Source of the DNA: Owenia fusiformis
Taxonomy: Eukaryota
DNA: 64,000 nt
NCBI GenBank assembly: GCA_903813345.2
Contig: CAIIXF020000001.1
Location: 27,156,001 to 27,220,000 of the forward strand
Direction of reading: 5' to 3'
Part shown: one piece after another, positions 1 to 64,000 of the stretch
Position numbering within the stretch: position 1 is the first letter of the stretch
How the letters are laid out: each line of letters begins with the position of its first letter
Translations under genes and position numbers: made by a program
Notes under the pieces: generated by a model
Databases searched by the model: none
What the model was told of the DNA's origin: nothing
What the model saw: the letters and a program-made list of their open reading frames with translations, nothing else

Positions 1-3000
1 TTGAACATAGATAACTCTATTTGGCATTTCTTTTGAAAATATTTCCACATTATCTTTTCAGTTCAAAAGACTCTTTCATGATTTAGAAATGTCTACGTTT
101 ACTTTGGAGGGCGATCTGACATGAACATATATCTATAATTTTAAGTGAAATGTATTACAGGTTACTAACATCAATGAAAAATATTATAAAGGCTGCATAA
201 ATTCTTGAAGTCCTTATTAAAGGAAATATTGAAATCAGATTGCATGGCCAGAATATTAAGATAACATAACAAAAGTAAAAATCTTTTCAGTTATCTATGT
301 TTTTGGTTAGAATGTTGATAACAAAAAACTCTAAATCACATCTTTCAAAAACATATTATAGGAGCTTTTCATATCTGGAGATCTTTTTCACTCACATTTA
401 CCATATGTATACTCCACTTCATCTACTCTTAATAACTGAGTAAAGAAATAATTCTCAGGATAATTTAATCCATATCCATATTTAGCCCATATGAGTAGCT
501 AGTATTCGTTTAACATTTTAGCTTCCATAAGAGACCATAAAAACTGCATTTGAGATTGCTGAAATTAAATCAGCATCAAAATTATGAAACCCTCCATAAT
601 AGTCGGTGCTTAGTGTTACTAACTACGCGCAACAGGGTATTCCTCACATGTGTCATTTATCCAGTTACATATTTTTAATTAGACCTTTTCTTGAGTATTG
701 CCATGAGGTCGCTCTTGTTCGAATCACTGAGCTCTCTTTGATCCATCTAAGATACCTTTAACCCAAACTATATGCATATCATGTCATCTTTTTTCTCAAA
801 GTTACATATCAGGTTGGATGTCAGAAGGAAAATTGGATTTTATTTTATCCACTTAGTCACAGTGACATCTGGAAGGCACCATCAAAAAGATAAATTGTTT
901 CATCGTATCCAAGTTTGAGCGCCACTATTTAAACTTAAATTGATTGTTTTTTTGTTGTTCTATCAATATCAAAAGTCACAACAGACCTCATGTATATTTA
1001 CTCCTAGTCTTTACCTTTGCACTTAAAGATTTGAGGTATAAGTGAGTGAAATGTATACATCTCTGCATAACTAATGCATCACCTTATGTGAATTGTATTG
1101 CAGGAAGTGAATCTCAATCTACAATAACGTACAATTGATCTCTGAGTAAACCTAGAAACATCTGTGTGATTTTTTTACTGAAAAATCATATTTTAGAAAA
1201 ATATTTTATAGAATTTCATGTTTATATTAGCGATATGAATTTTTTAGTTTTGTTCAATACATATCAATGGGACTTTGCTATTTGTTTTAAAAAAATATTT
1301 TCAGATAAGATACAGCCTGTTGTTGGCTTTATTGAAAATTATATTTCACCAAAAATAATCATGCTTTACAGTATTTTAATGTAAGATGAGCATAATTGAT
1401 TTTCATATTGAAGTTTAATAAGTCTTACAAGAATGTAAATACATCATTGAAATGATTTCTAACATTAATAAATTGCAACAGCATCATAAATCAATAATAT
1501 ATTAAATATATTACATATTTTTGCAAGGAATGTAACATACGCATATTGTAAATTAAATTATCAATAACAATGTACAGTGTACACATAGACTCAATAGATT
1601 TTAATGGGTTGTATTATATATCACTAATATGAATTTAAATATATCCTGTTAGGGAATTAGGGGTGTAGCAAATAGGTATCTTTGCCTTCTAATAGAGAAT
1701 TCAGTTCTACATATTAAACAAAATGATCCATGGGGCATTTATTGGGAAAAACAATGGTCCAATCATATTTCATCCATTTTTACAGATATATGTATAAAAC
1801 TTATTGAAGATAGCAACATACTACATTCATCTCTTCTCCCCAACTTAGGCCTTAGTAAGGGTGTTGGATACAAGGTCTTATTGCAAATTTTTTTAGCATC
1901 TATAACATCGATCTACCTTTGATAAATCTATGATAACAGCAACACCAAGGTGCTGCAAATCCCATCAGACGGCCATGGCTGCTATTTTTGAAAATGGCCA
2001 TCAATTAGCCAAATTGTCATTTCAACAAAATCACCTCACTTTTCCGTTAAAGCAATGACATAAAATAATATATGTGAAACTAGCCACTATTTTTTAAAAT
2101 GGCAGCTTACTGGCTAAATTGTCATGAGAAAGTGTAATAATATATACTTTCTATAAGTTGCATTGCATTGCATTGCATCATGTATATGTTTACCATTATC
2201 ATCGTTCACCAAGAGTCATTGTATACATACAATAATGTCATAGGTTAACATTGTTCTGCTATTTTCCAACTTTGATGGTTTCAAATGTTCATTATTTGTA
2301 TTGTTTTTACGTTTGCTTGGATTCCTCTGAAGTTTGAACTGAAATGTATTTTGATATCTGCATTCATTATTTTATGGCTTTAATTTAGATTTTCTTATCA
2401 TGTCTGCAGGGCCCTGGGAAATATCATACAGGAAAACTTGTAAAATAGAACACCTCTATAATTTGAACACATCTGTTAATGGAACACTTTTAAGAGTCCC
2501 AAGACCAATTGGCGAAGTGTTAATGAACCTCAATACAGAGAATCTCCCAAATGGAACACCTTTTAGAGGTACCAAAGGTGTTCTACGTAGACAGGTTTTA
2601 CTGTATTTTTCTTCACAAGGGTGAATCTTCAGGTTTCATTACAGTATTATGCTAAGCCACAATATTTTTTGCTTATAATTATCTGATATTGAACATAGAT
2701 AACTCTATTTGGCATTTCTTTTGAAAATATTTCCACATTATCGTTTCAGTTCAAAAGACTCTTTCATGATTTAGAAATGTCTACGTTTACTTCGGAGGGT
2801 AATGTGACATGAATATATATCTCCAATTTTAAGTGAAATGTATTAGGATCGAGGTTACTAACATCAATGAAAAATATTATAAAGGCTACATAACTTCTTG
2901 AAGTCCTTTATTAAAGGAAATATTGATATCAGATTGCATGGCCAGAATATTAAGATAACGAAAGTAAAATCTTTTCAGTTATTTATGTTTTTGGTTAGAG

Positions 3001-4848
3001 TGTTGATAACAAAAAACTCTAAATCACATCTTTCAAAAACATATAATAGGAGCTTTTCTGGAGATCTTTTTTCACTCACATTTACCATATGTATACTCCA
3101 CTTCATCTACTCTTAATAACTGAGTAAAGAAATAATTCTCAGGATAATTTAATCCATATCCATATTTAGCCCATATGAGCGGCTAGTATTCGTTTTACAT
3201 TTTAGCTTCCATAAGAGGCCATAAAAGAAACATTTGAGATTGTTGAGATCAAATCAGCATCAAAATAATGAAACCCTCCATAATAGTCGGTGCTTAGTGT
3301 TACTAACTACGCACAACAGGGTATTCCTCACATGTGTCATTTATCCAGTTACATATTTTTAATTAAACCTTTTCTTGAGTATTGCCACAAGGTCGCTCTT
3401 GTTCGAATCACTGAGCTCTCTTTGATCCATCTAAGATACCTTTAACTCAAACTATATGAACATCATGTCATCTTTTTTCTCAAAGTTACATGTCAGGTTG
3501 GATGTTAGAAGGAAAATTGGATTTTGTTTTATCCACTTAGTCACAGTGACATCTGGAAGGCACCATCAAAAAGATAAATTGTTTTATCGTATCCAAGTTT
3601 GAGCGCCACTATTTAAACTTAAATTGATTGTTTTTTTTGTTGTTCTATCAATATCAAAAGTCACAATAGACCTCATGTATATTTACTCCTAGTCTTTACC
3701 TTTGCACTTAAAGATTTGAGGTATAAGTGAGTGAAATGTATACATCTCTGCATAACTAATGCATCACCTTATGTGAATTGTATTGAAGGAAGTGAATCTC
3801 ACTACAATCATGTACAGTTGATCTCTGAGTAAACCTAGAAACATCTGTGTGATTTTTTACTGAAAAATAATATTTTGGGAAAATATTTTATAGAATTTCA
3901 AGTTTAAATTAGCAATATGAATTGTTTAGTTTCGTTCAATACATAACAATTGTACTTTGCTATTTGTTTTTAAAAATATTTTTAGATAAGATACAGCCTG
4001 TTGTAGGCTTTATTGAAAATTATATTTCACCAAAAATAATCATGCTTTACAGTATTTTAATGTAAGATGAGCATAATTGATTTTCATATTGAAGTTTAAT
4101 AAGTCTTACAAGAATGTAAATACATCATTGAAATGATTTCCAACATTAATAAATTGCAATAGTATCATAAATCAATACTATATTTAATATATTACATATT
4201 TTTGCAAGGAAAGTAACATAAGCATATTGTAAATTATCAATAACAATGTACAGTATACACATAGATTCTAATAGATTTTAATAGGTTGTATTATATATCA
4301 CTAATATGAATTTAAATATATCCTGTCAGGGAATCAGGGGTGTAGCAAATAAGTATCTTTGCCTTCTAATAGAGAATTCAGTTCTACATTTTAAACAAAA
4401 TGATCCATAGGGCATTTATGGGGAACAATCATGGTCCAATCATATTTCATCCATTTTTACAGATATATGTATTAAAATTATTGAAGATAGCATTACATAC
4501 AACATCCATCTCTTCTCCCCAACTTAGGCCTTAGAAAGGGTGTTGGATACAAGGTCTTATTGCAAAATTTCTTAGCATCTATTACATCTACCTTTGACAA
4601 ATCTACATGTATATATGAAACTAGATAACAGCAACACCAAGGTGCTGCAAATCCCATCAGACGGCCATGGCTGCTATTTTTGAGAATGGCCATCAATTAG
4701 CCAAATTGTCATTTCAACAAAATCGCCTCACTTTTCCGTTAAAGCAACAACATAAAATAATATATTTGAAACTAGCCACTAATTTTTAAAATGGCAGGTT
4801 ACTGGCTAAATTGTCATGAGAAAGTGTAATATTATACTTTCTATAAGT
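1..4848. repeat. Tandem segmental duplication, period about 2,688 bp (1-2158 matches 2689-4848)
   Basis: ttgaacatagataactctatttggc occurs at 1 and 2689; the copies are collinear with scattered substitutions and indels until tactttctataagt at about 2158 and 4848. Confidence 0.92.
2429..2603. mobile_element. Tc1/mariner-pogo-type MITE, 175 bp
   Basis: Imperfect TIRs cag(g/t)aaaac(t/c)tgt...tagaacacct, flanked by TA on both sides. Confidence 0.65.
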
Positions 4849-5477
4849 AGTCACATTTCAAATTTCACATAAAAACACATAAAATGGCAGTCTCTTGAAC
4901 AATGGCCGCATATTATCCAAATTGTCATAAAAAGTGTAACATGCTTCTAGTAGTCAACTAAACTAAACTATAAAATTTCAATAAAATTGCTCCAGTACAT
5001 TTTGAGTTATAGTCAAATACGTAAAATAACACGTTAAAATGGTGGCCATTTTAAAATGGCTGCCTACTAGCCAAAGTATCATTGTGTACCATGCTTATAA
5101 GTAAATGTATTCACATATTATCAAATGAAAAATATTATCAAATGAAAAAGATTATCAAATGAAAAAGATACTACTTCTCCTGTTACAGCAATTAATATTG
5201 TAAAATATTGTGTATCGGTCACCATTTTTTCAACTTATGTTCACAATATCCTGAAAATCTTTTTGCATTTAAAACAACACTTTAATATGTTGTACCTAAA
5301 ATTCTGTAAAATTAACACTAAAATGGCCGCCATTTTGAAAATCAGCTTTTGAGTAGAACTTGTACTCACAAAGGGTGTACAGATAAAATATAATGATATT
5401 GGGCCAACATACATACAGACAGAGGTACAAACATGCAGAGGCTCTCTATATCCCCTGAACTTCGTTGGATGGGATAA
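4619..5477 (+). mobile_element. Degenerate HINE/Helentron-like (pearl/DINE-type) non-autonomous element
   Basis: 5' actagataacagcaacaccaaggtgctgcaaatcccatc; internal aaaatggccgccattttgaa motifs; ACAG/ACAT microsatellite; 3' tatatcccctgaacttcgttggatgggat. Both ends match the 58941-60265 element. Confidence 0.6.
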
Positions 5478-5692
5478 AAATCTACTAAAACAAAATTATG
5501 CTCAAATAAAGTTTTTCTAGGCTTATTTTAAATATCATTCAATCCAATAGGTAACAATGATACATCATTGTAATTTGATCGAGGAATCTTCAATTTCAAA
5601 TAAGCTCCTAAAAAGAAATATAAGATAAGTTTAAGATTTTTTTGTTTCCTATATGATCAAATAATTTTTAAGCAAATTCAAGTAATTCTTAC

Positions 5693-7756
5693 CAGGCAAT
5701 GTGGTTGTTTCTGTGGTTATTTGGGCCCCTTTGGTGGTTACTGCAGAACCATCAGTGGTTACTTTAGCCTCTTCAGTGGTTACTACAACCCCTTTAGTGG
5801 TAAGTGCAGCCTCATCAGTGGTAATTGCAGCTCCATCAGTGGTTACTGCAGCCCCATCAGTGGTTACTTTAGCCTCTTCAGTGGTTAGTACAGCCTCTTT
5901 AGTAGTAAGTGAGGCCCCATCAGTGCTTATTGCAGCTCCATCAGTGGTTATTGAGGCCAAATCAGTGGTTACTGCAGCCCCATCAGTGGTTACTGCAGCC
6001 CTTTTAGTGGTAACTGCAGCTCCATCAGTGGTTACTGCAGCCCCATCAGTGGTTACTGCAGCCCCATCAGTGGTTACTGCAGCCTCTTTAGTGGTAAGTG
6101 AGGCCCCATCAGTGGTTAGTACAGCCCCTTCAGTGGTTACTACAACCCCTTTAGTGGTAAGTGCAGTCTCATCAGTGGTAACTGCAGCTCCATCAGTGCT
6201 TACTGCAGCCCCATCAGTGCTTACTGCAGCCCCATCAGTGGTTACTGCAGGCTCTTTAGTGGTAAGTGAGGCCCCATCAGTGGTTACTGCAGCTCCATCA
6301 GTGGTTACTGCGGCCCCATCAGTGGTTACTGCAGCCCCATCAGTGGTTACTGCAGCCTCTTTAGTAGTAAGTGAGGCCCCATCAGTGGTTAGTACAGCCC
6401 CTTCAGTGGTTACTACAACCCCTTTAGTGGTAAGTGCAGTCTCATCAGTGGTAACTGCAGCTCCATCAGTGCTTACTGCAGCCCCATCAGTGCTTACTGC
6501 AGCCCCATCAGTGGTTACTGCAGGCTCTTTAGTGGTAAGTGAGGCCCCATCAGTGGTTACTGCAGCTCCATCAGTGGTTACTGAGGCCCCATCAGTGGTT
6601 ACTGCAGCCCCATCAGTGATTCCTGTAACCCCTTCAGTAGTTACTGCAGTCTTATCAGTGGTAACTGCAGCCCCATCAGTGGTTACTGCAGCCCCATCGG
6701 TGGTTACTGCAGCTCCTTCAGTGGTTACTGCGGCCCCATCAGTGGTTACTGCAGCCCCATCAGTGGTTACTGCAGCTCCTTCAGTGGTTACTGCGGCCCC
6801 ATCAGTGGTAACTGCAGCCCCAGCAGTAGTTACTGCAGCCCGATCAGTGGTTACTGCGGCCCCATCAGTGGTTACTGCAGCCTCTTCAGTGGTTAGTACA
6901 GCCTCTTTAGTGGTAAGTGAGGCCCCATCAGTGGTTACTGCAGCCCCATCAGTGGTTACTGCAGCCCAACCAGTAGTTACTGCAGCCTGAGCAGTGGTTA
7001 CTGCAGCCCCATCAGTGGTTACTGCAGCCCCATCAGTGGTTACTGCAGCCCCATCAGTAGTTACTGCAGCCCGATCAGTGGTTACTGCAGCCCCATCAGT
7101 GGTTACTGCAGCCCGATCAGAGGTTACTGCAACCCCATCAGTGGTTACTGCAGCCCCATCAGTGGTTACTGCAGCCCCATCAGTAGTTACTGCAGCCCGA
7201 TCAGTGGTTACTGCAGCCCCATCAGTGGTTACTGCAGCCCGATCAGAGGTTACTGCGGCCCCATCAGTGGTCACTGCAGCCCGATCAGTGGTTACTGCGG
7301 CCCCATCAGTGGTTACTGCGGCCCCATCAGTAGTTACCGCAGCCCCATCAGTAGTTCCAGCAGCCCCATCAGTAGTTACTGCAGCCCGATCAGTGGTTAC
7401 TGCAGCCCCATCAGTAGTTACTGCAGCCCGATCAGTAGTTACTGCAGCCGGATCAGTGGTTACTGCAGCCCCATCAGTAGTTACTGCAGCCCCATCAGTA
7501 GTTACTGCAGCCCCATCAGTAGTTACTGCAGCCCGATCAGTGGTTACTGCGGCCCCATCAGTAGTTACTGCAGCCCCTTTAGTAGTTATTGCAGCCCCAT
7601 CAGTAGTTACTGCAGCCCCATCTGTGGTTACTGCAGCCCCATCAGTGGTCACTGCAGCCCCTTCAGTAGTTATTACTACCCCTTCACTGGTCACTGCTGC
7701 TCCTTCTGTGGTTACTCTAGTCCCTTCAGTAGTAATACCTTGTATGACTGTCGTGT
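5693..7756 (-). CDS. Giant mucin-like protein, exon 4 (2,064 bp, 688 codons); about 95 heptads VTTDGAA
   Basis: Acceptor tactcacattgtaccatttccAG|AC at 7758-7757; donor CCTG|GTAAGA at 5692-5691; phase 1-1; no stop before the donor, so the gene should continue downstream (leftwards). Confidence 0.85.
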
Positions 7757-8544
7757 CTGGAAATGGTACAATGTGAGTAATTATGGTCATTTAATAATAT
7801 GGGACTTGGCAGTTCTGATTTGATGTAATAAATGGTACCATGGGTACTGGGCTCACTTGATACCCATACATTTTAATTATACAAATAGAAGCAATAATTC
7901 CTGAACTTGGCTGCAAAATTTTTGTCCAGACTTTAATTTCATGCTAAAGTGACGGCCCTTTTGAATTTTTCTAGTTATTTTTTTCTAGACTTACTACATA
8001 TCTGGAGATATAATGCAACTCCAAACGATAATTCCTTAGCTTTGGCTTCAAAATCAAAAGTGATATTTGCCACCGGACAAAAGTGGTGGCCATTTTGATT
8101 TTTTTAATAATCTATATTGAGATTTTTACACCTTATTGGTTATACTGTACATAATATGAGTATATACTTGTAAAAATGCATGTTGAGTCAAAGCTGAATT
8201 TTGTGCAACAAAAATCACAGCCATTTTAAAAATACAAGATTTTGAACCAGGAGTTATTGGTTTATAAAATAATATATAAAAATAACTTTGAACAGGTATA
8301 CTACTGACAGAGGTTTTTAAATGTGTCAGACAGGTAGGCAGTGAGTGATTGCAATAGCTCACAATGTGAGCTAATAAAAACCGAAATTGAAAATAGATGG
8401 GAATGGGGAATTAGAGTGCAAGTTATTTTTACTACTACAAAATATTAAACTGCATGCAACTAGATGCAGGAGAAATTAGTTTGAATCTACTTTATTAGTT
8501 CATGCCTGATACATTGTTAAGTAAAATAACATGCGTGTGAGTAC

Positions 8545-11500
8545 CTTGTTTGGTATATGTAGGGTTAGTAATATCAGTAAACTCATGCGTTGTAATTTCA
8601 GCTGGTGCAGTGGTTATTTCTGATTCAGTGGTTATTTCAGCTGCTCCAGTGGTTATTTCAACTCCTTCTGTGGTAATTTCAGCTAATGCACTGGTTATTT
8701 CAGCTGATTCAGTGGTTATTTCAGCTGCTCCAGTGGTTATTTCAACTCCTTCTGTGGTAATTTCAGCTGATGCACTGGTTATTTCAGCTCCTTTTGTGGT
8801 AATTTCAGCTGCTCTAGTGGTTATATCAGCTGTTCCAGTGGTTATTTCAGCTGCTCCAGTAGTTATTTCAGCTGCTCCAGTGGATATTTCAGCTGGTGTA
8901 CTAGTGATTACAGCTTCTTCTGTGGTAGTTCCAGCCGCTCCAGTGGTTATTTCAGAGGCTCTAGTAGTTATTTCAGTTGCTCCAGTGGTTATTCCAGCTG
9001 GTGTGCTGGTTATTTCAGCTCCTTCTGTGGTTATTTCAGCTGATGCACTGGTTATTCCAGCTCCTTCAGTGGTTATTTCAGCTGGTGCACTGGTTATTTC
9101 AACTCCTTCCGTGGTCATTTCAGCTGGTGAACTGGTTAATCCAGCTCCATCAGTGGTAATTTCAGTTGATGCACTGGTTATTTCAGCTGGTGCACTGGTC
9201 ATTTCAGCTTCTTTTGTTGTAATTTCAGATTGCGCACTGGTTATTTCAGCTATTTCTGTGGTTGTTTCAGCTGCTCCAGTGGTTATTTCAGCTTGTGAAC
9301 TGGTTATTTCAGCTTCTTTTGTTGTAATTTCAGCTGGTGCACTGGTTATTTCAGCTCCTTCACTGGTTATTTCAGCTGGTAAACTGGTAAGTTCAGCTTC
9401 TTTTGTGGTTATTTCAGATGGTTCACTGGTAATTTCACCTCCTTCTGTGGTTATTTCAGCTGGTGCACTGGTTATTTCAACTCCTTCTGTGGTCATTTCA
9501 GCTGGTGAACTGGTTAATCCAGCTCCATCAGTGGTAATTTCAGTTGATGCACTGGTTATTTCAGCTGGTGCACTGGTCATTTCAGCTTCTTTTGTTGTAA
9601 TTTCAGATTGTGCACTGGTTATATCAGCTCCTTCTGTGGTAATTTCAGCTGGTGCACTGGTTATTTCAGCTTCTTTTGTTGTAATTTCAGATGGTGCACT
9701 GGTTATTTCAGCTTCTTTTGTTGTAATTTCAGATGGTGCACTGGTTATTTCAGCTTCTTTTGTTGTAATTTCAGATGGTGCACTGGTTATTTCAGCTTCT
9801 TTTGTTGTGATTTCAGATGGTGCACTGGTTATTTCAGCTTCTTTTGTTGTAATTTCAGATTGTGCGCTGGTTATTTCAGCTCCTTCTGTGGTAATTTCAG
9901 CTGGTGCACTGGTTATTTCAGCTGGTGCACTGGTCATTTCAGCTTCTTTTGTTGTAATTTCAGATGGTGCACTGGTTATTTCAGCTTCTTTTGTTGTAAT
10001 TTCAGATGGTGCACTGGTTATTTCAGCTTCTTTTGTTGTGATTTCAGATGGTGCACTGGTTATTTCAGCTTCTTTTGTTGTAATTTCCGATTGTGTGCTG
10101 GTTATTTCAGCTCCTTCTGTGGTAATTTCAGCTGGTGCACTGGTTATTTCAGCTGGTGCACTGGTTATTTCAGCTTCTTTTGTTGTAATTCCAGATGGTG
10201 CACTGGTTATTTCACCTTCTTTTGTTGTAATTTCAGATGGTGCACTGGTTATTTCAGCTTCTTTTGTTGTAATTTCAGATGGTGCACTGGTTATTTCAGC
10301 TTCTTTTGTTGTAATTTCAGATGGTATACTGGTTATTTCAGCTTCTTTTGTTGTAATTTCAGATGGTGCACTGGTTATTTCAGCTTCTTTTGTTGTAATT
10401 TCAGATGGTGCACTGGTTATTTCAGCTTCTTTTGTTGTGATTTCAGATGGTGCACTGGTTATTTCAGCTTCTTTTGTTGTAATTTCAGATTGTGCACTGG
10501 TTATTTCAGCTATTTCTGTGGTTTTTTCAGCTTCTTTTGTTGTAATTTCAGATGGTGCACTGGTTATTTCAGTTTCTTTTGTTGTAATTTCAGATGATGC
10601 ACTGGTTATTTCAGCTCCTACTGTGGTAATTTCAGATGGTGCACTGGTTATTTCAGCTTCTTTTGATGTAATTTCATATGGTGCACTGGTTATTTCAACT
10701 CCATCTGTGGTGATTTCAGCTGGTGCACTGGTTATTTCAGCTCCTTCAGTGGTTATTTCAGCTGGTAAACTGGATAGTTCATCTTCTTTTGTGGTTATTT
10801 CAGATGGTTCACTGGTTATTTTAACTCCTTCTGTGGTAATTTCAGCTGGTGCACTGGTTATTTCAGCTCCTTTAGTGGTAATTTCAGCTGCTGCACTGGT
10901 AATTTCAGTTTTTTTGGTGGTGATTTCAGCTGGTTCACTGGTTATACCAGGTATTTCAGTGGTTATTTCAACTTGTTCTCTAGTGGTTATTTCAGCTACT
11001 GTGGTGGTTATTTCAGCTGCCCCAGTGGTAATTTCAGCAGAGTCTGTGGTTATTTCAGCTCCTTCAGTAGTTATTTCAGCTGATCCAGTGGATATTTGAG
11101 CTGGTGCAGTGGTTATTTCAGCTCCTTTAGTGGTTATTTCAGCTGCTCCAGTAGTTACTTCCACTGCTCCAGTGGTAATTTCAGCAGGGTCAGTAGTTAT
11201 TTCCACTGCTCCAGTGGTTATTTCAGCTCCTTCAGTGGTTATTTCAGCTGGTGCACTGGTTATTTCAGCTCCTTCAGTAGTTATTTCAGCTGATCCAGTG
11301 GTTATTTCAGCAGGGTCAGTTGTTATTTCAGCTGCTCCAGTGGTCATTTCAGCTGATCCAGTGGTTAATTCAGCTGGTAAACTGGTTATTTCAGCTGCCC
11401 CACTAGTTATTTCCACTGCTCCAGTGGTTATTTCAGCAGTGTCAGTTGTTATTTCAGCTGCTCCAGTGGTCATTTCAGCAGGATCAGTGGTTATTTCAGG

Positions 11501-14500
11501 TCCTTCAGTAGTTATTTCCACTGCTCCAGTGGTTATTTCAGCTGGTGCACTGGTTATTTCAGCTCCTACTGTGGTAATGTCAGCTGGTGCACTGGTTTTT
11601 TCAGCTTCCCCAGTAGTTATTTCCACTGCTCCAGTGGTTATTTCAGCAGGGTCAGTTGTTATTTCAGCTGATCTTGTGGTCATTTCAGCAGGATCAGTAG
11701 TTATTTCAGGTCCTTCAGTAGTTATTTCCACTGCTGCAGTGGTTATTTCAGCTGGTGCACTGGTTCTCTCAGCTGCCCCAGTAGTTATTTCAACTGCACC
11801 AGTGGTTATTTCAGCAGGGTCAGTTGTTATTTCAGCTGCTCCAGTGGTCATTTCAGCAGGATCAGTGGTTATTTCAGGTCCTTCAGTAGTTATTTCAGCT
11901 GCCCCAGTAGTTATTTCCACTGCACCAGTGGTTATTTCAGCAGGATCAGTGGTTATTTCAGCAGGGTCAGTGGTAATTTTAGCTGCTCCAGTGGTCATTT
12001 CAGCAGGATCAGTGGTTATTTCAGCTCCTTTAGTGGTTATTTCAGCTGCTCCAGTACTTATTTCCACTGCTCCAGTGGTTATTTTAGCAGGGTCAGTAGT
12101 TATTTCCACTGCTCTAGTGGTTATTTCAGCTCCTTCAGTGGTTATTCCAGCTGGTGCACTGGTTATTTCAGCTCCTTCGGTAGTTATTTCAGCTGATCCA
12201 GTGGTTAATTCAGCTTGTGCACTGGTTATTTCAGCTCCTTCAGTAGTTATTTCAGCTGATCCAGTGGTTATTTCAGCAGGGTCAGTTGTTGATTCAGCTG
12301 CTCCAGTGGTCATTTCAGCTGATCCAGTGGTTAATTCAGCTGGTGCACTTGTTATTTCAGCTCCTACTGTGGTAATTTCAGCTGGCAAACTGGTTATTTC
12401 AACTGCCCCACTAGTTATTTCCACTGCTCCAGTGGTTATTTCAGCAGGGTCAGTTGTTATTTCAGCTGCTCCAGTGGTCATTTCAGCAGGATCAGTGGTT
12501 ACTTCAGGTCCTTCAGTAGTTATTTCCACTGCTCCAGTGGTTATTTCAGCTGGTGCACTGGTTATTTCAGCTCCTACTGTGGTAATGTCAGCTGGTGCAC
12601 TGGTTTTTTCAGCTGCCCCACTAGTTATTTCCACTGCTCCAGTGGTTATTTCAGCAGGGTCAGTTGTTATTTCAGCTGCTCCAGTGGTCATTTCAGCAGG
12701 ATCAGTGGTTATTTCAGGTCCTTCAGTAGTTATTTCCACTGCTCCAGTGGTTAATTCAGCTGGTGCACTTGTTATTTCAGCTCCTACTGTGGTAATTTCA
12801 GCTGGTAAACTGGTTATTTCAGCTGCCCCACTAGTTATTTCCACTGATCCAGTGGTTATTTCAGCAGGGTCAGTTGTTATTTCAGCTTTTCCAGTGGTCA
12901 TTTCAGCAGGATCAGTGGTTATTTCAGGTCCTTCAGTAGTTATTTCAGCTGCCCCAGTAGTTATTTCCACTGCTCCAGTGGTTATTTCAGCAGGATCAGT
13001 GGTTATTTCAGCTGCCCCAGTAGTTATTTCAGGTCCTTCAGTAGTTATTTCCAATGCTCCAGTGGTTAATTCAGCTGGTGCACTTGTTATTTCAGCTCCT
13101 ACTGTGGTAATTTCAGCTGGTAAACTGGTTATTTCAGCTGCCCCAGTAGTTATTTCAGCTGGTGCACTGGTTATTTCAGCTGCCCCAGTAGTTATTTCCA
13201 CTGCTCCAGTGGTTAGTTCAGCTGCTCTAGTAGTGATTTCAGCAGGAGCAGTGGTTATTTCGGGTCCTTCAGTAGTTATTTCCACTGCTCCAGTGGTTAT
13301 TTCAGCTGGTGCACTGGTTATTTCAGCTGCCCCAGTAGTTAATTCCACTGCTGCAGTGGTTATTTCAGCAGGTGCACTGGTTATCTCAGCTGACCCAGTA
13401 GTTATTTTAACTGCTCCAGTGGTTATTTCAGCTGCTCTAGTAGTTATTTCAGCGGAATCAGTGGTTATTTCAGCTGCTCCAGTGGTCATTTCAGCTGGTG
13501 CACTGGTTATTTCAGCTGCCCTAGTAGTTATTTCCACTGCTCCAGTGGTTATTTCAGCTGCTCTAGTGGTCATTTCAGCAGGATCAGTGGTTATTTCAGG
13601 TCCTTTAGTAGTTATTTCAGCTGCACCAGTAGTAATTTCCACTGCTCCAGTGGTTATTTCAGCAGGGTCAGTAGTTATTTTAGCTGATCTTGTGGTCATT
13701 TCAGCAGGATCAGTGGTTATTTCAGGTCCTTCAGTAGTTATTATCACTGCTCCAGTGGTTATTTCAGCTTGTGCACTGGTTATCTCAGCTGCCCCAGTAG
13801 TTATTTCCACTGCTCCAGTAGTCATTTCAGCAGGATCGGTGGTTATTTCAGCAGGGTCAGTGGTTATTTCGAATGCTCCTGTGGTCATTTCAGCAGGATC
13901 AGTGGTTATTTCAGCTGCCCCAGTAGTTATTTCCACTGCTCCAGTGGTTATTTCAGCAGGGTCAGTGGTTATTTCAGCTGCTCTAGTGGTCATTTCAGGT
14001 CCTTCAGTAGTTATTTCAGCTGCCCCAGTAGTTATTTCCACTGCTCTAGTGGTTCTTTCAGCAGGGTCAGTGGTTATTTCAGCTGCTCCAGTGGTCATTT
14101 CAGCAGGATCAGTGGTTATTGCAGGTCCTTCAGTAGTTATTTCAGCTGCCCCAGTAGTTATTTCCACTGCTCCAGTGGTTATTTCAGCAGGATCAGTGGT
14201 TATTTCAGCTGCCCCAGTAGTTATTTCCACTGCTCCAGTGGTTATTTCAGCAGGGTCAGTGGTTATTTCAGCTGCTCTAGTGGTCATTTCAGGTCCTTCA
14301 GTAGTTATTTCAGCTGCCCCAGTAGTTATTTCCACTGCTCTAGTGGTTCTTTCAGCAGGGTCAGTGGTTATTTCAGCTGCTCCAGTGGTCATTTCAGCAG
14401 GATCAGTGGTTATTTCAGGTCCTTCAGTAGTTATTTCAGCTGCCCCAGTAGTTATTTCCACTGCTCCAGTGGTCATTTCAGCAGGATCAGTGGTTATTTC

Positions 14501-17500
14501 AGGTCCTTCAGTAGTTATTTCCACTGCTCCAGTGGTTATTTCAGCTGCTCTAGTGGTCATTTCAGCAGGATCAGTGGTTATTTCAGGTCCTTTAGTAGTT
14601 ATTTCAGCTGCACCAGTAGTAATTTCCACTGCTCCAGTGGTTATTTCAGCAGGGTCAGTAGTTATTTTAGCTGATCTTGTGGTCATTTCAGCAGGATCAG
14701 TGGTTATTTCAGCTGCCCCAGTAGTTAATTCCACTGCTGCAGTGGTTATTTCAGCAGGTGCACTGGTTATCTCAGCTGACCCAGTAGTTATTTTAACTGC
14801 TCCAGTGGTTATTTCAGCTGCTCTAGTAGTTATTTCAGCGGAATCAGTGGTTATTTCAGCTGCTCCAGTGGTCATTTCAGCTGGTGCACTGGTTATTTCA
14901 GCTGCCCTAGAAGTTATTTCCACTGCTCCAGTGGTTATTTCAGCTGCTCTAGTGGTCATTTCAGCAGGATCAGTGGTTATTTCAGGTCCTTTCGTAGTTA
15001 TTTCAGCTGCACCAGTAGTAATTTCCACTGCTCCAGTGGTTATTTCAGCAGGGTCAGTAGTTATTTTAGCTGATCTTGTGGTCATTTCAGCAGGATCAGT
15101 GGTTATTTCAGGTCCTTCAGTAGTTATTATCACTGCTCCAGTGGTTATTTCAGCTTGTGCACTGGTTATCTCAGCTGCCCCAGTAGTTATTTCCACTGCT
15201 CCAGTAGTCATTTCAGCAGGATCGGTGGTTATTTCAGCAGGGTCAGTGGTTATTTCGAATGCTCCTGTGGTCATTTCAGCAGGATCAGTGGTTATTTCAG
15301 CTGCCCCAGTAGTTATTTCCACTGCTCCAGTGGTTATTTCAGCAGGGTCAGTGGTTATTTCAGCTGCTCTAGTGGTCATTTCAGGTCCTTCAGTAGTTAT
15401 TTCAGCTGCCCCAGTAGTTATTTCCACTGCTCTAGTGGTTCTTTCAGCAGGGTCAGTGGTTATTTCAGGTCCTTCAGTAGTTATTTCAGCTGCCCCAGTA
15501 GTTATTTCCACTGCTCCAGTGGTTATTTCAGCAGGATCAGTGGTTATTTCAGCTGCCCCAGTAGTTATTTCCACTGCTCCAGTGGTTATTTCAGCAGGGT
15601 CAGTGGTTATTTCAGCTGCTCTAGTGGTCATTTCAGGTCCTTCAGTAGTTATTTCAGCTGCCCCAGTAGTTATTTCCACTGCTCTAGTGGTTCTTTCAGC
15701 AGGGTCAGTGGTTATTTCAGCTGCTCCAGTGGTCATTTCAGCAGGATCAGTGGTTATTTCAGGTCCTTCAGTAGTTATTTCAGCTGCCCCAGTAGTTATT
15801 TCCACTGCTCCAGTGGTCATTTCAGCAGGATCAGTGGTTATTTCAGGTCCTTCAGTTGTTATTTCCACTGCTCCAGTGGTTATTTCAGCTGCTCTAGTGG
15901 TCATTTCAGCAGGATCAGTGGTTATTTCAGGTCCTTCAGTAGTTATTTCAGCTGCACCAGTAGTAATTTCCACTGCTCCAGTGGTTATTTCAGCAGGGTC
16001 AGTAGTTATTTTATCTGATCTTGTGGTCATTTCAGCAGGATCAGTGGTTATTTCAGGTCCTTCAGTAGTTATTATCACTGCTCCAGTGGTTATTTCAGCT
16101 GGTGCACTGGTTATCTCAGCTGCCCCAGTAGTTATTTCCACTGCTCCAGTAGTCATTTCAGCAGGATCAGTGGTTATTTTAGCAGGGTCAGTGGTTATTT
16201 CAAATGCTCCCGTGGTCATTTCAGCAGGATCAGTGGTTATTTCAGCTGTCCCAGTAGTTATTTCCACTGCTCCAGTGGTTATTTCAGCAGGGTCAGTGGT
16301 TATTTCGGCTGCTCTAGTGGTCATTTCAGGTCCTTCAGTAGTTATTTCAGCTGCCCCAGTAGTTATTTCCACTGCTCTGGTGGTTCTTTCAGCAGGGTCA
16401 GTGGTTATTTCAGCTGCTCTAGTGGTCATTTCAGCAGGATCAGTGGTTATTTCAGGTCCTTCAGTAGTTATTTCAGCTGCCCCAGTAGTTATTTCCACTG
16501 CTCCAGTGGTTATTTCAGCAGGGTCAGTAGTTATTATAGCTGATCCAGTGGTTATTTCAACTGCTCTAGTGGTCATTTCAGCAGGATCAGTGGTTATTTC
16601 AGCTGCCCTAGTAGTTATTTCCACTGCTCCAGTGGTTATTTCAGCAGGGTCAGTGGTTATTTCAGCTGATCTTGTGGTCATTTCAGCAGGATCAGTAGTT
16701 ATCTCAGGTCCTTCGGTAGAAATTTCAGCTGCCCCAGTAGTTATTTCCACTGCTCCAGTGGTTATTTCAGCAGGGTCAGTAGTTATTTCAGCTGATCCAG
16801 TGGTTATTTCAACTGCTCCAGTGGTTATTTCAGCAGGGTCAGTTGTTATTTCAGCTTCTGCAGTGGTTATTTCAGCAGGGTCAGTGGTAATTCCAGCTTC
16901 TCCAGTGGTCATTTCTGCAGGATCAGTGGTTATTTCAGCTCCTTCAGTAGTTATTTCCACTGCTCCAGTGGTTATTTCAGCAGGGTCAGTTGTTATTTCA
17001 GCTGCTCCAGTGGTCATTTCAGCAGGATCAGTGGTTATTTCAGGTCCTTCAGTAGTTATTTCAGTTGCACCAGTAGTAATTTCCACTGCTCCAGTGGTTA
17101 TTTCAGCAGGGTCAGTATTTATTTTAGCTGATCTTGTGGTCATTTCAGCAGGATCAGTGGTTATTACAGCTCCTTCAGTAGTTATTATCATTGCTCCAGT
17201 GGTTATTTCAGCTGGTGCACTGGTTATCTCAGCTGCCCCAGTAGTTATTTCCACTGCTCCAGTAGTCATTTCAGCAGGATCAGTGGTTATTTCAGCAGGG
17301 TCAGTGGTTATTTCGAATGCTCCCGTGGTCATTTCAGCAGGATCAGTGGTTATTTCAGCAGCCCCAGTAGTTATTTCCACTGTTCCAGTGGTTATTTCAG
17401 CAGGGTCAGTAGTTATTTCAGCTGCTCTAGTGGTCATTTCAGCAGGATCAGTGGTTATTTCAGGTCCTTCAGTAGTTATTTCAGCTGCCCTAGTAGTTAT

Positions 17501-19128
17501 TTCAACTGCTCCAGTGGTTATTTCAGCAGGGTCAGTGGTTATTTCAGCTGCCCTAGTAGTTATTTCAGCGGCTCTAGTGGTCATTTCAGCAGGATCAGTG
17601 GTTATTTCAGGTCCTTCAGTAGTTATATCAGTTGCCCCAGTAGTTATTTCCACTGCTCCAGTGGTTATTTCAGCACGGTCAGTAGTTATTTTAGCTGATC
17701 CAGTGGTTATTTCAACTGCTCTAGTGGTTATTTCAGCAGGATCACTGGTTATTTCAGCTGCCCTAGTAGTTATTTCCACTGCTCCAGTGGTTATTTCAGC
17801 AGAGCCAGTGGTTATTTCAGCTGCCCTAGTAGTTATTTCCACTGCTCCAGTGGTTATTTCAGCAGGGTCAGTAGTTATTTCAGCTGATCCAGTAGTTATT
17901 TCAACTGCTCCAGTGGTCATTTCAGCAGGATCAGTGGTTATTTCAGCTGCCCTAGTAGTTATTTCCACTGTTCTAGTGGTTATTTCAGCAGGACCAGTGG
18001 TTATTTCAGGTCCTTCAGTAGTTATTTTAGCTGCCCCAGTAGTTATTTCCACTGCTCCAGTAGTTATTTCCACTGCTCCAGTGGTTATTTCAGCTGCTCC
18101 AGTGGTTATTTCAGCTGCTTCAGTTGTCATTTCAGCTGATCCAGTGGATATTTCAGCTGCTTTAGTGGTCATTTCAAGGTCAGTGGTTATTTCAGCTTGT
18201 GCACTGGTTATTTCAGCTACTTCTGTGGTAATTTCAACTGCTCCAGTGGTTATTTCAGCTGATCCAGTGGATATTTCAGCTGGTCCAGTGCTCGTTTCAG
18301 TTAGTGCACTGGTTATTTCAGCTTCTTCAGTGGTAATTTCAGCTGGTGTGCTGGTGATTTCAGGTACTTCAGTGGTCATTTCAGCAGCTCTAGTGGTTGT
18401 TTCAGCTGCTTCAGTGGTAATTGCAGCAGGGTAGGTGGTTATTTCAGCTCCTTCAGTAGTTATTTCAGCTGATCCAGTGATAATTTCAGCAGAGTCGGTG
18501 GTTATTTCAGCTCCTTCAGTAGTTATTGCAGCTGATTCAGTGGTTATTTCAGCTGGTGCAGTGGTTATTTCAGCTCCTTTTGTGGTTATGTCAGCAATGT
18601 CAGTGGTTATTTCAGGTCCTTCAGTAGTTATTTCAGCTGGTACACTGGTTATTTCAGTTCCCTTTGTGGTGATTTCATCTGGTGCACTGGTTATTTCTGC
18701 TGCTCCCGTGGTGATTTCAGCTGCTCTGGTGGATATTTCATCTGTTCGAGTGGTCATTTCAACAAGGTCAGTGGTTATTTCAGCTCCTTCAGTAGATATT
18801 TCAGCTTCTCCAGTGGTTATTTCAGCTATTTTAGTTGTGAAATCAGTATGTGCAGTGGTTCTTTCAGCTGGTGCACTGGTTATTTCAGCGGCCCCAGTGG
18901 TTACTTCAGAAGCTCCAGTGGTTACTTCAGAAGCTCCAGTGGTTACTTCAGAAGCTCTAGTGGTTACTTCAGAAGCTCTAGTGGTTATTTCAGCAGCCCC
19001 AGTGGTTACTTCAAAAGCTCTAGTGGTTACTTCAGAAGCTCCAGTGGTTATTTCAGCAGCTCCAGTGGTTTTTTCAGCTGATCCAGAGGTTATTTCAGTT
19101 GTTACAGTGGTAATTGGATCAGTGGTAT
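8545..19128 (-). CDS. Giant mucin-like protein, exon 3 (10,584 bp, 3,528 codons); about 500 heptads EITT(G/D/E/R/K)xA with an EITSAPSEITTKEA sub-domain
   Basis: Frame is open from 19128, upstream of the ORF-track Met at 18757; acceptor TACTAATttgcataccttacAG|AT with a canonical-looking branch point; donor CAAG|GTACTC at 8544-8543; phase 1-1; 21-bp unit. Confidence 0.88.
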
Positions 19129-19376
19129 CTGTAAGGTATGCAAATTAGTATTTTTTGTTAGTAACAAAGATAATCACGTTAGTAATAGACATGAATATGT
19201 ACATTACATATTAAGTGCATCAAACTCATTAGTATAACTTATTATGATATATTTGAGGTTATAAAAAGTTTAAGGTCATGAAAAGCAGTCAAAGGATGTT
19301 GAAGCTATTAAGACAAGCTTTGGTATAGGAAGCTATAGATTTATCTTAATCAAACTAAGAATGAATCTGTTAATAC

Positions 19377-22300
19377 CTAGTTGGGAAAGAGTAGATCCCA
19401 TGCTGGTGAACATTGTATTAGATCTTGTCTGGTCTATTGTGGTCATTGTGTCAGACGTTGTCTGGTCAATTGTGGTCATTGTATCAGATGTTGTCTTGGC
19501 TACTGTTGTCATTGTATCAGATGCTGTCTGACCTACGGTGGTCATTGCATCAGATGTTGTCTGGGCTACTGTGGTCATTGTGTCAGATGTTGTCTGATCT
19601 CCTGTGGTCATTGTATCAGATGTTGTCTGACCTTCTGTGGTCATTGTATCAGATGTTGTCTGAGCTACTGTGGTAATTGTGTCAGATGTTGTCTGGGCTA
19701 CTGTGGTCATTGTGTCAGATGTTGTCTGACCTTCTGTGGTCATTGTATCAGATGCTGTCTGGGCTACTGTTGTCATTGTATCAGATGTTGTCTGACCTTC
19801 TGTCGTCATTGTATCAGATGTTGTCTGACCTTCTGTGGTCATTGTATCAGATGTTGTCTGGGCTACTGTGGTCATTGAATCAGATGTTGTCTGGGCTAAT
19901 GTGGTCATTGTATCAGATGTTGTCTGGGCTACTCTTGTCATTGTATCAGATGTTGTCTGACCTTCTTTTGTCATTGTATCAGATGTTGTCTGACCTTCTG
20001 TGGTCATTGTATCAGATGTTGTCTGATCTACTGTGGTCATTAAATCAGATGTTGTCTGGTCTACTGTGGTTATTGTATCAGACGTTGTCTGGGCTACTGT
20101 GGTCAGTGTATCAGATGTTGTCTGACCTTCTGTTGTCTTTGTATCAGATGTTGTCTGGTCTACTGTGGTCATTGTATCAGATGTTATCTGGGCTACTGTT
20201 GTCATTGTATCAGATGTTGTCTGACCTTCTGTGGTCATTGTATCAGATGTTGTCTGACCTTCTGTGGTCATTGTATCAGATGTTGTGTGATCTACTGTGG
20301 TCAATTTATCAGATGTTGTCTGACCTACTGTGGTCATTGTATCAGATGTTGTCTGACCTTCTGTTGTCATTGTGTCAGATGTTGTCTGACCTTTTGTGGT
20401 CATTGTATCAGATGTTGTCTTACCTTCTGTGGTCATTGTATCAGATGTTGTCTGGGCTACTGTCGTCATTGTATCAGGTGTTGTCTGGGCTACTGTTGTC
20501 ATTGAATCAGATGTTGTCTGGGCTACTGTCGTCATTGTATCAGGTGTTGTCTGGGCTACTGTTGTCATTGAATCAGATGTTGTCTGACCTTCTGTGGTCA
20601 TTGATTCAGATGTTGTCTGACCTTCTGTGGTCATTGTGTCAGATGTTGTCTGACCTTCTGTGGTCATTGATTCAGATGTTGTCTGATCTACTGTGGTCAT
20701 TGATTCAGATGTTGTCTGATCTACTGTGGTCATTGTATCAGATGTTGTCTGACCTTCTGTGGTCATTGTATCAGATGTTGTCTGACCTACTGTGGTCATT
20801 GTATCAGATGTTGTCTGACTTACTGTGGTCATTATATCAGATGTTGTCTGGGCTTCTGTGGTCATTGTGTCAGATGTTGTCTTATCTCCTGTGGTCATTG
20901 TATCAGGTGTTGTAGGGGCCACTGTGGTCATTGTATCAGATGTTGTCTGACCTTCTGTCGTCATTGCATCAGATGTTGTCTTGGCTTCTGTGGTCGTTGT
21001 GTCAGAAGTTGTCTCATCTCCTGTGGTCATTGTATCAGATGTTATAGGGGCTACTGTGGTCATTGTATCAGATGTTGTCTGACCTACTGTTGTCATTGTA
21101 TCAGATGTTGTCTGACCTTCTGTGGTCACTGTATCAGATGTTGCCTGACCTTCTGTGGTCATTGTACCAGATGTTGTCTGACCTAATGTTGTCATTGCAT
21201 CGGATGTTGTCTGACCTTTTGTCGTCATTGTATCAGATGTTGTCTGATCTACTGTAGTCATTGAATCAGATGTTGTCTGTGCTACTGTTGTCATTGTATC
21301 AGATGTTGTCTGACTTTCTGTGGTCATTGTATCAGATGGTGTCTGACTTTCTGTGGTCATTGTATCTGATGTTGTCTGACCTTCTGTCGTCATTGTATCA
21401 GATGTTGTCTGACCTTCTGTGGTCATTGTATCAGATGTTGTCTGACCTTTTGTCGTCATTGTATCAGATGTTGTCTGATCTACTGTAGTCATTGAATCAG
21501 ATGTTGTCTGTGCTACTGTTGTCATTGTATCAGATGTTGTCTGACCTTCTGTGGTCATTGTATCAGATATTGTCTGATCTTCTGTGGTCATTGTATCAGA
21601 TATTGTCTGGGCTACTGTGGTCATTGTATCAGATGTTGTCTGACCTTCTGTGGTCATTGTATCAGCTGCTGTCTGAGCTACTGTGGTCATTGTATCAGAT
21701 ATTGTCTGACCTACTGTGGTCATTGTATCAGATGTTGTCTGGGCTACTGTGGTCATTGTATCAGATGTTGTCTGACCTTCTGTGGTCATTGTATCAGCTG
21801 TTGTCTGAGCTACTGTGGTCATTGTATCAGATATTGTTTGACCTACTGTGGTCATTGTATCAGATGTTGTCTGGGCTACTGTGGTCTTTGGATCAGATAT
21901 TGTCTGGGCTACTGTGGTCATTGTGCCAGATGTTGTCTGATCCCCAATGGTCATTGAATCAGATGTTGTCTGGGCTACTGTGGTCATTGTATCGGATGTT
22001 GTCTGACCTGCTGTCGTCATTGTATCAGATGTTTTCTGACCTTTTGTGGTCATTGTATCAGATGTTGTCTGACCTTCTGTGGTCATTGTATTAGATGTTG
22101 TCTGACCTTCTGTGGTCATTGTATCAGATCTTGTCTGGGCTACTGTGGTCATTGTGTCAGATGTTGTCTGAGCTACTGCGGTCATTGTGTCAGATGTTGT
22201 CTGATCTCCTGTGGTCATTGATTCAGATGTTGTCTGACCTTCTGTGGTCATTGTATCAGATGTTGTCTGAGCTACTGTGATCATTGTGTCAGGTGTTGTC

Positions 22301-25300
22301 TGATCTCCTGTGGTCATTGATTCAGATGTTGTCTGACCTTCTGTGGTCATTGTATCAGATGTTGCCTGACCTTCTGTGGTCATTGTACCAGATGTTGTCT
22401 GACTTAATGTTGTCATTGCATCGGATGTTGTCTGACCTTTTGTCGTCATTGTATCAGATGTTGTCTGATCTACTGTAGTCATTGAATCAGATGTTGTCTG
22501 TGCTACTGTTGTCATTGTATCAGATGTTGTCTGACCTTCTGTGGTCATTGTATCAGATGGTGTCTGACTTTCTGTGGCCATTGTATCTGATGTTGTCTGA
22601 CCTTCTGTCGTCATTGTATCAGATGTTGTCTGAGCTACTGCGGTCATTGTGTCAGATGTTGTCTGATCTCCTGTGGTCATTGATTCAGATGTTGTCTGAC
22701 CTTCTGTGGTCATTGTATCAGATGTTGCCTGACCTTCTGTGGTCATTGTACCAGATGTTGTCTGACCTAATGTTGTCATTGCATCGGATGTTGTCTGACC
22801 TTTTGTCGTCATTGTATCAGATGTTGTCTGATCTACTGTAGTCATTGAATCAGATGTTGTCTGTGCTACTGTTGTCATTGTATCAGATGTTGTCTGACCT
22901 TCTGTGGTCATTGTATCAGATGGTGTCTGACTTTCTGTGGCCATTGTATCTGATGTTGTCTGACCTTCTGTCGTCATTGTATCAGATGTTGTCTGACCTT
23001 CTGTGGTCATTGTATCAGATGTTGTCTGACCTTTTGTCATCATTGTATCAGATGTTGTCTGATCTACTGTAGTCATTGAATCAGATGTTGTCTGTGCTAC
23101 TGTTGTCATTGTATCAGATGTTGCCTGACCTTCTGTGGTCATTGTATCAGATATTGTCTGATCTTCTGTGGTCATTGTATCAGATATTGTCTGGGCTACT
23201 GTGGTCATTGTATCAGATGTTGTCTGACCTTCTGTGGTCATTGTATCAGCTGTTGTCTGAGCTACTGTGGTCATTGTATCAGATATTGTCTGACCTACTG
23301 TGGTCATTGTATCAGATGTTGTCTGGGCTTCTGTGGTCATTGTGTCAGATGTTGTCTTATCTCCTGTGGTCATTGTATCAGGTGTTGTAGGGGCCACTTT
23401 GGTCATTGTATCAGATGTTGTCTGACCTTCTGTCGTCATTGCATCAGATGTTGTCTTGGCTTCTGTGGTCGTTGTGTCAGAAGTTGTCTCATCTCCTGTG
23501 GTCATTGTATCAGATGTTATAGGGGCTACTGTGGTCATTGTATCAGATGTTGTCTGACCTACTGTTGTCATTGTATCAGATGATGTCTGACCTTCTGTGG
23601 TCACTGTATCAGATGTTGCCTGACCTTCTGTGGTCATTGTACCAGATGTTGTCTGACCTAATGTTGTCATTGTATCTGATGTTGTCTGACCTTCTGTCGT
23701 CATTGTATCAGATGTTGTCTGACCTTCTGTGGTCATTGTATCAGATGTTGTCTGACCTTTTGTCGTCATTGTATCAGATGTTGTCTGATCTACTGTAGTC
23801 ATTGAATCAGATGTTGTCTGTGCTACTGTTGTCATTGTATCAGATGTTGTCTGACCTTCTGTGGTCATTGTATCAGATGGTGTCTGACTTTCTGTGGTCA
23901 TTGTATCTGATGTTGTCTGACCTTCTGTCGTCATTGTATCAGATGTTGTCTGACCTTCTGTGGTCATTGTATCAGATGTTGTCTGACCTTTTGTCGTCAT
24001 TGTATCAGATGTTGTCTGATCTACTGTAGTCATTGAATCAGATGTTGTCTGTGCTACTGTTGTCATTGTATCAGATGTTGTCTGACCTTCTGTGGTCATT
24101 GTATCAGATATTGTCTGATCTTCTGTGGTCATTGTATCAGATATTGTCTGGGCTACTGTGGTCATTGTATCAGATGTTGTCTGACCTTCTGTGGTCATTG
24201 TATCAGCTGTTGTCTGAGCTACTGTGGTCATTGTATCAGATATTGTCTGACCTACTGTGGTCATTGTATCAGATGTTGTCTGGGCTACTGTGGTCATTGT
24301 ATCAGATGTTGTCTGACCTTCTGTGGTCATTGTATCAGCTGTTGTCTGAGCTACTGTGGTCATTGTATCAGATATTGTCTGACCTACTGTGGTCATTGTA
24401 TCAGATGTTGTCTGGGCTACTGTGGTCTTTGGATCAGATATTGTCTGGGTTACTGTGGTCATTGTGCCAGATGTTGTCTGATCCCCAATGGTCATTGAAT
24501 CAGATGTTGTCTGGGCTACTGTGGTCATTGTATCGGATGTTGTCTGACCTGCTGTCGTCATTGTATCAGATGTTTTCTGACCTTTTGTGGTCATTGTATC
24601 AGATGTTGTCTGACCTTCTGTGGTCATTGTATTAGATGTTGTCTGACCTTCTGTGGTCATTGTATCAGATCTTGTCTGGGCTACTGTGGTCATTGTGTCA
24701 GATGTTGTCTGAGCTACCGCAGTCATTGTGTCAGATGTTGTCTGATCTCCTGTGGTCATTGATTCAGATGTTGTCTGACCTTCTGTGGTCATTGTATCAG
24801 ATGTTGTCTGAGCTACTGTGGTCATTGTGTCAGGTGTTGTCTGATCTCCTGTGGTCATTGATTCAGATGTTGTCTGATCTACTGTCGTCATTGTATAAGA
24901 TGTTGTCTGACCTTCTGTTGTCATTGTATCAGATGTTGTCTGATCTTCTGTGGTCATTCTATCAGATGTTGTCTGGGCAACTGTTGTCACTGTATCAGAT
25001 GTTGTCTGACCTTCTGTCGTCTTTGTATCAAATGTTGTCTGACCTTCTGTGGTCATTGTATAAGATGTCGTCTGACCTTCTGTGGTCATTGTATAAGATG
25101 TTGTCTGACCTTCTGTGGTCATTGTATCTGATGTTGTCTGACCTTCTGTGGTCATTGTATCAGATGTTGTCTGACCTTCTGTTGTCATTGTATCAGATGT
25201 TGTCTGATCTACTGTGGTCATTGTATCAGATGTTGTCTGGGCTACTGTTGTCATTGTTTCAGATGTTGTCTGACCTTCTGTGGTCATTGTATCAGATGTT

Positions 25301-28300
25301 GTCTGACCTTCTGTGGTCATTGTATCAGATATTGTCTGATCTACTGTGGTCATTGTATCAGATGTTGTCTGATCTTCTGTGGTCATTGTATCAGATGTTG
25401 TCTGACCTTCTGTGGTCATTGTATCAGATGTTGACTGAACTTCTGTGGTCATTGCATCAGATGTTGTCTTAGCTTTTGTGGTCATTGTATCAGACGTTAT
25501 CTGACCTTCTGTGGTCATCGTATCAGATGTTGTCTGAGCAACTGTGCTCATTGTATCAGATGTTGTCTGGGCTACTGTTGTCATTGTATCAGATATTGCC
25601 TGGCCTTCTGTCGTCATTGTATCAGATGTTGTCTGGTCTCTTGTGGTCATTGTATCTAATGTTGTCTGACCTTTTGTGATCATTGTATCAGATGTTGTCT
25701 GACCTTCTGTGGTCATTGTATCAGATGTTGTCTGAGCTACTGTGGTCATTGTGTCAGATGTTGTCTGATCTCCTGTGGTCATTGATTCAGATGTTGTCTG
25801 ATCTACTGTGGTCATTGTATCAGATGTTGTCTGACCTTCTGTAGTCATTGTATCAGATGTTGTCTGACCTTCTGTGGTCATTGTATCAGATGTTGTCTGA
25901 CCTTCTGTGGTCATTGTATCAGATGTTGTCTGACCTTCTGTTGTCATTGCATCGGATGTTGTCTGTGCTACTGTTGTCATTGTATCAGATATTGTCTGGT
26001 CTATTGTGGTCATTGTATCAGATGTTGTCTGATCTACTGTGGTCATTGTATCAGATGTTGTCTGGGCTACTGTGGTCATTGTGTCAAAAGTTGTCTCATC
26101 TCCTGTGGTCATTGTATCAGATGTTGCAGGGGCTACTGTGGTGATTGTATCAGATGTTGCCTGACCTACTGTTGTCATTGTTTCAGATGTTGTCTGACCT
26201 TCTGTGGTCACTGTATCAGATGTTGCCTGACCTTCTTTGGTCATTGTATCAGATGTTGTCTGACCTAATGTTGTCATTGCATCGGATGTTGTCTTGGCTA
26301 CTGTGGTCATTGAATCAGATGGTGTCTGACTTTCTGTGGTCATTGTATCAGATGTTGTCTGACCTTCTGTGGTCATTGTATCAGATGTTGTCTGACCTTT
26401 TGTCGTCATTGTATCAGATGTTGTCTGATCTACTGTAGTCATTGAATCAGATGTTGTCTGTGCTACTGTTGTCATTGTATCAGATGTTGTCTGACCTTCT
26501 GTGGTCATTGTATCAGATGTTGTCTGACCTTCTGTGGTCATTGATTCAGATGTTGTCTGACCTTCTGTGGTCATTGTATCAGATGTTGTCTGAGCTACTG
26601 TGGTCATTGTGTCAGGTGTTGTCTGATCTCCTGTGGTCATTGTTGATTCAGATGTTGTCTGATCTACTGTCGTCATTGTATCAGATGTTGTCTGACCTTC
26701 TGTTGTCATTGTATCAGATGTTGTCTGATCTTCTGTGGTCGTTCTATCAGATGTTGTCTGGGCAACTGTTGTCACTGTATCAGATGTTGTCTGACCTTCT
26801 GTCGTCTTTGTATCAAATGTTGTCTGACCTTCTGTGGTCATTGTATCAGATGTCGTCTGACCTTCTGTGGTCATTGTATAAGATGTTGTCTGACCTTCTG
26901 TGGTCATTGTATCTGATGTTGTCTGACCTTCTGTGGTCATTGTATCAGATGTTGTCTGACCTTCTGTGGTCATTGTATCAGATGTTGTCTGACCTTCTGT
27001 GGTCATTGTATCAGATGTTGTCTGATCTACTGTGGTCATTGTATCAGATGTTGTCTGATCTTCTGTGGTCATTGTATCAGATATTGTCTGACCTTCTGTG
27101 GTCATTGTATCAGATGTTGACTGAACATCTGTGGTCATTGCATCAGATGTTGTCTTAGCTTTTGTGGTCATTGTATCAGATGTTATCTGACCTTCTGTGG
27201 TCATTGTATCAGATGTTGTCTGAGCTACTGTGGTCATTGTATCAGATGTTGTCTGGGCTACTGTTGTCATTGTATCAGATATTGCCTGACCTTCTGTCGT
27301 CATTGTATCAGATGTTGTCTGGTCTCTTGTGGTCATTGTATCTAATGTTGTCTGACCTTTTGTGATCATTGTATCAGATGTTGTCTGACCTTCTGTGGTC
27401 ATTGTATCAGATGTTGTCTGAGCTACTGTGGTCATTGTGTCAGATGTTTTCTGATCTCCTGTGGTCATTGATTCAGATGTTGTCTGATCTACTGTGGTCA
27501 TTGTATCAGATGTTGTCTGACCTTCTGTAGTCATTGTATCAGATGTTGTCTGACCTTCTGTGGTCATTGTATCAGATGTTGTCTGACCTTCTGTGGTCAT
27601 TGTATCAGATGTTGTCTGACCTTCTGTTGTCATTGTATCAGATGTTGTCTGATCTACTGTGGTCATTGTATCAGATGTTGTCTTGGCTACTGTGGTCATT
27701 GTGTCAAAAGTTGTCTCATCTCCTGTGGTCATTGTATCAGATGTTGTCTTTGCTACTGTGGTCATTGTGTCAAAAGTTGTCTCATCTCCTGTGGTGATTG
27801 TATCAGATGTTGCCTGACCTACTGTTGTCATTGTTTCAGATGTTGTCTGACCTTCTGTGGTCACTGTATCAGCTGTTGCCTGACCTTCTGTGGTCATTGT
27901 ATCAGATGTTGTCTGACCTAATGTTGTCATTGCATCGGATGTTGTCTTGGCTACTGTGGTCATTGAATCAGATGATGTCTGACTTTCTGTGGTCATTGTA
28001 TCTGATGTTGTCAGACCTTCTGTCGTCATTGTATCAGATCTTGTCTGACCTTCTGTAGTCATTGAATCAGATGTTGTCTGTGCTACTGTTGTCATTGTAT
28101 CAGATGTTGTCTGACCTTCTGTGGTCATTGTATCAGATGTTGTCTGACCTTCTGTGGTCATTTTATCAGGTGTTGTCTGAGCTACTGTGGTCATTGTATC
28201 AGATATTGCCTGACCTACTGTGGACATTGTATCAGATGTTGTCTGGGCTACTGTGGTCATTGGATCAGATATTGTCTGGGCTACTGTGGTCATTGTGTCA

Positions 28301-29993
28301 GATGTTGTCTGATCCCCAGTGGTCATTGAATCAGATGTTGTCTGGGCTACTGTGGTCATTGTATCAGATGTTGTCTGACCTTTTGTGGTCATTGTATTAG
28401 ATGTTGTCTGGGCTACTGTTGGCATTGTATCAGATGTTGTCTGACCTTCTGTGGTCATTGTATCAGATGTTGTCTGACCTTCTGTGGTCATTGTATCAAA
28501 TGTTGTCTGATCTACTGTGGTCAATGTATCAGATGTTGTCTGACCTTCTGTTGTCATTGCATCAGATGTTGTCTGGGCTTCTGTGGTCATTGTATCAGAT
28601 GTTGTCTGATCTACTGTGGTCATTGTATCAGATGTTGTCTGATCTACTGTGGTCATTGTATCAGATGTTGTCTGACCTTCTGTCGTCATTGCATCAGATG
28701 TTGTCTGGGCTTCTGTGGTCATTGTATCAGATGTTGTCTGATCTACTGTGGTCATTGTATCAAATGTTGTCTCGGCTACTGTGGTCATTGTGTCAGAAGT
28801 TGTCTGATCTCTTGTGGTCATTGTATCTGATGTTGTCTGACCATCTGTGGTCATTGAATCAGATGTTGTCTGATCCCCAGTGGTCATTGAATCAGATGTT
28901 GTCTGGGCTTCTTTGGTCATTGTATCGGATGTTGTCTGACCATCTGTGGTCATTGTATCAGATGATGTCTGACCTACTGTGGTCATTGTATCCGATGTTG
29001 TCTGACCATCTGTGGTCATTGAATCAGATGTTGTCTGTCCTCCTGTTGTCATTGCATCGGATGTTGTCTGACCATCTGTGGTCATTGTATCAGATGTTGT
29101 CTGACCTACTGTGGTCATTGTATCAGATGTTGTCTGGGCTACTATGGTCATTGTATCAGATGTTGTCTGGGCTACTGTGGTCATCGTATCAGATGTTGTC
29201 TGACCTTCTGTGGTCATTGTATCAGATGTTTTCTGACCTTCTGTGGTCATTGTATATGATGTTGTCTGACCATCTGTGGTCATTGTATCAGATGTTGTCT
29301 GGGCTACTGTGGTCATCGTATCAGATGTTGTCTGATCTTCTGTGGTCATTGTATCAGATGTTGTCTGACCTTCTGTGGTCATTGTATCAGATGTTGTCTG
29401 GGCTACTGTGGTCATCGTATCAGATGTTGTCTGTCCTCCTGTTGTCATTGCATCAGATGTTTTCTGACCTTCTGTGGTCATTGTATATGATGTTGTCTGA
29501 CCATCTGTGGTCATTGCATCGGATGTTCTCTGGGCTTCTGTGGTCATTGTGTAATATGCTGTCTGGGCTACTGTGGTCATTGTATCAGATGTTGTCTGAC
29601 CTACTGTGGTCATTGTATCAGATGTTGTCTGACCTACTGTGGTCATTGTATTAGATGTTGTCTGACCTACTGTGGTCATTGTATCAGATGGTGTCTGACC
29701 TTCTGTGGTCATTGTATCAGATGTTGTCTGACCTTCTGTGGTTATTGATTCAGATGTTGTCTGGTCTACTCTGGTTGTTGTTTCAGATGTTGAATGGTCT
29801 AATGTGGTCATTGTATCAGATGTTGTCTGACCTACAGTGGTCATTGTATTAGATGTTGTCTGGTCTATTGTTGTCGTTGTATCAGATGTTGTCTGGTCTA
29901 CTGTGGTGATTTTTATGTTAGTTGTGCTATCTGTGGCATCTAACTCTGTGGAATATATAGTACTGTATTCAGGCATGCTGTTTGAAGAAAAAT
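19377..29993 (-). CDS. Giant mucin-like protein, exon 2 (10,617 bp, 3,539 codons); about 320 copies of 11-aa repeat QTTSDTMTTEG
   Basis: Stop-free ORF; 33-bp unit (plus strand tgtatcagatgttgtctgaccttctgtggtcat); acceptor tatttttgcAG|AT at 29995-29994; donor CTAG|GTATTA at 19376-19375; phase 1-1. Confidence 0.88.
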
Positions 29994-30682
29994 CTGCAAA
30001 AATACTTATCTTTAGATAGAAGAAAGAGCTGTTCCAAGAAATGAACTTAGTGACGAATATTCTCAGAAATAAAATAGTCAAATCAAATCATGCAAGTCTA
30101 AAATCTATTACATGCAAGAAAATCTCATACTTTATTGTATTATGTACAGTTAGTAATTTGAATGCCAAGTATGAATTGATTTGGAATGTTTTTACTTTGT
30201 ACCCGTTGTCATACCTGAGTTTTGTATAACATTAACAGACACTGAATTAAATCACATGTACATCATATTTATAGATACATGTAGATGTCACTTTTTTAGC
30301 ATTACAAATGACTTTTTGTTAGTTAGTTCAGAAGTGAACAGCGACAATTGGAACATTCATTTATTTTAAAAACATTTCATCCATTATCTGGATTATTTTT
30401 GAGGGATGTTCAATAAACATCTCTCATTTACATTTTTTAGAAATTGAAGGCAGAATCGAATAAAGTTAAGAAACAATATAGAAAAAATCATGTCATTTTC
30501 AACAAGACTTATTCCAAATCTTGAATGAAATGGTGAAATCTACTCCATTCTCATGATTATGCTACTCTAATTTAAAAAGGTCAAATATGTTCTTCCAATT
30601 TGTAATTATATATTTGATACAGCATGATCTTTGTTTGTGTTTTGATGAAGAAAAGAAATTGATTCACATGCTAAGTCCAAAG

Positions 30683-31270
30683 GTGTCCTTCTTACTCCTT
30701 GGAAAAGGGAAATATATGAAGGGAAAAGTGGTGAAGTTTTATGGCAGTAAGGTTTCCATTAATAAAGTGTCTTTCTTACTCTCTGGTTGAGGGAAATATA
30801 TGAAGGGAAAAGTGGTGAAGTTTTATGGCAGTAAGGATTCCATTAATAAAGTGTCTTTCTTACTCTCTGGTTGAGGGAAATATATGAAGGGAAAAGTGGT
30901 GAAGTTTTATGGTAGTAAGGATTCCATTAATAAAGTGTCTTTCTTACTCTCTGGTTGAGGGAAATATATGAAGGGACAAGTGGTGAAGTTTTATGGCAGT
31001 AAGGATTCCATTAATAAAGTGTCTTTCTTACTCTCTGGTTGAGGGAAATATATGAAGGGAAAAGTGGTCAAGTTTATGGCAGTAAGGATTCCATTAATAA
31101 ATAAAGTGTCTTTCTTACTCTCTGGTTGAGGGAAATATATGAAGGGAAAAGTGGTGAAGTTTTATGGCAGTAAGGATTTCATTAATAAAGTGTCTTTCTT
31201 ACTCTCTGGTTGAGGGAAATATATGAAGGGAAAAGTGGTGAAGTTCTATGGCAGTAAGGATTGCATTAAT
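30683..31270. repeat. 84-bp minisatellite, about 7 copies, in mucin intron 1
   Basis: gagggaaatatatgaagggaaaagtggtgaag (minor variants) recurs at 30789, 30873, 30957, 31041, 31128 and 31212. Confidence 0.92.
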
Positions 31271-34241
31271 ATGAGAAAAGTCACCATCAAGTTTTTTGCA
31301 TTAAAACAATGCGGTACTTTGTGACAGATCGACACAATATGTCACCATTTCTTGGTGGTGAAATTATAAAGACAAGAGGTGAAGTAACTCAGGGCCAGAA
31401 AATGAAGTGGTAATATAGGATCCGGGTGAAAGTATTAAAGGTTCTCAGATTCCTCCTGCTTTACCCATTCAACATCACTGGTCTTTATTCTTGCTTAATT
31501 AACTGTAACATATTTGGTAATTATTAATTTTGCCAAAAAGTACATATTGTGTTGACCAAGCCCCTTAATTTTCAAAAACTGGAAATGGGTTATTATTCAT
31601 GGAATTGATACCAGTGGTTTATTGCACCTACTACTCCAAATAAGTCAACATAGAACAATCCCTTATTAATTTATAACTAATTGATGACCATATGTAATAA
31701 ACAGTGAAATCACTTAAGATATTTCTTAAATGTCTCACACCCTCCAAAGTCACGAAGGTATATATCTTAATTGAATGTTAATGTTAGATTAGAGCAAAGT
31801 ACCAGTTCACACTTTCACTTGATTGAGTCATTATTTCTTATGTCACAATATCGAATGCAAAGACAACTATGAGTGGAATGTAAATACATGTGTAAAAAAT
31901 AAATATTTGAAAATGTGTCAAAAAGTTTCAAATCATCAAGTTCCAATGACGTTTAGTATACTATCAGCATTCAAGATTCCAAAATTAATTAACAGTTTTA
32001 ACAAATACAAATCTTGATAAACATCCTGTTGTTTTTTTCACCAAAAAGGTCACCTTGACAAAGAGCTAGATATACATACCCGTGTACATCTACATAGGAA
32101 GGTGTGAAGTTATATGTTTTATGATGAATCATTTTTTGAATCCTCATTCAAAATTCAAATAAATGGATTTTATACGACAGAAATTCTCTGATTGAAATGT
32201 ATGTTTTTGTGTTTTAAAATCCAATTCATGTAAATGATGAAATTTATTATTTTGATCATTGGTAATAACTGACATCTAACGAATTATAGTTCAAATATAT
32301 CATGCCAGATACACGTCAACCTATAATGCAGACATTGATTTGAAATTAACAAGATAGCGCATATTTCAAGATTATCTGAAAAATCTCAAGTCAAATTTTA
32401 AAAAGTTTATAAACACAATCTGAGTACCAAATTCTGATTTTCATTGGTTTCTTGTTATCTATTCTAGACCTTTCAACTAGAAAAATACATCAAAAGCTAG
32501 TTATTCAAGATTTGGTAAAAAATGTTCAAAACACTTTAAAAACGACATGTGGTAAATTAAGTTTCAAACATAATCATAATGGAGCATGATAAATGTTAGA
32601 TCTTCAGAATGTATGGCTTATTTTTGGCATAAATTTAAAATATTGTTGTTTTGCAACTTTCTATCTACCACTGAGGACATTATTGCAAAATTCAAAGAGA
32701 AGAGTGAGTTTATAAACTAGTAAAGTGTCTACCAAGGCAATAAGTGCCTTTAAATCCCACCCAAATTATCAGATTTTCTGAAAATCACAAAATTATTTTT
32801 TGAGAATCATAATTTACAATGATTTTTGAATTTAAATCATAATGATTTTGATCCCTTGGGACAAATTGAACATGATAATTAAATGTATAACAGAAAAAAT
32901 TGAAATTAATTAGTTTGAAATCAAATCTTTTATTATAATCTGTGACTATCATTTATTTTTAATTACATATACGATGTGAGGAACTTCTTCAAACTGTGAT
33001 ATTTAGAGAAACAAAATTTGTATTAAAGTTTATTGGATACTATAAGCAAATTAAAATGGAGTAGTAGGGATAGAGCATATGTAGATTTGAGTCATTTTGA
33101 AATTGTCACAATTCTACAATATTTTTTGCTCTTGCCAGTTGTTTTCATATTATGCATAATTTTGATAATTAAAGGCCAACAGTTCTGACTTTGTCAATAA
33201 TCTGCAGGCCTGTCAACTTAAGAACACCTTCAGAACGACGCTTGTTTTTTTTATGTTTCGGCGTTCGTTTTTTTGGATGTTCTATAGAAATATTTTTGCT
33301 TGACAATAATCAAAAAAATAATAAAAATGCGTATTTGCATGACATATTCTGTCAAAAAAACTAGTGTGACTTCAATTTCTTCAGCAAATGCGTGACGAAT
33401 ACGCAAATTGTGGGACAGTTGATGGGCCTGAATCCGCAAAAGACTATAATAAGTCCATTTAAAGCAGATATATAATTCCAACAGTGATAGAATTGAATTA
33501 AGGATATAATTGAAACTTTATTTCAGGATGATCCTTACATCAGTACTGTCAACCCCCAAAGATTTTTTCGCGGGACAGATTTTTTAGACCCAGTGCCCAA
33601 AATTCGCGGGATTTTGCGGGACATCTACTAAATTCGCGGGATTTCGCGGAACATTGCGTGATTGCGCTTATAGGCCAATTTTTTTTATCAAATTCGCGTG
33701 ATTTCGCGGGACCATTCGAGGGACAAACACCCTAATTGCGGGACAGTAAACAGGTTTACCAGCAAAAACTTCATAGAGGGACAGATTTTCTAGAAAAAGT
33801 GCCCTAACTTTGCGGGATTTCGCGGGACATCCACCTAAATTTGCAGGATGTCCCGGGACATTCAAGGGATTTGCGTGATTTGGACTAATGTAAAAGCGTG
33901 TAAAAGTACTTGAATCAAACTTTCAGATACTGATTAATCAAATATAATGCACCGTTACATTGTAACTTAAATAAACGTCAACATAATTTCACAAAATACA
34001 CATAGAAATATTATTAAAATTTATTGTAATTTATCAAAAACAAAAACCATGCTTGAGGTGTGAGTATCGTAATCTAACACGAAATTCAAAAATTTGGAAC
34101 AATACTTTACACTTCTCTGCTTCTGGCGTCGTGACCAACTACTACCATACTGTAGGCATGGGCTTTCAATTGTAAGCCCATGATATAGGGGTTCGATTAA
34201 TCTACATCAAATTATAGGGAATGAGGTTACTTTTCTAGATA

Positions 34242-35008
34242 GGGTTTGTAGAAAAAACCGGGTACCTGGTAGTAAATCCTCCATGCTGGGTTCAAACTTT
34301 TTTTCTTTTTTTTTATTCCTTCATTCTTATTTATGTACATGTAAATGTAAATATAAATATGTACATGTAAATGTAATGCAATTAATAATATAAATAAAAT
34401 TTACGTAGACAAACTTGGTACCCGGTCGAAAAACCGGGTACCCAAAAAACGAAATATACGAATATACAACATAATTAGTTCATTAGAAAACGTGTAAGAT
34501 TTGTTTTGAATTTACAAAAATGTAACTTCCTTCAAAATTGAGCTAGAAGCTTCAAATAAAAAGCATTTTAAGCCTCTTTTCTTCCTCTATCATCATGGTC
34601 ATATTTCCATTAGTAATGAAGCACCATCACACCCTCTCCTGGCTACGCCAATGACATTGTAAGACGATTTGAATAACAAGACAAATCAATTTTACTCTAT
34701 TTTCAATGAGTTCGTATGTTGGCACGTGAACATAACCAATGAAAATATGGTCATTACGATAGAGGAAGAAAAGAGCCTTAAAATATGCTTTTTATTTGAA
34801 GCTTCTAGCTCAATTTTGAAGGATGTTACATACATTTTTGTAAATTCAAAACAAATCTTACACGTTTTCTGATAATCAAATTATGTTATACTCGTATATT
34901 CGTATTTTTCATTTTTTGGGTACCCGTTTTTTGACCGGGTACCGGGTACCAAGTTTGAACCCAGCATGGAGGATTTACTACCCGGTACCCGGTTTTTTCT
35001 ACAAACCC
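34242..35008. mobile_element. Foldback (Mutator/MULE-like) element nested in the hAT-like element
   Basis: Long inverted arms gggtttgtagaaaaaaccgggtacc... / ...ggtacccggttttttctacaaaccc; 10-bp direct repeat tttctagata on both flanks (34232-34241, 35009-35018). Confidence 0.82.
34300..34409 (-). mobile_element. Short poly(A)-tailed insertion with 7-bp TSD CAAACTT inside the foldback arm
   Basis: caaactt at 34293-34299 and 34410-34416; the segment is absent from the opposite arm; the minus strand ends with AATAAA motifs and an A-rich tail. Confidence 0.6.
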
Positions 35009-35530
35009 TTTCTAGATATCAGCGTCCATTTATTGTAACTCACGTTTGCTAACATTTGCTCAGTTCTGAGATGAAGGCCACACGGATAGTAAAAAGGCCA
35101 ACGTTGGAACTATTTGTGACCTACATCCCTATTGTCGTAATTAAAATGAAAGTTGAACCCTTCCTCTTTATTTTGATACCAAACAACAGCATGCTAGGTA
35201 CTTAAAATTAGGTAAACTTTACTCCTCAAAAGTGCAAAAACTTAGCTTCTTATATAAGATAAGATAATCACCATATAGGGGATTGCAACAATTTCGGAAA
35301 TTCGCGGAGGTCGAAAGCCACATTTGCGGGACTTCGCGGGACATTGCGGGACACGCGAATTAGCCTAATTTTGATCGAATTCGCGGGATAATCCCGCCAT
35401 TCGCGGGACACTTGACAGCTCTGTTACATTTTTAAGGATAAGCCTATATTGGAACAAATTGGTTCTAATGAATTTGGACATTTGTGCATCTTACATCTTT
35501 AATGAAATCCTTTTTTGATCAGAGATCTAA

Positions 35531-36199
35531 AGGTCCATGTGCAGTATGGCAAGTTCTTTTAGACGGTCATATCTTTCACCATGAGTACTTTCTGGCCATA
35601 AATACAATGGCTTTTATTAAAACAATATGTTTTCTTTCAAGTGAAGTCCCCATGATAGTAAAATATCAATCCAACTCTCTGAAAAATTATAGATTAGGAC
35701 CCCACCTTGTCACTTTTCTAAAAATGTAAGGCTTATTTTCTAAAAAGAGGATCTTGTTTTTCTTAATTTAAAAATATCAAAAGTTTCTTCTACACTATAT
35801 TAATAACTTCTGAAAAGGGGATGGGTATTATAATGCGATAAAGTTAAAAACCACATTTCCCATTTTATTTTCGAAAATTGATATCTTCAAAACTAGACTT
35901 TCAATACAATTCTACTTTTGAAGATGTTTTAGACCCCTGGCCTTGTTGAATAATCTTTTCATGCAATAAAAATCAGAAAAAGAAGATCCTCTTTTGAGCA
36001 AATAAGTTCAACATTTTGAAAAAATGGTTGATGTGGGGACCCTATTCATAATTTTTTGAATTATTCGATTGATCAGGGGGGGACTTCAATTGAAAGAAAA
36101 CACATTGTTTTAATAAAAACCACTGTATTTATGCCCAGAAAGTATTCATGGTGAAAGATATGACTGTCTAAAATCACTTGCCATACTGCACATGGACCT
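35531..36199. mobile_element. Palindromic foldback MITE (Kolobok-like AGG termini), about 670 bp
   Basis: aggtccatgtgcagtatggcaagt... / ...acttgccatactgcacatggacct; arms pair over about 250-300 bp; TSD degenerate. Confidence 0.75.
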
Positions 36200-36974
36200 T
36201 TTTTCAGAAAGCAAAAAAATCATAATCTCCACAATTTTAAACTAGCTTTCTCTTCCGATCCCTAAAGAGGTTGTTCTGATTTTTTGTTCTGATTTATAGA
36301 ATAGGTCATTTTAATGTTTAAGAAACTAACTGAGTAGTAGAGGCAATCACCATGGTATAACTATATGTGAATTTTCAATCAAGTTTCAGGTATATACAAA
36401 AGGTACATAAATGGAATACCTATAGTTTTATATCCTATAGTGATATATTTAAAAAAAAGTATATCAATTTGATTTAAAATAAACAACAGTTTTATCCATT
36501 CTGATGCCATTTTGAATTTAGCGACAATTTAGTTTGAATCAATCTCACATCAAAGAGGATCTGAGAAACTAAGAGAGGTCCCCAAAATTAAACATGCCCA
36601 AATTTCAAAACACTCCTGTTTTTCGAGCAATTTTTGTATTTGGGTTACCTCAGAGTCAGGGAGGATGAGTGAGTGAGGGAGGTTGGACCCCAGCTTTGCA
36701 AGAGTATAGTGTGATGAAAGTTCTTAATTATTCTTATGTATAGTAAGAATATAATTTATAGTAAGTGTAGCAATAATAGTAGAAGAATAGTAAGTGTAGG
36801 GTAAAGCAAAAGATCACATTATATTTTAGTGACCAGAGATCCCTTTTTAAATAAGGTAAAATTGTAAAGTACTATGGAGAACTTACCACTATTAAACCAT
36901 GCATTATATACACTACATGTTATACCAAATTCACACATTTTTATTTTAATTTTTTTTATTTTAATGTATCTTAC

Positions 36975-37410
36975 CAGAGGTTGTTTGAGCAGGAGGATTA
37001 TCTTCTGTTGTCATAGCAACTGTTCCTGTATCAGTTACAAGAGCAGTAGATTGACTATTTGACTCAGTGTCTGTAATAATACTTGAAACTTTCTCAGAGT
37101 TTGTGGTTATTTGACTAAGTGCAGTCTCTGAAGTTACTCTGGAATCTGTTGAAGCTGCTAATGTTATTTCAGCAACTGTTGTATCTAATTGAGCTGTAGT
37201 CTGACTCTGACTACTTGTGTTCATTTTTTGACTAGATCTAGTAGTGGAATGTGCCATAGTTACGGAATCGGTTGCTATAGTAACAGCTGAATCTGTCATA
37301 CCTTCTTGTGTCTCTTTAGTTAGTCCCAAAGTTGTTTCGCTTGATTCACCATTTTTTATTAATCCTAAATTGGCTACAAATGCCAGAAAAATATACATCC
37401 TTAACTCCAT
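36975..37410 (-). CDS. Giant mucin-like protein, coding exon 1 (signal peptide plus non-repetitive Ser/Thr-rich segment, 145 aa + 1 nt)
   Basis: ATG at 37410 in AAAATGG context; N-terminus MELRMYIFLAFVANLGLIKNGES is signal-peptide-like; followed by T/S-rich sequence; strong donor CTG|GTAAGA (GT at 36974-36973), phase 1, matching the next exon. Confidence 0.8.
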
Positions 37411-39127
37411 TTTTAAGTTCAGTATGAATTAACCTTAACTTGTTAGTAATCACTGACCATTATGGTCAGTTAATCCATAGAAAACTCCACACCCAATTCT
37501 CAGAAATAGTTGTTGAACTTTGTTGTATTTATTGTTATCTTCACTAAAAAGCCTGTAGCATGTAGACTATCTGAACTAGCTAGAACTAAGAGGCTAGCTC
37601 TCTGCTAGGTAGGAGTGTCAGGTTTCAATCCTACAAGATTGCTCTTTCGGTTAGTATACATGGTAAAGTTTATACTCCGCCTAACTTATAAGTGGTTGGC
37701 ACACTTCTTGTGCTAATTGCATAAATATCACAGAAATATTTCAGTTAGTTTTTTCTTATTTTTAAAACTGATTTATAAGGCAGCTGTTTATTTCTAGCAT
37801 ATCAATCTTGATATTAACATATCTTATCTTGATATTAAGTACTTATAATTCACATACTTCAGTCAGTCCAAACTTATGTGTAATCCTTATCTTGTTCCTG
37901 GTTTGTACAAAATATGATATGTTCGGGAAATTGTAGTTTATTATTTAGCTGGCATTCTTTCATCATTCTTACATTCTTAGTCTGATACCGCAGAAGTATT
38001 TTATAACTTTTTGTTTAGTTCTAAGGGATTGGCTCAATGAATCATCAACATCTGTCAAAAATGTAATTAACTTCAACTTGACCCCCCCCCCCCGTCATTC
38101 TCAAACGTTCACAATTGATTTGCTGATAAACCTAGGGAAAACAAGAATTTGATAACATTGGCAAACAAAATAGCCTTTTCCTGAAATTATATCCTAAACA
38201 TACCTAATTATATTATTTTGAGAAAGTTTATTTTTTGACTTGACCCCTTAGTATTCTTGTAACATTTCATTTGCAGAGTGTCAAAAATGTTTGCTTTGTG
38301 TACAGATTTCTACTGGTTACTGTAACTCATACATCATGATCAAAGTTATGGTCTCATATAGCAGATATAAAAAATACTCAAATGTACCAAATCAGCCTGT
38401 TAATACCAGGGAAGAGTTTAATTGGATTCATGGGGAGGGGAGATATTTGTATCTATGGGGCGATTCTCTTTAGCTAAAGGTGAGTGGTTATTTTGGTCAT
38501 CATTTTTTTATACTTTTCTATTTATATAACTTTTATTTACTGGATATACTAGAGCTATATTTTGACAAAAACAAAAGAGAGACTGACACGACTAAGAGTC
38601 AATAAAAGAAATACAAATTGCACAATAGTTCATACTGATTCGACTTAAAGTTGAGTACCATGGGTGCTGTGTTCACTTGTTGACTGTGCATTCAGAAACT
38701 TTTGAACCTTGAAAACCCATGTTAAGACTGAGGATTGAAAGTGCAGTATGCACTTTTTCATCATCTTCTTATTTTGATACAACTGAAGTAATCTTATGAG
38801 AAGAGACAACAGACAATGTTCATTTAATTAAACAGGGATGTTTCTTATGCAAATCACAGTGATCATTGGAAAATGTAAAGAAAAAACTGAAACTGTTATT
38901 TTATAAAATAAGGTACCTTCACAATTTCAAATAAATTGAGAGAATACTTTTGGAGTTATAACTAGTACATGATTTCTGCAATAAAAGTGCTGCCCATTTT
39001 GAAAATACGGGAGCTAAAAATTGCCAAAAAAACTTCATGGAATACTTTTGGAGTTATGACAAAAAAGAGCTGAAAATATAAATTTCAGCAATAAAAGTGT
39101 TAAGTGATGGGTCTGGTGACAATTTTG

Positions 39128-40395
39128 AAACAAGCCATTAACATGACAAACTGTCACCACCACATAGAAAATTTAATCAATTTGGAGCAAATTGAAAAAT
39201 ACATTTTTGACCTTTTTTAACCTCAAGACCTCAAGGAGGATTGGCTCCCAGAGTGCAACATCGATATTCTGTCCCATATATGGAAATGTCGTGATTCAAA
39301 ATTTGAATTCAAACAGCCGCCATTTTGTTCACTTCAACATTTGAATGGTGAATTTCAGTCTTATTCCTAACCGAAAAATTCCAAAACTCATAAGAAATGA
39401 TCGAGATATTGGTTCGAATCTTTTGGACTGTTTATTTTGAACTTATAGTCGGTAATAATTTCCGACAATAACGACATTTCGACGTTTTCATTGTTGGAAA
39501 ATATCGATTGTCGATCCTGGGAGCCAATCCTCCTTGTCAAGACCTTTTACACCATTTTTACCAGGTCAAATCTCAAATCTAAAGTCAGATATGAATTTCT
39601 GGGAACTTGTAAATGATTTTGAAAAAAAATTAAGCCAATTTCAAGCAACTTGAAAAAATACCTTTTTGACCTTTTTTGACCTTGAGAAGGTCATTGAGGG
39701 TCAAATCTCAAATCTATAGTCAGATTTAAACTTCTGAGAACTCGTAGATGGTTTTGAAGAAAACAATTAATCAATTTGAAGCAAGTTAAAAAAAAAACCT
39801 TTTGACCTTTTTAAATCTAAAGACCTTTTTGACCTTTTTAACTTGAGAAGGTCAATGAAAGTCAAATCTCAAATCTATAGTCAGATTTGAACTTCCGAGA
39901 ACTCGTAGATGATTTTGAAAAAAAATCTAACCAATTTGAAGCAAGTTGAAAAAAGACTATTTGACCTTTTTTAACCTTCTAAAGGTCATTGAAGGTCAAA
40001 TCTTAAATTTTAAATCAGCTTTGAACTTCTGAAAACTTATAAATGATTTTGAAAAAAGTGAAGTCAGTCTAAACAGTATTTGTTAAGTTGTTGGAAGAAT
40101 TTGTTACAGACAATACCCCCCATAAACCTTTTTGACCTTGAAAAGCTCATTGAAGGTCAAATCTTAAATGTAAAGTCAGATTTGAACTTCTGAAAACTTG
40201 AAGATAATCTTGAAAAAGAATTGAAGTTAGTCAAACAGTATTTGTTAAGTTATTGGAAATTAAGAATTTGTTAGAGACACCAACCACCTACCGCTAACCA
40301 CCAACCATCGTCACAAAAAAACGGAGACCATAACAATATGTCACCACTTCTTGGTGGTGACACAATATGTCACCACTTCTTGGTGGTGACATAAA
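39128..40395 (+). mobile_element. HINE-like element with internal 135/161-bp satellite units and a duplicated terminal hairpin
   Basis: 5' aaacaagccattaacatgacaaactgtcaccacc; units marked by (g/a)gtcaaatct at 39564, 39699, 39860, 39994, 40155; CCAC/CCAA microsatellite; 3' hairpin tgtcaccacttcttggtggtgaca present twice. Confidence 0.7.
39232..39536. mobile_element. MITE with 20-bp perfect TIR and 9-bp TSD TCAAGACCT, inserted in the HINE-like element
   Basis: caaggaggattggctcccag / ctgggagccaatcctccttg; tcaagacct at 39223-39231 and 39537-39545. Confidence 0.88.
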
Positions 40396-43300
40396 AAATA
40401 GGCTAGCTTTTGAACCAAGAGTCCCAGGGCAGGGGGCTTTTTGTATAGCTGGTTAACCAAAATAACCAAAATAAAACATGCCACTATTGTTGACATTCTG
40501 ACATATAGATAGACAGACAGACAGTTGCAATATTTCACTATGTAAGCAAAAAATTGTTTATTTCACAACAAGTTCAATGAGTATTATGCATGTCCACATA
40601 CATGTTAATTATTTATTGGTAGATCACTCTGACTACATTCTTTTTGCCAGTCATGATAAAAAACAGTTTAGCCACCAACAATCAATAAGTAAGTATTAAC
40701 TTAAAAATATTTGGTGGGTATACTTACAAGAGAGGAAATGAGTGGAATATACACAAAAAAAACAAATAACCATAAATATCTACAATAATTCTCTAAAAAA
40801 AATACAAACTACAAACTTACTATCAAACGAAAAACCTCTGAAAGCCCACCCCCCCTCCTAGAGCTTCGCATCTTAAATCAAGTCTAGCTTGAAAAAGTCC
40901 AAAAATCGAAGATCATATCATTGGAATAGATGATAAATATTTGTCTTTAATTCATGAAATAGTCTTTAATTCATGGAATTGCTAGAGAAGGTACAACATT
41001 AGAGAAAATGGCATCAAGTTATGAGTTGAATACTATCAAATAAGGCAATAAACATGTAAGGTTTAAAACAACCATTCACATCATTTGTGTGATAAAGATT
41101 AACATTGTATTAGAATTCCTAGATACATGGTGTTCAGGAAGTAAATAGTACTATATAAATGCCATTATAACTTTAACATTTACATGTCTGAAACCTTGTA
41201 CATTAATGTTCATTTTGCAAAATTTTATTTGAAAGGGAGGACATTGATATAATTTTACATAGGCCTTCCTAGAATGATAATAAAAATTATGCAAATAAAT
41301 AAAACTTAACCTTAAATAGGTCTGTGTTTGGAGGATGCTTGAAAAATAACTCAAACATTTTGAATTTATATGTCAAGAAAATCTAGGGATATGTTGTAAT
41401 AATGTTATGAATCTAAATCTCTTATTATCATTGTATTATTGTACATCTTAATTTCCCATTATTAATGAATCATCTTAAACTTTCACATAGTTACATTTTG
41501 TATTTGTATTTCCTGGATTAACAATGACACTCTAAACATTCTCAAAATCAACGGCTAAAAATGTTAAGATTGCAGAAAGATTAGCCAAAAAGGATTACTT
41601 GACATGTAGCTTGGGGATGGATAAGGGAATGTTAATTTATTTACTTTTTATTTACTTTTAGTTGTTGAACTTTCCCTTTCAAGCCAATTATTCAAATGTA
41701 TGTCTATCTATAGAACATGATCAAGTACTGAAGTGACATTATGTTACTTGGGTATAGCTGAAAACGCACCTTTTTTTCAAAATGACACGATCTAAAAGTC
41801 TTATAGACCACTAAATCATTGACTGAAAGGCCCTCATGAGTAGTTTTTCGAATAAATTCTGAATTTTACTATCAATTATTATTATATAGTCTTAAAATGA
41901 GAATATGTTACATTGTATTTTGCTTTGCATTTGTAAATCAGCAAAATCAGGCAAAATATCACATTGACTCGGGGTTTAAAACCCATATTCAATTCCAGAC
42001 CCAGAAATAAGTGTTTTATACCAATTGAATGATTTTGAGATGTTTTGCCTCTGATTTAGTCAAAGTATCACATTGATAATCTACGTAAATGTAATAAGCT
42101 ACGTTTATATTTTCTTGAAAAACTTTTTTGAAAAACGATATTTTTTGAGATATGGAAATTATTTTTGAAAAATGAAATTATTTGTAAAATATGAAAATTT
42201 AAAAAAAGTAAATGTAACACGGAAGAGTGCTTCAGATCCAATATGACAATTTCAAATGGTTGTTCTATGTGTGGGCCTAGTCCCGGCAAAGATGAACTGA
42301 TTAACATAGAAAAGCTGTGATAAACCTAAATATTATATAGTTTTCAACATTTTAATCTAGAACTATTATCTATTTACCTCTTTGGACAGTAAAAGTATTT
42401 GAAATATTATCATGCCTACATAAAAACAAATGGCCATTGTAGCTATGAACAAATGGATAATCAATCACACCGGCGGACCAGGGGCCAACCCCCCCCCCCA
42501 AGAGTAAATTAGGGCCCATTTTGGGCCCAACACGCAAGCGTGGATTTCTTTTTCATACTTCAAACATGGACCATCCCCTTGTTGGTTTAAGAAAGTACTA
42601 AATGTATTATTTTAAGAGACTTCATGGAACTTATTGATCGATCTGGCATATGAGCAAAGTAAAGAAGTGGATGGTCCAAAATGAGATTCTGGCATTCCTA
42701 AGAGCTGGTATTGTTAAATAAGTTTTTCTAAATTTCCTAAAACATTTTATTTAGCTTAGAAAGGAACAGTTTGGTAACTTTCCGTATCTCTCTAGAGGTC
42801 CGATAGTCTGATAGTCTGGTAGCTGGTATAAGTTGAACTCTACACTAACTGATCCAAATGTATGAGTCCTCCAGGTACACATTCAGTTCTAAGAAGTCTT
42901 ATCAAGAAAGGTACACATTCAGTTCTAAGAAGTCTTATCAAGAAAATTCAATTGAGATATGATCATTACAATGTCAAAAGTGGCAATGACAAAATGTTTG
43001 TGTTATCTTATTACTACAAGTTCAAAGCCCCAAACATCACATGCTGCAATTAATGACATACAATTGGCTTATTTGCTAAAAATATAGAAAAATGGTTTTA
43101 GGAATTAGAAGTCATAACTGTTTTACAACATTGTAACAGTGTATTGTTGAGAGGCCAGACATAATATAGACCTTTACTTCCTTAAATTCCAGAAAATAAC
43201 TAGAACAATGAACTCTGCTAAAATTTTCAAAATTTAGTCGAATTAGAATTTTAAAATCTGCAAAGGACTATTATATGTTGGATAACACTTATATTCTTAG

Positions 43301-43790
43301 CATCTAAAAAACTGTGTATGTTAAGCCATTGCATTATCTCCAGGAAAAAGACACAAAGATGATAAAGTCATTTTATATTTGGACTTTGAGATGGGGAAGG
43401 AGCAAGCACCATCAACAAGATTTTTCTGAAATGTTATCCCTATTTTCACTCTCGGTGCATACTATTTTTGCAATGTTTGAGATAAAAATATTATATGTTG
43501 AGGCACGATTCCCCTCTTATAGAAGAAAAATGCATTCATTCAGAGGTTTAGAGGTTTGAGAGATTTCAATTATAGGTGACCAAAATTAAGCTGAAAACAA
43601 TGAATAGCATTAGTTTTTAGGGAAAATAACATGGGAATATAGGATATAGTTTTCCAATCTATCCCAAATGAATGTATTTTTCCTTATAAGCCATTATTAA
43701 CCATGTCTCAAAACATATCTATGAATCAAAGCAGGTTGCAGAAAGAGCCCAAATGACTTTATCATATATCTATGTGTGGCATAACACCCC

Positions 43791-44221
43791 TTATCCTATG
43801 CCAAGTAGAGTTTTAGGGAGATAAGTTGGTAAGATATATCCTGTGTCCTGATTTTGAGGTTTCCATATCCTGAACCTCCATATCTCACGCTCCAGGGCAT
43901 ATCTTCCCGCTTCGAAAAAAAAATTGAAAAATAAGAAAAATTGAAAAAATGTGAAAAAATTGAAAAAAAAAAAAATTCAAAAAAATTCAAAAAAATAAAA
44001 AAAATTGAAAAAATAAAAAAATTTGAAAAGAAATTGGAAGAAAATTAGAAAACTCTACTTGGTATAGGATAAAGCAGTTATGTACGGTCGGTTTGGATAT
44101 TGGGTTCATCCCTCGTGAGATATGCACATCTACCTTTGGTCCCTACGGTCCCTCAGGTAGATATGCATATCTCCCTCTGGATAAACCCCATATCCAAAAC
44201 CTCCCAGTACATAACCCTTAT
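43791..44221. mobile_element. Composite element: 24-bp inverted repeats around an A-rich core plus an adjacent ~145-bp terminal palindrome
   Basis: ttatcctatgccaagtagagtttt (43791) / aaaactctacttggtataggataa (ends 44072), then palindrome gttatgtac...gatatgcacatctacc...ggtagatatgcatatc...gtacataac. Confidence 0.6.
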
Positions 44222-44689
44222 CTATCTCTGTTACAGCTTTAACTAAATTGAACTATAAGATCCCATGTTGCAATCATACGACAAAACTTGTCAACTTGAG
44301 ATATGAAGTGTTGCTCAATTACTTATATATATTCACACATAAAGACTAAACAATTGTGATAAAATGGAAAGATTTATCAATTTCACGATAGCCTCTTTCT
44401 TAACTCATAATTAATAAGGAGTTTTTTATCTATGATTTAAGACACTGAAATTATGATATAACTGAATGATTTACAAATTTTATGATAACTTATTATTATT
44501 TTTTTACATAATAGATAAGAGAATTTCATACATGTGTAAAACATAAGAATTACATTATGTGAAATGATTAGATAAATCAAGTAAGAACAAGATCTACAAG
44601 ATCTATTCTACTTATAGAAGGTGTTTTTTCAAAATATTACTTGTTATCAATGTCAAGAGCTACCTGTATTGTTGCCAATTTTATAGTTA

Positions 44690-45080
44690 GAGTCCATTTC
44701 ACCGCTTCATTTCGTCAGTAGAATGGCAAAAATAAGAAATTGGGAGACCATTGTGCAATAATATATGGAAAAGTATATTCATAATGTACATGAATGAGAT
44801 TTGTATATCTTGGATTGCTTCTAGTTTGGCTTATAAAGTGTGTGGCCTCTTATATTTGGATGTTTCTCTGCCATGTTATTTTCAATAAGATTAACATGGC
44901 TGAAATTCTTCAAATTACAAGACGGCACAGGCTTATTGCACAAAAAACTAAAAAATCTGAAATATACAAATGTCATTCATGTACATTATGAATATACTTT
45001 TCCATATATTATTGCACAATGGTCTCCCAATTTCTTATTTTTGCCGTTCTACTGACGAAATGAAGCAGTGAAATGGACTC
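44690..45080. mobile_element. Palindromic MITE, about 390 bp, with ~120-bp near-perfect TIRs
   Basis: gagtccatttcaccgcttcatttcgtcagtagaa... / ...ttctactgacgaaatgaagcagtgaaatggactc, TA on both flanks. Confidence 0.85.
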
Positions 45081-45329
45081 TAGTTTATGCGATTGTCTGA
45101 ACTTTGATGTATTTGTGGATTAGCTAGGGTCATTGCTGCTTGTCATAAAGACTGGTCAATACCAGTTTATATTTGATATGGATCAACTGTCATTTACCAG
45201 TATGTAGCAAATGACAGGCAGTAAAATAAAAAACTGGTCCATCATGTAATATTGACCCAGCTAGTCTCAAGTCCCTAGGTTAAAAGCTCTGCTTAATAAT
45301 GCTTTTGGGATATCAAATATTAAACTGCC

Positions 45330-45385
45330 CAGGCCCGTAGTCAGGACCCATCGAACCCATCGAACCCCCACTGGCTACAGGCCTG
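45330..45385. mobile_element. Minimal 56-bp hAT-like MITE with 5-bp TSD CTGCC
   Basis: caggcccgtagtcag / ctggctacaggcctg; ctgcc at 45325-45329 and 45386-45390. Confidence 0.7.
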
Positions 45386-47747
45386 CTGCCAAAGCATATA
45401 ATTAGACCACAGATGATGAATTTCACCAATACTTAATACCACTAACACTGAATGCCAATACTGACAACCAACTTTACTTGTAATACTTGTGTACATAATA
45501 TGGGTTGGATTTTATTTTTATATATATCTGACTTACCAATTGTGAGGGTTGTAACTTGATATTAGTATAAACTGAATTTGGTATTAACGTACAGACCAAT
45601 GAAACTTTGTCTAACTTGAAGCGATGCATTATGGGAGCTATTTATGTTAATGACCATTTTTTCGTCTATCACATATTGATCTATTGGTTTGTATTTCAAA
45701 TTGACCAGTATGAACTGATTTAGGAAGCATCCTGACAAAGACGAAAATTGCAGAATTCACTCTTGTGGCAAAAAGCAGGAAATTGGAAATCTAAGGATGG
45801 TCTAAATAGTCAACACCTATCACATTAACCGCACCCCTTTGTCTTGATCTTTCTCGCAAATGACATATAAAAGGGGCTCTGGTAAACCTAAATGGTCAAC
45901 ACTATTTATTATGAGTAATTAAAAACCGACAAAGTATGTTTTAACTTTATATAAATATATTAACAAATTAACCTTTGTTTCATGAATCACAGGACTCTCA
46001 ACAAACAGTACAATAACTAGTAAATATATATGTCACCTAAAATATTTGTTATTCCAAATTTCTCAACCTCTGATCACAGGGCTTCAAAATCCAGAATATA
46101 TTCTTTCTTTTTACCCCCTGCGATAAGCAGTTAGCATTTCCCCGATTAAGAACTTGCAATCTGATTGGCTGTCGCAACACTGCGATAGAAATCATGTATA
46201 AGCCATTGCGCATAATTAGATCATGTGATTCAGTTAAATCGGGAGCTTCCAAATTGGTTATAGCAGGGGGAAGAAGGAGGCACGAATTCTGGACACCTGC
46301 TTAGGAGGATGAAATTTCTAGCATTCTCGTACATGAACATCGGGTATGTCATTGTCATGTCACTCATGCTTTGATTGGTCAATACAAATTCACTCAACAA
46401 CTACATGAATAACGAGAAGATGACTAACTCCAGGTGGAACAAACTGACTTGACCAATAGTGTTCCAGTTTGAACATGGGAAAAATATCTACAAGCTATTA
46501 ACAAGTTTATATTTTACAGAGAACCTGAGTTTGTTCAAACATCTCTGAAAACTACATGTATTGTACTCATTTCTTGGAAATGATGACAATCAAGCTTTAT
46601 ATTTGAATAAACTAACTTCATATATTTACATTTTATTGTAATCAGGAAGTCGTAAACGGTATACAAACAGCTTGTCACGAAAAACTCATAAAATGCCTAT
46701 AAATTCACAATATAACAATACATAAAGGGGCAACAAAGGATCAATGACCTAAACGAAACTTTTAAATTTAAAAATTCACAATTAACTTCATGATAATACT
46801 TTGATTGTTTATCTAATATGCTGATAAATGCTCTAATAAATTTAGACATTTCTGCTTCTTTAATTTTCAATAACTTCCATATTTCAGATATCAAATTCAG
46901 GATTGCAAGGGAAACCTAGGAATTTTTTTTTGAACTATTGCTTCTAACATTTTACACTTGGTATGCTTTACTGCCACTTTAAATATGAAAAGTCAGAATT
47001 AGAACGATGATAATCCAGAAATATATATACATGTTTATCAAACTCTGAAATACTGATTATGGCTTCGGGTTATCAACAGTTAAATGTTTTTTTTATGACC
47101 ACGCTCAAAATATTTCTTGATGACATTGATGTTTACATCAGAATATCAAGTCATAAAAATATTTACAATGACTTTTGTGTGTAATCAAGTTACACGATAA
47201 TATATAATTTTGAGCATCATAAATTGGACGGAATTGTCAAAATATTCTCAATAAAAGAACAACTTGTATTAAATATGTTGCATAAACTTCTGTTAATACA
47301 CATTTATATAGAATAATTTCTATGCTTATGGATGGAATCACAATAATCACTATCTCATGGACGGATCTAGTGGACGAATCTCATGTAGTACTGGATGCAT
47401 CAATTCTCCTAAAAACATCCAATATTTTTGAGTGATAATATATAAGAATTCTTGAAATATCTAACACGGAATGTTATGCTAAAGTGGTGACCATGAATGA
47501 ATCTGAGATTCATAATTTCAAACCAAAACAATGACGTTTTAGACTAGAACATCCTCAAGGATTTCCACGCTCCATATGTACAGAATATATCTCTTCCACT
47601 TGTAATGTCAATGTTGAATTCACAAGTCAATACTGTTAAAATTCATAAGTCAATATTCTTGAATTCACAGGTCAATTCTCTTAAATTCACAAGTCAATGA
47701 TCACTTGGGACAGTTTATGAGTTGGTCTTTGAATTCAGCATAGAGAA

Positions 47748-47832
47748 TTATTCAGTAGCTGATGATGCAATTCCAGAGTCCTTTTTCTGATCATCTTCAT
47801 CATCTTCATCATCGTTGTCATCACTGCTCTCA
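47748..47832 (-). CDS. ERICH2: ERICH2-like gene, terminal exon C (SESSDDNDDEDDEDDQKKDSGIASSATE*)
   Basis: Acceptor ttttatattccAG, phase 2 matches exon B; TAA at 47750-47748. Confidence 0.72.
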
Positions 47833-48275
47833 CTGGAATATAAAACTTAACTAAAGCATCCAATTCTTCAAATTAAAGAGAGAATCAGATCTAGCAAGCA
47901 AACTAAACAAAAATTGTTTCAAATTTTTGCACTTTTAATCCTAGACAACTTCACCAATTTATTAGACGATTAACATATCACCAATCTTTTGGCAGGAATA
48001 GATTGATAGGCCAATTGTACATATTGCTTCAATTTTGTCACCATTTAGATCTGATTCTGCCTTTAAATAGCAATTATGCTTAACAAATGGAAGCACATGC
48101 AAAATTCGAAGAAATCCATAACATATAACAGTAAACAGATATTTAATCACTGGTACTAATTCATGTACATTGTAACTAGATCTCACATGAGACTGACAAG
48201 AGGCAGAAAGCTTTGAAACATTTTACAAAATTGATCTCAACATTTTTAATTTGTTTCCAGTACTATTATATGTAA

Positions 48276-48565
48276 TATAATATTAAAGCTAACGTTCAGC
48301 TTCTTTCATTTTTATGGATGTGACAGAATTATATACGGTACTTCTTCTTAATTCAGCAGCCATTTTAATTTGGCGGATCTGCCGAATTGTTATAGTCTGC
48401 CAAATTAAGTAGCCACCAAATTCAATATTTCATATTTCAAGCCTCAATGTGTATGGTATATTCATTTCAATATTGCAAGTCTGCCAAATTAAGTAGTTGC
48501 CAAATGATCAAAACAGCAAATCTGCTAAAATAAGTAGCGCCAAATTAAGTAGATGTAAAGTAAAT
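48276..48565. mobile_element. Degenerate MITE with repeated gccaaattaagtag motifs
   Basis: ttaatttggcgg at the left end is inverted relative to several (c)gccaaattaagtag copies; termini are decayed. Confidence 0.4.
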
Positions 48566-49168
48566 AATTGCTGATACTGAAGTCATTAGTATGCAAAATG
48601 CAAAGGAAAGTAGGCAAAATGTTAGAGGATAAAACCTAACAATAAATGAGCATGCCTTAATACAAATGTCCCTTAACTTATATTATGAATAAAAAATAGA
48701 AAAACAACATATTTTATTTTTAAAGAATTTATGCATTTCCGTATCCTGATAATATATAACTTTTAAACTTATAAAGTAATATATCATATCAATATATCAT
48801 CTTCTAATATTACCACCAAATACAATCCAATATTGTTATGAATTATAAAAAATTTTAATTTCGGTAATAAGAAGTCTGTCATTTGTAGTATTAGTAATTT
48901 TATCAATACATATGTACTATATTGGGTGTCTATTTCAGACATGTTAACTTGTTTCAGTGATTGTGATGGTGTGATAGTGTTTGAGTAAATGCCTGTAGTG
49001 CACATATATTGTTTATAGCTACACTCCCATGAAAAGGTTTAGCAACCCAAACTCCCTACTTGAAATCCTGTTTATGTTTAAAAGTTTAATTGGTCTTAAT
49101 CATATTTCTTAGTTCGGAATTCAAGGATGTTTTAAATCACCAAACATACACAGGTTTTAACATGGTGT

Positions 49169-49290
49169 AAACAAGGCATTAACATGCAATTTGTCACCAC
49201 CTGTCAAAAGTTACAGACATCAACCACCAAATGCCTACCACCGAACCCTGTCCACAAATAAGTTGGAGCCTATGTGATGGTGATGTAAAA
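49169..49290 (+). mobile_element. Core-less derivative of the 39128-40395 HINE-like family
   Basis: Shares the 5' aaacaag.cattaacatg...tgtcaccacc and the gttacagaca...accacc segment but has no satellite units. Confidence 0.5.
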
Positions 49291-49342
49291 AGAAGTTTTT
49301 GCCAAACTTTTTAGGGGAATGTAAAATGTTCAACTGACTTAC

Positions 49343-49436
49343 CTGTCATCACTGTCAGTATCTCCAGATTCACCTCCACTATCTTCATCACCTGTCTCAT
49401 CTTCCTCCTCTTCTGTGGAACTCTCCTCTTCTTGTT
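49343..49436 (-). CDS. ERICH2: ERICH2-like gene, acidic exon B (EQEEESSTEEEEDETGDEDSGGESGDTDSDD)
   Basis: Acceptor ttctctggtttgtAG, donor CAG|GTAAGT; enters in phase 1, exits in phase 2. Confidence 0.72.
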
Positions 49437-50921
49437 CTACAACCAGAGAAACCAAAACTCAATACAACTGATTTTTAGAAAGGGATAAGATATCTGACCA
49501 AATAGGCATTGTCTCTTGATTCTGAGGATGTGTGTATTCATAAGAATTAAACTGTCGTCACCTGGTATTTTATTGCAAATGGTAACAAAAATGTGACAAT
49601 CTGTTACAGATGCATTACACTCATGCAGACTGCAAGTCACTAAAAACAGTGCTTAACATTTCCTCACAGGTTCTTGGTTTTGAAATGAAAACTGTTATAA
49701 AAATAGCATACTGCAGATGAAAATCCAGCCAACGAAATAGCCCAAACTGCTCAAACTAGAAGCTTATTGGTTGTTTCAAGATTTACAATTAATAAGTAAA
49801 ATTCAGGAAAAGCCCCCAGAGTGGGATTCTTGGACTTTACATTTTCTTTAATTATCATTATAATTTTCATTGCATATCTTAATACTGGTATTTTGTATTT
49901 TTCTTGTTTGGGACAGATAAGGTGGTTCATCTTACTATGAAAGGTTTGATTTGCTGCTATGCCTACTATAAGTGACCCTAAGGTGACATACAAACTTTAA
50001 AGGATATTGTGAGAAAAAGTGCATGTGAAAATTGACAATTACAACTGTAATTAATCACAAGAAAATATGACAGCAAAATAAATGAATACATGGAGGTCAA
50101 TCTATTGAATATTATGACAAAGGGTCATGTATGATGATAGTCTAAGTTGAAAACATTGCATGATAACCATAAAACAGCATTTCAAATGAATGAACCAAAT
50201 GATGTCTCGTACAAATAGGTGGGATTCTACCAAGTACAAAAAAAGACAATAGTATAGGTACACGGCAATCTGAGTTTATTTTCATTTTGCAAATGTTATA
50301 TTTCTTCTCTGTTTCAATATAGCTTGATAAATGACAATAATCTAGTTAATACCTAGGACAAAAACAAGGAGGACCATGAGTAGTTGATTAATCTAATGAT
50401 TAATTTAGCAATTTAATGATTAATTTAGCAAATTAATCCAGTGTGCATGGTATCCATTAAGCCAGCAAGAACATCATTATGTTGTCGTATCAGTTTTGAT
50501 CTTGATGAAAGTCTGATATCTTCATTTGAATAAAGCACAAAATATTTCACAAATTCATTTTGTTCTCTCTCTGTCTAATATAGAATATTGTGTGGGGGTA
50601 TAGTGCATTATTTGTAGTACATGAAAAAGGTATAATCAATACAGCACCTCTTAGTGAGGCCACAAAATGATTACCAACATTTTGTGTTTTTTCTTTCTTA
50701 TTGCTTGAACATTAGCCTGCTGATTAACAGAGAATCAAAAACCATTGGCCTTAGCTATTGAAGTGATAAACAGTCCGAAATTCTGGTCATGCATGGCTAC
50801 ATCTATAACTACATATGTGAGACTTGCATCTCTTATAGAGCAGGATTGTGAGCAGGGTTACAAAAGAAAACCAGCAACAGCTCCATGAAATGGGGTTGTT
50901 AAGTCTAGTGGGACACTTTAG

Positions 50922-51373
50922 CTAGTATGATGTACAACAAATGTGTGCATGATTTGTGCTCCAGTTCACTAGCATGCATAAACTGTAATGTATACCATAT
51001 GGTGTTGTACAATCTGGGAGACCGTATGACACACTCCCAAGTCTAAACCCACAGATTTCCTCTCCTAAAATTTCATCCTGGCCAGATTCATTTTCCTCCG
51101 TACTTGAACCTTCAAAATCCCCACTTGCTTCATTTAGAGACAAATTTGAAATGTCTTGTGATTTATTCAAATCGTCATCATCATCATCACTCTCTTCAGT
51201 GATCTCAACAGTATCACTTTTAGATATGATGTCATCATTCAATGTTGTGACCTCATCATTTTGTGTTGTGACGTCATTACTGAGTGTTGTGACATCATCA
51301 TCTGTGTTACTAGAGTCACTGTCATTACTAGATGACCAGTCATGTTCGGACTCAGATTCACTACTGCTCAGTT
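50922..51373 (-). CDS. ERICH2: ERICH2-like gene, alternative terminal exon A (acidic/Ser-rich, ends ...HICCTSY*)
   Basis: Acceptor tttaagcAG|AA, phase 1 compatible with the 52713 donor; open to TAG at 50924-50922; D/E/S-rich like ERICH2 tails. Confidence 0.55.
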
Positions 51374-52712
51374 CTGCTTAAACAGGTAGCAATAAAAAGT
51401 ATAATTCAAAATATTTTAATTTAAATTATTTAATTCATTCATTTAAATTATATTTTATGTACATGAATTTGCACTCATACTCATTGCCCTTGATATAATT
51501 GTATCAAATATGTGTTTATTAGGTAGACATTCTGGGTGTTACGAATATCTTATATCTTAATTATTTTGGCACGAACTACCGATAATTAATCATAGTTTGG
51601 AAATCAAAGTTCAGAAACCTTTTATCAGTGAGGGATGGTCGCAGCGACCAACTTTTGGTGAACTTATATTTTTACAATGACCAAGTCTAAAACCTTAGTG
51701 TTATTACAATTCCCTTACTTATTGAGTATTTCTTTGTCAGTGCTAACATCGGTTAAGGTGTTCGCAAAACAATTAAGCCAGTTAACTAACAGAATCATTA
51801 AGATCATCTTATCTTACTATCATCTAAAGTGTGACCATTTTTAAACACAATAGTTTGAAGTGACGTTATCATTTTACAAAATAAACGCCATTGCCATTTC
51901 TTTTAAACTAGTGAGGTCAGACTAACTATTTCAAGGTCAAGGAGCGAGATTGAAAATGATTTTATCAATCATATCATCTAAAGTGGACCTAATGATATTA
52001 AGACATACATCATTATTATTATTATAAATTAATTCAAACAGAAAAAAAATTCTTAGGATTATCTTCTCAAGTAGATATGACATTTTGTCTCTTTGATGTT
52101 GATCTATTTAAAATTGGGCTCAATCTTGTTTTGATGGTCCCAAAGTTCTCCAAGTTAGATATTATTCACATATTCTTTTATCACCAAACAAGGCAAAGCG
52201 TGGACAATATTGCACCCCTGAGAAGAACATTAATAATTATGTAAATAAATTAATTTGCGTTCAAAGTCTGCCAATATCATGACATGATTGCCATTCTCAC
52301 CATAAATTTTAAAATCAATTCTCAGAATGGCATGACTGGAATCATGTAGACTTTGGATTGCATCCATATTAGGGTGAAAAGTCTAAATTGGCCACCTCAA
52401 AATTTTCCAAGCATGCCAACAAAAAAACTAATCAGTTCTAGTCATCCAGAACAAGAGCTATTTCTAAAAATTTCAATTCAATTCATCAAAGGATTTGCCT
52501 GGAACTACATAGGCTCAACATTGGAGAGAAGAGTATGATTTTAGGATGGCCACCTTAAACTTTACACAGCATACAAAAACACAAATCAGTCTTAGATATT
52601 AATTTTTCGAATGCAATACATATGTCTAATTTTTATGTCAATTAAAATAGATAAAGAAAGATGTGTTAAACATGGGCTTGTAAAATCAATTTTTCATGGA
52701 AGAATTACTAAC

Positions 52713-52790
52713 CTGCTAATAACTGCAGTTTTTCTTCAATGACAGGCATAAACTTGAGGGCTTCTGCATTGTCTGGTTCATAGAGCAAAA
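52713..52790 (-). CDS. ERICH2: ERICH2-like gene, core exon (ILLYEPDNAEALKFMPVIEEKLQLLA)
   Basis: Poly-T acceptor ttttttttcAG at 52792-52791, donor CAG|GTTAGT; phase 1-1; completes the KLCRM-ILLYEPDN.EA motif. Confidence 0.82.
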
Positions 52791-52975
52791 CTGAAAAAAA
52801 AAACAATTCATAGATTCATAGATTCATAGATTCATAGATTATGCAATTAAAAATAATATATTGTGCACAATAAGGTGAGTTCAATTCAAAATACTTTTTA
52901 ATTGACTTTATTGACTCATTCAAATATTAGGTAAGTTTTAGTTATTTGAAGATTGATCTTGTGATATATACATAA

Positions 52976-53629
52976 AACAGCGGATTATATAAAAATGGAC
53001 TGTAACAAATACCCGGATTTGTTGATTTTTAAAAAAAGTAATTTTTTGATATCACTTTTTAACGAGATAATTCATGATGACATCACAAAGCATCTCTGTC
53101 ATATATAGAACTCTGCCACATTTCTTAGAAATCAAACTACTATGTGACATCATAGATAATCTCACTGTCACAGATAGAATTCACCTAATTCCCATTGTGA
53201 TGATTGATGATGACATCACAGACTGTCAACACATATAGACAAAAATGAATTTCAAATGCATATTGGGATATTGTTAGCTAGGACAAACAGAACAGTTTCA
53301 GCTATTAATTCTTAATTCTATTAGGAATTCTTAACTAAAATAAGTTCAGCAATCTATGTGAGAAAGATGGGTCTGAAATCTTGAACCATCTTTAAACATC
53401 ACTTACTAAATAATACCAGCAGAAAATGGGGTATCTCTTTTTATGCTCAGCATAAAATGGGACATCACTTTTTATGCCAGCATAAAATGGGACATCACTT
53501 TTTATGCCAGCATAAAATGGGACATCACGTTTTATGCTTGGCATAAAAAGTGATATCAAAAAAATATTTTTTTTTAAAACCAACAAATCCGGGTATTTGT
53601 TACAGTCCATTTTTATATAATCCGCTGTT
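52976..53629. mobile_element. TIR element (~80-bp TIR, 4-bp TSD ATAA) with an internal 30-bp tandem repeat
   Basis: aacagcggattatataaaaatggactgtaacaaatacccggatttgttg and its exact reverse complement at the right end; ataa flanks; ccagcataaaatgggacatcactttttatg about 4x at 53416-53545. Confidence 0.82.
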
Positions 53630-54311
53630 ATAACTACAGATCAAAGGCTAGAGTATATGTGACCTGTTATCAAATGAAAAAAAATTGATATGAAGATACA
53701 AAATTCTGCAAAATGATAAATGTGATATAAATCTTCATGGTAAAAAATATTTGAATTTCAGAAAAAACTAAAAAGTGACAATGACAATGTAAAAATTGAG
53801 ATAATTTTGATTACATCTGCATATACACAATGTACATGTACAGTATATATAAATAAATCTTTCCTATGTAGTCTCAGGTGCAATTACTGTAAAGGAGTGG
53901 TATCTATATGGTGAATTTTTTGAACACACGTTTCTCTATTATGTTCAAAAACAGTTATATAAAATATATATAAATAATTTTTGCATGAAATTGTAGCCAA
54001 TCAGTCAACATTACATAAAGGACCGTGTTTTTTACAGAACGTTTTCAATAATTGGTTTCAGAGAAAAACATTGTTAAATTTTTATTTTTTTTATTTATTT
54101 ATTTGGAAAACGCTTTTAGAGCAGCGGCACTCAATCGGTGCATCCAATACATCATATTTAAAATATAGATGGGATAAAACATATCATGCAAAAGGCCACT
54201 AAAAACATGCATACGACTATTGTGTGCACTGTACATGTATTTTTGAATTCAGTTTACCATATCGATACCTATCCTTTAGTGACAAATTCAAAATCCTTCA
54301 AAGCAACTTAC

Positions 54312-54457
54312 TCATTCTGCATAGTTTTTCAGCATTTTCATAGTCTTGTTGCATGAGGCACCCGACAAACTCCATCAGTAGCTCATTTGGGGCTTTCCTT
54401 TCTTCCTCATCCTCTGTATCTTCTTCCTCTTCATCCTCTGCATCAGCACCACTGTCA
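54312..54457 (-). CDS. ERICH2: ERICH2-like gene, core exon (acidic tract + APNELLMEFVGCLMQQDYENAEKLCRM)
   Basis: Acceptor ttgctatAG, donor ATGA|GTAAGT; the peptide resembles the ERICH2 core as I recall it (APLELMAEFL...Y..AKKLCQMILIYEPEN.EA..F); recognised from memory, not by a search. Confidence 0.8.
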
Positions 54458-54908
54458 CTATAGCAACCAAAGAAACATGCCATTGTCATTATTGCGATGT
54501 AAATTTGAGCATGGAGCTAATTTCAAGAAAATGATAACGCTTTTTAGAACCAAATGGAAGATGGAACACTTAGATCAACTTTTTTAGTTTTCATTATTTC
54601 TTTATTACAATAGACATAATTGTCGTACAGATGACATGGCAAATTGGCAATAGTAGACTCAATCAAATTAGCTTTTTGATATTTTTCATTTAGGAATAAT
54701 ATTTCTGTCCAAAAACAAATCAACACAGTGACCATTTTGGGAAGATTTCATAATGCAACATCGTGAAAAAATTGAAAATTCATTCCAGACTTGATTCTGA
54801 AACATGTGGGACTTAATTAAAATGGTAACTACCTGTATGGGTGTCAGTTGCCTGTACACTAAATATTGATATAATTGATGAATAAAAAAAATTAAAGGTT
54901 TCACTTAC

Positions 54909-55073
54909 GATGTTATAGTTGAATTTGACGCTACATATGATCTTGCAGCTGGATCGGGGATATCATCCAAGCTGCCCCTATCGACCAATGAGATCTTATC
55001 TACTCCTCTACTGAGATCGCTACTACTGGCCGTGGCACATGAGGTACTGAATGCCGTGTATTCAGACCCACTG
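54909..55073 (-). CDS. ERICH2: ERICH2-like gene, Ser-rich coding exon (SGSEYTAFSTSCATASSSDLSRG...NSTIT)
   Basis: Acceptor gttcttatAG|CAG (tandem NAGNAG), donor TC|GTAAGT; 165 bp; phase 2-2. Confidence 0.68.
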
Positions 55074-55202
55074 CTATAAGAACACATTTTAATTGTTATC
55101 AAATCAATATCTTGAATATGGTTTTATTCTCATACTATAGGTGGTCAACATGGACCTTAGATGCTGATGATCCGGGATTTAGTAAAAATACTTTATCTTT
55201 TT

Positions 55203-56405
55203 GGGCCCCCCCCTAGGCAGACATATTCCAGTGTCATCATAGTATGTGTCATATATCATTTTAAAGCTTATCCAAAGTTACATTGATGTGCCAAGTATCA
55301 TGGTTTAACTCAAAAATGGGAAAAAGTTACAGTCATTTTAAAAGTTAGTGTTTTGTCAAAATAAAGTTCAATTTTACACCACATTACTAGTCAATGAGTC
55401 CCCCCTTGGCCATGTTAACAGCAGCAATTATTTTCAGATATGACCTTAAAAGCCCTTCAAATAGGGGTGTAGAGTTTTTTATCCCATGGTTACAAAGATA
55501 TAGATCGAATATCACGTGAAGATATAATTGATACGTGGATGAAGATATCATATTTTAGCAAACAATTCCCAAACCATCGAATATCACTTTTGAAACCATC
55601 GAATATCACTTTTTGAAAGGTGATATTCGATGGTTCTAAAAGTGATATTCGATGGTTTCAAAAGTGATATTCGATGGTTTTGATTTTTTCAATCTTTTAT
55701 TATTAATTCAGCAAAACGATTCTTTATATGTTTTTTATTTATTTGGATCTAGTTTTTACGGCGTTTGCATTAAATACAAACCACCCTGTTACGTCATGTT
55801 TATGACGTTTGTTGAATTATTGCAATCAAAATGTTGAAATAAATAAATCTTGTTGAAATTTATCTGACTATTCAATGTTCTCTGGATAATAATTTCCCAT
55901 GGGATAAACGGACAATCCTATGGTTTTTCAAAAATATCACTTATATCCACTCATGGATATCAGTATCTTCACTCACTCGCTGCGCTCACTCGCAAAGATA
56001 TCAATATCAACTCATGGATATAAGTGATATTTTTTCAAAGCCATAGGATATTCCTATAATAACCCTCTTAAAACCTGTTAAGGCATTTCAGATGAGTTTC
56101 CTTAGAGTTTCTACCCTCACTGTTCTCTTTTTTCAACTCAATATCCATCCGACCCGAAAAGAATTGCTGCTGTTAAGATGGCCCGGAAGGACACATTGAC
56201 TAGTGATTTGGTGTAAAATTGAACTTAATTTTGACCAAACACTAAATTTTAAAATGACTGTAACTTTTTCCCATTTGGGAGTTAAACAATGATACTTAGC
56301 AAATCAATGTAACTTTGGATAAGCTTTAAAATGATATATGACACATACTATGATGACACTGGAATATGTCTGCCTAGGGGGGCCCCATACTTTCGGGACA
56401 CCCTG
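55203..56405. mobile_element. Tc1/mariner-type MITE with ~230-bp TIRs (left terminus truncated), carrying a nested element
   Basis: gggccccccctaggcagacatattccagtgtcatcatag... inverted at 56160-56387; right end ggacaccctg|TA; the matching left ~20 bp is missing. Confidence 0.8.
55470..56060. mobile_element. Nested palindrome-rich element (Crypton-like architecture, tentative)
   Basis: tatcccatgg / ccatgggata inverted pair; internal inverted tandem aaaccatcgaatatcactttt; ~140-bp terminal palindrome centred on cactcgctgcgctcactcg. Confidence 0.55.
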
Positions 56406-56985
56406 TATAAAAAACAAATACGCAACAGCTTGCATTGGAAAGGAGAGTATATAAAAAAACAATATGCAACAGCTTGCATAGAAAGGGAGAGTATATAAAA
56501 ACAAATATGGAACAGCATGTATTGAAAGGGAGAGTATATAAAAAACAAATATGCAACAGCTTGCATTGGAAAGTAAAGTATATAAAAACAAGTATGGAAC
56601 AGCTTGCATAGAAAGGGAGAGTATATAAAAAACAAATATGCAACAGCTTGCATTGGAAAGTAAAGTATATAAAAACAAGTATGGAACAGCTTGCATAGAA
56701 AGGGAGAGTATATAAAAAACAAATATGCAACAGCTTGCATTGGAAAGTAAAGTATATAAAAACAAGTATGGAACAGCTTGCATAGAAAGGGAGAGTATAT
56801 AAAAACAAATATGGAACAGCAGGCATTGAAAGGGAGGGTATATAAAAACCAAATATGCAACAGCTTGCATTGGAAAGGAGAGTATATAAAAACAAGTATG
56901 GAACAGCTTGCATAGAAAGGGAGAGTATATAAAAAACAAATATGTAACGGCTTGCATAGAAAGGGAGAGTATATAAAAACAAATA
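56406..56985 (+). repeat. 44-bp minisatellite, about 13 copies, with an alternating dimer structure
   Basis: Unit tataaaaaacaaatatgcaacagcttgcatagaaagggagagta alternating with a ...gcattggaaagtaaagta variant. Confidence 0.92.
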
Positions 56986-57071
56986 CTTACAAACATGTAT
57001 TGAGAGCATAGAGAATTGATTTGACAGCTTTACAGAGCACAGAAGTGTAGTCTTAATTCAAACTGCCGTTG

Positions 57072-57430
57072 CCGTTGCATATTTGTTTTTTATATACTCT
57101 CCCTTTCTATGCAAGCTGTTGAATATTTGTTTTTTATATACTCTCTCTTTCTATGCAAGCTGTTGCATATTTGTTTTTTATATACTCTCCCTTTCTATGC
57201 AAGCTGTTGCATATTTGTTTTTTTATATACTCTCTTTCTATGCAAGCTGTTGTATATTTGTTTTTTATATACTCTCCCTTTCGATGCAAGCTGTTGCATA
57301 TTTGTTTTTTATATACTCTCCCTTTCTATGCAAGCTGTTGCATATTTGTTTTTTTTTATATACTCTCCCTTTCTATGCAAGCTATTGCATATTTGTTTTT
57401 TATATACTCTCTCTTTCTATGCAAGCTGTC
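57072..57430 (-). repeat. Same 44-bp minisatellite in inverted orientation, about 8 copies
   Basis: Unit tgcatatttgttttttatatactctccctttctatgcaagctgt is the reverse complement of the left array. Confidence 0.92.
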
Positions 57431-57434
57431 TCAC

Positions 57435-57518
57435 CTTTGTTCAGATGGACTCTGTAATCTTGCTAGTTCTAGTTGTTCATGCTCCTTCCAGTCCAGTGAA
57501 CCATAGTCCTTTCCATCA
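57435..57518 (-). CDS. ERICH2: ERICH2-like gene, coding exon (DGKDYGSLDWKEHEQLELARLQSPSEQ)
   Basis: Acceptor tttgatAG, donor AAG|GTGAGA; 84 bp; phase 2-2, in frame with both neighbours. Confidence 0.62.
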
Positions 57519-57837
57519 CTATCAAATAATAACAAGGATAAAAATAAATAAAGCTTAACCTTATCTAATTCATCTTAACACAATAAGATACAAATATAAC
57601 CATTTAAGTCCTCTCGTTTTAATGGTGATTTTTCTTTAAACTCAAATCTAATACGCAAAATGCAAACAAAGAATAACGATTGAATATTTGACTTTCTTTT
57701 ACATCAAATATGATTTTAATTTGTAGATAAACATACATAAAGTTCTCATTAATACTGGTTTCTGAAATACATCATCTGGAAATTTCATGGACTTTGTGAT
57801 GAGCTTTTTCAAGAAAGCAATGCTCTGACATCAAATA

Positions 57838-58412
57838 CAAGGGTGGTCAAAAAAATGGAAACCCTGCATTTTCCTTATATCTTTGCCACTTTAAAAAATT
57901 ACTCCTTGATATTTCACACATTTGTACATCATTCAATTTCCGTCAACCCTACCATATTTCATGACCATTAGACTGATAGTCACAATTTTACAGCACTTTG
58001 AATAACATGCTTCAGGTTTGGCCATCATCGCGCTATAGGCAAAACAGCACAGTTGTCAATGACCCAAATGCATTCCTCAGCAGGAATGGCCTGAATGACA
58101 TGAATGATCTCACTTTTGAGGTTTCAAATTGTCCTGAGGTCATTCTCACATACTCTATCTCTGCCGTATCATCACAGGTAGGGACATTTTAGACGATGAG
58201 TATAGGTTTCCCGACAGGGCAATAGTGGCCACTGGGACATGTTCTTTAAAGTACTGTAACATTGTGACTATCAAGCTGATGGTCAGGAAATAAAGTAGGC
58301 TGGTAGCAAATTGAATGATGTACAAAAGTCCAAAATATCAGGGAGTTATTTCTTAAAATGACAAAGATATAAGGAAAATGGTATTAGGGTTTCCATTTTT
58401 TTGACCACCCTG
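57838..58412. mobile_element. Tc1/mariner-type MITE, 575 bp, TA TSD
   Basis: TA|ca(a)gggtggtcaaaaaaatggaaaccct ... agggtttccatttttttgaccaccctg|TA, with imperfect pairing for about 150 bp. Confidence 0.85.
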
Positions 58413-58639
58413 TACTATAGTATCACTGTTTGAAAAGCATAGGTATGTCTAATAAATAATAAATAAGTAGATTTTGTAATATCTGATTTGTAATGGATGT
58501 TTACTGACCCTCAGCAAAGGTGAAAAGCCTTCATGTGTATCTAAAGATTTAAGATAGTAATAAACAAGTAGTGTAAAAGATAATAATAACGGATTCTATT
58601 CTACCTTCTTCATACTTTAAAGAATCATATACGACTTAC

Positions 58640-58780
58640 TCCTCAGGTTTGCGCCTAACTGATGTAAGATTAACTTGTTTACTGGGGGTAGGGGTTCGCC
58701 GTGTCCCTGGGGAATCGGTGCGGAACATTTCGTCACTATGGATACCACTGATGTTAGATTTTCTCACTCTGCCAACATCC
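58640..58780 (-). CDS. ERICH2: ERICH2-like gene, probable coding exon (DVGRVRKSNISGIHSDEMFRTDSPGTRRTPTPSKQVNLTSVRRKPE)
   Basis: Acceptor ttttggctttAG, donor GA|GTAAGT; 141 bp; only one frame is open; phase 2-2 joins the next exon in frame. The start codon may be the internal Met. Confidence 0.6.
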
Positions 58781-58940
58781 CTAAAGCCAAAATAGAGGGA
58801 ATATACAGCTCAGCACAATTGTAAGACATATGTCAAGAATTTTTGACATCTCAATAATAATCTATAAAATTCTAGAGAATTAATCAAAATTAAACTTTAA
58901 AAACTTTTTCTTCATGCCTTCAATATCTACATGTAGGCAT

Positions 58941-60265
58941 AACACTAGAAAAACAGCAACTCCACGGAGTAGCAAATCCCACCGAACAAATCATGTTTTG
59001 ATAAAAAATTTGAGCCAAATTCATCTACTGGTATTTGAATTATCAAAGATCATGTTTTTATGAAACATGATTGCCATTTTGAAATTCAGCTGTAATCTTT
59101 AGATTTATTCTTAAGCAGAGCTCCTATGTCCCAAGGCATCAGCATATATAATTTTACCCAAATCCATCAACTGGTACTTGAGTTATCAAGGATGTTTAAT
59201 GAAAAATGGCCGAAATTTCGATAAATAGCAGCCACCTTTAAATTTCATCAGGCATCAGTATATAATATTTGAAGTAAATCCGTTCAATGGTATTTGAGTT
59301 ATCAAAGATTACCTTTTTTTATGAAAAATGGCAGCCATTTTGAAATTCAGCTTACGCCTTTGAAATTTCTTCTGAACCAGATCTCCTTTTTCCCTAAACA
59401 TCAGTATATAAAATTGGAACCAAATCCATCCACTGGTATTTGAGTTATCATTGATTACGTTTTTTTACAAAAAATGGCGGCCATTTTGAAATTCAGTGGT
59501 CATCTTGAAAATGTCTTATTGAGCAGAACTTCTTTGTCTCTAGGCATCAGCATATAGAATTTGAACCAAATCCGTCAACTGGTATTTGAGTTATCAAAGG
59601 TTACGTTCTTTTATGAAAAATGGCGGCCATTTTGAAATTTAGCTACCACCTTGAAAATCCCTTCTCGAGCAGAGCTCCTATGTCTCTACGCATCATCATG
59701 TAAAATTTGAACCAAATCCATTCAATGGTATTTGAGTTATCAAAGATAAGGTTTATTACGAAAAATGGCCGCCATTTTGAAATTTAGCTGCCATCTTGAA
59801 AATCCTTTCTCGAACAGAGCTCTAATGTCCCTCGGCATCAGCATGTAAAATTTGAACCAAATCCATTCAATGGTATTTGAGTTTTCAAAGATAACATTTT
59901 TTTATGAAAAATGGCCACCATTTTGAAATTTGGTGGCCATCTTGAAAATGTCTTCTTGAGCAAGGCTCATTTGTACCCAATCAACAACATATAAAATCTG
60001 AACCAAATCCATCCACCAGTATTTGAGTTATCAAAGATTATATTTTTTCGAAAAATGGCCGCCATTTTGAATTAAGCGGCCATATTGAAAATTTCTTCTC
60101 GAGCAGAGGTCCCTACATCCATAAGGCATAAGCCTATACAATTTGAATGAAATCTGTTTACCGGTATTTGAGTTATTGCTCGGACACACGAACGGACTTA
60201 CGGACGAACGGACGGAAGGACGGCTTTTCTATATCCCCCTCGAACTTCGTTCGGTGGGATAATAA
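58941..60265 (+). mobile_element. HINE/Helentron-like (pearl/DINE-1-type) element with about 8 tandem 146-bp core repeats
   Basis: Subterminal IR atcccaccgaac (58976) / gttcggtgggat (60249); 5' hairpin actccacggagt; gagttatca recurring about every 146 bp; (ACGG)-type microsatellite at 60181-60223; 3' hairpin cgaacttcgttcg. Confidence 0.85.
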
Positions 60266-60403
60266 CATTTCTATTCCTTTGTTTTCAATATGTACAATGT
60301 ATGTGTATGTATAACAGAATTTAATATCACAGTGTCTGTAATTGTGTAAAATAATTTAAAACTAAATAGCAAAAATGAAATAATATATAACTAAATAGTT
60401 TAC

Positions 60404-60459
60404 CATGGATATTTTGGTTTATGTAGTCTAGTCTTCCTTGGGACCAATCACTTCTAACC
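60404..60459 (-). other. Candidate upstream (5' UTR or coding) exon of the ERICH2-like gene
   Basis: atgcAG acceptor and ATG|GTAAAC donor, but no stop-free frame joins the phase-2 entry of the 58780 exon. Confidence 0.35.
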
Positions 60460-60996
60460 CTGCATCATAACAAAAAGGATACAAATACAATATGATAAAA
60501 TACAATAACATACAATACAATAACATACAATAGATCATATAAGTGGAGTGGAGCTGTTTAAGTGATCACTCCTAAATGAACAATAGTTTTAAATCTGTAC
60601 TTAATTTAGGATTTCTTCTCAACTAAATATGAAAACCTTACAATGTTATTAGAACATTTTCTTCTGATCCCAGCATTTAAGAATATTGTGAGGTAGATAT
60701 GATAGAAACTAATGAATACATCACAAATGGCACAACACTGATAATGTGGAAAGGTGAGAGATAATGCTTTCAGGCTAACTAATTGCTTATTTTCATCAAA
60801 TAAGACCCATTCATTGTCAAAATAATTGCACTTAAAGGACAACTGAAATAGCTTTTCTCAACTTGCAGCTACAAAAATGTGGTTTTCTCCATTGTAAGCC
60901 CAACATAGAGTTCTTGCGATAGCCATTATAAAATAAATGTTAGATAACTGCTAACGGTCATAGATAACGAAATAAAAACTAACTAATCAATCAAAT

Positions 60997-61190
60997 TGGC
61001 CCCCACGTGATTAGTAACATCATATACAAAATATAGCTTTGGTTTATTGGTTCCTTAGTAATCACAACGTCACGGCAACCAGAGGATTGTTGTGTAAACA
61101 AATAACAAAACATTTTGGCATTATGACGTCTTGATCTAATGGACCAAAATGGGCCACATGGGGACCAGTGAGAGATCACGTGGGGGCCAA
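60997..61190. repeat. Inverted repeat pair ttggcccccacgtgat / atcacgtgggggccaa, probable transposon remnant
   Basis: A 16-bp perfect inverted repeat about 170 bp apart. Confidence 0.45.
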
Positions 61191-61463
61191 TAACGTCACA
61201 ACCAATTCGAATATTGCTTATTAAGCAGCTATAACGATCGTTAGAGTGAAATAATTTTCACACTACTGATGAGAAAACATGTCCAAATACATTTATCAGA
61301 AAATTATATTGATTCCTTCAGGTTAAAAATACCATTTCATATCTACTTTAACTAAACTTGACAAAAGAAGCCTAAACAGTACCATCAATACAGCACTGGA
61401 ATGGTAGTCAATTTCTTATTCATAGGGAAACACTAAATGTTATTTATCTTTAAAACTACTTAC

Positions 61464-61505
61464 CATAAGAAGAAATGAATTCCAAGCTGTGTCCTCTATT
61501 ATACT
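61464..61505 (-). other. Candidate upstream 42-bp exon of the ERICH2-like gene
   Basis: tttttccAG acceptor and ATG|GTAAGT donor; no other support. Confidence 0.3.
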
Positions 61506-64000
61506 CTGGAAAAATCAGACACAGTTTTCTATGTTAAAACTGTTGTGAATACATATAGAGTAAATATGTTCAGATAGATACAGCAAATCAATATTCAATA
61601 AGGAAGCTTTGGAGGATTTAGATAAGTTATCATAATCACCCAATTAGTGAAACAATATCAAATTATAATTAATCTGAACTAACATGCAAACTATCATTTG
61701 AAGAATCAATGAACAATTTACAATAAATGTGAGACATTTTACAAATACAATGATAATGCATATTTCTTTCTTTCTCTAATGTGAGAATTGAAAAAAACTC
61801 AAACCTAATAACAACAAATTCAACCCGTTCACATTGGCTTAATATTGTTATTGTAAACCACAAATTAACATAATAGTCATAATAATTGATATTTTCAAAG
61901 AAAATGAAGTCATGAAAAAGTGAGACACTTGCATACATTTTGGAGAGAGCTTTGAAAAAATTTGGTTCAGATATAGTGGTAACATCGAAATGGCAAATCA
62001 GGTCAACAAATAAACCGCTGTACAACAATGAACCATGGGCTTTCAATTAGTTGAAAGCCCATGAATGAACGAAACAGTGTTGACAAGAACACGACAACAA
62101 TTACATGTTATTTTCTGAGTGGATCTATTTAATATCACCTCGAACATTTTCAATTTATTTAACAACGATTTCGTTTCACCAAAAGTTAATTTTCAGACAC
62201 AATTAATGGCTGATGAAAAAATATGTTTCAGAAATTGATCAGAATAGCCACATTTAACTACTTTAAATGAACAGTTAACGCGAATTGTTACAGTGCTGAT
62301 ATATAATAATATAGGGTGCATTTTCAAACTAAAAAGAGTGTTCCTACCAAAATGAATTTGCCTACATACCCCTGAAACTCGTATCTGATAGATAGAATGC
62401 ACAAATAAAACAAAAGTTTTGCAATTATAGGTAAAAAGTTCTCTTGAAATTTCGAAGTGATTTTACCTGTTAATTCTGTCCATGGTCGGCCATTTTTGCG
62501 GAAGTTACACTGAAACGCAAACTCCATATAACGAAACGAAATCACTAGAAAAAAACATGGCACACATTGTGCGCATGTGCAGCAAAGTTTAGACCAATTA
62601 GATTATTTGATTATTTCGCGCACGTGAATTATTTGCTTCCGAGCACTTACAAGCTTGCCACAATAAACTAACCTGGCAGAGACTACCCTTAGCCTACTTC
62701 ATTTTGGCGAAATTTCAGCTCAAACTCGTGAAAAATGCATTATGCATACGCTGGTGTGAAGCCTTGGAGACACTCATTTTGGTAAATATGATTTATGGGG
62801 TATACTTTTCTGCAGTTTGTGGGAGTTTGGGACATTAAATGTTAAAATTCAAGAAAATATGCCAATTAAACGACTGATCGATTATTATATACCAGCACTG
62901 TACATGGAATATTTTGAAGGTTGGTGACATCATTGTTAATAACATAGCAAGGAAGTTAACTCAATAACGACTCTAATGAATGCTGTAATTGGGTTTACTT
63001 GTTAAACTAATCGGGAATGCATCGGGATAAAAAAATATGAATGATGACCCCGGAATGACACCCCTGAGTGAGAGATGAAATTTTTCAATAGACATGGAGT
63101 GGTGAGATGGGTAGATTTTAATTCCGGTCAATTCTAATATCTGTTCCTACGCCTGTAAGAGGAGGGGAAGCTTCAGAGCTTTAGTGATAACAGAATAATT
63201 TACTTGCTTACAACCTTCGTTTGTTCGAATTTTCACTGGCTAGTTTCCAAATGCTACACTTCGATGTGATGTTTTAATTGATGTAGGCATATTTTGTACA
63301 CTTTTTTTTGTCTTGATGTGAAATAAGAAGGTAAGAACATAATATTATTCGAAGCATATTTCCAAAATTTTGAGGCCGCTATTTTGTTTGTCGATTTTTG
63401 ACCAACCAGAGATGTATGTCATCTCAATACACGTATACATTATAAGGATATGTCATCTTTGAACTCTGTTAATGCTCCTGGGTGCCTGTGTTTTCTTGCC
63501 TAACTTAGCCTTAAAAAAATTAGGAAAATTTAATAAAAAAACATATGAAAATGCCTACAACTTGGCAGTACATCTCTTGCAATGGCAAACACACTCACTA
63601 TTAAATAAACATGTCGTCCATCTATTGATTGTACAATGATCTTCCAATCCAATTCACGGCGTAAGCCAAAATAACGCCGAAAAGCGAAATGTTTTGAAAT
63701 GTTAAAAGTAGGTCAATTTCCAAGATGGAAGTTTTAGAGCTAGCAATGTTTAGCTTAGTAAAATATCATATCATGCAACCGTCATAGTTAGAGCAATTTA
63801 TTAATAAAATAATCAGAAAGATGAAGCATGGGATCCAGTATGATTTATATTATGAATATGGTGTACTAACATGGAAAATAATAGGACATAACTTTAGTGC
63901 GAAACTCGCCACAATATACAAAGCTGGTTTTATTGCAAAATAAAAAATCCTGATAACTTACACTCATCTCTCCCGTTAGACACATGTAAGTAGCTGAATA

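Follow-up and report, generated by a model that had tools for sequence, protein, structure and literature searches.

A minus-strand locus of Owenia fusiformis that appears to encode a giant, cysteine-free, mucin-like protein built from three repeat-bearing exons

The question raised by this locus is whether a series of very long minus-strand reading frames belongs to one protein-coding gene and, if so, what kind of protein that gene would make. The window, the whole stretch of DNA that was analysed, comprises 64,000 nt from Owenia fusiformis, whose genome is AT-rich. Three minus-strand frames are open from stop to stop, at 19333-30087 (3,584 aa), 8495-19144 (3,549 aa) and 5649-7790 (713 aa). 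An earlier note on this DNA had proposed that four segments bounded by GT/AG sites splice in frame into a single Cys-free product, that every intron is in phase 1 and that each internal junction creates an Asp codon. When the four segments (436, 10,617, 10,584 and 2,064 nt) were joined by script, 23,701 nt were obtained, i.e., 7,900 codons plus 1 nt, with no stop and no Cys. The proposed phases and the Asp codon at all three internal junctions were recomputed with the same outcome.

The coding part of exon 1 (36975..37410, minus strand; 145 codons plus 1 nt) starts with an ATG at 37410, immediately upstream of which the ORF listing places an in-frame stop, and ends at the donor CTG/GTAAGA at 36975 (the slash marks the splice point). 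Intron 1 (29994..36974, minus strand; 6,981 nt, GT..AG) holds a tandem repeat of 84 nt x 7 (30683-31271) and, on the basis of read depth, a high-copy repeat element at about 33193-36324. Exon 2 (19377..29993, minus strand; 10,617 nt) lies between the acceptor TTTGCAG/AT and the donor CTAG/GTATTA, and exon 3 (8545..19128, minus strand; 10,584 nt) between CTTACAG/AT and CAAG/GTACTC, both exons being phase 1-1. Exon 4 (5693..7756, minus strand; 2,064 nt) begins at TTTCCAG/AC, and its donor CCTG/GTAAGA, the use of which is predicted, is strong and the same as that of exon 1. Intron 2 (19129..19376, minus strand; 248 nt) and intron 3 (7757..8544, minus strand; 788 nt) are predicted from splice sites and phase logic. 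Both donor candidates for intron 2 are in phase 1, with 19377 the better one, and the exon 3 acceptor is the sole AG between the last in-frame stop and the repeat array of exon 3. For intron 3, the donor at 8545 (AAG/GTACTC) is the only one in phase 1 among four GT sites.

Four sequencing runs were examined over the exon 1/exon 2 region, where the earlier note had named the junction 36975/29993 as a check, and the predicted joint was present in one of them. A 786-nt contig of public run X1 (depth 13.8; library type not recorded) maps to 29884-29993 and then directly to 36975-37600, with intron 1 removed exactly and the first 110 nt of exon 2 joined to exon 1. The X1 depth is zero in the intron 1 bins that flank the exons (30061-30582 and 36325-36846). 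The joint therefore fixes the strand, the frame and the first intron, and over this stretch it bears out the claim of a single transcribed gene. In principle, the same contig might also derive from a retrocopy or from a deletion allele. Contigs of run X3 span the exon-2 acceptor unspliced (29837-30042) and run 5 nt beyond the exon-1 donor (to 36970), also unspliced, and are therefore genomic or pre-mRNA. Run X2 gave no depth on exon 1, and no reads on exon 1 or on the start of exon 2 were found in the part of raw RNA-seq run X24 that was read (about 12% of the run).

The locus thus looks like one minus-strand protein-coding gene, in which the joining of exons 2, 3 and 4 is predicted from splice sites and phases. 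The alternative that survives best is that the blocks are distributed over several mRNAs, either because transcripts end after exon 2 or because the exons are alternative cassettes, so that smaller products are made. We consider this unlikely. It draws on the fact that contig support is limited to the exon 1/2 joint, and on the structure of the internal exons: as these are 3n long and phase 1-1, skipping any of them keeps the frame and still gives Asp, and any subset splices in frame, which agrees with the frame-safe skipping or shuffling of blocks that had been proposed earlier. Alternative splicing has also been suggested for the mucin-domain exons of chicken Muc13, in the passages of Lang et al. 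(2006, PMC1552070) on this gene. However, exon 2 has no in-frame stop ahead of its donor, and reading past the donor meets a stop 14 codons into intron 2. The short introns 2 and 3 lack any ATG-and-signal-peptide start from which exon 3 or exon 4 could be translated on its own, and between exons 2 and 3 there is one acceptor, with donors that match it in phase.

The 5′ untranslated part of exon 1 (37411..37600, minus strand) reaches at least to 37600, since colinearity of the X1 contig extends from 36975 up to there, and contains three upstream ATGs (37561, 37478 and 37460), each with a stop within 2-5 codons. The contig has 48 letters past 37600 and would end at ~37648 if colinearity continues. 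A TATAAA motif read in the sequence at 37669..37674 (minus strand) lies ~26 nt upstream of this presumed end. It is a candidate TATA box that would place the transcription start near 37.65 kb, which is suggestive only, since contigs cannot prove starts. At the other end, a candidate short terminal exon (5528..5607, minus strand; acceptor TTTTTAG/GA, 85-nt intron, phase-1 compatible) would encode Gly and 25 codons and then TAA, and ATTAAA, a polyA-like signal, occurs at 5286. With this 26-codon exon at 5607-5528, the protein could end within the window. Without splicing at 5693, the exon 4 frame would continue for 14 codons to a stop at 5649-5651. No domain-like minus-strand ORF was found in positions 1-5650 of the window.

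The predicted product of ~7,900 residues is a polypeptide of ~805 kDa with a pI of about 4 and a net charge of about -1,090. It contains 2,621 Thr (33.2%) and 563 Ser (7.1%), together 3,184 residues or 40.3% overall, about 1,050 TT pairs and a single N-glycosylation sequon; Asp+Glu make up 16.4% versus 2.6% for Lys+Arg. The three large exons differ in composition: exon 2 has T 41%, S 10%, D 10%, M 8.4% and P 0.7%, exon 3 has T 26.5%, A 16.5%, E 16%, I 12% and P 5.3%, and exon 4 has T 28%, A 23%, V 13%, D 10% and P 0.6%. A likely signal peptide, announced in the earlier note, was seen again by inspection and hydropathy. Residues 1-21 (37348-37410, minus strand) form a signal-peptide-like start with Arg4, a hydrophobic stretch at residues 5-18 (14-residue core; maximum 11-residue Kyte-Doolittle mean 2.31) and then polar residues. 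The remainder of exon 1 consists of about 120 non-repetitive, Thr/Ser-rich residues. Outside the N-terminus, no 19-residue window has a Kyte-Doolittle value >1.6.

A Pfam search of exons 1-4 gave no VWD/C8/TIL or cystine-knot domain and no SEA/EGF match, and no domain of any kind scored above its curated cutoff in exons 1-3. Exon 4 reached 33 bits against DGF-1_beta-sheet (cutoff 22), yet with no individually significant stretch, and LbR_Ice_bind scored 24.8 bits, under its cutoff of 30. The visible part is thus without a credible match, as expected from the claim that globular and VWD/C8/TIL domains are missing. The exon-1 peptide had no relative among 1.84 billion representatives in libraries that may lack this organism, a result consistent with the term lineage-specific used earlier.

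In a charge-hydropathy plot, exons 3 and 4, both fairly hydrophobic, fall on the side of folded proteins. AlphaFold2 models of a segment of each are all-beta, with a strand every 7 residues, at low confidence (mean pLDDT 57 and 52, pTM 0.48 and 0.42, 0 residues >=90). The alignments behind these models consist only of internal repeats of this protein. A Foldseek search with the models gave 0 matches at E <= 0.001, and the weak rows were all beta-solenoids. Judging from the hydropathy and these models, exons 3 and 4 may be partly structured. A second alternative goes further: their 7-residue units, rich in Ile/Val/Ala/Thr and with Gly/Asp turns, could fold as a beta-rich solenoid or fibre with exon 2 as a disordered spacer, which would make the product a giant structural, adhesive or fibre protein instead of a glycosylated brush. 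The regular strands, the hydropathy, the weak Pfam likeness and the solenoid-only Foldseek rows all point this way, but we hold it to be rather unlikely. Structure predictors tend to draw solenoids from perfect repeats, and neither significant Pfam stretches nor a confident solenoid model was found. Since exon 3 carries one Glu in each 7 residues (16% E, net charge -555), such a fold would also bring like charges on top of each other.

The strong acidity of the product and its signal-peptide-like start would also suit a secreted polyanionic matrix protein that acts by cation binding and/or phosphorylation, with a role in a biomineral, a cement or an egg coat rather than in glycan display. The low Pro content, atypical of mucin domains, speaks for this as well. 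Nevertheless, the dominant and best-conserved residue is Thr, not Asp, Glu or Ser, and Pfam found no known matrix-protein domain. We regard such a role as quite improbable as a substitute for a mucin-like one, with which it overlaps without excluding it.

The repeats make up about 23.0 of the 23.7 kb of coding sequence (about 97% of the length). The exon 2 array, as found by TRF, consists of 33 nt x 318 (19411-29911; about 320 units) with the consensus QTTSDTMTTEG. That of exon 3 is based on 21 nt (reported by TRF as 42/63), with ~500 units (8595-19115) of consensus AAEITTG and a higher order of 42/63/126 nt. That of exon 4 consists, according to TRF, of 21 nt x 95 (5734-7730; about 95-98 units) with the consensus TTDGAAV. 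All three arrays have 0% indels, and their lengths are those of the genome assembly, on which they depend. Within exons 2 and 3, 600-nt stretches are 97-100% identical, and these internal duplications are recent. The three units have a 9-nt core in common, ATG/ATA/GTA-ACC-ACA/ACT, coding M/I/V-T-T, which points to exon duplication from a common ancestral unit. The final residues of exon 1 resemble a degenerate exon-2 unit.

A long ORF within a repeat of 3n period is, taken alone, poor evidence of coding. The sense frame has 0/0/0 stops in exons 2/3/4, but the antisense frames are nearly open too, with 2 stops in exon 3 and 1 stop in exon 4, so repeats alone can keep frames open. Beyond ORF length, all five register shifts within the arrays are of +/-3 nt. 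Departures from the consensus are limited to 0-6% at positions 1-2 of the Thr codons but amount to 21-32% at position 3 of the Thr codon ACC, and the variation within a unit is concentrated in 2-3 spacer residues. The exclusively in-frame shifts and the Thr codon pattern, together with the X1 joint, support coding. That the arrays are non-coding minisatellites in a transcribed pseudogene or ncRNA, the open frame being a by-product of 3n periods, would fit the nearly open antisense and the fact that no homologue or protein evidence was found, but it is highly improbable given these patterns, the lack of any stop in 23.7 kb that comprise three different arrays and their unique flanks, the in-frame splicing to exon 2 of an ATG-initiated ORF with a signal-peptide-like start, and one phase common to four donor/acceptor pairs.

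Whether the product should be called a mucin depends on the definition used. One screen asks for S+T >25%, >=4 repeats and repeats over >1/3 of the length (Syed et al., 2008, PMC2515642, in its description of the screen), and another for >20% TS with exonic repeats (PMC9417175, in the part that defines mucins). The product exceeds these values in S+T, repeat number and repeat share, and to this extent the mucin identity given in the earlier note stands. The Drosophila scheme, as set out in the relevant part of Syed et al. (PMC2515642), treats proline-less repeats as "mucin-related", not mucin. Compared by description, this would apply to exons 2 and 4, where Pro is near absent, and not to exon 3 with its 5.3% Pro. 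The label "mucin" therefore needs qualifying. With 0.6-0.7% Pro in exons 2 and 4 and 8.4% Met in exon 2, the protein departs from classical PTS mucins. Like nine of the proteins described there (PMC2515642), it has no conserved domain; the largest of that set, Muc14A, is said to approach human MUC16 in length.

Among mucins, the gel-forming type (MUC2/MUC5AC/MUC5B/MUC6) is secreted, as is predicted here, and likewise has central Thr-rich repeats in an exon of about 10 kb, whereas its VWD/C8/TIL, CysD and CK domains and its Cys are all missing from the visible 7,900 residues. The visible part therefore cannot form disulfide multimers, and for this part identity with a gel-forming mucin was rejected on the grounds of the missing VWD-C8-TIL and cystine-knot domains. 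Transmembrane mucins carry SEA and/or EGF domains and a transmembrane helix after the repeats, and none of these is seen in the visible part. In chicken Muc13, the mucin domain is also spread over several exons, an arrangement that prompted the idea of length being set by alternative splicing. There, however, each near-identical exon holds one unit and SEA and TM domains are present, while every giant exon of the present gene contains hundreds of copies of a unit peculiar to it (PMC1552070, as far as its account of Muc13 goes).

A close match is found in the orphan or lineage-specific mucins in the sense of Dekker et al., as the term is used in the pertinent passages of Pajic et al. (2022, PMC9417175). 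These have a signal peptide, as the present gene probably does, and, like it, exonic tandem repeats rich in Thr/Ser, very large repeat exons that change in copy number, and no orthology. Compared with the salivary examples described there, the present gene is far larger (7,900 aa), has three different arrays in separate giant exons instead of one, and encodes a very acidic protein, with a Met-rich exon 2 and hardly any Pro in two of its arrays. No precursor or relative, as such a comparison would seek, was identified in the homology searches, the libraries of which may lack this organism. The closest style is that of simple "TT-doublet" mucins, e.g., jellyfish qniumucin, and the resemblance is one of style. 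According to the descriptions available from PMC2801673 and PMC8777159, qniumucin has an 8-residue unit (VVETTAAP/VIETTAAP), carries O-GalNAc on Thr and is Cys-poor, with monomers of up to 150 kDa. Its unit, like those of exons 3 and 4, is short (7-8 residues) and combines a single TT doublet and one acidic residue with Ala/Val/Ile as filler. Like the whole protein predicted here, qniumucin is almost entirely repetitive, with little or no Cys and hence no disulfide polymerisation. The units differ (VVETTAAP versus AAEITTG/TTDGAAV), Pro is present in every qniumucin unit, and the polypeptide predicted here is about 805 kDa.

On balance, the locus probably encodes an orphan, non-gel-forming, polyanionic, mucin-like secreted protein from one minus-strand gene, for which we infer secretion, glycosylation and role. 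Exon 1 would supply a cleavable signal peptide and the non-repetitive Thr/Ser-rich residues, to which three symmetric phase-1 exons would append three different tandem arrays. The product is predicted to enter the secretory pathway, where its regularly spaced Thr doublets would be densely O-glycosylated, the 3,184 Ser and Thr being candidate sites. The result would be an extended, hydrated, polyanionic bottle-brush serving as a component of a secreted surface coat, mucus or adhesive. As there is no Cys, disulfide polymerisation of the gel-forming-mucin type is not available, and any network would need entanglement, cations or glycan contacts. Growth and homogenisation of the arrays would result from unequal recombination that is strictly limited to in-frame changes, their units having presumably descended from one ancestral unit via exon duplication.

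A more far-reaching idea, which we think improbable, is that of a cassette-built, "programmable" coat protein. In it, alternative splicing would join a disordered glyco-brush rich in Met and Asp, a block rich in Glu/Ile and another rich in Ala/Val, these two blocks being perhaps partly beta-structured, in varying combinations, and so yield products that differ in length, charge and stiffness. If this were true, every possible junction would regenerate the same Asp codon, and the gene would represent a Cys-free, Pro-poor route to mucus-like or fibrous material, unlike gel-forming and SEA-type mucins.

On present evidence, the mucin-like reading looks like a further lineage-specific protein of its kind and reveals no new kind of system. 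Giant repeat genes seldom come through assembly and annotation intact, being collapsed, masked or split, so that the genes behind the main structural proteins of mucus, coats and glues in invertebrates are for the most part unknown. At this locus, a coding sequence of 23.7 kb is open throughout, its first splice is verified, and three separate arrays allow in-frame evolution to be traced one unit at a time. A confirmed product would be a gene-level example of a simple Cys-free mucin in the style of qniumucin, useful for work on non-disulfide mucus networks and as a template for recombinant mucin-like materials.

The gene stands in an AT-rich window that has the character of eukaryotic genomic DNA, with a G+C content of 38–51% inside the gene and approximately 30–34% outside. 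Three long stop-to-stop open reading frames (ORFs) on the minus strand, with 3,584 residues at 19333–30087, 3,549 residues at 8495–19144 and 713 residues at 5649–7790, translate to monotonous Thr-rich repeats, and a short ORF at 36964–37428 on the same strand carries a Met codon at 37410. The splice sites that the earlier note had assigned to these ORFs proved exact when the boundaries were read directly on the minus strand (a slash marks the boundary). Exon 1 runs from the ATG at 37410 to CTG/GTAAGA at 36975, exon 2 from TTTGCAG/AT at 29993 to CTAG/GTATTA at 19377, exon 3 from CTTACAG/AT at 19128 to CAAG/GTACTC at 8545, and exon 4 from TTTCCAG/AC at 7756 to CCTG/GTAAGA at 5693. Joining the predicted exons by script (436 + 10,617 + 10,584 + 2,064 nt) gave 23,701 nt, or 7,900 codons and one base, without a single stop; the claimed in-frame joining was thereby reproduced, together with phase 1 at all junctions and an Asp codon at each of the three. 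Between each array and the closest in-frame stop, all GT and AG sites were also surveyed. The gap between exons 2 and 3 (19129–19376) has one possible acceptor and two donors, both of phase 1. The gap between exons 3 and 4 (7757–8544) has its best-looking and sole phase-1 donor at 8545, with which all three acceptors are compatible, and the single GT in the tail of exon 4 is the one at 5693. Since the lengths of the internal exons are multiples of three, any subset of exons would splice in frame, and G followed by AT or AC at any exon junction always gives Asp. The proposal that the blocks could be skipped or shuffled without loss of frame is borne out by these properties, and separate or cassette products from the exons are possible.

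The predicted polypeptide has a mass of approximately 805 kDa, a pI of approximately 4 and a net charge of approximately −1,090. Its overall composition is T 33.2, A 11.3, E 9.5, S 7.1, D 6.8, G 6.4, I 6.1, M 4.5 and P 2.8%, and a count over the predicted 7,900 residues found no Cys, as had been stated for the visible part. The repeat unit differs between blocks: QTTSDTMTTEG in exon 2 (T 41, S 10, D 10, M 8.4, P 0.7%), AAEITTG in exon 3 (T 26.5, A 16.5, E 16, I 12, P 5.3%) and TTDGAAV in exon 4 (T 28, A 23, V 13, D 10, P 0.6%). One N-glycosylation sequon is present in the predicted protein. The N-terminus, with Arg4, a 14-residue hydrophobic core (residues 5–18) and polar sequence after it, looks by inspection like a signal peptide, and no hydrophobic 19-residue window was found in the predicted protein beyond it.

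Two other readings of the protein were weighed. Exons 3 and 4 may adopt a beta-rich fold, since a charge-hydropathy plot puts both on its "folded" side and AlphaFold2 placed regular strands in segments of each. However, the mean pLDDT was just 57 and 52, from self-derived alignments of the repeat segments, and Foldseek against the PDB gave no match at E ≤ 0.001. The two modeling results were treated as uninformative, supporting neither disorder nor a fold. A cation-binding or phosphorylated matrix protein would be compatible with the charge, although nothing specific speaks in its favor.

Database searches were largely blank. Pfam gave no match over the curated cutoffs for exons 1–3, and exon 4 scored 33 bits against DGF-1_beta-sheet without any significant stretch, a score that is read as compositional; the absence of globular domains claimed in the earlier note is consistent with both results. 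A word-indexed search with the exon-1 peptide against longer proteins of 255–2000 aa returned no relative at E ≤ 1e-3, the same peptide had no matches among 1.84 billion representatives, and residues 1–400 of exon 2 had none at E ≤ 1e-5 among proteins of 1945–6192 aa. These blanks are weak evidence for an "orphan", because the libraries may lack the organism and bias filters penalize repetitive sequence. The gene and the four repeat peptides were not found in searches of published full text, and a literature search for comparable genes yielded mucin papers only.

Tandem Repeats Finder reported an array of 33 nt × 318 with 87% matches at 19411–29911, a unit based on 21 nt (given as 42 and 63 nt) repeated approximately 500 times at 8595–19115, and 21 nt × 95 at 5734–7730, each with 0% indels. 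The sense frame of exons 2, 3 and 4 contains no stops, against 34, 2 and 1 in the respective best antisense frames; an open frame by itself is weak evidence for coding. A register-tracking parse found that the register shifts inside the arrays are all of +3 or −3 nt (one in exon 2, four in exon 3, none in exon 4). In the same parse, the first two positions of Thr codons were non-consensus in 0–6%, and the third position of the ACC Thr codon varied in 21–32%. Within each unit, only two or three spacer residues vary in amino acid (E/V/G/D-G/A/D in exon 2, G-A-A in exon 3), and because the variation is so concentrated, the ratio of synonymous to nonsynonymous changes relative to the unit consensus (0.58–1.0) is non-discriminating. 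A non-coding minisatellite is unlikely and the coding reading much likelier, given the ±3-nt shifts, the conservation of Thr codon positions 1–2 and the in-frame splicing of an ORF that begins with Met. The three unit consensuses have a 9-nt core in common, ATG/ATA/GTA-ACC-ACA/ACT (M/I/V-T-T), and the end of exon 1 is similar to a degenerate exon-2 unit. We infer that the arrays may descend from a single ancestor through exon duplication and that each was then homogenized on its own. Blocks of 600 nt recur at 97–100% identity in exon 2 (at a lag of approximately 2.5 kb) and in exon 3, owing either to unequal exchange in the recent past or to the assembly.

A search of public sequencing runs found exon-1 words in 20 runs of one organism, with no RNA run listed among them, and four runs (X1, X2, X3 and X24) were mapped onto 29800–37600. 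Record 1 of the X1 contigs (786 nt, depth 13.8) matches 29884–29993 with its letters 1–110 and 36975–37600 with its letters 111–738. As this contig has nothing between 29993 and 36975, the 6,981-nt GT..AG intron 1 was removed exactly as predicted. The first splice, which the earlier note had proposed to check at 36975/29993, is thus verified in one of the four runs; it is shown by the mapping of the contig and is not among the 15 joints listed, of 19, in the joints table. In the intron 1 bins adjoining the two exons (30061–30582 and 36325–36846), the depth of X1 is zero. A retrocopy or a deletion allele behind the X1 contig is a formal alternative. Neither site is spliced in the X3 contigs (record 16 at 29837–30042; record 23 from 37600 down to 36970), which are genomic or pre-mRNA. 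X2 has no depth on exon 1, and the approximately 12% of the X24 raw RNA-seq run that was read contains no reads on exon 1 or the start of exon 2. The X1 contig continues for 48 letters past 37600 and, if colinear, ends approximately 26 nt downstream of a TATAAA (37674–37669), a spacing that is suggestive, although contigs cannot prove a start. The X1 and X3 contigs differ from the window in the 5′ untranslated part (37411–37600), e.g., at 37421, 37472 and 37548 and by small insertions at 37470–37472; therefore, these runs come from individuals or strains other than that of the assembly. No differences are listed for the 436 coding nucleotides of exon 1.

At the 3′ end, the donor at 5693 is strong, and a candidate terminal exon of 26 codons begins in phase 85 bases past it, at a good minus-strand acceptor, TTTTTAG/GA (5607), and ends with a TAA at 5530–5528; an ATTAAA lies beyond, at 5286. 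Use of this exon would end the protein within the window, at approximately 7,926 residues and lacking a C-terminal domain. Were the donor not used, the protein would end 14 codons later; otherwise, the gene would run on leftward. No minus-strand ORF in 1–5650 is domain-like. Most of the region 3′ of exon 4 consists of a direct duplication of approximately 2.2 kb (1–2158 and 2689–4848, 93% identity), both copies of which carry repeated short ORFs and no recognizable coding exon.

In intron 1, a segment of approximately 3.1 kb (33193–36324) reaches an extreme contig depth in X2 and X3, with a maximum of approximately 30,000 in X3; its depth in X1 is far lower, at approximately 150 at most. Its ORFs of at least 75 aa have no Pfam match. 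The raw RNA reads of X24 map to both strands of the segment and show numerous variant letters as well as internal joints. The segment resembles a transcribed repeat element of high copy number. Also in intron 1, an 84-nt unit repeated seven times in tandem (30683–31271, 94% identity) has low contig depth in X1–X3. At 56405–56985 and 57074–57429, two arrays built from one 44/87/131-nt unit face opposite ways approximately 90 nt apart (87–94% by blastn on opposite strands), forming a large inverted repeat of tandem repeats, which yields spurious ORFs of 130–240 aa on both strands. A satellite-like array at 59250–60176 (146/291 nt, × 6.4 / 3.2) has a unit bearing a palindromic motif of the GCCGCCATTTT / AAAATGGCGGCC type, which also occurs singly at approximately 5050 and 5330, 3′ of the gene, and at approximately 8090 in predicted intron 3. 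On the minus strand, an open stretch of 151 residues at 50925–51377 has a very high content of Ser, Asp and Glu, carries short DVTT/EVTT motifs and has no Pfam match; it may be an exon of an upstream same-strand neighbor. Rfam gave no matches over the whole window, and none of the 28 other ORFs with 75 aa or more passed a Pfam cutoff. No neighbor gene could be named.

The best reading of the predicted product is a secreted, orphan mucin-like brush. Such a lineage-specific protein would be densely O-glycosylated and polyanionic, and unable to make disulfide polymers. On the operational screens for mucins, as set out in PMC2515642 and PMC9417175, it passes on S+T content, repeats and repeat share, while the "P" of PTS fails in two of the three blocks. 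The interpretation in the earlier note is supported in part. The closest described analogue in style is jellyfish qniumucin (PMC2801673 and PMC8777159), which is nearly all repeat (8-residue unit VVETTAAP/VIETTAAP), low in Cys and bears GalNAc on Thr; the likeness is one of style. The mucin domain of chicken Muc13 is spread over several exons, and splicing-based length control has been proposed for it (PMC1552070). An exon of that domain is one unit, whereas every repeat exon of the present gene consists of an entire array with its own type of unit. The locus is an orphan giant mucin-like gene, a known kind, with some unusual traits: three giant symmetric exons that hold different arrays, and a Pro-poor, Met-rich and very acidic composition.
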